Assembly: GCA_051313645.2 (NCBI GenBank)
Contig: JBNRSN020000005.1
Coordinates: 304,854,001-304,918,000 of the forward strand
Source of the DNA: Centroscyllium fabricii
Taxonomy: Eukaryota
Length of the DNA: 64,000 nt
Direction: 5' to 3'
The notes under the pieces are model-generated. The model worked only from the letters and a program-made list of their open reading frames with translations, did no database searches and was not told the DNA's origin. This document shows positions 1-64,000 of this stretch, piece by piece. Position numbers and translations under genes: made by a program. Within the stretch, counting starts at the first letter, position 1; every line of letters begins with the position of its first letter.

Positions 1-53
1 AATTTATAAGATATTCTGGCGCTATTTATCTAAAAAGACTGGAGCCAGGCTTT

Positions 54-200
54 ATAGAAACATAGAAGATAGGAGCAGGAGTAGGCCATTCAGCCCTTCG
101 AGCCTGCTCCGCCATTCAATGAGATCATGGCTGATCATCCAAATTCCGTACCCCGCCCCTGCCCTCTCCTCATATCCCTATCGAGCCTGCACCTTATCCC
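54..200 (-). mobile_element. HE1-type SINE, 3' tail fragment (CR1/HER1-like tail)
   Basis: ATAGAAAC tail followed by GGAGCAGGAGTAGGCCATTCAGCCCTTCGAGCCTGCTCCGCCATTCAAT, the same tail seen in the full SINE copies in this window. Confidence 0.8.
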
Positions 201-979
201 CGATTTATGGTAGCTTTCGGGCAACATCTATTGTGCATGAATTTTGGTTTCCTCTTTATTATTGATTCTAGTATTTAGTGTGTTGCTGATGTACAAATGA
301 AAGAAAAACATTTTTTATCTCGGGCTATTTACTGTTTTTTATTTGGCAAGAATGCTTTCTCTTTCTCGCTAACGAGTGGAATAAATTGTTGGCCTGGTGA
401 TTTTCGGTGGAGTGTTTTAGATAACTGCTCTGCCCATTATAGTTGGACATGAACTCTTCTATGTGGCTGGGCGAACTTCAGGAACTACCATTATTAACTT
501 CAGTGCCTGTTAAAAATGTTTGCTTGTTGCCCGTGGTGATCAAAGTAGCCATACTTTGTGAGTTTTCTCTTTTAAAATTGAGAAAAATAAGTGTGCAGAG
601 CGAAGTGTGTAGTTTGTATTCGTTCCTGTTAATGTACGAACACTTCAATAACTTGTTCTGATCAAATCTTATTGTGACTTGTGAGAAGATAGTGTTTAGA
701 AAGACCGTTTAATTTATATAGACAGTGAAAAGCTTCCATTGTGTGGGACAGTTCTGCAATGCAGGTTTTGGTCACAGTCGACAATATTTGTATGGAATTG
801 AACTCAATAAATAGTTGCTTAACATCTGTTGCTTTGTGTATTGAAGTAATGTTTTGGGACTGAAATGCCCAATTTAAATAGTTCCTGTGCAAACTGTTAG
901 AGAACAGAAATGTTGATGAACTATGTGCTGTTGTGTACCTCTGATGTCCGTTCATATCTTGTTGAATGCAAACACAACT

Positions 980-1450
980 GGCCGTCTGGAGCGAGCAGGG
1001 GAGCCCGGAGGACTCGGGGAGCCGGCAAGGCGCCGGGCCGAAGGCGAGACCTCAGGCCTCCACGCGCTGCTCCCGGAGCTCGGCGGACATGGCGTCGGAC
1101 CAGGGTAGGCCCAGGGTCTTCCGAATGCGGGCCCCGGAGTCCAGGTTCCGAGAGGTTTTGGGGGAGCCAGAGAGGCAGGTCACAGGCGGAAGAAGGTCGG
1201 CGAGTGAAACAACAGAAAGAACTTTAAGAACCTTAAGAACTTTGCGTGCAGGAGAGGCCGGAGCGGTGCGAAAACGGGACTTGTGATTGATGGTGCTGGT
1301 GAGGTGGCTGCTGTCTCACGGGCTCCGAGCGTGTCGGGCAGCTTAGTGTTCTTTGTTGAGCGGTGCATTCGAACCGTGAAGAAAGCATTTCACTGTCTAG
1401 ATTACACTTATTGTATTTTAGTACGTGACAAATAAAATTGAAATTGATAT
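980..1450 (+). mobile_element. GC-rich non-autonomous retroelement-like insertion with a LINE-like 3' tail
   Basis: CpG-rich body ending in AAGCATTTCACTGT...ACGTGACAAATAAAATTGAAATTGA, resembling the TGACAATAAA/(TTGAA)n ends of the Rex1 copies here. The 5' boundary is approximate. Confidence 0.5.
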
Positions 1451-2574
1451 TAAACCCCCTAATCAATGTGAGCCTTGAACATGTGGCTAATGACCAATAT
1501 TCTGGGGGTTACGCATGCTTCTGTTCACAGCAAAATCATAAAGAATGTGTTTATGATTTCACTACAGATAGCGAGCAGAGGAAATCTTCCTACTGTGAGC
1601 TGTCGATGATTATGTGACTGCTTTACGTCCAACATTTGCAATTCAGTAACATGACAGGTTGTTTCTCACTAAATTCTCAGCATACCTTCCTCTGAACACT
1701 AATCTGCCTTGTACGTGTGCCAGATGCTGTTGCACTGCATGACTGAAAGTGGAAAAGTTTTTAATACTTGAGTACACCATGTAGTGTGGGGCTTGTTGTA
1801 AATCACAAAGTTCCATTTAGTAAGAATCTGATATTAAACCTGACTCCTCCTCCTCCTCCCCCATGCAAAAAGATATCAAAAGTAGTGAGATTTCTGCCCG
1901 TTGTTTTGTTCAAAATGTTGGGTAAAGATATCAACAGCTGTGCGTAGTTACACAGTGTCTTAAATGTCAGCGAAGATAAGCACAGATGCAATTTACTTGG
2001 AAATCAAAACTGAAATTATGTTGAAAGATCCACGTGTGTAACTTGCAAATATTCCTGTTGTAAATGTTGCCACAATGACCTGCTGAGTCAAGGATAGGAA
2101 GTTAAACCAGCCTGATAAGGTGCTGCTGAAATGTACATAGATAAAAGGAACTATCCCCAAGTCCAATGTCTTCAGAGGTTGACCTGGGTTAGTGAGAATG
2201 CATTGCTGATCATTGTAGACCATCACAACAACACAGCCACATCTAATGGCCTTCCATTCTAGCTTAACCTACCTCCGAGCCAGCCCCCGTAACCCTAAAG
2301 GCATCCGAGAAAGAGCCATTCGGAAAGATGGAAGCAGACAAACATAAGAACATAAGAAGTAGGAGCAGGAGTAGGCGATACGGCCCCTCGGGCCTGCTCC
2401 GCCATTCAATAGGATCATGGCTGATCCAAACTTCGACTCGCGTCCATTTCTCTGCCCGCTCCCTGTAACCCCTTATTCCCTTATCAGCTAGGAAACTGTC
2501 TATCTCCGTTTTAAATTTATTTAATGTTGCAGCTTCCACAGCTCTCTGAGGAAGCAAATTCCATAGATTTACTA

Positions 2575-3359
2575 CAGGTTGGGCAACGGTAATCCGGCAC
2601 CCGATAATTCGGCACCTTCAGTGGTCCGGCACGGATCCCGTTGGCCGGCCCACGTGATTCCAGGGACGCTCGCGAACCGCCAGCACTCCGTGATGCACGG
2701 GCCTCTCCCCGGCAGCACCCGCGATGCGCGGGCCTCTCCCCGGCAGCACCGGAGAGTCCCAGGACCGCGAATCCCATTCCCGCACTCTTTGCACCGTTCT
2801 ACGCGCGCGCAGCGGCCATTCTGACTGCTCTACGCATGCGCGGTGGCCATTTTGAATGGTCTGCGCATGCGCTCCTCGAATCTTCAGTGGTTCGGCATTT
2901 TCAGTAGTCCGGCACCGGCCTGGTCCCGAGGATAGAAACATAGAAACTAGGAGCAGGAGTAGGCCATTCGGCCCTTCGAGCCTGCTCCGCCATTCAATGA
3001 GATCATGGCTGATCATCCAAACCCAGTACCCCGCCCCTGCCCTCCCCCATATCCCTAGATCCCTATCGAGCCTGCACCGACACATATCCCACCCTATCCC
3101 CGTAACCCCACATATTCAATCCCCCTGACACTAAGGGTCAATTTATCATGGCCAATCAACCTAACCCGCACATCTTTGGACTGTGGGAGGAAACCGGAGC
3201 ACCCGGCGGAAACCCACGCAGACACGGGGAGAATGTGCAAACTCCACACAGATAGTCACCCGAGGCTGGATTTGAACCCGGGTCTCCAGTGCTGAGACAA
3301 CAGTGCTAACCACTGTGCCACCGTGCCGCCAGGATGCTGGATTAACGGTGCTCAACCTG
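2575..3359. mobile_element. Tigger/pogo-like MITE (CAGGTTGAG TIR family)
   Basis: TA|CAGGTTGGGCAACGGTAATCCGGCA ... TGCTGGATTAACGGTGCTCAACCTG|TA. The empty site ATTTACTACCCTCTGAG is visible in the sister CR1 at about 44742. Confidence 0.9.
2932..3327 (-). mobile_element. HE1 V-SINE, full length
   Basis: tRNA-like head (reverse complement GGCACGGTGGCACAGTGGTTAGCAC...GGTTCAAATCC), V-domain TGTGTGGAGTTTGCACATTCTCCCCGTGTCTGCGTGGGTTTC, CR1-like tail; AGGAT at both junctions. Confidence 0.9.
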
Positions 3360-4694
3360 TACCCTCTGAGTGAAGAAGTTTCTCCTCGTCTCAGTTTTGA
3401 AAGGGCAGCCCCTTATTCTAAGATTATGCCCCCTAGTTCTAGTCTCACCCATCAGTGGAAACATCCTCACCGCATCTACCCGATCAAGCCCCCTCACAAT
3501 CTTACATGTTTCGATAAGATTGCCTCTCATTCTTCTGAATTTCAGTGAGTGGAGTCTCAACCTACTCAACCTTTTTAGGTTGAAGCATCAAAATAAAGGG
3601 TGATAATGCAAAAATGTAATCGAGGAATTCATGGATTTGGGGTGTCAGGCGATGGCACTTTGGAGTTGTATGGTCTGTCCCCCAATAATTTGCATGTTCT
3701 GTATCTATATTATAGTCTTATTGTTTTGATGCGTTTAGATCATGGATATACTTCCTGGCAGTGTTACATGTGGGTTTTTTAGCGCTGCCTGCTCTGTTCA
3801 GCAGCTGTTGTGGCCCAGAAGCAGCAACTTTCAGCCAAGCAGTAAAAGCAATACATGATGCTGGTGCCAGAGGTCATTCTGCTGTGGCTCACAGACCTGT
3901 CATAAAGAACAGTATGGAGTACTTTTTAATAATTGTCCACATACAGTACTTAAAGCGTAATTAAAAGAAATACATGCTTTGTGTCTTTTATTGTTCACAG
4001 AAGTTGGATATTTTTTTCTTTTTCGACAAAAAAAAAAGTTGCTAAAATGAAGCTTTGTGTTTTAGTAGATGCACATGGCTGGCTATCAAACTTAGCACAA
4101 TCAAAACAGCTGGACAAAGTGGGTAATCAAGCTAGTGAGGCAGTTAATGGCACTATTTCAAGAATGTAATTGGAAAGAAATTGCTCAAGGCACAGAACAA
4201 CTAATGTCACTTACAGTTGTGATTTATCAGGAGTGCAGAAGGACGGAGATTTAATGGGAGACTTGCAAGATTTTAGAACTTTCTTTAAAAAAAAAAAAGA
4301 AGCAAGTTCCTATTTCTCGGTGGGCTCTCCGTTCAAGTGCGGCAGGAAACTGGCATCAAGTGCCCTGCACAGATCTGATTTTAGCTGAGGAGTTTTGCAA
4401 GGCAGTTTTCCTTGATGCTGTGCCATTGATGGCACTGCTAATATAAATAATCTGACTTTGAGACCCAGTGACATCAGAGGCACTTTTACATCAGAAGTGC
4501 TTGTTTAGTTCAGATCACAGGAGAGCAGTGTCTGTGTGCCACATCTACATTGTTGAAACTGCTCCCTTTATCCCAGCATGGGGGACTGGAGGTGGCGGGG
4601 GGGGCGGGGGGCGGGCGGGAGGGGAGAGGGGATAGTTCAGTCAGCAAAGACAATTTTTGAAAGATGGGTTATATTCTTGGCCTAGATTTTTGTG

Positions 4695-4849
4695 ATAATG
4701 TGGAGGTGCCGGTGTTGGACTGGGGTGGACAAATGCAAGATGTCACACAACACCAGGTTATAGTCCAACAGTTTTATTTTAAATCACAAGCTTTAGGAGC
4801 TTTTGCCCCTTCGTCAGGTGAAAGAGAGAGACCGACTTGAAGAATGCAC
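4695..4849 (-). mobile_element. Penelope family A 3'-terminal fragment with a degenerate hammerhead
   Basis: Matches the terminus at 14619-14770; ATTTTTGTG is repeated at 4686-4694 and 4850-4858 (TSD). Confidence 0.8.
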
Positions 4850-5441
4850 ATTTTTGTGGTTTGATGAATTCTAAGACAATGTAGGTGTATGAGGTGGGCA
4901 GAAGTAGAAAGCACAAAAAGGCAAATTTTCAGGTATGAAATATTTGTATTGCTATGTATTTTCAACATTTGTAGTTCCCCCCCCCCCCCCTCCCCTTTTT
5001 TCTCTTAACATTTGAGGGGACTGAAGGTCTTAATGCATTTAATATTTGTAAAAAGTATTTGTTTGAATAGCAATCTGTACTTGGTGTTGAGAAGAGCATT
5101 TGGGGGCCGTATTTTGCACAGCAAAAATTTCTTTAAAGAAATTGCTGCCGTGAAACAGGATGTCTTTACTTTTAATTTTGCCAAGATTAATGTTGCGTTG
5201 AATGGAGGAAATGTTTTCCTTATCTTCCAAGTGGTTCATGCAGTTCACTGTACATGGTTGCTGCAATTTTTTAAAGGTGGTTGGGGATCTAATTTTTTAG
5301 GCTGAATTTTAACAACAAAATTGACAATTAGGCAAAAGATTTTGTATGATTCATAAACAGTGATCACATTAAACCATTGGGAGAAATTTTACATTCTTTG
5401 CCGTAAAAGTTTTGGGAATTATCTGTACGAGCTGCCTTCTA

Positions 5442-6851
5442 CAATTCAATTCAATTCAATTCAAGTTTTATTGTCATTGCAGAGTACCAGTACAATACAA
5501 CGAGACGAAGACTCGACTCTCCCGAGAGTAGTGCAAATAAAATAAATAAATTACATGCAAAATGCATACAGTAGAGTACATTATCAGGCGTGCAGGTACC
5601 GGAGTTTCTTTTTAGAGTTCAGGAGGCTGACCGCCCTGGGGAAGAAGCTGTTTTGAAATCTAGTCGTGCGGGTGCAAATTGCTCTGTAGCGTCTCCAGAG
5701 GGGCGAACAGACTGTGGCTGGGGTGTGTGGGGTCTTTAATAATGTTCAGAGACCTCCGTAAGCAGCGTTTGAGGTAGGAGCGTTCGATTGACGGTAGCTG
5801 AGTGCCGGTGATTCGTTGGGCAGTTTTGACTACCCGCTGCAGGGTTTTCCGGTCCGAGATAGTGCAATTACCATACCAGACAGTGATGCAGCTTGTCAGT
5901 ATGCTTTCTATTGTGCAGCGGTAGAAGTTGGAGAGGATGCCGGATGACAGCCTGGCTTTCTTCAGCTTCCTTAGGAAGTACAGGCGCTGTTGGGCCTTCT
6001 TAACCAGAGAGGAGGTGTTTAGTGACCAGGAGAGATCTTCCGAGATGTGGACCCCGAGGAACTTGAAGCTGGACACCCTTTCCACCTCAGCCCCTTGGAT
6101 GAAGATGGGGGTGTGTCTTCTGCTTCCAGTCCTCCGGAAGTCCACTATGATCTCCTTGGTTTTCTTGGTGTTCAGTGCCAGGTTGTTGTCGGCACACCAA
6201 CCCACAAGGCGCTGGATCTCATCCCTGTAGGCTGACTCGTCGTTGTTGGTGATCTGGCCAACCACCGTGGTGTCATCCGCGAACTTGATGATCGTGTTGG
6301 AGCCATGGACAGCCGCACAGTCATGAGTGAAGAGGGAGTAGAGGAGGGGGCTGAGCACACAACCTTGTGGGGCCCCCGTGTTCAGGGTAAGGGGTGGGGG
6401 AGGTGAGGTTGCCTAACTTCACAGACTGTGGTCTGTTGGTTAGGAAGTCCAGGGTCCAGTTGCAGAGGGAGGTGTTCAGGCCGAGGGTGAGGAGTTTGGT
6501 AGACAATTTGCTGGGGACGATGGTGTTGAATGCTGAGCTGTAGTCAATAAACAGCATTCTGATATATGTATCTTTGCTATCCAGGTGGTTTAGTGCAGAG
6601 TGAAGAGCCGTAGTGATAGCATCCTCTGTAGATCTGTTCCCACGGTAGGCGAACTGTTATTGGTCCAGGGCGGCGGGGATGCTGGCTTTGATGTGGGCCA
6701 GGACCAGCCGCTCGAAACACTTCATGATAATGGGTGTAAGTGCAACAGGGCGGTAGTCGTTCAGGCACGTCACGGCCGTTTTCTTGGGCACAGGGATGAT
6801 GGTGGCGGTTTTGAAGCAGGTAGGGACAGCTGCCTTCGCCAGTGACAGGTT
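5442..6851 (-). mobile_element. Rex1/Babar LINE, 5'-truncated, frameshifted RT
   Basis: (TTGAA)n tail; peptides [66 protein letters not shown] and FKFLGVHISEDLSW. Confidence 0.92.
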
Positions 6852-7116
6852 GGGGAAATATATAACTCCTGCTGGCTCGAGGCTCTGATGGAGATTAAAA
6901 ATAAAAAAACGAAAAATGCGGACATGCCCGCAAAGTTTCAACTGGTACCTGAACCATCCAGACCCCTTGGGCTGTGCTGAGCAAGCTGATCTTAGCCAGT
7001 GTAGTGATGATTCTTTGAAAGGTCACACCTGAGTTCTAATGAAGAATCATAACTAAAACTTAAAAAAATTCAAGTGCTGATAACTCATTTCCAACATATT
7101 TTGTTGTATTATAATA

Positions 7117-7493
7117 CAGGAAACTCTTCTTTATCCGGGCCCGGCGTGGTGCCGGTTTATCAAAATGTCCGGATTACAGAGAGTTATAGTTAAAAGGTAC
7201 GAGAGCCCCGTGCACAACAACAAATCCAGGTGTCCCTGTCGCTTAGCAATAGGTGCTGGAACACTGGCCAGAAGATCAGGCATCCCTGTTGCTTAGCAAC
7301 AGGTGCAGGAACCCCGGCCAGAAGATCAGGCGTCCCTGTTGCTTAGCAACAGGTGCAGGAACCCCGGTTACACGGCCACAGATCCAGGAACAGCCACTAA
7401 TATGAATTAAAACTTACCTGAACCTACTCTTGAATTTTGCCGGTTAACAGAGATTTCCAGTTATTTAGGTGCCGGTAAATCGCGAGTTTCCTG
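7117..7493. mobile_element. Tigger/pogo-like MITE (CAGGAAACTC TIR family) with an internal 50-bp tandem repeat
   Basis: TA|CAGGAAACTC ... GAGTTTCCTG|TA; three 50-bp units at about 7227-7367. Confidence 0.88.
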
Positions 7494-8621
7494 TAATGTG
7501 CAAGTGTTTTTTCCTGAGGTGAATGTTTACTGAAGCTGGGTCTGCTATGTATTTTCAGCATGTGTAGTTTGTTTTTCTCCTTTTTCTCTGAACATTTAAT
7601 AACCACCTTTTGAGGAGAGTGAAGATCTTAATGCACTTAACCTTCTATCATACTTAAGATTATAAAAGATACCAATAATGTTTTAGTTGCATGCTATCAT
7701 ATTTGCCGAAACCACCAGCCTTATCCAGTCACTGAGGATCAGGTGCAGCGCCAGTCTTGGTTGAAATCACACTGGTCTTGTCTGTCACTGTACCATGCAC
7801 TGCCAGAGAAGCTAGGTCAAGCTGCAGGCGGCTGGAAATGCACAGCTGCAGCTTTCCGAAGTGATGAGGCCTGGGTGGGGGGTGGGTGGGGGGGGGGGGT
7901 GGCGGATTTCTTTTGATGTGCGTTTTTTTTTTAAAGTAACAGTTTCATGTATTGTTCGTCAAAAAAGTGAAGCCCGCTCAACATTTAAAGCTTCCTTTAT
8001 TTGAATTTTAAGTGACAAAGTAACATTCTCCACAAAGGGCGATTTTATTTATTCCCAGTCTTCCAACACCCCGATGATGCTTGCTTGTGCTGGGCCATGG
8101 TTCCTTTGCAAGGCAGCTGTCTTAACATCATGCCCAATTGATCATTATTCAGAGGTGAACCTGGGCAGCGAGTTTGCAAGGCGATTTGACAGTGGGCTTG
8201 GGATATCATCGTCGAGCCCCATCCTTCGCCCATTCATGGTCTGCATGCACAATTCGCAGCAGGAATCACTCGATAGTGATTGTGAATGGGAACCCAGCCG
8301 GATGGTTTTTCTCCCCTCTTCCTTCTTACGCACCACAGTGCAGGAGTACTGAGGCCATTAGTAGCGCCACTATTGCCACCTCTTCTGACTCTCCACAGAC
8401 TCATGATTGAAGGGAGGACCTTCCGGATTTGCTTGGCTTAGAATCACAACTGGTGAACCACATCTCACTGATCCACGGGGGAAACTCCTGTATTTTGAAA
8501 ATTTTACTTCACTTTAATTTTTATAATTTATTTGTATTGGGGGAAAATATGAACAGAAGCTGAACTGGGATACCATGGCAGAAATTAGAACTATTATTGA
8601 AACCCTCATTCCACTTTAGTC

Positions 8622-9154
8622 CAGGAAACTCTTTGGTATCCGGCACCGATGGGACCGGCTCGTTGCCGGTTGATCAAAAATTCCGGATGACGGAGAGGGT
8701 TATCTACCGAGGCGAGTTTTAACAAAGAAAAATGTAAAAATCAAGAAATGTGCAGTATACAGTAATTGGGTACTCGCTTACAGAATGTTGTGTTAAATGG
8801 ATGGTGGAAGATGCTTGATTAAGTACAGTACTGCCAGTTGAGGGTAATGCAATGCAGTGACTACCAGCAGTGTGGGAGACACCCAGTACCCCCGTAAAAT
8901 GACAGATCAGAAGATACTACCGGCAGGACCGGAGAGTCCGACTCCTGTTACAGGGGCATTGAAGTGTTCTGACTCCCAACAGCGCCAAGAAGCCGAGTAG
9001 TGGCAGTTTGGAGAACTACCCCCACTGACTAACTCGGCCACCACAGGAGACTCGGCAACATTGCTGGTTATTGAGGTGTTATTTTCGGATGAGAATTTTG
9101 CCGGTTAATAGAGAATTCTGGATATTTAGGTGCCGTTTAAACAAGAGTTTCCTG
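8622..9154. mobile_element. MITE (CAGGAAACTC family)
   Basis: CAGGAAACTCTT ... AAGAGTTTCCTG|TA; the interior is shared with 43449-43791. Confidence 0.88.
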
Positions 9155-9694
9155 TATTTCCCAAAAGATATTGTGCACCAGCAGAAAGGTATCTGTATAG
9201 TTATGGGCATCTTAGAAACTGGTTCCTTCTCTTTAAGGTATTTTCTCACTCTTTGGTTTCCTGCATCAGTATTCATTTGCGGTCAGAAGGGTAACTCACC
9301 TGCTGGGCTACTGTCAGTATTGTTCAGAGGCTTGCTTTGAGGGTGTACTCAAGTGGCCTGAGGTGATTTTCAATTCCTCCCTGTGGGAAATCTGTTCATC
9401 ACTCTCCATGATGGCATGGCAGAGGTTGGCAACTCTGTGTGAGCTGCGCACCTGTGTCCTAATCCACTGGGTGGCATGGTAGACTGGCACTATAACATTC
9501 TGTGCCACTGCCCTCAAGCCAGCACAGTTTTTTTTAAAATATAAAGTGTTTTATGATGATGTGTGCGGTTGGTCAAAACATTGAACAAGTAAAAATTTGC
9601 TCCAGTCCTGAGAGTCTGCTGTCAGTCACTGCCTCATAAAGCCATATGCTTAGCCTGGCAGTAGAGCAAGATAGTCATGATATCTATGGTGATG

Positions 9695-10700
9695 GAATCG
9701 TGGAATCATAGAATATTGCAGCACAGAAGGAGGCCATTCGACCCATCGTACCTGTGCTGGTTCTTTGAAAGAGCTATCTAATTAGGCCCATTATTTCGCC
9801 ATAGACCTGCAAATGTGTCCGTTTCAACTGTACACGGTTGAGCACCGTTAATCCGGCACGGTCGAGACCAGGACCGTGCTGAATTTTTGAAAACTCCGAA
9901 TGATTGAAGTTCGGCAAGCGCATGCGCAGACCATTCAAAATGGCCACCGCAAAATTTTGAATGGTCTGCGCATGCGCTCGCCGAAGCATAAATCATTCGG
10001 GGGGCGGCCCGGGCATGCGCAGCCAAGTGCGGCGGCCTCATTGCGCTTGCGCAGACCAGTCGAGGAGGCCTGGGCATGCACAGCCACGCGCGGTGGCCAT
10101 TTTGCGCATGCACAGGGCAGTCGGGTAGAGACCTGGGCATGTGCAACCAAGCGCGGCGGCTTTATTGTGCATGCGCAGACCAATCGGAGAGGCCCAGGCA
10201 TGCGCAGCCACGCGTGGCGGCCATTTTGCGCATGTGCAGACCAGTTGGGCAGTCGGGGAGAGGCCTGGGCACGCACAGCTAAGCGCGGCGGCCATTTTGC
10301 GCATGTGCGCACCAGTCGGCCAGATTTGTGCCGGATGTTTGTAGTTGCCGGACAAACAGTGTCCAGATTAACGGTGCTCAATCTGTATCGTCAATTACCG
10401 TTTGAAAGTTACTATTGAATCTGCTTCCGCCTCCCTTTCCAGGTCATCATAACTCACAGTCCAGATCATCATAATTCGCTGTGTAAAAAAAAAAAAAAAA
10501 AATTTTTTTAATTCTCATCTCCCCTCTTTTCCCAATTATCTTAAATTGGTGTCCTCTTGTTACTGACCCACCCTCCAGTGGAAACTGTTTCTCTTTATTC
10601 ACTCTCTCAAAACCCCCATAATTTTAAATCTCCCTGTAACTGTTTCTGCTACAAGGAGAACAATCCCAGCTTCTCTTGTCTCTCCACATAACTGAAGTCT
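9695..10700 (-). mobile_element. Old CR1 3' remnant interrupted by a MITE
   Basis: GAATCATAGAAT...CACAGAAGGAGGCCATTCGACCCATCG tail; decayed CR1 C-terminal sequence resumes after 10387. Confidence 0.65.
9833..10385. mobile_element. MITE (CAGGTTGAG family) with a GCGCATGCGC/GGCCATTTT repeat core
   Basis: TIRs GTTGAGCACCGTTAATC / GATTAACGGTGCTCAATCTG with TA flanks. Confidence 0.88.
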
Positions 10701-11207
10701 GCCTATTTGAGCAGTCTGTCTATGTCAGATAAAAATGAAGCTCTCTCAAATCAGATGCCTTGAGCTGAAGTGGTTTTTGACCGTGTGTTTTCGGAAAAGT
10801 TTAGAAGAACAAAAATGAACTGTTCTGACTTATTGATTGCATTGTTGTGCATCATGTTGGGGGCAATGGCGCCCCTAAGCATGCGGGGCCGCTAGCAAAT
10901 GTAAAGGGACCGCACGCTTAGATTGTAACTTGGAGGAAACATTGGTTGAGGGATAGCCGCGGTGCTTGGAATAATATGGAGATATTTTGAAAGAGGGTGA
11001 TATGGGTTGGGGCTGGATTGGGGCTGTTGTGCTGTGAAGACAGACTGAGGGAACATCAACTCTTCCCTCAAAAACTGGCCAGGCCTGACCCACGTGCTGT
11101 AAATAACGAAGGAGTGACCCAGAGAGATGCTTGGTGGTTCTCCATTTCAAAATGAGATAACCCAGTGAGTTATAAAGTTTTTTTCCCCTGCCCCTCTCAT
11201 GGTTATT

Positions 11208-11454
11208 AACATAGAAACATAGAAGATAGGAGCAGGAGTAGGCCATTCGGCCCTTCGAGCCTGCTCCGCCATTCAATGAGATCATGGCTGATCATCCAAA
11301 CCCAGTACCCTGTCCCTGCCTTGTCCCCATATCGCTCTCGAGCCTGCACCGACACATATCCCACCCTATCGCTGTAACCCCACATATTTAATCCCCCTAA
11401 CACTAAGGGTCAATTTATCCTGGCCAATCAACCTAACCCGCACATCTTTGGACT
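11208..11454 (-). mobile_element. HE1 SINE, 5'-truncated
   Basis: Tail and body match 2932-3180. Confidence 0.88.
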
Positions 11455-13536
11455 TCTTGTGCAGTAATGTTTGGATCAGGGAATTACTCACTGAAGAACT
11501 GGATGAGTTTCTGAATCAGGATAAAATGAAACACACAGACTTGGCTCTGTCTAGAGTGTGTGACTGACGGGAGCCAGGTTACCCGAGGAGCAGAAATAGC
11601 AAGACCAAAACAACTTTCAACTGATTGGCAGCAACATTTATCTGATGATCTGAATTAAAACCAAGGATGTTCTGAATAGCCTTCTCTTGATCTTTTTGGA
11701 TATAAAGATAGTTCTGAAGACCAGTGAATTATTCTGCAGTTCCAAAAAACCAGGCAGGTTAAATGTAAGAAAGCGTTGAAATCGCAATCTGTGACTCAGT
11801 TAATTACCAGTACAATATAGCCATTTTGGTTACACGCAGAGCTAGATTTAAATGACTTTAACCTGCTAAGTAACTTTCCAGTGGGTAATGGAAGAGATAT
11901 TTCTCCTTCTGTAGCAACATGCAAACTTTAGTCTGCATGAAAGGGAAGGGAAGTATAACAAACCAATTGTTGACTGCAGCATAGAGCCTTTAACAGTCCG
12001 ACAAATTACAGAGGTGACCTGAAGCACCTTAATATCTCAGCACGTTTAGCTATTAGAGGTCTGGCAGTGTAATGCATGTTTGAGAAGGCGATATTTCGAA
12101 CAGATTTACCATCGTTGCCCAAGTACACAAATGGGAAATTCTTTCAGTCTAAAAATTAAAGCACATCCTTCCTGAATCGGGTTGAATTGCATTTAAGCAG
12201 ATCGGGTTTTAACAACTGGATGTTGAAACTGACAGCCTAAGAACTAGACCATAAACAAAAAATGTCATTACTTTAGGAAACTGGCTCACTGGACAATTCT
12301 CCCATTGTATTGGTGGATTTTATAGGCAGCAGACAGATTTGTGGTTGAGGTTGGACGTTTTCCGGGGGGGTGGGGGGGGCGGGGGTAGGCTCGGCTCATG
12401 TGGGGGTGGCTGTCAACTTTTACAGGCTGATGCAGATTGTTCACGCTGTTAATGTGACTACATTGTTCCTCCTATCCTCTGTTAAAATGGGTGGGAAAAG
12501 AACACCTGCACTTTTTCCCCCCAAACAAAAGCTGCAGTGAACAACTGTTCAACTTGAACTAAATGAGCAGTTGAACCAAGGTTTTAAAACTATGGAGTCA
12601 TAGACTTGTGGGGTCATGTAGGACACAAAGTTAAAAACAGCCCACTCTGAGCTGCACTGGAAAGGGAATAATGTCGTCTTTTCTCCTTCCCTCAGTGTTC
12701 TCTCTGAATGATAACAAGTAGCCTTTTTCATTCATAGAATGTTCATTTGTAACTGAGCCTGAAGAATAAAAATTATAAATGATTATTCAACAGGACAGTA
12801 CCCCTCTGTTAACCCTTCTAGGCTCTATTTCAAATCAATATGCACAATGTAATGCCCTCATTCTTGTTGGAAATGGGTATATTCATCTCTTATTAAATCT
12901 ATAATTTTTTTTTTAAAGTCGAGTTGAATCAAGGTTTAGACAGTCGAGCACTTTCTTCTCAGTCAGTTAGGCTCTTGGATGAAAATTACTGAATAAGTGC
13001 GAGGTTTGTATTTTTGGGAGATGGAGGAAGACGACGACTAAAGCCGTCGTCTTCACCATAAGTGCTGCCTCCTATCTACCAATTGCAGAACAACATTGAT
13101 TTTTAATAAGAGTTGTTTGTGTCTCAACCTCACCACTGAAAGGGAATGCGTGTGGCAAATCACATATGTGAGGAATCGCCAAATATCCTAAGATAGTTTA
13201 GACTTGGCGTTCCTGTAGTTTGGTTAATGGGATTGACATTTATGCCTGGCTCACATCATTGTAGAAACCGGTTTCTTTATCCTGACAACAGAACCGTAGA
13301 CCCATGGGAATTTAGGTCTACAGTCCTACTGTGGAGCAAGGGAGCTAGATTTACTGTGCTTGGGGAGGTGGTGCATATACACCAGTCTTCTACCATTCAA
13401 ACAACAGATGCACCAAAAGTAAAAGTACCTTTTAAATGAGTGTCTTGAGTTCCTTACCCTTTTTTAAAGGAAATTAGTAACATTCCAGTTCTGATTAAAA
13501 TATTAGAGTTAAACTTTTTCTGTATGATTCCCGATG

Positions 13537-13883
13537 CAGGTTGAGCACCGGTAATCCAGCCCCCTCGGTACTAGGCCGGTGCCGGACCATTGAAAATTCC
13601 GATCCACTGAAGGTTCGGGGGGAGCGCGCGGGTAGAACACTCCCCGGGGACCGGAGCGCGTGGGTACAACACTCCCCGGGAGGGAGCCCGGGAATAGAAC
13701 ACTTAAAGACCTAAAATAGCAGCAACCCGAACGCCCGACGCCTTCGGCGCTCGCCCACCCTTCGCGGGAAACGGTGGCGCTGCCGAGCGGCTGCTCCGCA
13801 AAATGAAGAGTGCCGGTTTCCAATCGTGCCGAACCACTGAAGCTGCCGGACCATCGGGTGCTGGATTACCGGTGCTCAACCTG
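13537..13883. mobile_element. MITE (CAGGTTGAG family, GAGTGTTCTA-repeat subfamily)
   Basis: Perfect TIR CAGGTTGAGCACCGGTAATCCAGC / GCTGGATTACCGGTGCTCAACCTG|TA. Confidence 0.9.
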
Positions 13884-13998
13884 TACAATGTTAGCCCTTT
13901 GAAAATGCCACCATTTTAGCTGCAAAAAAAATTCCTTTTATTCATAGTACTGGATAAAGTGTGGTTTGACTTTGTCCAGCTCATTCTAATTTTACCAG

Positions 13999-14210
13999 TG
14001 CAAGAAGTCACACAACACCAGGTTATAGTCCAACAGTTTTATTTTAAATCACAAGCTTTCGGAACGTCTGCCCCTTCGTCAGGTGAAAGAGAAGGGGCAG
14101 ACGTTCCGAAAGCTTGTGATTTAAAATAAAACTGTTGGACTATAACCTGGTGTTGTGTGACTTCTTGCATTTGTCCACCCCAGTCCAACACCGGGTGCAC
14201 CTCCCCATCA
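13999..14210. mobile_element. Penelope family A fold-back mini-insertion
   Basis: Perfect 79-bp inverted arms at 13999-14077 and 14091-14169, a 3' tail to 14210, and TSD TAATTTTACCAG at 13987-13998 and 14211-14222. Confidence 0.9.
14049..14086 (-). ncRNA. Minimal hammerhead ribozyme motif (Penelope-type)
   Basis: Minus strand reads UCAC-CUGACGA-A-GGGGC(AGAC)GUUCC-GAAA-GC-UU-GUGA: stem I, core boxes, stem II and a palindromic AAGCUU in place of stem III. Confidence 0.7.
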
Positions 14211-16025
14211 TAATTTTACCAGCAATGCCGATGGAAATTTGAATGCTGAAAATAACGTAGGAAATACACGTGTAGTATGCACAGACGCAGAGTTTAAAAG
14301 GCAAGAGTAATGTATAAGCGTTGAGGGCAATCGAGAGTATGTTACTGGATGGTTAATTACTTTTTGCCCATCATACTGTCACTTTTATGTTGATGCAAGC
14401 AATTTTGGATGTGAACTTGGGCCTTGAAATTACGCTGATTGATTAAAGATAGGAGCCCTTTAAATCCATTTATCTTGCGTGGGTTCACACTTTCACTGAA
14501 ACAGCAGAATTTCAGTGGAATGCAATACACATTCGTTTGCTACCATCCTGTAATTCCAAAGCCCTTTTTTTTTTAAATGTTGGGTGAAACTAGAATAGAG
14601 TGATGCTGAGAATCTGTGGTGTGGAGGTGCCGGTGTTGGACTGGGGTGGACAAATGCAAGAAGTCACACAACACCAGATTATAGTCCAACAGTTTTATTT
14701 TAAATCACTAGCTTTCAGAGCTTTTGCCCTTTCGTCAGGCGAAAGAGAGACTGACTTAAAGAACACACATATGGGACGATGGGAGAAATCCGATATCTCC
14801 CACATCTCACCTTAGCAGAGATAGACACACAAAGGCGTATTAACATATTTTAAGAGTTTCATTTAAACATAGCAAATATAGAGAGAGATAACAATGTGGT
14901 CTGTCCAGCTGTTTCACATCACACCTCAGCTGAGGGACATCAAAGCAATCAAAGGTGTTCCAACATATCAGCCAGCCTGAGATCAAAGGGTGCAGGCACA
15001 AAGGGTCAAACGCTACAGTCTGCTGTCCTTGAAAATCCCACAGAATGATTTTTTTAAAACAAGGATTTTTCTTACTTAAAATCGCAGAACAAGCCAAAGA
15101 TGGTTCGAGTCTGGATGACTCTACGTCAGGCGGGGTCACATGTAGCGCGACATAAATCCAATAACCCGGTTGAGGCCGTGCTCATGGGTGCGGAACTTGG
15201 CTATCAGCCTCTGCTCGACGATTTTGCGTTGTCGTGTGTCTCGAAGGCCACCCTGGAGAATGCTCACCCGAAGATCGGAAGCTGAATGTCCTTGACTGCT
15301 GAAATGTTCCCCGACTGGGAGGGAACACTCCTGCCTGGCGATTGTTGCGCGGTGCCCGTTTATCCGTTGTCGTAGTGTCTGCATGGTCTCGCCGATGTAC
15401 CATGCCCCGGGGCATCTTTTCCTGCAATGTATGAGGTAGACAACATTGGTCGAGTTACATGAGCATGTACCTGGTGTGTTGTGTCCTCACGTGTGATGAT
15501 GGTATCTGTGCTGATGATTTGGCACGTTTTGCAGAGGTTGCTGTGGCAGGGTTGTGTGGTGTTGTGGTTGCTGTTCTCCTGAAGGCTGGGTAATTTGCTG
15601 CGAACGATAGTCTGTTTGAGGTTAGGTGGCTGTTTGAAGGCGAGTAGTGGAGGCGTGGGGATGGCCTTAGCGAAGTGTTCGTCATCAGCAATGACATGTT
15701 GAAGGCTGCGAAGAACATGGCGTAGTTTCTCCACTCCGGGGACGTACTGGACGACAAAGGGTACTCTGTTGGTTGTGTCCCGTGGTTGTCTTCTGAGGAG
15801 GTCTATGCGATTTTTCGTTGTGGCCCGTCGGAACTGTCGATCGATGAGTCGAGTGTCATATCCCGTTCTTACGAGGGCGTCTTTCAGTGTCTGTAGGTGT
15901 CCGTCGCGTTCCTCCTCATCTGAGCAGATCCTGTGTATTCGCAGGGCTTGTCCATAGGGGATGGCTTCTTTAACGTGGTTCGGGTGGAAGCTGGAGTAGT
16001 GGAGCATCCTGAGGTTGTCCGTGGG

Positions 16026-18700
16026 AAACTCGGCATCACCACCAGCAGCAACCAAGCCTCCACCGGTACCACGGTCGAAACCACAGGGAAATCCATCGTC
16101 AACTTGTCTGACCACACCCTTCAACCAGATGAAATCGAAGTTCTCAGCTGAGGGCTCAATTTCTGCCCCACCACCAAAATGGACCCCATCGGTCTTGCGG
16201 CGGACACAGACGAATTCATCAGGAGAATAAGGCTCCGGGAATACTTCCACAGATCCCAAGATGTCAGCGAACCCAATGAGACAATCAATGATCCGGAACA
16301 GCTGATAGAGGAATCCGCAGTGCAGCAACCAAAGAAGAAAGAATCAAATTAGACCCCTCCGGAGGGCCGCTGCCCTAAGCTGGACATGTATGGTCAAGCT
16401 GTCAGGAGATGCATCCATGCCAAATTCATCAGCCGCACTCAAGACAGTCCAGAATGTCACCCGAGCACAACGTGACACCATCCGTGCTCTCAAGACCAAC
16501 CACAACATCGTCATCAAATCGGCAGACAAAGGAGGAGCCATCGTCATAGAAACATAGAAGATAGGAGCAGGAGTAGGCCATTCGGCCCTTCGAGCCTGCT
16601 CCGCCATTCAACGAGATCATGGCTGATCATCCAAACCCAGTACCCCGCCCCTGCCCTCGCCCCATATCCCTCGATCCCTATCGAGCCTGAACTGACACAT
16701 ATCCCACCCTATCCCCATAACCCCACATATTCAATCCCCCTAACACTAAGGGTCAATTTATCCTGGCCAATCAACCTAACCCGCACATCTTTGGACTGTG
16801 GGAGGAAACCGGAGCACCCGGAGGAAACCCACGCAGACACGGGGAGAATGTGCAAACTCCACACAGATAGTACCCGAGGCTGGATTTGAACCCGGGTCTC
16901 CAGTGCTGTGAGACAACAGTGCTAACCGCTGTGCCACAGAACAGAACAGACTATTGCAAAGAAGCATACCGACAACTGGACAACCAAGAACACTACAGAC
17001 AGCTACCCGCAGATCCGACCAAGGAACACACCCGCCAACTCAACAGACTGATCAAGACCTTCAATCCAGACTTTCAGGGCACCCTACGCGCCCTCATCCC
17101 ACGGAATCCCCGCATGGGAGATTTCTACTGCCTCCCAAAGATACACAAAGCCAACACACCTGGACGCCCTATTCTATCAGGCAGTGGAACCCTATGTGAG
17201 AACCTCTCTGGATACATCGAGGGCATCCTGAAACCCATCGTACAGAGAACCCCCAGCTTTTGTCGCGACACTGCAGACTTCTTAGAAAAACTCGGCACCC
17301 ACGGACCAGTTGAACCAGGAACACTCCTTGCCACGATGGACGTCTCGGCACTCTACACCAGTATCCCCCACGATGACGGCATCGCTGCGACAGCTTCAGT
17401 ACTCAACACCAACAACAGCCAATCTCCAGACGTCATCCTACAACTCATCCGCTTCATCCTTGACCACAATGTTTTCACCTTCGACAACAATTTTTTTACC
17501 CAAACACACAGAACAGCCATGGGGACCAAATTCGCACCCCAATACGCCAACATCTTCATGCACAAGTTCAAGCAAGACTTCTTCGCTACACAGTACCTCC
17601 AACCAACGCTATACACCAGATACATCAACAACATTTTCCTCCTGTGGACCCACGGTGAAGAATCACTGAAAAGACTACACGATAACATAAACAAGTTCCA
17701 TCCCACCATCAAACTCACCATGGACTACTCCTCAGAATCGGTTTCATTCTTGGACACACGAATCTCCATCAAAAACGGATGCCTCAGCACTTCACTCTAC
17801 CGCAAACCCACGGACAACCTCAGGATGCTCCACTACTCCAGCTTCCACCCGAACCACGTTAAAGAAGCCATCCCCTATGGACAAGCCCTGCGAATACACA
17901 GGATCTGCTCAGATGAGGAGGAACGCGACGGACACCTACAGACACTGAAAGACGCCCTCGTAAGAACGGGATATGACACTCGACTCATCGATCGACAGTT
18001 CCGACGGGCCACAACGAAAAATCGCATAGACCTCCTCAGAAGACAACCACGGGACACAACCAACAGAGTACCCTTTGTCGTCCAGTACTTCCCCGGAGCG
18101 GAGAAACTACACCATGTTTTTCGCAGCCTTCAACATGTCATTGATGATGCCGAACACTTCGCTAAGGCCATCCCCACGCCTCCACCACTCGCCTTCAAAC
18201 AGCCGCCTAACCTCAAACAGACTATCGTTCGCAGCAAATTACCCAGCCTTCAGGAGAACAGCAACCACGACACCACACAACCCTGCCACAGCAACCTCTG
18301 CAAAACGTGCCAAATCATCACAGATACCATCATCACACGTGAGGACACAACACACCAGGTACATGGTACATACTCATGTAACTCGACCAATGTTGTCTAC
18401 CTCATACGTTGCAGGAAAAGATGCCCCGGGGCATGGTACATCGGCGAGACCATGCAGACTCTACGACAACGGATGAACGGGCACCGCGCAACAATCGCCA
18501 GGCAGGAGTGTTCCCTCCCAGTCGGGGAACATTTCAGCAGTCAAGGACATTCAGCTTCTGATCTTCGGGTGAGCATTCTCCAGGGTGGCCTTCGAGACAC
18601 ACGACAACGCAAAATCGTCGAGCAGAGGCTGATAGCCAAGTTCCGCACCCATGAGCATGGCCTCAACCGGGATATTGGATTTATGTCGCGCTACATGTGA
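16026..18700 (+). pseudogene. Penelope RT + GIY-YIG endonuclease ORF (disrupted)
   Basis: SIVNLS.., ADKGGAIV, FYCLPKIHK..PGRPI, LATMDVSALYTSIPH, TAMGTKFAPQYANIFM, RYINNIF (YIDD lost), FLDTRI, Cys linker CHSNLCKTC, VVYLIRC..C..AWYIGET..LRQRMNGH and HGLN. Interrupted by a SINE at 16545-16937 and a probable frameshift near 16440. Confidence 0.93.
16545..16937 (-). mobile_element. HE1 V-SINE inserted in the Penelope ORF
   Basis: Near full-length HE1; removing it restores the peptide GAIVIQNRTDYC. Confidence 0.92.
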
Positions 18701-19407
18701 CCCCACCTGACGTAGAGTCATCCAGACTCGAACCATCTTTGGCTTGTTCTGCGATTTTAAGTAAGAAAAATCCTTGTTTTAAAAAAATCATTGTGAGATT
18801 TTCAAGGACAGCAGACTGTAGCGTTTGACCCTTTGTGACTGCACCCTTTGATCTCAGGCTGGCTGATATGTTGGAACACCTTTGATTGCTTTGATGTCCC
18901 TCAGCTGAGGTGTGATGTGAAACAACTGGAGAGACCACATTGTTATCTCTCTCTATATATGCTATGTTTAAATGAAACTCTTAAAATATGTTAATAAGCC
19001 TTTGTGTGTCTATCTCTGCTAAGGTGAGATGTGGGAGATATCGGATTTCTCCCATCGTCCCATATGTGTGTTTTTTAAGTCAGTCTCTCTTTCACCTGAC
19101 GAAGGGGCAAAAGCTTCGAATGCTTGTGATTTAAAATAAAACTGTTGGACTATAATCTGGTGTTGTGTGACTTCTTGCGAGAATCTGTGCGAAATGGAGG
19201 AGTGGGACAGGGAATCCGTGTCCAATGGCCTTGCAATCCATTTGGCTATGGGGGCTTGGGTGAAGCTTGTGCAGCTTTTGACTAGTAACCGCTTAACTGA
19301 AGCAGGTGGCTTACCATTGGAAAAGTACCTTCATTATTATGTGGTAGTTATCTGCTGCTTTTATTTGTTCTGCAGGACAAGATGCCATCAAACATTAAAC
19401 TTTAGTT

Positions 19408-19845
19408 GAGGAACAGCACCGTATTTTTCTACAACCCTCTGGACTAAACATAGAGTTCAACAATTTTAGATCATAACCTCGGCCCCTACCACACTTTTTT
19501 TGAAATGCATATTTTCTCTTTTTTTCAATCCACACTTTTCGTCTGGGCTTTTTTCTTTTTTCTTTACTCTGCCAGAGCTGTTCACACCAATCCAGAGCCA
19601 TCCTGTGTTCCTTGAATTTCTCCTAATATCTCTTATCTCCCCCGCCTTCGAGCCTGTCGCTGATCTTCCCTTTGTTCTTTCAGCCCCTGCAACCCCCCTT
19701 TCCCCAGCCCCTACTAGCTTTAAAATCTATCTCCCCTCCCGGTTTCTCCAGTTCTGAAGAAAGGTCATCGACCTGAAACGTTAACTGTTTCTCTCTCCAC
19801 CGAGGCTGCCTGGCCTGCTGAGTTTCTCCAGCGTTTTCTGTTGTT
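19408..19845 (+). mobile_element. Penelope family B 3' fragment
   Basis: Starts with a GIY-YIG C-terminus remnant (EEQH..QPSGLNIEFNNFRS*), followed by a pyrimidine-rich UTR, an HHR motif and a GCCTGGCCTGCTGAGTTTCTCCAGC end. 14-bp TSD ATTAAACTTTAGTT at 19394-19407 and 19846-19859. Confidence 0.88.
19749..19787 (+). ncRNA. Minimal hammerhead ribozyme motif (Penelope family B)
   Basis: CAGUU-CUGAAGA-A-AGGUC(AUC)GACCU-GAAA-CG-UU-AACUG: 5-bp stem I, intact core, 5-bp stem II and palindromic AACGUU. Confidence 0.75.
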
Positions 19846-19895
19846 ATTAAACTTTAGTTCATCAATTTGCCACTAGATTATTTCACATGCTGGTA

Positions 19896-20427
19896 CAGGC
19901 TGAGCTTCGTTAATCTGGCGTGGTCGGGACCAGGACCGTGCCGAATTTTTGAAAAATCCGGATGATTGAAGTTCGCCGAGGGCCGCCACGAAATTTTGAA
20001 TGGTCTGCGCATGCGCTTGCTGAGAGGCCCGGGCATGCACTGCGAAGCGCAGCGGTCATATTGCGCATGCGCAGACCAATCGGGGAGGCCCGGGCATGCG
20101 CAGCCACGCACGGTGGCCATTTTGCCCATGCGCAGAATAGCCGGCGTGCGTGGCTGCGCATGCCCGGGCCTCCCTGATTGGTCTGCGCATGCGCAGCCAC
20201 GTGCGGCGGCTATGTTGCGCACGTGCAGACCAACCGGGGAGGCCTGGGCATGCACAGCCATGCGCAGCGGCCATTTTGCGCACGCACAGGGCAGTCGGAC
20301 AGAGGCCTGGGCATGCGCAGCCACGCACGGCGGCCATTTTGCGTATGCGCGCACCAATCGGCCAGATTTGTGTCGGACGTTTGAAGTTGCTGGACAAATG
20401 GTGTCCGGATTAACGGTGCTCAACCTG
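19896..20427. mobile_element. MITE (CAGGTTGAG family), same subfamily as 9833-10385
   Basis: TA|CAGGCTGAGC...GATTAACGGTGCTCAACCTG|TA; GCGCATGCGC arrays. Confidence 0.9.
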
Positions 20428-22612
20428 TACCAATATGCTGTAGCAGAAATCACACTTGAAACGCTTGTGTGATGTCGTTCCTAACTGCTCTGCTTATTGC
20501 CGCTACTAAACAGATTTGTAATCTCCAATACTTTGCGCTACTGTTGATGATTATAGGCCATTTTTGCAGCACCATTTTTTTGAATGATCAGGTTAGTCAA
20601 ATTAAGGAGTAGATTGTAAATTAAATTGCTATCTCCAGCCGATGCACATTTGGGTGGAAAGAGCTGTAATCACACTGCCAGGTGTTTTTCGTACTGCAAG
20701 TAAACATAGTGTGAAAATTCCACATGCCTGAATTGGCTTTTTTGTCTTGGTTGTTTCAATTTATAAACAAATGGTTTACTGAATGATCCTGTGCATCGAC
20801 CATGGATGAACACGTCCCAACAGGGGTTAGCGGATAGTGGTCAAGTGAGGACTGGGATTTTTGGGGGGGCGCAGGGAGGGGGGTGGGGAAACTCCTTCCC
20901 AAGCTGTGGGGACTGAGGTTAATTGTAGCACCTTGCTGCTACCCTTTCTGAGTTCAGCAAGGAATTGAACCTGGGTACTTCCTCGACTGTTGCTCAGGAC
21001 CAACAACGACGATTTTTATTTCCAGCACCTCTCATGTTTCAGAGGCCTTTACAAGGGAACGCGAGAAAGGGAAAGATTGGTGTGGGGGATGGGGCCGGTA
21101 ATTGAAGGCATGGCATGATACCACATGGTGCATTTACCTACTGGGAGAAGCCCACGTGAAACTCTTCCAGGTGAGGAGTACAGTGCTAATAAAGATACTT
21201 ACTTTGAACCAATTGAAGTTTTACCATGAAAATGGGTTTAATGTTGAGAATCGGTGGCTATATGGAATTGGTTTATAGCAAGGTGAAGCAATCGTTTGTC
21301 AATTATTAACATTTTGTGTGATTCAGTGCTTCAGGCAGTTAATGAAGGCATACACCTTCTGGACCTTGGACTAACTATGCTGGTAAAAGGCATTGGCTTG
21401 TATAGGAAGTGAATTGATTTATTTTATAGACTTCCCTCTTGCAGTAACTTGGCTCTTGTGAGGGCTTTTTAGGCACTTTGTTGAAATCTTTCAGGTTAGA
21501 TTTTAGATTGTATTCCAATATACCATTGTTTTAATGCAAAAATAATTATTGCAACGTTTTGGCTTGTCATTCACACTATAACAAATAAACATATAACAAT
21601 ACAAATTATGATTTTGTTTAAAAATAATCACATTCTTAGTTAAATCTAGAAATTTTGACAATAGCAGGAGCCGAGAATCCCATGTTTCAGTTACTTGCCT
21701 GCAGTCCCATGTTAAAGTGAAATTTGATCTGCTATTTTGAAAGGCTATTCAGAGCTACTTTTATTATAGTCAACTTTCCATTTTATCATGCAGAGATGTT
21801 TGAATAGTCAAGAAACCTGCCAGTGAGGAAGTACAAATGCACATTCTTTTCCAATTGTTGGATCTAACCTAATTTCAAAATCATATAATCTGAGTACAAG
21901 TGCAGAATTCTAGAATTTCCTGTTTCCAAACCGTTTTCCTGTAGGTTATACTTACCCCATTCTTCTTGCAGATTTTACCCCAGGTTGTTTCAGGGCGGGT
22001 CTGAGCCCATTTATAATCAGTTTTCACTGATGGCATGTTTTGACAGAACGCCAGGTGTCTTTTTGTTTGCCTGGATATGGTTCAGCAGGTTTACCAATTA
22101 GTGTCAAGCCAAAGCCAGTGGGTAATTTGGAAGGTCATGTGGTGAAGGGGCACTTGGTAAGATGATCCGCAGCAGTCTGTGCCTTCACCCTGTACGAAAG
22201 TGGCCTGGGAAAGTTCGATGGTGAGTGATGAAGTAGGTTTGGTGTAGAGACTTAGGCAAGCCATTGAATGTTTCTCTACACAGCTGATTTTCATTTTCCA
22301 AACTTGACATTTTCCCTGCATTCTACTCTTTCCCCACCCAGCTCCCTCTGATTCTCTTAACTGGCAATGATTGTGTCCCATTATTCATGGGGTGGGGAAA
22401 CACATAATTAAACTTTTCTCCATCACCCATCAAAGAGAGTGTGCAAAATGTGTGTAAAGATTAAAAGTATGACATTTTCATACATTTCACTGTTCCGGAG
22501 AACCTCCAAAGCAGTTTGGGGTTAATTTCAGAATGTGCTGATGTAACTCTGGGTCTATCGGGCTGGGCTTATCTCTGCTGCATGACATATACACGCACAC
22601 TAGGCTAACCTG

Positions 22613-23431
22613 AAATAACAACAGAAAATGCTGGAGAAACTCAGCAGGCCAGGCAGCATCAGTGGAGAGAGAAACAGAGTTAACGTTAACGGCACGGTGG
22701 CACAGCGGTTAGCACTGTTGTCTCACAGCACTGGAGACCCGGGTTCAAATCCAGCCTTGGGTACTATCTGTGTGGAGTTTGCACATTCTCCCCGTGTCTG
22801 CGTGGGTTTCCTCCGGGTGCTCCGGTTTCCTCCCACAGTCCAAAGATGTGCGGGTTAGGTTGATTGGCCAGGATAAATTGACCCTTAGTGTTAGAGGGAT
22901 TGAATATGTGGGGTTACGGGGATAGGGTGGGATATATGTTGATGGAGGCTCGATAGGGATATGGGGAGAGGGCAGAGGCGGGGTACTGGGTTTGGATGAT
23001 CAGCCATGATCTTATTGAATGGCGGAGCAGGCTCGAAGGGCTGAATGGCCTACTCCTGCTCCTAGTTTCTATGTTTCTAGGTCGAAGACATTTCGTCAGA
23101 ACTGGAGAAACCAGGAGAGGGGATGGATTTTAAAGTTGGTAGGGGCTGGGGAAAGGGGGAGGGGCTGAAAGAACAAAGGGAAGGTCAGCGACAGGATAGA
23201 TGGCAGAGGAGATTAAGAGACATTGAGAGACATTAAGAGATATTCAAGAAACACAGGATGGCTCTGGGAGCTTTTTAAAGCCATCCCCTCTCCTGGTTTC
23301 TCCAGTTCTGAAGAAAGGCCATCAATCTGAAACGTTAACTCTGTTCCTCTCTCCACCGATGCTGCCTGGCCTGCTGAGTTTCTCCAGCGGTTTTCTGTTA
23401 TTTTGGATTTCCAGCATCCGCAGTATTTTGC
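22613..23431. mobile_element. Penelope family B inverted (fold-back) insertion containing an HE1 SINE
   Basis: Minus-strand terminus at 22613 to about 23267 and plus-strand terminus at about 23270-23431 with an extra ~30-nt tail. Degenerate TSD AGGCTAA(C/A)CTGAA near both ends. Confidence 0.8.
22691..23079 (+). mobile_element. HE1 V-SINE, full length
   Basis: A/B-box head GGCACGGTGGCACAGCGGTTAGC..GGTTCAAATCC, V-domain and TTTCTATG tail. Confidence 0.92.
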
Positions 23432-24700
23432 TATCGCACCAGGCTAAACTGAAGCAGCTTTGGAAATCTTCTGTTCAAAGTAGTCTCGCATGTGTTAAAA
23501 AAAAAAGACAACCTCATTTTGTTAATTTAAGTTTTTATTGAACCAATGCAGAAGTGGTGCTCCAGTAAGCTCCATTAATAACGAGCTTTCCTTTGCAATG
23601 GAATTCTCTTTGAATAAAAAGCTTAAAATGTCTCCGCGTCCTTCCACTGTAACTGTTGGCTTTTGATCTCATGAAGCTCCTCGTGTCTGCAAGTTAATTG
23701 CAAGAGACTTTTATCTATATTTTGTGATATCTTTTGTACACCGATTACAGTGAACCAGTTTAGAGGCCCGGTGTCATCAGGAATTTAAACTCCTGTGGCC
23801 TCCTGGGCTGTAGCAGCGTATTGGGAAGTGACGGGACATTTACAATGGCATCTGCAGGCGGCAGCTCGAGTTTCAGTACCGGGGAGAAACTATTTAGACA
23901 ACAAAATACATGACTGACGATCGCGCACATCCTCTCTATACTGTTCTGTCTCCAGTGCGACTGTAGTCATTTTTATGGGACCTGTCTGGGGTGCGACTCT
24001 TAATGTGAATGAAAGGTGGTTCCTTTGGGGGGAAAAATGTGTTGTGGGGTGTTTAAAAAAAAAAAAAATAGAAAAAAAAATTATAATAGCAAACGTGGAA
24101 GTTTTCAAACTTTTTGTTTTAGAGCCTTATTTTTTCATTTAGGTAAACAGGAGTCAGTAGTTAGGACAGTCACAACTGTTTCCTTTGCAGTACGGACAGA
24201 AAAAGAAGGAAATACAATAGTTGGTGGTGGGGGAGGGGGCGTGGCTGGCCATAATTCTTGGCTGTTTCACAATTTCCTCTCACTCTATCACAGTTTATAG
24301 TGTAAAATGAATTTGGATTTTTAATTGAAGCAATGTGGAAGTGAAGAACTCGTATACCTTGCTAAAGCTGTCTCTTGTAACATCTGTGAATCTTTCGTTC
24401 CACCCCATTTCTATACAAATGTCTCAGTTGCCCAGCTCCCCTAAAGGTAAAGCTGACCTTTTTGGGTTGACTTTCTCCAGCTCTGTTCTTGATGATCTTC
24501 GTGAGGGGCCTTTCCACCGTTGATCCATTCTGCTCAGCCACTACGCCTGACATCGTATCTTACTCCTCCTAGTTTCACTTGCTTCTCCATTGTCTGGTGT
24601 CCAGTAAGACTGCTGGTCCTAATAGTATCCCTTCCCACATTCTCAAGATGCGTGCTTCCGAACTTCTCCAGTGCCCTACACTGTTTCATCAATCCCTCTT

Positions 24701-26257
24701 CAATTCAATTCAAGTTTTATTGTCATTGCAGAGTACGAGTACAATACAACGAAACGAAGACTCGTCGCTCCCGAGAGTGGTGCAAATAAGTTACATACAA
24801 TTGCATACAGTAAAGTACATTTCAGGTGTGCAGATACTGGAGTTTTTTGTTGGAGTTCAGGAGGCTGACAGCCCTGGGGAAGAAGCTGTTCTTGAATCTA
24901 GTCGTGCGGGTGCGAATTGATCTGTAGCATCTCCCGGAGGGCAGGGGGGCGAACAGACTGTGGCTGGGGTGTGTGGGGTCTTTAATAATGTTCAGAGACC
25001 TCCGTAAGCAGCGTTTGAGGTAGGAGCGTTCGATTGACGGTAGCTGAGTGCCGGTGATTCGTTGGGCAGTTTTGACTACCTGCTGCAGGGCCATCTGGTC
25101 CGAGATGGTGCAGTTACCATACCAGACTGTGATGCAGCTTGTCAGTATGCTTTAGATTGTGCAGCGGTGGAAGTTGGTGAGGATGCCGGATGACAGCTTG
25201 GCTTTTTTCAGCTTCCTTAGGAAGTACAGGCGCTGTTGGGCCGCCTTAATCAGAGAGGAGGTGTTTAGTGACCAGGAGAGGTCTTCCGAGATGTGGACCC
25301 CGAGGAACTTGAAGCTGGACACCCTTTCCACCTCAGCCCCTTGGATGAAGATGGGGGTGTGTCTTCTGCTTTTAGTCTTCCGGAAGTCCACTATGATCTC
25401 CTTGGCTTTCTTGGTGTTCAGTGCCAGGTTGTTATCGGCGCACCATCCCACAAGACGCTGAATCTCATCCCTGTAGGCTGACTCATCGTTGTTGGTGATC
25501 TGGCCAACCACCGTGGTGTCGTCCGCACACTTGATGATCGTGTTGGAGCCGTGGACAGCCGCACAGCCGTGGGTGAAGAGGGAGTAGAGGAGGGGGCTCA
25601 GCACACAGCCTTGTGGGGCCCCCGTGTTCAGGGTAATGGGGTGGGGGGGGGAAGGTGAGGTTGCCTAACTTCACAGACTGTGGTCTGTTGGTTGGGAAGT
25701 CCAGGATCCAGTGGCAGAGGGAGGTGTTCAGGCCGAGGGAGAGGAGTTTGTTGGACAATTTGCTGGGGACGATAGTGTTGAATGCTGAGCTGTAGTCAAT
25801 AAGCAGCATTCTGATATACGTATCTTTGCTATCCAGGTGGTTTAGTGAAGAGCCGTAGTGATTGCATCATCCGTTGATCTGTTTCCTCGATAGGCGAACT
25901 GATATTGGTCCAGGGTGGCGGGGACGCTGGCTTTGATGTGGGCCAGGACCAGCCGTTCAAAACGCTTCATGATTATGGGTGTGAGTGCGGCAGGGCGGTA
26001 GTCGTTCAGGCACGTCACGGCCGTTTTCTTGTGCACAGGGATGTTGGTGGCGGTCTTGAAGCAGGTAGGGACAGCTGCCTTCACCAGTGACAGGTTGAAG
26101 ATGTCGGTGAAGACCTCAGCCAGTTGGTCAGCACAGTCTTTGAGTGCCCGGCTGGGCATGCCGTCAGGACCCGCGGCCTTCCGTGCGTTCACTCCACGTA
26201 GAGCACCTCTAATGTCGGAGGAAAGTGTTGGTGGCTGGTCTTCCGGAGATTGCAAGA
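24701..26257 (-). mobile_element. Rex1/Babar LINE, 5'-truncated, disrupted
   Basis: [52 protein letters not shown] and RFKNSFFPRAV; (TTGAA)n tail; TTCAAT at both junctions. Confidence 0.92.
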
Positions 26258-26824
26258 TTCAATGTCCGTCTATCTATATCGTGGAAATTTGCTTGTATTC
26301 ATCCTGTCCCGAAGAAAGATGATCTGCATTAGCTTTCTAACTATAGCCCATTTCCCCATACTTATTAAAGCTACAGAAGCTGCTGTTAGTTCTCAAATTA
26401 TTGTTTCTTCTACACGTCTCGAACAAGTCTAATCAACAGCTGCCACCTGATGACTTTGACTTCATCACGAGTTCTTCGTCTATCAGCAGATTTGATCTGG
26501 GTAACTCTGGTGTCAATTAGGCTTTTCCATCTCGACTCCATTGCTACAGCTGCCTCCAAGACACCCTTTTACTTTTTTGTGCTCCGGCTCTTTGCGTCTC
26601 GCCAGTTAACTGTCTGTATAGCCCGAGCCCATCCAAGATTTGAATGCTGTCTCTGTCTCCGAGGCTTTTCTAGCACCTCTTGTTTTATCCTGTCCAGGAA
26701 TGCAAGAAAAACAAGTGTTAGTTGATCAGTGATTTCACACTTGCCTCCACCTTTTCTCATTGCAAACTTTCTTTCTCTCTTTTATTGATCCTTCTATGGC
26801 CAGATCCTCTCTTGTTCCCCATAA

Positions 26825-27511
26825 GCCCCGCTTTCACTGGAGGCTACGAATTCCCGATTTCTCCCGAATCTGAAATTTGTCCGATTCGTGGGTAATTCTT
26901 GCAATTCGTAAACGATTCGTGGTTGATTCGTGGTTGATTCGTAGATGATTCGTAGAGTTCGCGTAAGTTCGCGTGATTTCTTTGATTTTTCAAGAAAGTT
27001 TTTGTTTGTCAAAAAATTTCGTGGGAGGGTTAACGAATGTCCAATTCGTGATAGATTCCTAAACAATTCGTGACCCTTTCTTATCGTTCTTAACCCTTTC
27101 TTATCCTTCTTAACCGTTTCTTAATCGCTTCTTCTGCATTCTTGTCTATTCTTGGGCATTCTTGACTCCCTCAAATTCGTGGACCCACGCCGAATACATC
27201 ACGAAACAGGCACGAATGTCCATGAATCAGGTACGAATCAAGTACGAATCGGTCATAGTGGATTCGTACAGTAATTCGGCACATTCGTAAGTGAGTTCGT
27301 TAAATTCTTACCTGATTCTTTGAATTCGTACTTGTTTCTTAAACCATTCTTGACATTCGGCACGAATAATTCGTAATCAATTCGTAGTGGATTCGTAGCT
27401 CCTCCCGAATCCACCACGAATTTTCACATTTTTTTGCCGAATCGCCACGAATTTCAATACGTGACGATTCTTGATATTCTTGATATTCTTAGCCTCCAGT
27501 GAAAGCGGGGC
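26825..27511. mobile_element. PIF/Harbinger-like non-autonomous DNA transposon
   Basis: Perfect 22-bp TIR GCCCCGCTTTCACTGGAGGCTA; ATAA at both junctions; no transposase ORF. The superfamily call is tentative. Confidence 0.8.
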
Positions 27512-29900
27512 ATAAGCTGCGAGCACACCATCTTAGTTTTTCTCCCCCTAACATCCCTGCTATGTTGAGATTTATTGCTTAATCTCCTCTTAACTCGCCT
27601 TTTTTCCCCCAGGGCCTCAAAACTATGGAACTCCTAAACCTCCCTTAGTTTCCCCCCCGACCAACAATGTTTAGGCTTTTGAAACCCAAGCTTGGCACCA
27701 CCTATTCATTGTTTCTTGATTTACTTTGTCCTCTGTTTTACTTTCTCAAGCTTGATGGTATCTTTTTTATGCGTCCTGGCCCTTCACTTTAGTCCCTTAA
27801 CATGCTATATATATCCTCCAAATTTTGAAATCTACTGAACAAAGTGAGTTTTGTTTACTTTGATTGCATTATCTTCAGTAGTTTAAGGTGATAAATGAGT
27901 GGAATTGTCCCAAAAAATCTTTTCATTGATTTGCTTCTCGTTTGCTACTGTAAACAAGGTTTTGGCTTTGGGCCACTGATTTAAAGTTTGTAAAGGGAGT
28001 GAATAAAGAGCAAAACACGCAAGTATGTCTAGACTTCCATCATCACTATGAAACATTGTGTGCGGACCTGCCTTGTGGGGCTGCACCTGGCGTCACAAAG
28101 CGTACTTCATTTAGGAATGACATGAGATTTAACAATAGCTCTAACAATAGTCGTGTAACTCACTCTTCCTGCTCGTCCCGACAGAAAATCATGGCTGTGT
28201 TGACGGGGCCTGTAGCAAACATTCAGGGATGAAGACCTGGTGCGAGTATGTTTGATTAAAAAATATATGAAATATTATTTGAGATTGACCTGGAGGATTG
28301 AGGGTTTATATGTCACATGAGAAGAATTGTTTAAATTAGGCCAATTAATTGGAAGTTTTGTGCATTTGTGAGTTCAGAAATCATTCTTTTAACAAGATGC
28401 AGTTATTGTTCTCTATCTGTTAGAAAGTCTCGAACTGTACGCTTTTTGTTGTACTAGCTAACTTCTGATAAAAGAAAGTTGTTTCTTGACGTGGTACATA
28501 AATGAGAGCAACTGGATAATCCATTTATTTGTCTGTAGAACAAATAAGACTTTTTCTGAGCATTCTATACCACCTCAAGTCTCTCCTCCACCGTACTCTT
28601 GTCGTATAGGGACACATAGAATGGAGTGACTTTGTTGGCATTGTGGCCAGCAGACTTCACGTTGCAGTTACTCATGTTTTAGTGTCTTTGATGGAAAGCA
28701 TGAAGTTTTGTTTAATATTTACTGCCTTTTGCTGGTTCAAGTCAATCCAGTTCAAGCTCTTACCAATTCTAAATTGTTGTCTTAGCCTGATCCCACTCTC
28801 TATCTTTCTCGTTCTCGCTGAGTTGACAGTAAGATAATGTCAAGCTTAATGTGATCTACAGGACAGAGGTCAAGGGTGAACACAGAGGTCCTCCGCAAAC
28901 ATTCATTTATATGTCATCAGCACCAGTACTTGTCAGATCAGCATCCATTTAAAAGAGCTTAAATTGACAGTTGACGAGAGACCCTTTTATGGGAGTTTAA
29001 GAAAGTATTTGTTGGAACTGAAAAAAACCGCAGAAACAAAAAAAAAACTTGTCGGTAGCACCAAAGTTACTTGAAAAATCTCTCCTAATTACTACCATTT
29101 CAATGTCATTTTGACAAGACCTTTAAGCCAGTGTGTTCTCTTTTTAAAATGTATCTGTCTATTGTGGTTCTTCAAATATTCAGTACCTATCATTCAGTGA
29201 AACATTCTACAAGCAAGGCAGGGGCTTTGGGCACTGACACGGGGCCAGGACCGGGGGGCAACAGTGAATGATTCTAGCAGCCTTTGCATTTTTTTCTGCT
29301 GCATCTGAATAAGTATATTCAATAGAGTTATGGTGGTGCAGGAGGCGGTGGTAATGTAACACCTGTCTGTGTTATAGCTTGGAAGCGCTCCAGTATTGGT
29401 CCTGAGGGAAGCAGAGCTGTGAATTGAGGAGAAAATCCTCTCCAGGGCAAATTTCAGTAAAAATGTAACTTCAATATTATGCAGCTGTTTTGAATAGAAA
29501 AAAAGCCTTTACAGATGTGAATTCTTGCACCCTCCCTATCTCTCCTCTCTCCACCATCACCCCCCCCCCCCCCTGCAAAGAAACGGGAATGCACTTCACA
29601 GTCGATGAATGTAAAGAGAGATGGGGAGAAAGGAGCCTGCAAAAGCGCGTCTATTGCAATGGGGGTGATTATTGAAGAAGCAGAATTGAAAAAGGATTGA
29701 ATACATGTAAAACATTTTAAATGGTGGGTTAACCCTGGGGTTGGATTACCATATATCATCGATTTGAAGATTCTTTTAAAGTTTCATTAAAAGCTTTAAC
29801 TAATTGCGGATGGTCACTATCTTCCATTTAAAAAGTAGAAAAATAGAATATTCGGTTCCTACTGTGCATACTCTGCAGTTAGTATATTTGTTTCCAAATA

Positions 29901-30431
29901 CAGGTTGAGCACCGTTAATCGGGCACGGGCGGGACCAGGCCCGTGCCGGGAAATGGAAAAAACCGGGAGAACGAGTTTGGACACTGCGCATGCACGCCAG
30001 TCAAAATGGCCGCGCGCATGCACGCAGCATTGCGATTGGCTGGCGCGCACATGCGCAGATCGGGCCCGGGTCCGCCGTCCCTCTCCATCGCCTTTGGGGT
30101 TGCTGCTGCCGCCGAGCGGGACTCAGGCTGACAGCTGTTGCCTAGTGACTGTCCGCCTCAGTCACGGGGCTCAGCTATCGAGAAAATAACGGGCGGCCGT
30201 ATTGAATTATCTGCGCATGCGCTAACCGTCCGGTGATGCATGCGCAGATCATTCAAAACACCCGCAGCTGTTTTGAATGATCTGCGCATGCGCTTGGCGC
30301 ATGCGCAGATCATTCGCTGAAGCCACGATGGGGGCTGCCATTTTGCGCATGCGCAGTGCAGTCGGGACAATTTGTGCCGGCAGACTGAAGCTGCCGGCTA
30401 TTCGGGACACGGATTAACGGTGCTCAACCTG
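29901..30431. mobile_element. MITE (CAGGTTGAG family)
   Basis: TA|CAGGTTGAGCACCGTTAATC ... GATTAACGGTGCTCAACCTG|TA. Confidence 0.92.
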
Positions 30432-31139
30432 TAGTTTTGGAAAGATATGCTATCTTTTAGTTTCTCTTTCTCCTCCTCCTCCTTATGGGTGCCCAGAGTC
30501 TCACATCACCTGAAGCCAGGAGGATAGAGTGAACGAGCAGGGTTCGCCACTTGAGCTGGTTGCTAGAAGGTATGAGAGGCACGTGACTGCTGTCCAGTCA
30601 GTTTGCCCTTCCCCCCCTTTGTAGGGAAACACCTGACATTTGCTTTGTGCTTGTCTATAACAGTACTGCTGGGATTAGTAACTGAGAACAGTGCAAATCT
30701 GGAACTTCGTGATAACAAGTTCAGGGTATGCTGCTTGTGTTTATTTTTTTGGGGGGGGGTGGTGGATTGCTCTTTGACGGTTGGTTTGTCATCATGTAGT
30801 CCCTTGAATGAGACTTTTATTTTCTATATAGGTTCTTTTTCTTTTAAACCATTGAAATATTTGATAGCCCAATAATAATGGTCTTTAAAACTGGCTGGCT
30901 GTAGCTTTGAATCCAGAGTTGCTGAACACGCCATTCTAGCTGCTATGAACAAACTGTTATTAATAAAAGGTAGTAAAGTATCTCCAGATATGCCTGAATA
31001 GGTGGAAATTTTACTTTCTCCTAACCTTTCTCAGAAAGGTGTAGTCCTGATGGTGTAACGTTAGCAAACCTTCTAAGAACCCAACTGTGTGGTTCCTCTG
31101 ACTCTTGAATTGGTGGTAATTTAGAACAAGAGAAAGAAT

Positions 31140-32310
31140 TGCAACTATACAGTACCCTTCACATCTTGGAGAAATCTCGGCGCTCTTCTCAGCCCATGCA
31201 TTACTTTGAAATGTAGTAACTGTTGCGAAGGCAAATGTGGAAACACAGCAAGATCCCACAAACAGCAACCAGATGAATGTTGATCTGCGTTTGGTGGTAT
31301 TGGTTGAGGGAAAAGTCAGGGCCAAGGCAGCAGAAGGAACTCCCTGCTGTTCCTCATATACAGGTCCGACACCGTCAGGACCAGGCCGGTGCCGGACTAG
31401 TGAAAAATCCCAACGACTGAAACTTCGGCGAGCGCATGCGCAGACCATCCAAAATGGCCACCGCGCATGCGCAAACCATTTAAAATGGCCGCCACGCATT
31501 TACCCCAGGTTTAGAGTTAATGTGGAGATATATTGATATTTAGTGATATTTACCTCAAGTTTGCCGATAATTTTGAATAATTTGAGTTTTTTTTATTACC
31601 TCTGGGTGCTCCCGCCGCTCACCAGGCCCGAGACGAATTCTTCCATCTGATGCCTGACCGCCATTTTGGTTGAGACTTCCCACCCGCCTCGGCCTTGGCC
31701 AATCATAGCAGCCGCTGCCCATTCCAGCCAATCGAGAGCGGCGGCGTCTGGCGTTAAGCTGGGGGGCGGGGCTTCGAGTGTCATGGGGCCATTGGGAAAC
31801 CGAGGTTGGATTTGGAGGTGTGTGTCTGATGGCCATCTTTGTATAGGGAACGTATGTACTCTTGGTGAGCATGGTGGGGGGCATCTTTGTAAAGGGAAGG
31901 GCGAATGGCGTCATGCCGGCAACCCAGCCAAACGTTGACAGAATGGCATGCAAAGTGACGGTGGCCATCTTGGTAAAGGCGCCCAAAGCCTGGAAGGAAA
32001 AGGAAAACTTGCGATTCGGCAGCGCCTTTCACCACCTCAGGCCGTCCCAAAGCGCTTGACAGCCAATGCGCATGCGCAGACCAGTCGGGGAGAGGGCCGG
32101 ACGACTGAAGTTTCCAGATTAACGGTGTCCGGATTACTGGTGCCGGACCTGTAGTTGCATGGGATCTTGACTGTTTACCTGAACACCAGAACAGGCAGAT
32201 CTCTGTTTAACATCCCACCTGGAAGACAGCACCTCCTGTAGTACCGCATTGGACTGTTGGCTACATTATGTGTTGAAGTCTTGGGAGTGGGGCTTCAGTG
32301 CAACTACCAC
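31140..32310 (-). mobile_element. Deu-domain SINE (SacSINE1/AmnSINE-like) interrupted by a MITE
   Basis: CACAGCAAGATCCCACAAACAGCAA..TTGGTTGAGGGA..GAACTCCCTGCT, then the MITE, then CATGGGATCTT..TTTAACATCCCACCTGGAAGACAGCACCTCC. Confidence 0.7.
31361..32151. mobile_element. MITE, CAGGTCCG terminal variant with a promoter-like core
   Basis: TA|CAGGTCCGACACC ... GGTGCCGGACCTG|TA; subterminal blocks are shared with the CAGGTTGAG family. Confidence 0.85.
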
Positions 32311-32337
32311 CGAACAAAGCTGATAAAGAAAGAAATG

Positions 32338-33040
32338 GAAGATTTGCATTTATGCAGTGACTTTCACGACTTCAGGATGTCACAAAACGCTTTACAGCTA
32401 ATGAAGTACTTCATGAACTGTGGTCACTGTTGTAATGTAAGAAACGCGGCAGCCTATTTGCGTTCTGCAAGGTCCCCCAAACAACAGTGTGATCATCTTT
32501 ATTCGTGGTGTTGCTTGAGGGACAAATATCAGCCAAGACATTGCTCTCCTTTGAAATAGTGCCATTGGATGTTTTATGTGCACCTGAGAGGGAAGACGGA
32601 GTCTCGGTTTAACACCTCATCTGAAGGACCGCACCGCCATCAGTGCTGTACTCCCTCAGTACAGGAAACTCTTTGCTATCCGGCACTGATGGGACCGGGA
32701 TGGTGCCGGTTGATTAACAATTCTGGATAACGAAGAAGGGACATTCAGTGACCCAAGGTACGCGAGCCCCGTTCCACAGCCGCGAGTGCTGGAGGCCCCG
32801 TTCCACAGCCGCAGGTACAGGGGACCAGGTTACACTGCAAAAGGTCCAAATATACAGTATAGAGAAGCCTCAAAACCGACTCCAAAATTTTGACGATTAT
32901 TAGAGAATTCCGGATAATAAGGTACCGTTTAAACGAGAGTTTCCTGTATTGCATTGGAGTATCAGCTGAGTTTTTGTGCTCAAGTCTCTGGGACCCACAA
33001 CCATCTGACTCATAGGTGAGCTTGCTCCCCACTGAGCCAC
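32338..33040 (-). mobile_element. Deu-domain SINE, near full length, interrupted by a MITE
   Basis: TTGCATTTATGCAGTGACTTTCACGAC tail, GTCACTGTTGTAATGTAAGAAACGCGGCAGCC and CACCTGAGAGGG..CTCGGTTTAAC body, tRNA-like head ending ACTGAGCCAC. Confidence 0.8.
32662..32946. mobile_element. MITE (CAGGAAACTC family)
   Basis: TA|CAGGAAACTC ... GAGTTTCCTG|TA; its removal restores the SINE sequence CTCAGTA|TTGCATTGG. Confidence 0.9.
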
Positions 33041-33934
33041 TTTCTTTACATTTATCATCTGGCCCATTGGAGATAGGAATTTAATATTTTCCTGACAGAT
33101 GGTTGGTGGCACAGTTAATCCAACAGCAGCTCCCAAGGCGCACAGGAAAGTGGGTCTCTGGAACTCCGGAGAGACTGCACCATTTACATTTGAGAATGGT
33201 GGTGTTGGTGATTGACGGCAGCCTCCGAAAGTTAAACTGCTTTTAGTTAATTCATAATTGTTAGTAAAGGGACAGGCTAGAATTACCATGGGCCCACACC
33301 AGCGGTTGTAGCCCATAATTGGCACGAGTTAACCAATACTTAAGAAAGCTGCTTAGAGATGTCTGCATACTGTGAAAGCCTCTTCCTCTCTGGAAGTAAT
33401 TACATTTTTTTTTAGTGCAAACACTGGATTCTGGCCTAAGTGCTTGTTAATCGACACTGAGGCCTGAAGAGTATGGATTACAGAAGCAAAGCATGCTTCG
33501 TTTGTGGTGTTCTTGCTTTCATACAAAATACATGGTGGATTCTCATGTAAATTGTGGTTTTACAAAGGTTTTGGTGGAAATATTTAGCAGGGTAAACACA
33601 AGACAGTTCCCGAACGGAGAGAAATTCTCGCTGTTAACAGAAACCTCATCCTGGAACATCGGAGCAATATTCAGCAATAAAGAAATTTCAGGCTTAAAGT
33701 TAAATAACCAAAGCCTGCTGTTTGACAAAGTGGGAATATTTAGCTGTGCGATGCAAAAAAAGATGCAATATTTTGTACATTTAAAAAAAAAAAGATAGGC
33801 TTGAAAGATTTCCTGTTAAGATACTCCTGCCAGTGGTATCTGTATCATTGCTGTAATGTTAAATAAATGCTGTACAGATTGGTTTTAAAACTCATGCTGA
33901 GGCAGTAGCAGTTGTAAAGTTAATATTTTTCTTC

Positions 33935-34240
33935 AGTTTTTCCCTCCTCCTCTCCTCTCTTGAAGGCGGCTGGCTACTTGTGCTTGGCTACGGTTCCAAT
34001 GGCATACTGGATGACCTACCGGTAACTGGTAGGTCATCCAAACGGCCGTTCTTGGCATGCTGATAGCGAGATTCAACACCGGGTAACTCTGCTGAATTTG
34101 AGCCTGTCCTCACCCACACACATAGTTTGCAGCAGTGGTAATTGACAGCAGCTCGGAGCCTAAGCCGATCCTTCCTTCCTTCCTAAGCTAGAGGACATGC
34201 TGCCAACTGCATTCTGGATCCTGTGTGGCTCAGCACCGTA
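33935..34240 (-). mobile_element. Ancient SINE-like repeat (related pieces at about 8050-8480, 20790-21000 and 51410-51670)
   Basis: GAGCCTGTCCTCA here versus TGAGGACAGTACAGGGCTC at about 51530, plus a CCTCTCCTCTCTTGAAGGC end. Strongly decayed; family not named. Confidence 0.4.
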
Positions 34241-34268
34241 ATGTTTTATCTTGATTATAATTTAGGGA

Positions 34269-34575
34269 GGCACGGTGGCATAGTGGTTAGCACTGTTGGC
34301 TCACAGCGCCAGGGGCCCGGGTTCAAACCCGGCCTCGGGTGACTATCTGTATGGAGTTTGCACATTCTCCCCGTGTCTGCGTGGGTTTCCTCCGGGTGCT
34401 CCGGTTTCCTCCCACAGTCCAAAGATGTGCGGGTTAGGCTGATTGGCCAGGATAAATTGACCCTTAGTGTTAGGGGGATTGAATATGTGGAGTTACGGGG
34501 ATAGGGTGGGATATGTGTCGGTGCAGGCTCGATGGGCCGAAATGGCCTCTATCTGCACTGTACGGATTCTATGAT
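34269..34575 (+). mobile_element. HE1 V-SINE, short-tail variant
   Basis: Canonical head and V-domain; tail GATGGGCCGAAATGGCCTCTATCTGCACTGTACGGATTCTATG. Confidence 0.9.
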
Positions 34576-35393
34576 GCTGATCGATCTCTCGTGGCGTTAC
34601 ACACGGTAAGCCGAGATCAAGTGCAGTATCCAGGTAAAGCAAGGTAAGAAGGTGGGATACCTGGACTTGGGAAGGCATATGGAAGGGGAGACGGCGAGGG
34701 GGGTGGGGTGAGGGAGAAGAGAGGGATGGGGAAGAAGGATGGGTGGCACTGGTTGATTTTCTTTTTCATATTGTTCCTCATGGGGGTGGGGGGGGGTGGG
34801 AGGCTGCAGTGAGCCAGAGATCATTTTCTTCAAAGTGGAGGAAGGGGAGTTGCATGAAACACATTTCCGTCTCCATTTGAAGTGGCGGAGGGGGAGGGGA
34901 GGTGAGGTGCTGTGCGGTGCACAGAATAGCGGTTTCCTTCTCGAAGGTTAGCTTTCAGTTAGGATATTTGGGGTGTTTTTAGGACAGGCACTCGGTGAGA
35001 TTTTACCCATCGCTTCAAGGTCATAACTATTTTTAAAGTTCACTGCGCTTTGTGCCAGGGTCGTTTAAATGAGGGCCTGATTCAGAAGGCGCTTTCTGCT
35101 GCTACTTGCTGCTTCAACTGAAAATGTGCCTTTGGAGTTACAGCGGGGCTAAATTATTTGGTGGTTAGATGAAGTTTAACCTGGCTGGAGAATTTTGGAG
35201 CTCATTTTGGGGAAGGGGATCTTGAACATTTTTTTTAAAATTGCGGCTTCTCAATGTCTGGAGGGTGGAAGGAGCGTTCAGCAACCTGTCGTGTAAAGTT
35301 AGGGGTTGTCCTGCTTATTGGGTCACATAACGTGATGCTCAAGCAGATGCAATTCCATTGGAATATTGCAGATAGTCACTGCTTTAATATATA

Positions 35394-35767
35394 CAGGTTG
35401 AGCACCGGTAATCCGGCACCCGATGGTCCGGCAGCTTCAGTGGTTCGGCACGATTGGAAACCGTTCCTCTGCATTTTGCGGAGCAGCGGCTTGGCGGCGC
35501 CACCATTTCCCGCGAAGGGTGAGCTAGCGCCGAAGGCGTCGGACGTTTGTGTTTTTTTTTTAGGTGTTCTAAGTGTTCTATCCCCGGGCTCACTCCCGGG
35601 GAGTGCTCTACCACGCGTTCCTGGCCCCGGGCAGTGTTCTACCGCGCGCTCCGGGCCCCGGGGAGTGGTCTACCGCGCGCTTCCCCCGAACCTTCAGTGG
35701 TTCATAATTTTCAGTGGTCCAGCACCGGCCTGGTCCTGAGGGTGCCGGATTAACGGTGCTCAACCTG
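35394..35767. mobile_element. MITE (CAGGTTGAG family, GAGTGTTCTA-repeat subfamily)
   Basis: TA-flanked TIRs; about four internal repeat units. Confidence 0.92.
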
Positions 35768-36340
35768 TAATAGATAAATGAGCTATTGTCGTTGTTTCTC
35801 ATATTTAGAATATATAGTTTGAAAAAATTATTTTGGGTTGGCTGTTTCTTAATTTAGGTTATAGTTATTTAAACAGCATTGCCAACATTTGCAGCTCTCA
35901 AAGGGAGCCCTGACATAAATCCAGGGCGCCTTCACCTCAGCTTCAATGTTGCCTTAACTCTATTACTTGGAGAAACATTCTGTTGAAAATGGCACCATAG
36001 CATTTCACTGGAAAATTCTGTGGGTCCATTGTTAGATGAAGTCATCCAGCTGAGTGTGTTATTTGGTAAAATCATAAAGCAGTGTGAACCTGTTTATTTA
36101 AAGTAAACTGCTCTTGACTTAGTTCTACCTTTCTCTAGTTATCCAGTTTCCCTTCCCTCACCTCATTTTGGTCTAGAAAGAAATTCAGATTTTTCGAGCT
36201 AACTTTTTTTTAGCCAGATACCCATATTGTTTTCAACTTTACCTCCTTTCAGTCTTTTGGTCCCAATCATATCATCCCTTTAGGTTACAGAAGTGATGCA
36301 CATTTCATCTGATTTGCACTTGCAGTTTTCTCCATTCATG

Positions 36341-36943
36341 CAGGTTGAAGTTCGTTAATCTGGCACCCGAAAAACTGGCAGCTTCAGTCGTTCGGCACAG
36401 ATTTTCCCGACTGCCCGGTGCATGCGCAGACAATTCAAAATTGCTGCCGTCGGGGCTAGGCTTCCCTTTCACCTCACATATACTCACTAGATCCCGGCTT
36501 AGTGACCACCCCGATGCCGATGGTGAATCCCAGGCCCAGAAGATGAGCTGTTGTGCCAGCCGCCTTTCGCAAGACGCGATACAGGCATTTCTCGGTGCCC
36601 ATCGCTGCCGGAGGCTCCTGCCTGGCTGCGTGCTGACGTCACCGCGTTCCGAAGCTGGCGTGCGGTGGCGTCACGTGAGCCGGGCTTGAGCCGCACATTG
36701 GGCCTCTGGCCCGCTGGAGCCGTGCAGCCCGCTCCCTGACCCGCAGTAGAATCGAGTGCGAGTTCCACCCGACCCGTGGGCTGAAAATCAACTTCCAGGT
36801 ACCGGCGAGCGCATGCGCAGAGCACTGAAAATTTTCCGGTGGCTATTTTGAATGCTCTACGTATGCGCTTCAATAATTCGGCGTTTTCAACAATCCGGCA
36901 GGGTGCTGGTCCTGACCCTGCCAGATTAACGAACTTCAACCTG
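36341..36943. mobile_element. MITE (CAGGTTGAAG variant) with a unique CpG-rich core
   Basis: Perfect 25-bp TIR CAGGTTGAAGTTCGTTAATCTGGCA; right TA intact. Confidence 0.9.
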
Positions 36944-37737
36944 TACATTGTAACACTATGATTCTACCGACCTTGTCAGTAAATATTCATGCGTACAGGC
37001 TGGTGACTGGAGTCCCAGGATGGAAAGACCGAGGTTAGCTGGAATGGACCACAGTTGGTTATGCTTTTGTGTGTATTGCAAGTTGAGTGTGAATGAACCT
37101 TCGTATTCCGCCCTTTCTGTTAGTTTATCATAAAGCAGCCAGTTTTTAATTCAAATTTTAAAATGAATGTTTTGAACATCATTGCCTTCTAAGTATTCTT
37201 CTTAAAAATAATTATTGGCTCACCCAGATATATTAGATACAAGTTGAAATGTGCAACACCGTGTCAGATAAGTGATAATAGGTGATAAATCCTGTGGAAC
37301 CTTCGAGTCTGAACACATAAAACGCGCTACCGGCGCAAAACTCTGTGCTCGGAGCGCAAATTCATCAAACTTAACCTGAATATTTTAAATTGCAACTTGT
37401 TTGTGGATTTCTTCTATTTCAAACTCATTATAGATGCAGAATACATGTATGTGCTTTAAAAGGTGTTGGGCGATGCACTGGATCTGTCGTTACAGCCTAA
37501 AGAGCAAATCGTTCCTCATAGGTTAGTAGCAGAAGACTTTTGTGTTTTTATTGACCTGTTTCAGACGGTTCACGCAGTACACTCTGTAATGAATCCAAGC
37601 CAGGTCCCGTGGAGGTCCCACGCAGGCCGCTCGCTGGTTTCTGTATAGAGGAAACCGTGCGTGCGTGAAAATTTAAAGGGATGGCACCTAAAATAAGAAT
37701 TGGAACGAACACTGAATCCAAGGTACTTTTAAGCGCT

Positions 37738-38135
37738 ATAGAAACATAGAAGATAGGAGCAGGAGTCGGCCATTCGGCCCCTCGAGCCTGCTCCGCCATT
37801 CAATGAGATCATGGCTGATCATCCAAACCCAGCACCCCGTCCCTGCCTTGTCCCCATATCCCTCGATCCCTATCGAGCCTGCACCGACACGTATCCCACC
37901 CTATCCCCGTAACCCCCACATATTTAATCCCCCTAACACTAAGGTCAATTTATCATGGCCAATCAACCTAACCCGCACATCTTTGGACTGTGGGAGGAAA
38001 CCGGAGCACCCGGAGGAAACCCACGCAGACACTGGGAGAATGTGCAAACTCCACACAGATAGTACCCGAGGCTGGATTTGAACCCGGGTCTCTCGTGCTG
38101 TGAGGCAACAGTGCTAACCACTTTGCCACCGTGCC
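37738..38135 (-). mobile_element. HE1 V-SINE, full length
   Basis: Same structure as 2932-3327. Confidence 0.92.
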
Positions 38136-39043
38136 ACCTATGTTTTCTGTGAAAAGGTCATGTCAGTTTTTGTCTTTGTTCCACCAACCACCCCTCCCCA
38201 GCCACCTCCCCCCCCCCCCCCCCCCAACCCTTCCATTTGTTCCGTGTAGGTGCCTGCGGGGGTAAGATCGTTTGGGCTGCCCATCTCTAAGTGGCAGGAA
38301 GTGGGGTTGCCAGAACTGCAAGTGTAGTTAAATTGTGATGCTTGAATCCTGTATCTGTGTCCTGTCGTGCTCTTCCTTGTTGACAAGAAAGCGATTATAA
38401 TCCAGTGCTAGTGCAGCAGCTGAAAGGATTATGGCAGTCATTTTGTGTCTAACCATAAGCACTGTCCGAGGCTGGTGCTTCTTCAGGTGACTGAGCCCAC
38501 AATTTTAAAGCCTCTTGAGTTGAGGTAGGACTACCTGTAATCCAGCAAAGTTTTTAGGCTCTGCAGGGAAAAGAGTCCAATGAAAGGCATAATCTGGGTT
38601 GGTGGAAGGAGGTTGCCTTGCCAGTGAGTGTCACCTCATCCCATGAAGGAATGCCGTCTGAAACTTGGGTTGCATTCCATACTCCCTCCACTTTCTTGAG
38701 GGGGAAGTGACTCATGAATGAAAATGAAGAAGTAACACTTTAACCCAACCACCCCTCCCAAATAAACAGGCACATTCTTCAGAACCCCTTGCACCTTGGG
38801 GGAAGCAGGTAGCTAAGATAGTAAGGGCACCCAGAAGGAGACACCAGGTGGCCTTAAACAGAAGGAAGGTTATCGGTGAGATGTTGTCACTGATGGGATG
38901 TGTGCCGATTGAGCACGCTCGGGCGTGCCTGTGTAAAGGAGCAGCGCGTGGATCTCCAAATGGGAGACTTGGTAATTGTGAAGAGGAGCCCTATGTCAAC
39001 CGGCGACTAAGCTGAACTTGTTACCGAAAAGGAATACATTATT

Positions 39044-39488
39044 AATTCAATTCAATTCAATTCAAGTTTTATTGTCATTGCAGAGTACTAGTACAATACA
39101 ACGAGACGAAGACTCGACTCTCCCGAGAGTAGTGCAAATAAATTACATGCAAATTGCATACAGTAAAGTACATTATCAGGCGTGCAGGTACCGGAGTTTA
39201 TTTTTAGAGTTCAGGAGGCTGACAGCCCTGGGGAAGAAGCTGTTCTGAAATCTAGTCGTGCGGGTGCGAATTGCTCTGTAGCGTCTCCCGGAGGGCAGGG
39301 GGGCGAACAGACTGTGGCTGGGGTGTGTGGGGTCTTTAATAATGTTCAGAGACCTCCGTAAGCAGCGTTTGAGGTAGATGCTTTCCATTGACGGTAGCTG
39401 GGTACCGGTGATTCGTTGGGAAGTTTTGACTACCCGCTGCAGGGTTTTCCGGTCCGAGATAGTGCAATTTCCATACCAGACTGTGATG
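39044..39488 (-). mobile_element. Rex1/Babar LINE 3' end
   Basis: ITVWYGNCTISDRKTLQRVVK...RFQNSFFPRAVSLLN; (TTGAA)n tail. Confidence 0.9.
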
Positions 39489-39720
39489 AAAATCCGAAAT
39501 AACAACAGAAAATGCTGGAAAAACTCAGCAGGCCAGGCAACATCCATGGAGAGAAATAGAGAGTCGACGTTTCGGGTTAGGACCCTTTGTCCAGACTAAA
39601 GCCGGGAAATGAAACCGGTAGAAAGGCCGGGGGAGCTGGGAGGGAACAAAAAACAAAGGAGAAGAGAGAACAAAGAGAAAAGACGTTAAGACCGAAAAGG
39701 AATGATGGTGGCAGGCTTCA
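39489..39720 (-). mobile_element. Penelope family B-like terminal fragment
   Basis: AATAACAACAGAAAATGCTGGAAAAACTCAGCAGGCCAGGCA; HHR remnant on the minus strand (AGGGU..ACCC-GAAA-CG-UC-GAC). Confidence 0.7.
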
Positions 39721-41755
39721 TGTCGTCGTGGCATCAGATCTTGGTTAGCTGAGGTCCACCATGATGTGTCCTGCAGCTAATTGGCAGCTGGAACAACTCA
39801 TTTACAGATTTGTGTGGGAGCATGGGTATCAGCAGGAAAGGGTTAGCAGCAATCTGATCTGCCTGGGATCCCTGCAGTGGGCCTCCTGATCTCCCCCTGC
39901 CGCCCCCCTCCCACCCCGCCTTCTCTTCAATGCAGACTAATGGGGGAAGCCCAAGGGAAAGCCCACTGATTCTGAGGCCCAGTCCTGGTTAACATTTTGA
40001 AATATGGCGAAAATATTAGCGTGGGAAGTCTGCTGTTAACGTTTCTGCAGTGCTGCGCTGACACTGGACCTCAAATGTCTGATTTTGGTTCATTGGTGTG
40101 TATGCCCAAAAATGTGTGGTCAAATGGAGGAAAATGTATTCAACAGTCTCCTAGCTCAGGGTTTAGTACTTTTAAATAACAGGTTATTGATAATAGTGTA
40201 TTTTATTTAATTCTGTTTAAGGAGTAAATGTAACTTAAGCTGGTGTGCAGTTTTATTTTTGGCTGGCTCTTTTTATTTTTTATTTTTAAAGTTAATTACT
40301 TGGCATCCTCTCGCCCAATGCTGTAGTTGTGTGAAAACTCCTACGATGCACAAACACAATTCCGAATCTGATCTTTCTCTCTTGAGAAGACTTGAAATTT
40401 TTGTAAATAAGCTTCACCATGTTTGCATTTGGTTACAATTTTGTGTTTTTTTTCCGCGGGGATGATTTTTATGTATCGCGGCGTCACAGTGCGCGCAAAT
40501 ACTTCTTCCGCTAGTCAGCATTTCTAGCGAAATTGAAAATGCCACCCCTTTGGAATGCGCTTATGATATTGCTCCAGATAGCATTGACAAGAAATCATCC
40601 CACAGTTCTACTTAAGACCAACACAAAAAAAAAATGCCGCTTTAGAATTCTGTTTACCCAGCATAAATTACTTGAGGAGCAGGATTAAAGATGTGATTGG
40701 TAACACTCAAGTCCTGAAGGAGCATTGTTACATCTCGCTTCTTAAGCATTTCTGGTACAGTGACAGAAAATTATTAATAATGCATTGTACTGTGAGTTGC
40801 TTTGTACTGATCCTTTCACATGATATTCAAGCTGATTTCCAACATTATCTTATCTCCTCTGCCACTAATGTGGAGGAGGATACCCAAGGATCTCTATAAT
40901 TTCTCTGAAGCAATGTTATAGCTGTAATTTTAGTATATGTCTGGGATATATATTAGATGTGTGTGGTTATATAAAATGTATGTATGTGAATTAATGGAAG
41001 GAAGGACTTGCATTTATTTGGCGCCTTTCACAACATCAGGAAGCACAATTAATGCTTTAGAAATGGAAGCTCCCAGTCAAACATTGTTTTTACAAACTGG
41101 TGGGGTTTAACAGGGAGTGGAGTTTTTTTGTTACATTGTGAAATCCACAATGTTGGTTTGTTATAACAAGGTTTAGGTGTTCAAAATCTGATGCTCAATG
41201 TTTTGAAGTCTGGTTTAAGTCCCATTTTTACTCTTAGCCTTTTAGAATTCAGCATTGGCCTTAAGGGGTATCCTGTATTCCAGTAACTGGCGCAGTTGTT
41301 CTGTTTGTGTAGTCCTCTTGTTTTTAAATCTCTTCTGACTTTCATGTTCAGGCATTTTTATGTTTTACATTTTTTATGTTTTACATTTTTATGTTTTACA
41401 GTGGGGAAACCCCCAAATCCATGATCTGCCGCTTTAATATAAGTGTTATCTTCCAGTATTTTTCTTTCTTTGTAGCAGTGATTTATAAACCATTTACACA
41501 AAACTTAATTCAGGCAAGACCCTATAGATAACGTCTGGTGCTCCTGGCTTCTCTAACGTAGTCATGTTCCAGGCTACAGAGTACTGTGAAAACAAAGTCC
41601 GTTCAACTAGTGTAGTGACTTTTCATTATCAAGTAAGAGTATCTTTGGATGGAGTAAGTCTCTTTCATGTTGGTTTGTATTTGGTGTCACCTTGCTATCA
41701 TGCGTATGCACCAGTTCTTTTCGTAAGTACCAATACACTTTGAGTGGGGTAAGTA

Positions 41756-42290
41756 CAGGTTGAGCACCAGTAATACGGCACCCAGTGGTCTGGCACGATT
41801 GGAAACCGGTGGTTTTCATTTTGCGGAGCAGCTGCTCGGCGGCGCCACCATTTCCCCTGAAGGTTGGGCGAGCGCCGAAGGCATCGGGCGTTTGGGTTGC
41901 TGTTTTTTAAGGTTCTGTAAGTGTTCTATCCCCGGGTTCCCTCGTGGGGAGTGTTCTACCCGCGCGCTCCGGGCCCCGGGGAGTGTTCTACTGCGCGCTC
42001 CGGGCTCCCTCCCCGGGAGTGTTCTACCGCGCGCTCCGGGCCCCACGCAGTGTTCTACCGCATGCTCCAGGCCCCGGGGAGTGTACTACCGCGCGCTCCG
42101 GGCCCCTGGGAGTGTTCTACCGCGCGCCCCAGGCCCCGGGGAGTGTTCTACTGTGCGCTCCGGGCTCCCTCCCGCGGAGTGTTCTACTGCGCGCTCCGGG
42201 CCCCAGGGAGTGTTCTACCGCGCGCTCCCCCCCGAACCTTCAGTGGTCCGGCCTGGTCCCGAGGGTGCCGGATTAACGGTGCTCAACCTG
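41756..42290. mobile_element. MITE (CAGGTTGAG family) with an expanded ~31-37-bp minisatellite
   Basis: TA-flanked TIRs; about 10 GAGTGTTCTACCGCGCGCTCCGGGCCCC-type units. Confidence 0.92.
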
Positions 42291-42425
42291 TATTAGCTAA
42301 AATTTTATATTTTTATAACTTTCATCAAGTAGGACAAGAGAATAGTCGTTGAAATACCTGTTACATATTTTAATTCTAGCATCAGAGTTTTAAAATTCTG
42401 TGCTTTCCCTGTCTCCATTAAGATA

Positions 42426-42585
42426 TGATGTGGAGGTGCCGGTGTTGGACTGGGGTGGACAATTGCAAGAAGTCACACAACACCAGATTATAGTCCAACA
42501 GTTTTATTTTAAATCACAAGCTTGTGATTTAAAATAAAACTGTTGGACTATAATCTGGTGTTGTGTGACTTCTTGCAATTGTCCA
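42426..42585. mobile_element. Penelope family A perfect-palindrome mini-insertion
   Basis: 130-bp spacer-less palindrome at 42456-42585 centred on AAGCTT; TCCATTAAGATA at 42414-42425 and 42582-42593. Confidence 0.9.
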
Positions 42586-43050
42586 TTAAGATAGTCTGCC
42601 CCGCAAAGAATTTTTACCACTGCTGAATATATAACATAATTTCATGAAATAGTTTCATATTTCATGAATGTTATAATTGAGAAAAAATAGTGTAATGGGT
42701 AAATGGGGTGAATTTTATAGTGAAACCAGCACTTCCTCGCATTCCTCACATCAATTTTGATTCCAATTAAAATGTTACATCCAACGTTAACATTTTCAGT
42801 TACTCAAAGTGGCTTTAAAAACACATGGCCAGGAGCAACGACATATAGAATATATTTCCCACCTATGGCACTGACCATAACTCCTTTGTGATATATTTGC
42901 CTACTCATAGGCTATAAATTGTATCCCACAGCCGCTCCATCATTCACACCCAGACATAAATTAGTTTGTCCAGTCCCATCCTCGCTCCTAGTGTGCTACC
43001 ACCATAGTAAAAAAAAATACAAATTGACCTCACTCACAAGGATCAGAGAG

Positions 43051-43389
43051 GAAGATATTACAGTGGTAAAGTCAGAAGTACTCCTCAGAGCTTGAGACCA
43101 GGCTCATGATTGGACCAGCACAAAAGGGGCTTTGTGCCCAAACTAAGTTAGTTCAATTGAGTGTAATAACCTTTCATTATGAAATACGAGATGTGTGTTA
43201 AATATGAGTATAAGCTGGAAAACAGCAGGATTTTTCCAAATTTTCCACTCCGTATTTTATATAAATCACCCCCACATCAAGCACTGCATAGATTACACAC
43301 AAAGCAACGCTCCTGTTGTACTGGCCCAATCACGAGCCTGCTCTCGACATCTGAAGAGTACTTCCGACTTTTATTGGAATAATATCTTC
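43051..43389. repeat. Old imperfect inverted repeat (probable decayed MITE)
   Basis: GAAGATATTA..AAAGTCAGAAGTACTCCTCAGA..CAGGCTCATGATTGG (43051-43128) versus the reverse complement of 43308-43389. Confidence 0.7.
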
Positions 43390-43448
43390 ATTTCCCATCC
43401 ATGTGACATCTTCAAGTGAAGTCTTCAATTCGTGTTGAATTATAAGTA

Positions 43449-43791
43449 CAGGAAACTCTTTATTATCCGGGACCGGCGTGTTGCCGGTTTATCAAAATTT
43501 CTGGATGACAAGAGAGGGTTATCTACCGAGGCTCTTTTTAAACAAAGAAAAATTAAAAAAATCAAGAAATGTGCAGTATACAGTAATTGGGTACTCACCT
43601 ACAGAATTTTGTGTTAAATGGATGTGGCTTGTGGCAGTTTGGAGAACTACCCCCACTGATTAACTCAGCCACCACACGAGACTTGGACTCTGCAACATTG
43701 CCAGTTATTGAGGTGTTGTTTTCGGATGAGAACTTTGCCGGTTAATAGAGAACCCCGGATATTTAGGTGCCGGTTAAACAAGAGTTTCCTG
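43449..43791. mobile_element. MITE (CAGGAAACTC family), shorter relative of 8622-9154
   Basis: TA-flanked TIRs; lacks the segment corresponding to about 8805-8995. Confidence 0.9.
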
Positions 43792-44524
43792 TAGTGTTTT
43801 TTTTAACCATGGACTTGGCATACTTGGAGCCAAGCTGAGACTGGACAAACTATTTTACTTGGAATGCTTACAGCTTGCAGAGAGAGTTCACCCCATCAGT
43901 CTGGACCAGTTTCACACCCAGGGCCCAGAGGGGACTAAGCTGTGTTCTGACACCGTGTAAGATCGAACCGCCGGCTCAATTCCAACTTTGTTCCCTATTT
44001 GTTGATGCCCTTACCAAATAAAAATCTCAATCTCAGTCTTGAGAATTTCATTTGACCCAGTATCCATATTCTTTTGGGCGAGGGAGTTCCAGAATTCCTC
44101 TTCCCTTTGTGCGAAAAGATGCCTCCTGGTTACAGTCCTAAACGGCATAGCTCTAATTTCAAGATTGTGCCCTCTTCTGGATTCTCCACCAGAGGAAATA
44201 GTTTTTTTCTGCATTGAATCCCCTTTAGCATTTTGAAGACCTCGATTAGATCACCCCTCAACCTTCTGAACTCCAGAGAATAGTAGCCAAGTTTATGCAA
44301 CCTGTTCTCCTAACTGAACCCTTTAAGCCTTGGTATAATCCTGGTGAATATTTGCTGTACCCCTTCCAAGGCCAGTACAGGTTGAGCACCGGTAATCCAG
44401 CACCCTCGCGACCAGGCCAGTGCCGGACCATTGAAAATTCCAAACCACTGAAGGTTCGGGGGGAGCGCGCGGGTAGAATACTCCCCGGGGCCCAGAGCGA
44501 GCGGATAGAACACTCCCCGGGAGG

Positions 44525-46177
44525 ACATAAGAAGTAGGAGCAGGAGTCGGCCATACGGCCCCTCGGGCCAGCTCCCCCATACAATAGGATCATGGCTGAT
44601 CCGAACTTAGACTTGCGTCCACTTCCCTGCCCGCTCCCCGTAACCCGTTATTCCCCTATCAGTTAGGAAACTGTCTATCTCAGTTGTAAATTTATCTAAT
44701 GTTGCAGCTTCCACAGCTCTCTGAGGTAGTAAATTCCATAGATTTACTACCCTCTGAGTGAAGATGTTTTTCCTCATCTCAGTTTTGAAAGGGCAGCCCC
44801 TTATTCTAAGATTATGCCCCCTAGTTCTAGTCTCACCCATCAGCGAAAACATCCTCACCGTATCAACCCGATCAAGCCCCCTCACAATCTTATATGTCTA
44901 GATAAGATCGCCTCTCATTCTTCTGAATTCCAGTGAGTAGAGGCCCAACCTACTCAACCTTTCCTCATAAGTCAACCCCCTCATCGCCGGAATCAACCGA
45001 GTGAATCTTCTCTAAACTGCCTCGAGAGCAAGTATATCTTTTCTTAAATATGGAAACCAAAACTGTATGCAGTATTCCAGGTGTGGCCTCACCAGCACCC
45101 TGTATAACTGCAGCAAGACTTCCCTGCTTTTATACTCCATCCCCCTTGCAATAAAAGCCAAGATTCCATTGGCCTTCCTGATCACCTGCTGTACCTGCAT
45201 ACTGCACCCGGACCCCCAGATCCCTTTGTACTGTAGCACTTTGCAGTTTCTCTCCATTTAGATAATACAGGTTGAGCACCGGAAATCCGTGACCCGAAAC
45301 GCCGGCAGCTTCAGTCTTCCAGAACAACTTGCCCCCACTGCGCATGCGCAAAATGGCAGCCGCGATCGTGGCTTCGGCAGAATGATCTGCGCATGCGCCG
45401 CCGAACGGCGAGCGCATGCGCAGATCATTCAAAAAGGCTGCCGATGTTTTGAATGATCTGTGCATGCGCCGCCGGACGGCAAGCACATGCGCAGATCATT
45501 CAAAACGGCCGCCTGACGAGCTGGGCCTTCCGTGGCGTCGGGGCGCGGCGGCTCGCGCCGCGTTTTGAATGTGCGAGTCCCAAGTGCCTGCCATGGTGAA
45601 GCGCGCGGTTCCCCGGAGCAGCCCGCTGGCCGTCATCAGGAGGAACAAACCGCAGCGGAGACTCCGCAAGGACGTCCGGCGGCCATTTCCAATGTTGTGC
45701 GCATCCGTGCGGCCATTTTGAATGGCGCTCGCATGCGCACTGACCGACTTCATTCTGCCGTTTTTTTCACTTTCCCGGCACGGTCCTAGTCCCACCCGTG
45801 CCGGATTTCCGGTGCTCAACCTGCTAACTGGCTCTTCGATTTTTTTTTTGCCAAGTGCATAACCTCACACTTTCCAACATTATATTCCATCTGCCAAATT
45901 TTTGCCCACTCACTTAGCCTGTCTGTCATTTTGCAGGTTTTTTATGTCCTCCTCACTCACTGCTTTCCCTCATATCTTTGTATCGTCGGCAAACTTGGAT
46001 ACGTTGCACTCGGTCCCTTCCTTCAAATCGTTAATGTAGATTGTAAAGAGTCGGGGTCCCAACACCGACCCCTGCGGAACACCACTCGTTACTGATTGCC
46101 AACCAGAGAATGGACCATTTACCCCAACTCCCTGTTTTCGGTTAGATAGCCAAACCTCCACCCATGCCAGTACATTG
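44525..46177 (-). mobile_element. CR1 LINE, 5'-truncated, split by a MITE
   Basis: [41 protein letters not shown] and LYRVLVRPHLEYCIQFW; ACATAAGAAG tail. Confidence 0.92.
45268..45823. mobile_element. MITE (CAGGTTGAG family), innermost element of the nest
   Basis: TIR CAGGTTGAGCACCGGAAATCCG / CGGATTTCCGGTGCTCAACCTG. Confidence 0.9.
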
Positions 46178-46688
46178 GTTAGAGAACCTAAAATAGCAAG
46201 CAACCCAAATGCCTGACGCCTTCAGCGCTCGCCCACCCTTCGCAGGAAACGGTGGCGCTGCCGACCGGCTGCTCCGCAAACTGAAGACCGCCGGTTTCCA
46301 TTCGTGCCGGGCCATTGAAGGTACCAGTCCATCGGGTGCCGGATTACCGGTGCTCAACCTTTCTATCCTTCCTGAGGTACGGCGCCCAAAGCCAAGCACC
46401 GTACTCCAGAGGGTCTGACCAAGGCTCTGCGCAAAGAAAGCATCGCTTCCTCCCGATCCCCTTGAGGCAAGACAAACATTCCAATCGCCTTTTGGATAAC
46501 CTTTGCAGAGAACAGTTTCTGATGAGGTCCATTATTGCTTCTGTGGACTTGCTACTTTCAGACAAAGGTTGTCGGGCCTCAGAAACTAAACTTTGCAGTT
46601 GATCCATGGGAGGCTGAATGATTGTTTTGGGATGGATCTGCTTGGGGCAACAAGGATTCTCTGCCTGTGAAGGTAGCTGAACTCTGGT

Positions 46689-47827
46689 GTGCTACGTCAT
46701 GGGATTGGGGGCAATGTATTGACGTGGATTGAGAACTGGTTGGCACACAGGAAACAAAGAGTAGGAGTAAATGGGCAGTTTTCAGAATGGCAGGCAGTGA
46801 CCAGCGGGGTACCGCAAGGTTCGGTGCTGGGGCCCCAGCTGTTTACATTATATATTAATGATTTGGACGAAGGGATTAAATGTTGGATCTCCAAATTTGC
46901 GGATGACACTAAATTGGGAGGCAGTGTGAGCTGCGAGGAGGATGCTAAGAGGCTACAGAGTGACTTGGACAGGTTAGGTGAATGGGCAAATGTATGGCAG
47001 ATGACGTACAATGTGGATAAATGTGAGGTTATCCACTTTGGCGGTAAAAATAGAGAGACAGACTATTATCTGAATGGTGGCAGATTAGGGAAAGGGGAGG
47101 TGCAACGAGACCTGGGCGTCATGGTACATCAGTCACTGAAGGTGGAAATGCAGGTACAGCAGGCAATCAAGAAAGCAAATGGCATGTTGGCCTTCATAGC
47201 GAGGCGATTTGAGTACAGGAGTAGGGAGGTGTTGCTACAGTTGTACAGGGCCTTGGTGAGGCCACACTTGGAGCATTGTGTGCAGTTTTGGTCTCCTAAC
47301 TTGAGGAAGGACATTCTTGCTATTGAGGGAGTGCAGCGAAGGTTTACTAGATTGATTCCCGGGATGGCCGGACTGACATATCAAGAAAGACTGGATCAAT
47401 TGAACTTGTACTCCCTGGAGTTCAGAAGAATGAGGGGGGATCTCATAGAAACGTTTAAAATACTGACGGGTTTAGACAGGTTAGATGCGGGCAGAATGTT
47501 CCCAATGTTGGGGAAGTCCAGAACCAGGGGGCACAGACTAAGGATAAGTGGTAAGCCATTTAGGACCGAGAGGAGGAGAAACTTCTTCACCCAGAGAGTG
47601 GTGAACCTGTGGAATTCTCTACCACAGAAAGTTGTTGAGGCCAGTTCACTAAATATATTCAAAAGGGAGTTAGATGTAATACTTACAACTAGGGGGATCA
47701 AGGGATATGGCGAGAAAGCAGGAATGGGGTACTGATGTAGCATGTTCAGCCATGAACGTGTTGAATGGCGGTGCAGGCTCGAAGGACCGAGTGGTCTACT
47801 CCTGCACCTATTTTCTATGTATCTATG
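46689..47827 (+). mobile_element. CR1 LINE 3' part with an open 348-aa RT C-terminal frame
   Basis: [52 protein letters not shown] and FFTQRVVNLWNSLP; stop at 47735; TTCTATG tail. Confidence 0.95.
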
Positions 47828-48448
47828 TCAATTATGCGGACTCTTGCACGTACTGATGGGTGCAACCAGACACACAATTCTTCAAGCATTCAAGGCCATG
47901 CTGAATGCTAGATTGCAGCGGAGGCTAGAATTATAGTTTCAAATCCAATCTGACTGAACGAATGAAGGTTTTTCCTATTCTCTAAATCTAGATTATCCAT
48001 TCATCACAAATTGGCAGTTAACTCTGTGCAAACCAATTGATTCCGGATCAATTGGAATATAGAAAAAGTAAATATGATGTGCAATTCTTGAAACTGCAGC
48101 TGAATAATCTCCCAAGATGTTTGAACCCGTAGAGAAGATCTAGCAGTGATTATTAAGTCCCGGTAGCATTCTAACACTGAGCTGAGAAAATTGACCTTGC
48201 CATCAAGAAAAAAGCAATTTAGATTGTCATGAAAAAGTTCCAGATTTGATTTTTCTTCCCCTTCCCATGTTCACTGTCTTGCATGTATTACATAACCGTT
48301 TCCTTCTGAAACCGTAATTGGTGCAGTGCATTAAAAGTAGCAATTAAAGGACGCCCTGGCAATAGATTTTATACTCTTTTTCTGGCAAGTACTGAACAAT
48401 TATTCATTACTTTTAATTGGTTACAAATAATCTGAATTTTATGTAGTA

Positions 48449-49177
48449 CAGGTTGTGCACCGTTAATTCGGCATGGGCGTGACTAGGCCTGCCGGTATAC
48501 CGAAAAAAACGGGAGAATGAAGCCGGCCAGTGCACAGCCATTCAAAATGGCCGCGCGCACGTGCATAATATTGGAAATGGCCGCCGCGAAGTTTTGAAGA
48601 GCCCCGAAGAAATGTTAAATAACAACAGAAAACGTTGGAGAAACTCAGCAGGCCAGGCAGCATCGGTGGAGAGAGGAGCAGAGTTGACATTTCAGGTCGA
48701 TGACCTTTTTTCAAAACTAGAGAAGCCGGGAGGGGAGAGAGATTTTAAAGCTTGTGGGGGAATGTTTATGGATGTGACAGCTGCAGCCACGGAGCTTCTC
48801 ACTCCTCGCGCACATAGAGGGAGCAGGCCTTTTCATCCACAATGTCGGCGCGGGAAACATTTCACACTTGCATTCTCCCACAGGCTTCAGCCCAGCTTTT
48901 ACAAGGAAGCCGCTCCGTGTCCGCACCGCCGGCCGGTCAGCGCCATCTTTCTCACCCGCCCACCCGCAGCATTCTGGGAGCACAGGCACCACTTCTCTTC
49001 CGGCGGCCGTTTTGAATGATCTGCGCATGCACTCGCTGTTCGGCGCATGCGCAGATCATTCGCCGAAGCATCGATCGCGGCAGCCATTTTGCGCATGCGC
49101 AGGACAGTCGGGGCACTTTGTTCCGGAAGACTGAAGCTGCCGGCTTATCGGGTAACGGATCAATGATGCACAACCTG
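48449..49177. mobile_element. MITE (CAGGTTG family) containing a Penelope family B tail (about 48617-48750)
   Basis: TA|CAGGTTGTGCA ... TGCACAACCTG|TA; internal AATAACAACAGAAAACGTTGGAGAAACTCAGCAGGCCAGG. Confidence 0.88.
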
Positions 49178-49862
49178 TACAGTGCTGTTAAAATAAATCT
49201 TTGACAAATCTTGAAAATATTAATTTATAAATCTCTTTCTTTTGGGCTGAAGTTTTATACACATTATTACTTCATTTGGTCCGCTGTAGACCTTTTGCAT
49301 ACATTCGTAAAGAATCAAACATCGTTCTGTGATTTAAATCCTACGTTTTAAGTTTCAAAAGCACAGAATTACATATACACTACACTATGTGTGAATTGAG
49401 TGGAAATGGCTGAATATTCCAACTTATGTGGTGTGGTCAACTAGAATTCCATAATAAAAATTACTAGGTGTAATTGAAGGTAATTGCACCCTTTGGGCAT
49501 TATCAAGCCGAGAATTGCCACATAACTGCAGCGAGGTATTAAGTGCACAGTGTTGAATTCCATGTAATATTACAGAATGAACAGACTAGGCTGAATGGTT
49601 GATTAACTCCAAGCGGATAGTGATCCTGACAGTTTGTCTGCTATGATTGCATTAAGCAGCAAATGGTAAAGACTGTTATGAAGTGTGAAGGTTTTATGGT
49701 TTTTGAACAGACCCTTCCCTGGAATTAAGGACTTTACCCTTCATAAATCATAAAAAATACTTTCACTATGCAAGGCAAGAGGAGGTGTGCAGGCGAGGTA
49801 TAAACATTGTTTATCACAGAATTAAACCGCCAATTAAAAGCCATGAAGAGATGATCAAAGTA

Positions 49863-50390
49863 CAGGCTGAGCACCGGTAATCCGGCACCTGATGGTCCGG
49901 CAGCTTCGGTGGTTCGGCACGATTGGAAACCGGCGCTCTTCCATTTTGCGGAGCAGCCGCTTGGCGGCGCCACTGTTTCCCGGGAAGGGTGAGCGAGCGG
50001 CGAAGGCATCGGGCGTTTGGATTTCTGTTTTTTTAGGTTCTCTTAAGTGTTCTATCCCCGGGCTCCCTCCCGGGGAGTGTTCTACCGCGCGCTCCGGGCC
50101 CCGGGGAGTGTTCCGCGCTCCGGGCCCCGGGGAGTGTTCCATCCCCCGGGCTCCCTCCCGGGGAGTGTTCTACTGTGCGCTCCGGGCCCCGGAGAGTGTT
50201 CTATCCCTGGGCTCCCTCCCGGGGAGTGTTCTACCGTGCGCTCCGGGCCCCGGGGAGTGTTCCATCCCCCGGGCTCCCTCCCGGGGAGTGTTCTTCCACG
50301 CGCTCCCCCCGAACCTTCAGTGGTTCAGAAGTTTCATTGGTCCGGCACCGGCCTGGTCCCGAGGGTGCCGGATTAACAGTGCTCAATCTG
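49863..50390. mobile_element. MITE (CAGGTTGAG family) with an expanded alternating minisatellite
   Basis: TA-flanked TIRs; about nine GAGTGTTC units of two mostly alternating types. Confidence 0.92.
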
Positions 50391-50551
50391 TATTTGAAAG
50401 TGGGGAAATAAACATTTGTAGTAACTGAACATTTTTTTGACTGGAATAGAAACAAATCTGAATTTCTTCAGAAAGCCATACCTTTAGCCAACTCATTCGT
50501 TATTGGCTACGGACAGGTTGTCTATCCAGCATATAAAAAGGGGCTAGTCGT

Positions 50552-50712
50552 GCACAGTAGGTCAATCAGCACCTGAACGAGAAAGATAGGTTAACGTTTT
50601 GGATATAACTTTTATTGGCCATATTAACCTAACTTTTGTTAACAGCTGCTGATTGACCAGCTGTGTATTTCCAGTGTTTTCTGTTTAATTTCTGAGTTCC
50701 AGCATTTGTGTT
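50552..50712. mobile_element. Decayed Penelope-type fold-back terminus
   Basis: GGTCAATCAGCA..AGGTTAA versus TTAACCT..TGCTGATTGACC, then a GTATTTCCAGTGTTTTCTGTTT..TTCCAGCAT tail. Confidence 0.5.
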
Positions 50713-51801
50713 TTTTTTTTTTGATCCCTAGTACATAAATTGAAGCATTTTTTTCCTACATCATAATTTTCTCACTGCTCTTAAATGCTTCTTTCTTTCT
50801 GCATACTTTGATATCACTTTGTGACTTAAAGTCTATGTAAAAAGGATTTAAACACGATTTATAAAAAAAAGCAATCTGGGACTGCATTCCGTTCCTGCAT
50901 TTCTGCGTGATTACTATCTTGCACTATCTTGCTGTGTAATTGTGCAGTCCGTAAGCTGGTATGTTGTGGTTTCTGTTCTATCAAATGTTAATGTATTTAT
51001 TTCTTTAATGCAAACTATTTGGTTTGTGGATTAACTTGTTTAACACAAGTATTTGTTGTATTATTAAATAAAGTCTGATTCACTTCTCTTTTTAAAAAGA
51101 CCTGTGAAGATGACATTTCCTCATTACTTTGCTCACTAGGATAGGTAGGGTCTTCATCACACGTAATCTCCTTTACACGAAAACCAGGTGTCACGGAGTC
51201 CCATATAGCGCTTGTTAATGCTGAAATAAAATGGGCAGTATTTTTACCATCCCGCACTAAATACCGGTACTATAATTTGCCGGCTTTTATATTTTAAAGC
51301 AAAGCTTAACATTTCCTCTGCATTCAACAACAGCTCTTGTAAAAAATTGTTAAAACAAGTTTTAAAAAAAAATCCACCATTAACCATGACATTAAAATAC
51401 CTCAAGTACTCCTGAACGGGTCAGTGCATAAATGTGACTGAGCAGTATTCAATTGGAAGTTTCCAAGCATGATCCTTGGCTTAAGTTAGCCAGGGCTGAC
51501 ACGGGAAGTACGTGTTAAGGAATGTCTGGTGAGGACAGTACAGGGCTCACTGTGATGCCCTGAATGGTCAATTTGCTCGCCAGTGTTCACGGTCTTGGTT
51601 CACACATCAAGAATGGACACTGCACCAAGGTACTGGAATGCTGTGATGTCTATGGATTAGGGCCTTCAGATTATTAGTACACCATTCTTTCACTTCTAGG
51701 TTTTGAATTCAGTCGCACTGATGGGTGGAAGTTTTTGGAGGATTGGGGTTTTGCCAGTTTGTGGGGGTAGAATAGAAGCAAGCTAATCTTAATATACAAT
51801 A

Positions 51802-52171
51802 CAGGTTGAGCACCGGTGATCCGGCACCCTCTGGACCAGGCCGGTGCCGGACCAGTGAAAATTCCAAACCACTGAAGGTTCGGGGGGGTGGGGGGGCGCA
51901 CGGTAGAACACTCCCCGGGGCCAGGAGCGCGTGGGTACAACACTTCCCGGGAGGGAGCCCAGGGATAGAGCACTTATAAAACCTAAAAAAAACCAGAAAC
52001 CCCAAAAAACCAGAAACCCAAACGCCCGACGCCTTCGGCGCTCGCTCACCCTTCGCGGGAAACGGTGCCACCGAGCGGCTGCTCCACAAAATGAAGAGCG
52101 GCGGTTTCCAATCGTGCCGGACCACTGAAGATGCCGGACCATCAGGTGCCGGAATACCGGTGCTCAACCTG
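51802..52171. mobile_element. MITE (CAGGTTGAG family, GAGTGTTCTA subfamily)
   Basis: TA|CAGGTTGAGCACCGGT ... ACCGGTGCTCAACCTG|TA. Confidence 0.92.
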
Positions 52172-52209
52172 TAGTAGGTGCTCAAAATGAAAAACAAAAC
52201 TTATCCCAG

Positions 52210-52715
52210 TTCTAATTTTGTGCACTCTACTTTACTTTAGGAAGGATGTTGGGGTCATGGAGAGGGTGCAGAAGACATTCCGAAGATGATATGGGGGTGA
52301 AAAGCTTTAGTTATCAGGAGAGATTAGAAAAACTGGGGCTCCTCTCACCAAGAACAGAGAAAGTTGAGAGGAAATCTGAGAGGTGTTTAAAATTACGTGG
52401 GGGTTTGCTAAGTAAATAAGGAAAAGCTATATTTCCACTGGTCATTGAGTCCTAACTAGAAGCTGTTAAGATCATCAAAAAGAACAAAAGGAGAATTTGG
52501 AAGATTAAAAATATATATATAGCGGGCTCTTAGGACATGGAGCGCCCGACCAGGAAGCAGAATCCATGAAAGCTTTTGAAAGGGAAGTGGATGGATATTT
52601 GTGGGGGGGGGGGGGGGGGGGGGGGGGGAATAAATGGTTTGAGGCAGTGCAGCCACAATGGGCAAAATAATGTCCTATTCTTTAAAACTCTTGGTTGGTT
52701 GTATGGTACCTTATG
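52210..52715 (+). mobile_element. Old CR1 3' remnant
   Basis: TTTAGGAAGGATGT..GGAGAGGGTGCAGAAGA..GAGAGATTAGAAAAACTGGGGCT (FRKD..ERVQ..ERLEKLGL). Confidence 0.7.
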
Positions 52716-55700
52716 AATGTACAAAATAGGGATGGAAATTCACAGTAGCCCCAGGCTATTAAAATGAGAGTTATACTGCGACATTACAAGTTTTGGAAGC
52801 CCCGGTTGCTTTCAACTTTACTGTGCGCAGATTCTGCTTGTGACAATGAGTGTTTCCCCACATAGTCAGGATGTCAGATGTCTTAACACTGTCCATTTAA
52901 GCAAATCGTGCGGCGTTGCTACTGCCTTTCAACGTAAAGTAGATTTGAGGAGGAGAATGTCTGCACTATTCATGCATATTCAAAAAGATGCAGGTTGGCA
53001 ATGTTTTAGTGGCCTACCAAATTTGTTGTTCCTTTGGCTAATAGAAAAGTAGGATTTCTTTTCATGGAAGATTAGAAGTGCATTTTGAACATTGAATAGT
53101 TTGTTTTAGGAGGTGGCTAATGACTCTTCCTTAAGTATGTTTTGTCCGGCGTATTAATCTTTTTTGTTTGCGTTCTAAAAGAGACATTGACCTGAATATT
53201 TAACGTTGTAGTATTTTTGCTGATGCTTAGACCAACCGCGGCCGAGGTAATGATGTGTACCTGGAAGGGCGTCTCAGCTGTACCGTATTAGCAGCTGCTT
53301 AACAGCTCTATCTATAATATTGCATTGTTCTGCAATTTTCTGTCATGCAGTGCTGTACCATATCTAGTGATGGTTATCCATCAGTCTCTGGTGGCTGTAA
53401 TAAAGACAAATTGAATTAATAATTGCTAGTTAAATGTCAAAATGATTAAGGCAAGCAGTCTGAATTCCTCAAGTGTAATTCAGTGCTTTCAGAAGTGTGC
53501 AGCCTATAACATTATTGTGGTATAAATGGAATCGGCATTAATGTGGGGTTTTTCTTACTATTTTCCCTGCACAACAAATAATGACAGCACATATACAACT
53601 CAATAAAAATTGCATCGATTTTATTAAATAAAACTGTGTCGGAATGTACTTGTATGATTTACTGGGGAGGAGAATGTGATTAAGAATAACTAGTAGTGGT
53701 TGTGCATTTAAATTGCCCTGCAGGTTTGAAATGTAAATACTTTAGTGAAGCATAAAATATTGTAGAAATAAGTTCTACAGCGGTATATAAAAGATATTCT
53801 GCTAGATGTTTCTTGTAAGTGGTACCCAAAACTTACAAAACATTGATTGAATCCTCTCCGTAGTTTCCTTAAACCATATCTTCACACAGAGTACAAATGT
53901 TAATGAAAACTGTACGTAGGACGGTGTTTAATTATACATTGTTGCATAATCTGAGAGGCAGCTGTATAAACGACAGAAACAAAAGAAAAATCCAGATTCA
54001 TGTATAGTAGGCAACAAGCTGTTAAAAATTTGTATCAAAAAGGCCAAGTGGCGTGAGGTCTCAGCTGATCAATTATACTTAATTTTGGATGTCAAAAACA
54101 CAACGGCGCTCCAAATGACAGTGTTACGATAGGAATGCTAGTTTTTTTTAAAATCCCAAGCAGCGAGACTGGACAGGGTAGGTTGTAGGTGCTATCGGCC
54201 TGATTAAACTGAGTATGGGGTTTTTACAAGAATAAAAATGATCTTGTAATGAAGGCTGAAGTATAGGGGCCACTTAAGCAAGGGGAGGGTTTTCTTTGTA
54301 AATAATAGATCAAGAGCACCAACGCTCTCGCCTAATGGATTCGTGTGCGGCATCAGTTTCAAGGACAGATCATGGTGCAGAACCACAACCGCAAATGCCG
54401 GTAATCAGCAGCTTGTGGTTACTGTTTTGCTGCTTTTGGTCAATGAACATTTTGCTATTTACACAACAATAAAAAATATTTGGGTTCGTTATTCCAAATA
54501 AGGATGTAAATTGTCAGGAAAAATAGCAACATCTCTGTACAGAACATTGGATTTTGACTTCAACAGTGCCAAAGAATAGCCCTGAATAAATAGGTTTAGA
54601 AATTTTAAAACGTTAGACTTAACAAAAAAAACATGTCAAATTGAAAACTTTGGTGTTTAGCATTGCGTAGTGTGACTCTGATGATTAGTAATATTTTAGA
54701 ATTCTATGCAGTGGTGGGTGAGCTGTAAGATGCTGCAGATAGGGAATTTTTAGTGTAGATAGCTAGATATTAAAGTGCTGGAAAATCTTTGAAGATTCTT
54801 TCTATCCCCCCCCCCCCCCCCAAATCGCCTCCAAATATATTCAGACTGATTATTGTCCAGGATGTTCTGAGGCAATGCTTGAAAGTACTTGGAGCTCCTT
54901 CAGCCACTATTTCTGGAACATGCTAATTTTTTAGGTGCCACAGAACATTCGGGCAGTTATAAAACATTGACTGCATTACCCAGCAGCGCTATTGGTTTTA
55001 AATATGTCTGAACCTCCAAACATCACCCACTTAAGCCACTTGTGCAGTGAATTTTTCTGCACCTTGCAGTGTCCAGATGTGTGTTCAACCACTTAAAAGG
55101 CTACAAGAATTGTGAAATTCTAATGCAGATTCTTACAAACTGAAAGTAACACCCAGACAGTTGCTAAATAAATTGAAATGGTTTTAAGTGTGTTGTATTT
55201 TACGTGAACATGTACTTTTAGAGATGTCAGTTAAGATGTGGGTCATCTTACATTAGTAGCTTATTCTTTTTGTGACCCCCCCTAACTATGTAATGATTTA
55301 TGTATCATCACTATTCTTACCTTTTGTAATTATAGATACATTTACAACTGAAATTTTATTTGTGAAGGCTAGGTAACCTTACAAAAACAGTTAACACATA
55401 CTACAGGGGTATTTTCCTTTACTGGTCTTGTTTTAGAATGATTTATAAGCTGACACTAAAATTGTACACGAAGAGTCCTAGATCCAGTGAAACACTGAAT
55501 AAATTGTACTTCTTTGACTCTTAATTACATGCAGCTTGCAGAAGTCTTTAAAAGCAGAACTGCACTTTTGGTGGCAATCTTGACCACGATTGCTGGAATG
55601 AATGTAATCATCCTCATTACACTTTTATTGTCAACTTCATCATTAAGTTAAGACATTTCTTCTTTCGCTTTCTCATCTCACCCCCTTTATAAACAGAAAA

Positions 55701-58700
55701 CATCGAAGCACCAAGGTTAGGTCCTAGCATGCACCAAAAGAAATGATTACAATGTCAATGGAATGTGTTTACAAGAGCTTTTGCGGTAGGAATCGAGCAC
55801 CCTATCTGCCACCACCTTATATTTTGAGAAGAAAAATGTATATTTGCAAGTCAATGTTATCTGATACTAAATATAAATTCTTAATTATAATTTACAATAT
55901 GTATTCGGTTACAACTAGATAAATCAATATATTTGTAGAAATGATCGAGACACGAATTTCATCAAGACTTGCCACTGCCATCCAAGTCTAGATGCAGAGA
56001 GCACTGTATTAGCTGTGTCTCGTCGTATTACCGATCTTCAGCATTATGGCAGGTATTGTTCGGTGCTGGAAAGCAGAATCTTGACAGCTAATTGATAATC
56101 ATGCCATCAGCTGTTTAGACATTTTTCCTTTGTGACATTGGAAAAAAGACAGGAAAGAGAATAGGAAGCTCGTAAATAATGTCAAAAGATCAAGAAATCA
56201 ATGGCCAGAGGAAAGTGATCTGTTTATTTGGTGTAGCTGCTCTTTTCTGTTCACATTAATTCCGAGCAGTCGTCTTCAGCAGTCACTAAATTTGCTTTTA
56301 TTCACTCCCTAGGAGATGTAATACAAGCATGAAAGCCTTCTCATAAAGCAGGCACATCAGCAGAAATGGCTTTTACTTAAGTATTGTAAAACAAGGTTTG
56401 CCACGATACACTTTCAGCTACATGTCAGTTATCTAGTGAAACAAAGTCTGCTGAACAAAGCAATTAAGTTCGTAATTTGTGTCTTCATTTTGATGGATGA
56501 ATGGATCTTTCTTGTAACTTAAATTTAGGAAAGTTGGGTCAATAAAGTGTAGAAACATTGGAGTAAGTCCGGATGGTCACATTTATTTCAGGTTTCTATT
56601 TGTAACGCGATGCGTTCTGAATACTGTTGAACCCCTTCTAATTCCAACTTCTCTCCCAAGTTGCATTGTGTAAACCTAAAACTAGGTAACATTTCTTCAT
56701 GTTGCATTTGGAAATGGCGCTGCAGATATAGGATTAAAATACAAACAATTTCTGGACATTTCTAGATGATAAATTTAATTTTCTTTGCTATTTGGAAGCC
56801 TCCTTTGAAAATGAATTGGTAATGAATGCATTCAGTACTGCAGAATAGATTTACCCTCTGTTTCAAATAGTTGACGTTATCGGGCTCTGTCATTTGTTCC
56901 TTCCTATTTTCTAGCTGCTAATTGATGTTTTTGATGTTGGCAAGAAAATTGAAGAAAATGTCATGTGTGAACCAGAGCGGAAGTTAATAAGATTGACTTC
57001 GTTGACGGAATATACAATGAGCGAAGAGACCGCATAATGGGACCGCTGCGAATTTGTGTCCTCTCTTTAGAGCTGAAAATTGACACCTCACGCTAGGCTG
57101 CAGTCGATAACGAAAGATGGAACATTTGCGAAGATTCTTAATCTCGTCTTTTCATTTTTTCCCCCCTTTGCTTTGCTGTGCAGAGCTTATTTGGTCGCGT
57201 AAGCAGCTGTGTATCCAGAGGGCCACTGCCCTGACCAGCGAAAGCCAGGAGCTCAGTCTCCCAGGGCTGACCAACAATGCCTATTTTTAATGCTGTTTTG
57301 AGTTTGAAAGCAAAGAGTCTTAAAAAGGTTAGATTAAGATGTGTCTTAAAGAGAGGTATACTCATATCAAGCAGGGTCACTGCATATCCTTTGATGAATT
57401 GAAAAAAAGCTCAAACTTTAATCCTACAGAATGAAACAAGTAGCAACATGGCGTCTACTTGAGTTCTTTGTTTTAAAACTGGCCAAAAGCCGAGAATATT
57501 TTAAATTTTCCTCACTTAAAACAGAATGCTTCCAGCCGCGCTCATTGCATTGATATAGTATCCTGCATATAAATTTAGAGCGATCAGAATCTATTGTTCA
57601 CATAATTTTGAAACGATGGAAGAATGCTTAATGGAATTGTGCGTTTAATTACCAAATGGATTAGTTGGGCGAGGCTCGCTGTTTCTGTTTTCTTGGTCTT
57701 TGGGGAAATGCGCTAAAGTCTTAAGACAGCCAATACCCCCTAAGCGCTTTTTTTTTTTTGAAGCCGCTGCACAAAACGTGGCCTCGGCTAGTGCTTGTCT
57801 CCCAAGGATATTCGCTGAGCGACATTATTCAGAGGATAGCCAATTAATTCCGCAGGCTATGATCAGTTAGGGCTTCCTTTCACTTTCTGCCATTTGAAAT
57901 GCTAACACGATGAAAATTTTTCTATTGGTATATGTCCCTGGGCAAAGCCTCCGCCGCAGGCTGCAAAAAAGAACCTGAGAATTTCATTGACTGATGAGAG
58001 CAAGAAAGGTTGCAATACGTGATTTGCAAGCCAAGTGTTTTTGACTCGCTTAACAAACTAGACCACCTAAAAATAAATATATATATAAAAATATATGCAT
58101 TTAGCGGCATTTACATTCAAATTCCTAATTTCCGTAATTCATTTTGTGGAACTCAACAATGTATTTGGTGTAGATCTGGCCGTCCATATTCTATAATGTT
58201 TATGGTACCATACTGCAAAATAGTTCATGAACATCTTATTGGCTGAAGAACTGACTTGATATTTCAGATGCTGAATTATTGAACCTGGAAAAAACATTCC
58301 TTGGCCAAAAATGACTTCATCATCTGTACTCTTGTTATATTATGAAATCTAGGTTCCGTTTGGGGTTAAAGCGAAGAGAATCCATGAGCATAATGATATG
58401 CACAATTAATTGGTTTATTAGAAATGGATAATTTTCACCGTTTTGTAATGCTCCGAGTTTCTGGTAAATTGGCTGAGGAGCTGTGTTCAGCATACTGTAT
58501 ATAACCATTTCTGAGAAAAGGGAGCCAGGTGATGATTGCAGAATGACAAGTTGTACTGCAGTAGAAATCAGACTGCTCTTCCAAATTGTTAGCAAAAGAT
58601 GCTGCCTGAGATCGGTATCTAGCTCTTTAGCTGTCTGCAAAGAGTAACACAGGTGGCTCCCTATGGCTGACTTTTCCTGACAAGATGCCATTAGAAATAC

Positions 58701-61700
58701 CAGTCCCGTTGATCAATTCAGTCGACATGACAGATTTGCCGTAAGGCCTAGCTCTTTGAGTACGGGCACTCTGTTTTTTCCCCTTTTTCTTTGCACTAAT
58801 TGGTGAAAAGGATCTCTGTGCTGGTGGCCCAGGAAACTTTCTGAACACATCTTATTGGAGTGTTGACTTCATTAGAATTGTAAGTGGGACCCCAGTAGCT
58901 AGTACAAAAACTTAATTTGTTCCTGAATTGCATTGTAGATGATTTCATTAGTGAACAGTGTTTTGGTGAGAACTGTCTGAAAGAGAGAACCTATTTTGTA
59001 GCAAATTTGCATGAACCTTTTCTAGGTTTTGATGGTAAAATCATGACAGCGGCCCTTGCAATTGATGATTTTTTTTGTTTACAGTAACATGCTATTTCTC
59101 ATAATTAAGCTCTGTGCTTACATAAATTGTCACTTTTGCTGAATACATTTAACAATAAATGCAACCCTTCAAAAATACAAATATTTGCATCCACTCCTAG
59201 TGTTAAACAATTCTCTAATAGTTAAAATTTAAAAATGTTATAGTGTAGCAGATCTTTGTAAAAAAAAAAGTAATTAATTTGCCTTTTTGCAAATTTGTCT
59301 TTTTGCAAATGTGTACAACATTTTAAATTATAATTTAAATATTTTATTTGCCAATATCTTAATTTTTCAAGTTGACATATTGTGTGTTCTGTGTAGAAGA
59401 AATAATTGTGGTTCCTAATGAATGATCTAGGGACTCATTTAAGGGCCATTTAATCATACTGAGTTTTGTATTTAATTTTTTTTGTTATTGTAAAATAATT
59501 CCCTGATGTAATGAAGCAGTTTCCTACTTGAACTTTTCAATGCCTTTGTTGCTTTTCTAACAACCAGTACTGCTAGTTATCATAGCATTGTGTTCCTTTA
59601 GCCTTTTGGCTACTTTATAAAATCTACTGTGTTTATTAAAAAAATGAGTAGCTTTGAATAATAGTTATAGATTCTGTGCTTGTATATCTGTTCAATAAAT
59701 CCATAAAATAATTTATGAATTTACTTATTTACGGTGTTTTGCTGTAAATATTAATGGTCAATCCTTCAAGTCAGGATTTCAGTATGACTGCGCAAATTAG
59801 TCATCTCTTTAATGATAAAATAGTGAATGTAGAAATGGCAAGAACTGTGTACACTGCTTGCATTGAAAATTCCTGAGTCCTGCAGTGCAGACAGCAATAA
59901 AGGTGAAATTGGTTTTTGTTTGGCATGTTTAAATAAATGATGCTGTTTGTCTGAACAGATTAAGATATTGGTTTAGAATTAGTTGTTTGCTAAAATATGC
60001 ACTATTAACATTATCAAGCTGTCTATTGGTAAAAAAAATCAGACCTGACGAGTGTGAAGAGTAGCACATCGAGAATTGGGCTTTAAACCCTCTGCGGATC
60101 GTAACAAGGATCAAAGAAACTTGTTTTATGTGTCTGTGTGAGACTTTGAAGTCTTCACTGCACCTACAGCACTGATTTCATCAAGTTCACTAGTGTCTTA
60201 ATAGCAGATCAATAACTTTCAAAGTCAGTGAGTTAATTTGATACTAGGGCTGATGTGATCGTGCTGTGTAAGTAGAGGTAGCGGGAGCTGCCTGCCGTAA
60301 ATGTTCTGTCAGGCAATTGCTTTCTACACCCTTGGATAGATCGAAAGCTTCAAATCTGACAGTTTTCACAAGCATCCTCCATTTTCTCTTTTCCTCTCTT
60401 TCCCCCGTCTTAAGAACGCGCGGCATAAAAGTAATTTACACAAAGACCGGTAAAACAAAAAAAAATAACCACCAATAGATTGTTCGAAATGTATCAGGAC
60501 GGACGTACTCCTGAAACTGAACGGTACAAGTAACAGGCTAGAAAAAAGTGGGCGCATTTTCATGTTTGCGGTGTTTATTTCAAATTGGAGAGGGCAAAGA
60601 GAATCGAATGAAACAAAAAGGGACCGGGCGCAAGGGGGTGGGGGTGGGGGGGGGGAAATCTTCAAGCTGAAAGAAGCGTTTTCAGGAGATTTACCATCTG
60701 CATATGGAGCTCCAGGGTTGTTGCAGCGAGGTCAGACTGGCTCACCAGAGGACAAAACTCCAATTTAGAATGTTCATCTAAGGATTGCTAATAGTATTAG
60801 GAACAGCCAGGGTGGTGGTCAGTGAGAGCGGTAGATTAGCTCGGCAGCCATAGTCGCTTGACCCAGACCCCCTCGTTTCACTGGTCAGATGGCATTAACT
60901 GTCGCATCTGTCAGTTTTCTCCTCTTTCTAAATTTTCCTCCTCCTCCTCCCCAGCCTTAAATCACCTCTTAAATAAAATAGCTTTAAAAGGTTTAACATT
61001 GTAGAGAAAGGAAAATGAGCCCCGTGAGCGAGGGGATAAGACCAGTTCTACGCTTACCCACTTTTGGTGCACCGGGGATTATTCCTGAAGGGTGGCTGAG
61101 AAATTAAACATTTTAGGTTTGCAATTCAAATGACTATAGTCCAAACTTCCTTTGTGCTTTAAAATTGCATCGGAACTTTCCGTTGTCTCCCATTATGAAA
61201 CCAGTATGAGCGGCGAGGCCAATTTCTGTAGCCGGTTTAAAAAATAAAAAAAATCTTGTGCAAATTTGACCAAAATCCAGGGAGCAAAAGCTTGCGGGAG
61301 GTGGCGAGAAAGTAAATAACGCGTAACGGCAAAAGTTGTTTACTGTGCGTTTATGGTTCTGTTACTTGAGATCAAGACAGGTAGCACGACTTTACACACA
61401 GGGAATTTTAGTGATATTTAGCTGCAAATAAAAGGCAACTAAAGAAATGTAGTTGAACTAAGTTGCCTTTTGTTGTCTATGTTCACGACTTTTGCAAATT
61501 CCCACGGAAACTGTCAGCGTTAAAGTAACTCTAAGGTTTCTAAATATGTTTTAACTTGGCCTTTTATACCTTCAAAATAATTTTTCGTAACCTATATTCT
61601 GGTTGTAGTAAAGTCTGCACAGAAAGTCTATTCGGCGTTTTATATTTTTTTGGTAAGTATTTTTAGCAACATGGTTTATGCAAATGCAATTGAGAGAATA

Positions 61701-63220
61701 ATCATGATTGTCGATTGCTTTTAAGGAAGTGTTGATTATAATATTTGTGTGGGAATTATTTAGGATCCTGTCTTTGAGTTGATGTTGTTAAGGCGCAAGA
61801 TAGAGACAATTATCCCATGTGGGTTATAACAGTGCATTCCTTATTCAAATGATGCGGATTTGGGAAGAAAGATTCTTTCTTCACTCCAGAAAGCTCTGAA
61901 GAAAAATTTCAGACAGCTGTCGAAAAAGATATGCCATTCTTTTAATTTTTATCAGCCACCTTGCCGTATTTGTAAGTTCGACTTGTACATCTTGTTTGCT
62001 TTTTCTTCATACTTAATAGCCTTCACTTCATTAAAAGTGTATTAATCTGACTGTTGGTCCCCAGGGGGAACCCATAAGATGTTATTTTTTTTTTGTCTCT
62101 TATTTTTTTTTTAGATTGCAAAAAAAAAAAGTCTAGCAGATTTGGACCCTGTCAGTCAGAAATAATTGTGTTCTTAATCTTGTCCCTGATGGATGGCTCG
62201 GAGTTCAGCATCAGGCCAGCTCCAATGACAAATACAGTATTAATATTCATTAACTGCTTTGACAATGCTAATTTTGATGCAGTAGTAAAGGGCCTTCCAA
62301 AGTTAGCGGCCAAAGCATCAGAGCTGTAGAAGGTGGCAAGATAATTTGTGCTGGTTTGCTGAGCTGCGGCTTTCAAAGTAAACCAAAGCTAGGTAAAAAG
62401 TTCTGAAGTATTGTGAGGCAAGGCTGCGGAAGTAATACGATCACAGTCCGCCAAAAAATTTGACATCTCCGATGAAGCTTGTTTGACTGAAATTTCAACC
62501 AAGTTGTAACAAAAAAAAGCATAACATGGTAAGTCAGCGCATTTTTTTGATTTTGTTTAATCTTTTGATCTTTTCAATTATCACCATTTGAAGATCAATA
62601 GTCATTTTTTTCCCTAGTATCCTTTAAAGGCGCTCAGCGGTGTCATTCTGCGTGTGTTAGTAACGCAGGCTTCAAAAGTGGGCAGTGAAGCTTTATGGAG
62701 CCGCTTGCCACATTCGACTGTGGCAAATATTAGAGTGCAGATATACAACTTGCTAAGTTGCCTTTTATTTATTATTTTTTTACCTGGAATCGATGTATCA
62801 AAATTATTGCATAGTTTGGTATTTCCCCGACGAGTGTGTTTAACTGAGCTGGTTATGTGGGCAAAATAAACGGTAGGTTAGCCATTATACCTCGGGTGAG
62901 GGGTGAAAAATTATTTTTTTTGTCTGTGGGTTCAAAATACCAGCCGATTTTAACATTATAGGAGACTGCAACTGGTTTTAATGTTTTCAAGTAAGCAAGC
63001 GACTGTTGTTCTTTTGTTCCTTTCTGAACTGTTAAGAGTGGTTTGGGGCTGCTTCTGATCAAATGAGCGCTGCCATCTCATTATCTCTTTCCCATGAAGC
63101 AAGGTAATTCACTGAATAGACCTGAACTTGAGCATCTTTTCCTGAAGAGCTGGAGTTGGATGCAATCGCTTCGTGTCCCTATCTCAGCAGCATCTCGGCT
63201 GTAAGTGGCTCAGGTAGGGT

Positions 63221-63235
63221 GCTGCCCTCCAGTGG
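63221..63235 (-). promoter_or_regulatory. Candidate CTCF site
   Basis: Minus strand CCACTGGAGGGCAGC is one mismatch from the CCASYAGRKGGCRSY consensus; motif match only. Confidence 0.45.
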
Positions 63236-64000
63236 ATCTGCCCACATCATGAAGGACTGGCTGGTTTGTGCTGTAGCACAGGAACGGCAGCATGCTTGAA
63301 TTCAGGCAGTGTGAAGCATCGTAATTTGAGCAGGTGTAAATGGTAAGTTAGAAAATTTTAAGAAGGGCTGAATGTTATAATGAATGCTTTTGAAAAGCTT
63401 TATTTCAGATAGACAAATATGATGACTTGACGCATTGTGTTTTAGAATGTGTTTCATTTTAATTGCAATTTAAAAAAACTTTTTTTAAACTATTGAGTAA
63501 AGGAAGTATTCAGATTTTTTTTCACTTGATGTAATGGCTGAAGTTGATCTGACTTGGCAAGTTTGATTTGCATTCTCTCTTTCCCACAGTTTTTTTTTTT
63601 TTGCCTTTCCTTCCACATCTCCCCCCGCCCTCCTCCCTCCCCCCTCCCCTCAGTAGATGCAAGGTAAATATGTGAGCTGAAAGGGTCTGGTATTTTAAGT
63701 GTTCACCTTTCGTCGTCTGTGGCGAGCTTTCCTCCCGCTCCTTTTTCTTCTCACATCCTCCATGCCCAAAGAAATCTGTGTTGAAGTTGCCCATCCTTTC
63801 TGCCTACACTTAGCGCTCATTGTGCTAAATGATTAGTAACTGTCCATCATCAGCAACCAAACTCCCAGTTTACTTAAGAAATTGCACGTGTGACAAAGGG
63901 AGCTGCTGGAGTGTGGTGACCACCGTGAATAGAGGGAGGGAATGTAATTAGCTGCCTCGTTGTTGGGCTTTTTACATGTCAAACTGTAGCCTCATTGCCT

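Follow-up and report, generated by a model that had tools for sequence, protein, structure and literature searches.

Capture of host genes by transposons with terminal inverted repeats (TIRs) has been reported as rare in animals and almost always single-copy; the main text of Tan et al. (2021, PMC8277862), in which the word 'shark' is absent, reports 370 Pack-TIRs in 100 genomes, four of them multicopy, with three copies of the frog example. For bat Helitrons, Thomas et al. (2014, PMC4224331) described 12,382 copies from 54 genes, with 4,690-5,505 for 5′ pieces. Plant Pack-TYPE families (Gisby and Catoni 2022, PMC8903248), Pack-Mariner among them, are non-autonomous and bounded by TIRs; their ends are conserved, whereas the captured interiors vary. 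Members of the pogo superfamily are recognized by DD29-59D, TA duplication, TIRs of <=40 bp and a length of 1.2-5.2 kb (Gao et al. 2020, PMC7386202).

The elements described here form a Pack-TIR system whose copy numbers are unusually high and which behaves like bat Helitrons. In the window (the whole 64-kb stretch of DNA that was analysed) we saw 18 TA-duplicating pogo-type MITEs: 14 A-type elements with CAGGTTGAG ends and four B-type elements with CAGGAAACTC ends. The preliminary description had placed CAGGT(TGAG)-type or CAGGAAACTC ends, mostly flanked by TA, at these starts, with no transposase in the window, and all of this was borne out. The terminal sequences were present at all 18 starts, two A-type TIRs having indels (an 11-base deletion at 31361, a one-base insertion at 9833); TA was found on both flanks of 13 elements and on one flank only of five; a tblastn search of the window for transposase gave no match. 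Right ends were assigned to the starts by a mismatch scan of the window, the shuffled control giving 0-1 such matches per shuffled window (n = 5). TA duplication was seen for 2575, 44378-46361 and 32662, where the empty sites are uninterrupted repeat copies; in this comparison junctions were ambiguous for 9833 and 45268, and spanning matches were absent for the remaining 13. The elements and their cargos are as follows (strand is named where one was assigned):

2575..3359: A-type MITE, core consisting of part of a dispersed, unrelated repeat; ends and TA duplication seen
~2932-3326: SINE-like repeat of ~395 bp inside the 2575 element
7117..7493: B-type MITE, 60-70 bp autonomous-pogo ends; the core between them has two GTTGCTTAGCAAC motifs, which we take to be RFX X-box-like
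8622..9154: B-type MITE, simply an internally deleted form of the 2.38-kb pogo
9833..10385: A-type MITE, core of tandem and inverted GCGCATGCGC/AAAATGGCC block copies
13537..13883: A-type MITE, common G1 core without the GCGCATGCGC block
19896..20427: A-type MITE, tandem-block type as in 9833
29901..30431, minus strand: A-type MITE from a young subfamily, whose 25 top copies match the consensus at 98.1% on average; promoter-like core of ~130 bp with an ATG
31361..32151, minus strand: A-type MITE; the core of ~500 bp contains donor-like sites, an ATG, one GC box, a pair of CCAAT boxes and several AAGATGGC motifs
32662..32946: B-type MITE, 60-80 bp pogo ends, core unmatched by the autonomous element
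35394..35767: A-type MITE, G1 core
36341..36943, minus strand: A-type Pack-MITE with a gene start from a cytochrome b561 domain gene
36449..36806, minus strand: b561 cargo, 83% identity to G000:C1156:5726003-5726377
41756..42290: A-type MITE, G1 core in which the tandem unit is expanded
43449..43791: B-type MITE derived from the autonomous pogo by internal deletion
44378..46361: single A-type G1 element interrupted by a LINE 3′ fragment (~44525-46185)
45268..45823, plus strand: A-type Pack-MITE with the CENPW start, nested in that LINE fragment
45529..45673, plus strand: CENPW cargo, 83% identity to G000:C1:428958824-428958973
48449..49177, minus strand: A-type Pack-MITE, shortened relative of a 1.2-kb URI1 element
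48761..48991, minus strand: URI1 cargo, 87% identity to G000:C667:72323661-72323883
49863..50390: A-type MITE, G1 core
51802..52171: A-type MITE, G1 core

The A-type elements have 60% GC and a CpG o/e of 0.96, against 43% and 0.51 in the rest of the window. A genome-wide search with one 28-base end gave 16,636 exact matches, and a rough estimate puts the CAGGTTGAG-type elements of the genome at ~90,000. A frequency of one element per 3 kb, proposed earlier as a genome property, is local to the window: element ends number 5.3 per 10 kb here versus 5 in 120 kb at six mid-contig sites, and overall density is ~1 per 80 kb.

The preliminary description also saw several unrelated GC/CpG-rich cores and took the cargo for interchangeable promoter-like cassettes. 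Distinct cores do exist; however, six of the 14 A-type elements (13537, 35394, 41756, 44378, 49863 and 51802) have one core in common, G1, with a ~31-bp tandem unit, and in two more (9833 and 19896) the GCGCATGCGC block of the element's own ends has been tandemly expanded. Capture of a gene start was demonstrated for three of the 14 only, and the cassette reading found no support for most cores.

The captured gene starts, in pieces of 150-375 bp, come from the cytochrome b561 domain gene, CENPW and URI1; Pack-type capture was shown for these three elements, whose parents have no TIRs. All three parents are on other contigs than the window, the nearest TIR-like end being 22.8 kb (b561), 9.8 kb (CENPW) and 3.6 kb (URI1) away, and at each the remainder of the gene continues after the captured exon. 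The b561 cargo comprises 212 bp upstream of ATG, the first coding exon, the splice donor and 39 bp of intron (TCACGTGA at 36671, TGACGTCA at 36634, ATG at 36602, donor at 36487). The CENPW cargo holds 69 bp upstream of ATG (45593) and 27 codons of exon 1, ending 12 bp short of the donor. In the window the URI1 cargo is 231 bp upstream of the URI1 ATG; in the longer 1.2-kb element the cargo is the leader of URI1, its exon 1 and the beginning of the intron. Judging by position, the upstream pieces would be promoters rather than 5′ UTR. A Pfam search with the short captured peptides gave nothing significant.

A fusion of two genes in the URI1 element was rejected, as a single host locus accounts for the whole 810 bp; co-capture of the repeat piece at 48449 with the gene was rejected too, this piece being absent from the host and bordered by a short duplication. 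The copy-excluding pattern for 48449 gave 35 matches, 30 of which were fetched: 28 belonged to the family and two were unrelated; these matches brought the longer URI1 element to light. In the search for the parent of 29901, a similar pattern gave 557 matches, of which the 12 fetched were all family members, and the protein search had no match. For the parent of 31361 the top 30 DNA matches were all family copies and the protein search was blank; contigs from four relatives' runs, aligned to 29850-32200, revealed no parent transcript.

First-look searches returned 2179 (b561), 3372 (CENPW) and 1661 (URI1) candidates. Among b561-type copies, 27 of 30 fetched align across both ends and have unrelated flanks. 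Cargo boundaries are identical in dispersed copies with differing flanks, which indicates transposition after capture, as in multicopy Pack-TIRs; cargo-bearing elements have probably spread to thousands of sites.

We saw no sign that the copies stay CpG-island-like, and their cargo shows no protection from germline decay: CpG transitions are 4.6-8.1 times as frequent as non-CpG C/G transitions in four families (a fifth was uninformative), compared with 5.3-5.5 in the transposase gene and a lower ratio, 2.3, in the SINE control, these rates being those of top BLAST-match copies, a biased set. As the cargo decays like the transposase gene, the copies are probably methylated. pN/pS in copies is 0.65-0.99. 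Most copies thus appear, on sequence grounds, to be methylated, neutrally decaying passengers rather than working promoters.

An autonomous B-type pogo was found elsewhere in the genome. It is 2.38 kb long, with TA duplication, short TIRs and transposase domains CENP-B_N, HTH_Tnp_Tc5 and DDE_1; DD32D was present in 43 of 44 readable cases, and in the one B-type element for which a full translation was made, a stop lies close to the N-terminus. It agrees with the pogo superfamily (Tigger/pogoR, PMC7386202) in domains, spacing, TA, TIR and length, its domain layout and DD32D spacing fitting both Tigger and pogoR. For the A-type elements, unlike autonomous pogo families (PMC7386202), no transposase of their own was found: none lay between A-type ends in the 72 DDE_1 loci examined (150 listed, 1715 candidates). 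The pogo identity suggested earlier, from a resemblance to Tigger4/MER46, is shown by domains, DD32D and TA duplication for the CAGGAAACTC family, but not in this way for the CAGGTTGAG family; the ends of the two types are alignable, with CAGG and ATCCGGCAC blocks in common. Two candidates for the A-type autonomous element were rejected: L341 has a pogo-derived ORF without TIRs and just a MITE next to it, and L242 is a third pogo family with different TIRs. All four CAGGAAACTC elements had been said to follow the A-type pattern. Only 7117 and 32662 have cores unmatched by the autonomous pogo; 8622 and 43449 align with it end to end as plain deletion derivatives and so do not show that pattern.

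Helitrons have no TIRs and no target duplication. The present elements are bounded by TIRs and TA duplications and are partnered by a DDE pogo, in which they differ from the rolling-circle bat Helitrons; they resemble them in taking up promoters, 5′ UTRs, first exons and the beginnings of introns, in serial captures and in amplification to thousands (PMC4224331). With animal Pack-TIRs they share paired TIR ends with target site duplication around host DNA (in three of 14), unlinked TIR-less parents and distinct insertion sites after capture, and one frog case also has 5′ UTR cargo; unlike those, there are 1,600-3,400 candidates per capture here, and several captures on one backbone (PMC8277862). 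Subgroups with successive insertions are seen in plant Pack-TYPE elements as well; these were described from plants, where Pack-Mariners are mostly low copy (PMC8903248). We found no description of the family in the open-access literature; Repbase, Dfam or supplements of papers may already list it.

We consider it very probable that several subfamilies of non-autonomous pogo-type elements copied host gene starts and spread them genome-wide, the copies being mostly passengers. The likely route is template switching while DNA is repaired or replicated, after which the product transposes in the usual way; for animal Pack-TIRs, too, template switching was proposed, driven by short microhomology and repetitive ends (PMC8277862). 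Hairpin-prone GCGCATGCGC/AAAATGGCC repeats just inside the ends may stall synthesis, the polymerase could then switch to GC-rich host DNA via 1-4 bases of shared sequence, and a pogo transposase acting in trans (of the CAGGAAACTC family or an unseen sister) would amplify the rare product. The b561 cargo, the CENPW cargo and the window URI1 copy lie between the same inward-facing blocks, and the block has no occurrence outside elements in the window. Folding is strong (z -5.9 and -11.3); a G1 element without the block also folds well (z -4.7), and since one G1 element carries an exon, the block is not required for capture. Microhomologies at the capture junctions, of 1-4 bases, were judged by eye and are weak, and the left URI1 junction is not resolvable.

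One could suppose instead that the element collects promoters: its repeated blocks, presumably NRF1- and YY1-like, would draw it to active housekeeping promoters, and promoter cargo would aid transposition because new copies would stay open for a while. The three cargos that were traced are indeed all gene 5′ ends, a similar appearance is seen in the cores at 29901, 31361 and L368, and bat Helitrons with 5′ cargo attain higher copy numbers (PMC4224331). However, cores were picked for tracing by an ATG and a recognizable peptide, so that sampling favoured first exons; cargo also includes an internal MAM-domain exon, fragments of other repeats and, in place of CENPW, non-promoter DNA; G1 is the commonest single class (13 of 50 A-type elements), while 24 of 50 matched no cargo query; and the CpG decay of cargo equals that of the transposase gene. 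We regard this explanation as possible but rather doubtful. Its fuller form appears unlikely: a transposon collecting housekeeping and cell-cycle promoters, where the block steers capture, loaded versions out-transpose empty ones, near-identical 29901 copies reflect recent activity, and some of tens of thousands of copies are now promoters or splice donors in shark genes.

Cores could also arise de novo, by slippage and hairpin-driven rearrangement within the MITE, with promoter motifs as a by-product. This fits 9833 and 19896, the tandem stretches within the six G1 elements and a good number of elements in the flanking DNA; it cannot yield 150-810 bp matches of 83-87% identity to the first exons of three genes. 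With three parent genes found, it is refuted as a general account and seems quite improbable. Exaptation of the host gene starts from the MITE would explain both the sequence common to host and element and the family copies that lie no more than a few kb from URI1 exon 1, yet the parents have neither TIRs nor the repeated block, CENPW exon 1 matches solved CENP-W chains in PDB (E 2e-4), the paralogue of the b561 gene has a corresponding exon with 47% identity, and the element ends are absent in three of four relatives' runs; we find it scarcely credible. Substitutions between host and element consensus were seven synonymous and two non-synonymous in the b561 exon, in keeping with a host-to-element direction, and one and five in CENPW, where the counts alone give no support for that direction.

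If gene starts were copied and spread as we propose, a single backbone has taken several captures to copy numbers for which bat Helitrons are the other reported case. Known parents together with thousands of dated copies would make it testable whether promoter cargo gives an advantage or reflects mere capture bias, and would make measurable the rate at which CpG-island properties are lost after relocation. In shark annotation and read mapping, the copies are expected to produce false first-exon matches for CENPW, URI1 and b561 genes.

The 18 elements, each named by its start in the window, comprise 14 with CAGGT(TGAG)-type ends (A-type) and four with other ends (B-type: 7117, 8622, 32662 and 43449). 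They lie in the following stretch of the host genome, G000.

G000:C1044:304854001-304918000, forward strand: the window; genome of 7.2 Gb

A scan of the window bore out the starts proposed in the preliminary description for all 18 elements and paired each with a right end; five shuffled windows gave 0-1 hits each. TA flanked 13 of the 18 elements on both sides. In the empty-site test, the element and one TA were removed in silico and the junction was compared with uninterrupted repeat copies. The test was readable for three of the 18 elements, while two others had ambiguous junctions and 13 drew no spanning hits. With one TA removed, junction gaps appeared in 2/68 (2575), 0/24 (44378) and 2/17 (32662) spanning hits, versus 51/52, 4/4 and 12/13 with both TAs kept. 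Element 44378 has its right end at 46361; a LINE fragment, itself containing element 45268, interrupts 44378-46361. The remaining repeats of the window are presumably LINE- and Penelope-like fragments. At window:15136-18700 we saw two reverse transcriptase/endonuclease fragments in opposite orientations, Penelope-like as we take them to be, one with a 609-residue stop-free frame.

Three cores were traced to host loci without TIRs. On the minus strand, 36341-36943 reads an ATG, 38 codons and then GTGAGT. A Pfam search located the final exons of two single-exon-domain cytochrome b561 genes in the host; the parent segment (C1156:5726003-5726377), 22.5 kb upstream of one of them, consists of 212 bp 5′ of the ATG, exon 1 with its donor, and 39 intronic bp, and is 83-84% identical to the element (gaps included), with unrelated flanks. 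This host gene, presumably CYB561D2, has a short second exon between source exon 1 and the final exon. Among 30 fetched b561-type copies, 27 covered both ends, with mean identity of 96.3% to consensus. The core of 45268-45823 is 150 bp of CENPW (C1:428958824-428958973; parent 87% identical to the family consensus); exon 2 of this gene was the sole PF15510 match among 150 candidates scored, and a search of PDB with host exon 1 gave CENP-W chains. In longer relatives (∼1.2 kb) of 48449-49177, the encoded peptide shows 90% identity to the N-terminal part of URI1; it matched a sawshark URI1 protein, whose other exons are 87-96% identical to this genome, on which grounds we regard the host as shark-like. 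Over 810 bp, the long element aligns at 84% with the 5′ CpG island of the URI1 gene on contig C667, and the window copy retains 231 bp 5′ of the ATG. Some 9 kb upstream of URI1 there is an inverted duplicate of its 5′ region that lacks TIRs (L314, G000:C667:72333131-72333930; 95% over 1.2 kb). The distance to the nearest TIR-like end is 22.8 kb for the b561 parent, 9.8 kb for CENPW and 3.6 kb for URI1, and searches gave 2179, 3372 and 1661 candidates, respectively, which are first-look numbers and not copy numbers.

The idea of several unrelated cores that form promoter-like cassettes held in part. A core class with a ∼31-bp tandem unit (G1) is common to 6 of the 14 A-type elements and GCGCATGCGC/AAAATGGCC block expansions make up the cores of two more; others carry distinct cargo. 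The block was present in 8/13 intact A-type elements scanned, in 0/4 B-type elements and nowhere in the rest of the window. At two of three loci checked, the 2575 core matches a dispersed repeat unrelated to these elements (77-80% across 70 bases). Cores of 29901 and 31361 (439 and 220 candidates) resemble gene starts; genome and protein searches found no parents for them. Elements near the window also carry non-promoter DNA.

L256:8143-8646: G1-type element on G000:C1044, ∼32 kb to the left of the window, with ∼110 bp of MAM cargo
L250:5014-5658 and L252:7581-8292: subfamily in which unrelated DNA follows the initial ∼30 bp of the CENPW cargo

In translation, the former cargo gives the last part of a MAM domain (E 4e-4, which misses the Pfam cut-off), and we read it as an internal-exon capture; in the latter, the non-promoter, partly repetitive DNA after the CENPW start suggests serial replacement of cargo. 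Another A-type element, L368:89-697, has cargo that also resembles the 5′ end of a gene (CCGGAAG start, donor-like GTGAGC). Across stretches picked without regard to these elements (754 kb, window included), 50 complete A-type elements comprised 13 with G1, six with the 29901 core, four CENPW, two b561 and one with the 2575 core; 24 matched no cargo query used, and many of the unmatched ones displayed were tandem expansions. GC-rich minisatellites flank the first exons of b561 (L091) and URI1 (L313); one could speculate that some tandem cores derive from such DNA.

The B-type ends belong to an autonomous element of 2.38 kb, found outside the window, with CENP-B_N, HTH_Tnp_Tc5 and DDE_1 domains and DD32D spacing, a layout that fits pogo, Tigger or pogoR (PMC7386202); inspection of the first 30 DDE_1 loci found CAGGAAACTC ends on 25. 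Elements 8622 and 43449 are plain deletion derivatives of it, and 7117 and 32662 retain only its ends, so the four B-type elements, said to show the same pattern as the A-type, do so at most for the latter two. No transposase bounded by A-type ends was found among 72 DDE_1 loci examined, of 1715 candidates. As both types of ends have CAGG and internal ATCCGGCAC blocks in common, cross-mobilisation of A-type elements by the B-type transposase is plausible. A-type elements found within B-type transposase genes indicate that some moved after those copies had inserted. Two more pogo relatives were noted.

L242:2352-4620: 2.27-kb element of a third pogo family with CAGGTTCACAATCCC ends; 42% identity with the B-type transposase
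L341:2420-3922: uninterrupted pogo-derived ORF of 501 residues that lacks TIRs; 27% identity with the mobile transposase

The L341 ORF is probably TIGD-like and domesticated; just downstream of it, at L341:4182-4583, there is an A-type element with further cargo.

One 28-base A-type end had 16,636 exact matches genome-wide (control: 0) and made up 11 of the 119 A-type ends counted across the 754 kb, from which we estimate ∼90,000 A-type elements (52,000-177,000), ∼1 per 80 kb. The suggested density of one per 3 kb is thus local, the window being ∼10 times richer than six mid-contig sites. The final 12 kb (window:52200-64000), more AT-rich, contain no element ends, and most stretches 40-100 kb rightward have zero insertions.

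The ratio of CpG to non-CpG C/G transitions in cargo was 4.6 (b561), 6.4 (CENPW), 8.1 (URI1) and 5.3 (31361), compared with 5.3 and 5.5 in the transposase gene and 2.3 in a SINE control; 29901 cargo had zero changes to count. The pN/pS values in copies were 0.65, 0.99 and 0.69 (20+31, 10+29 and 15+29 changes). The use of top-hit copies biases these rates downward. Germline methylation with little constraint on cargo copies is consistent with the pattern, single exapted copies lying outside this reading.

The elements inserted at TA, captured DNA from three genes and were amplified after capture, with subsequent deletion and insertion in master copies. Capture could have proceeded by template switching at the hairpin-prone GCGCATGCGC/AAAATGGCC block, following the FoSTeST model (PMC8277862), and the 1-4 shared bases read by eye at junctions would aid switching. 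The elements fold strongly; as a block-free G1 element does so too, this step is weakly supported. The cores traced to parents were those showing a peptide, a selection that favours 5′ cargo.

Among sequencing runs of relatives (window:29850-32200), X1 contains element ends and 31361 cargo; X2, X6 and X11 are without ends, which may mean that only one shark lineage has the family. A search of open-access papers found no account of it. Tan et al. list 370 animal Pack-TIRs, four of them multicopy (PMC8277862), and plant Pack-Mariners are described as mostly low copy (PMC8903248); bat Helitrons disperse promoter and first-exon pieces in thousands of copies (PMC4224331). The proposal of Pack-type capture and dispersal was partly overstated, as regards shared G1 cores, block expansions, B-type deletion derivatives and density; with three TIR-less parents, the elements are real Pack-TIRs, a variant whose copy numbers resemble those of Helitrons.
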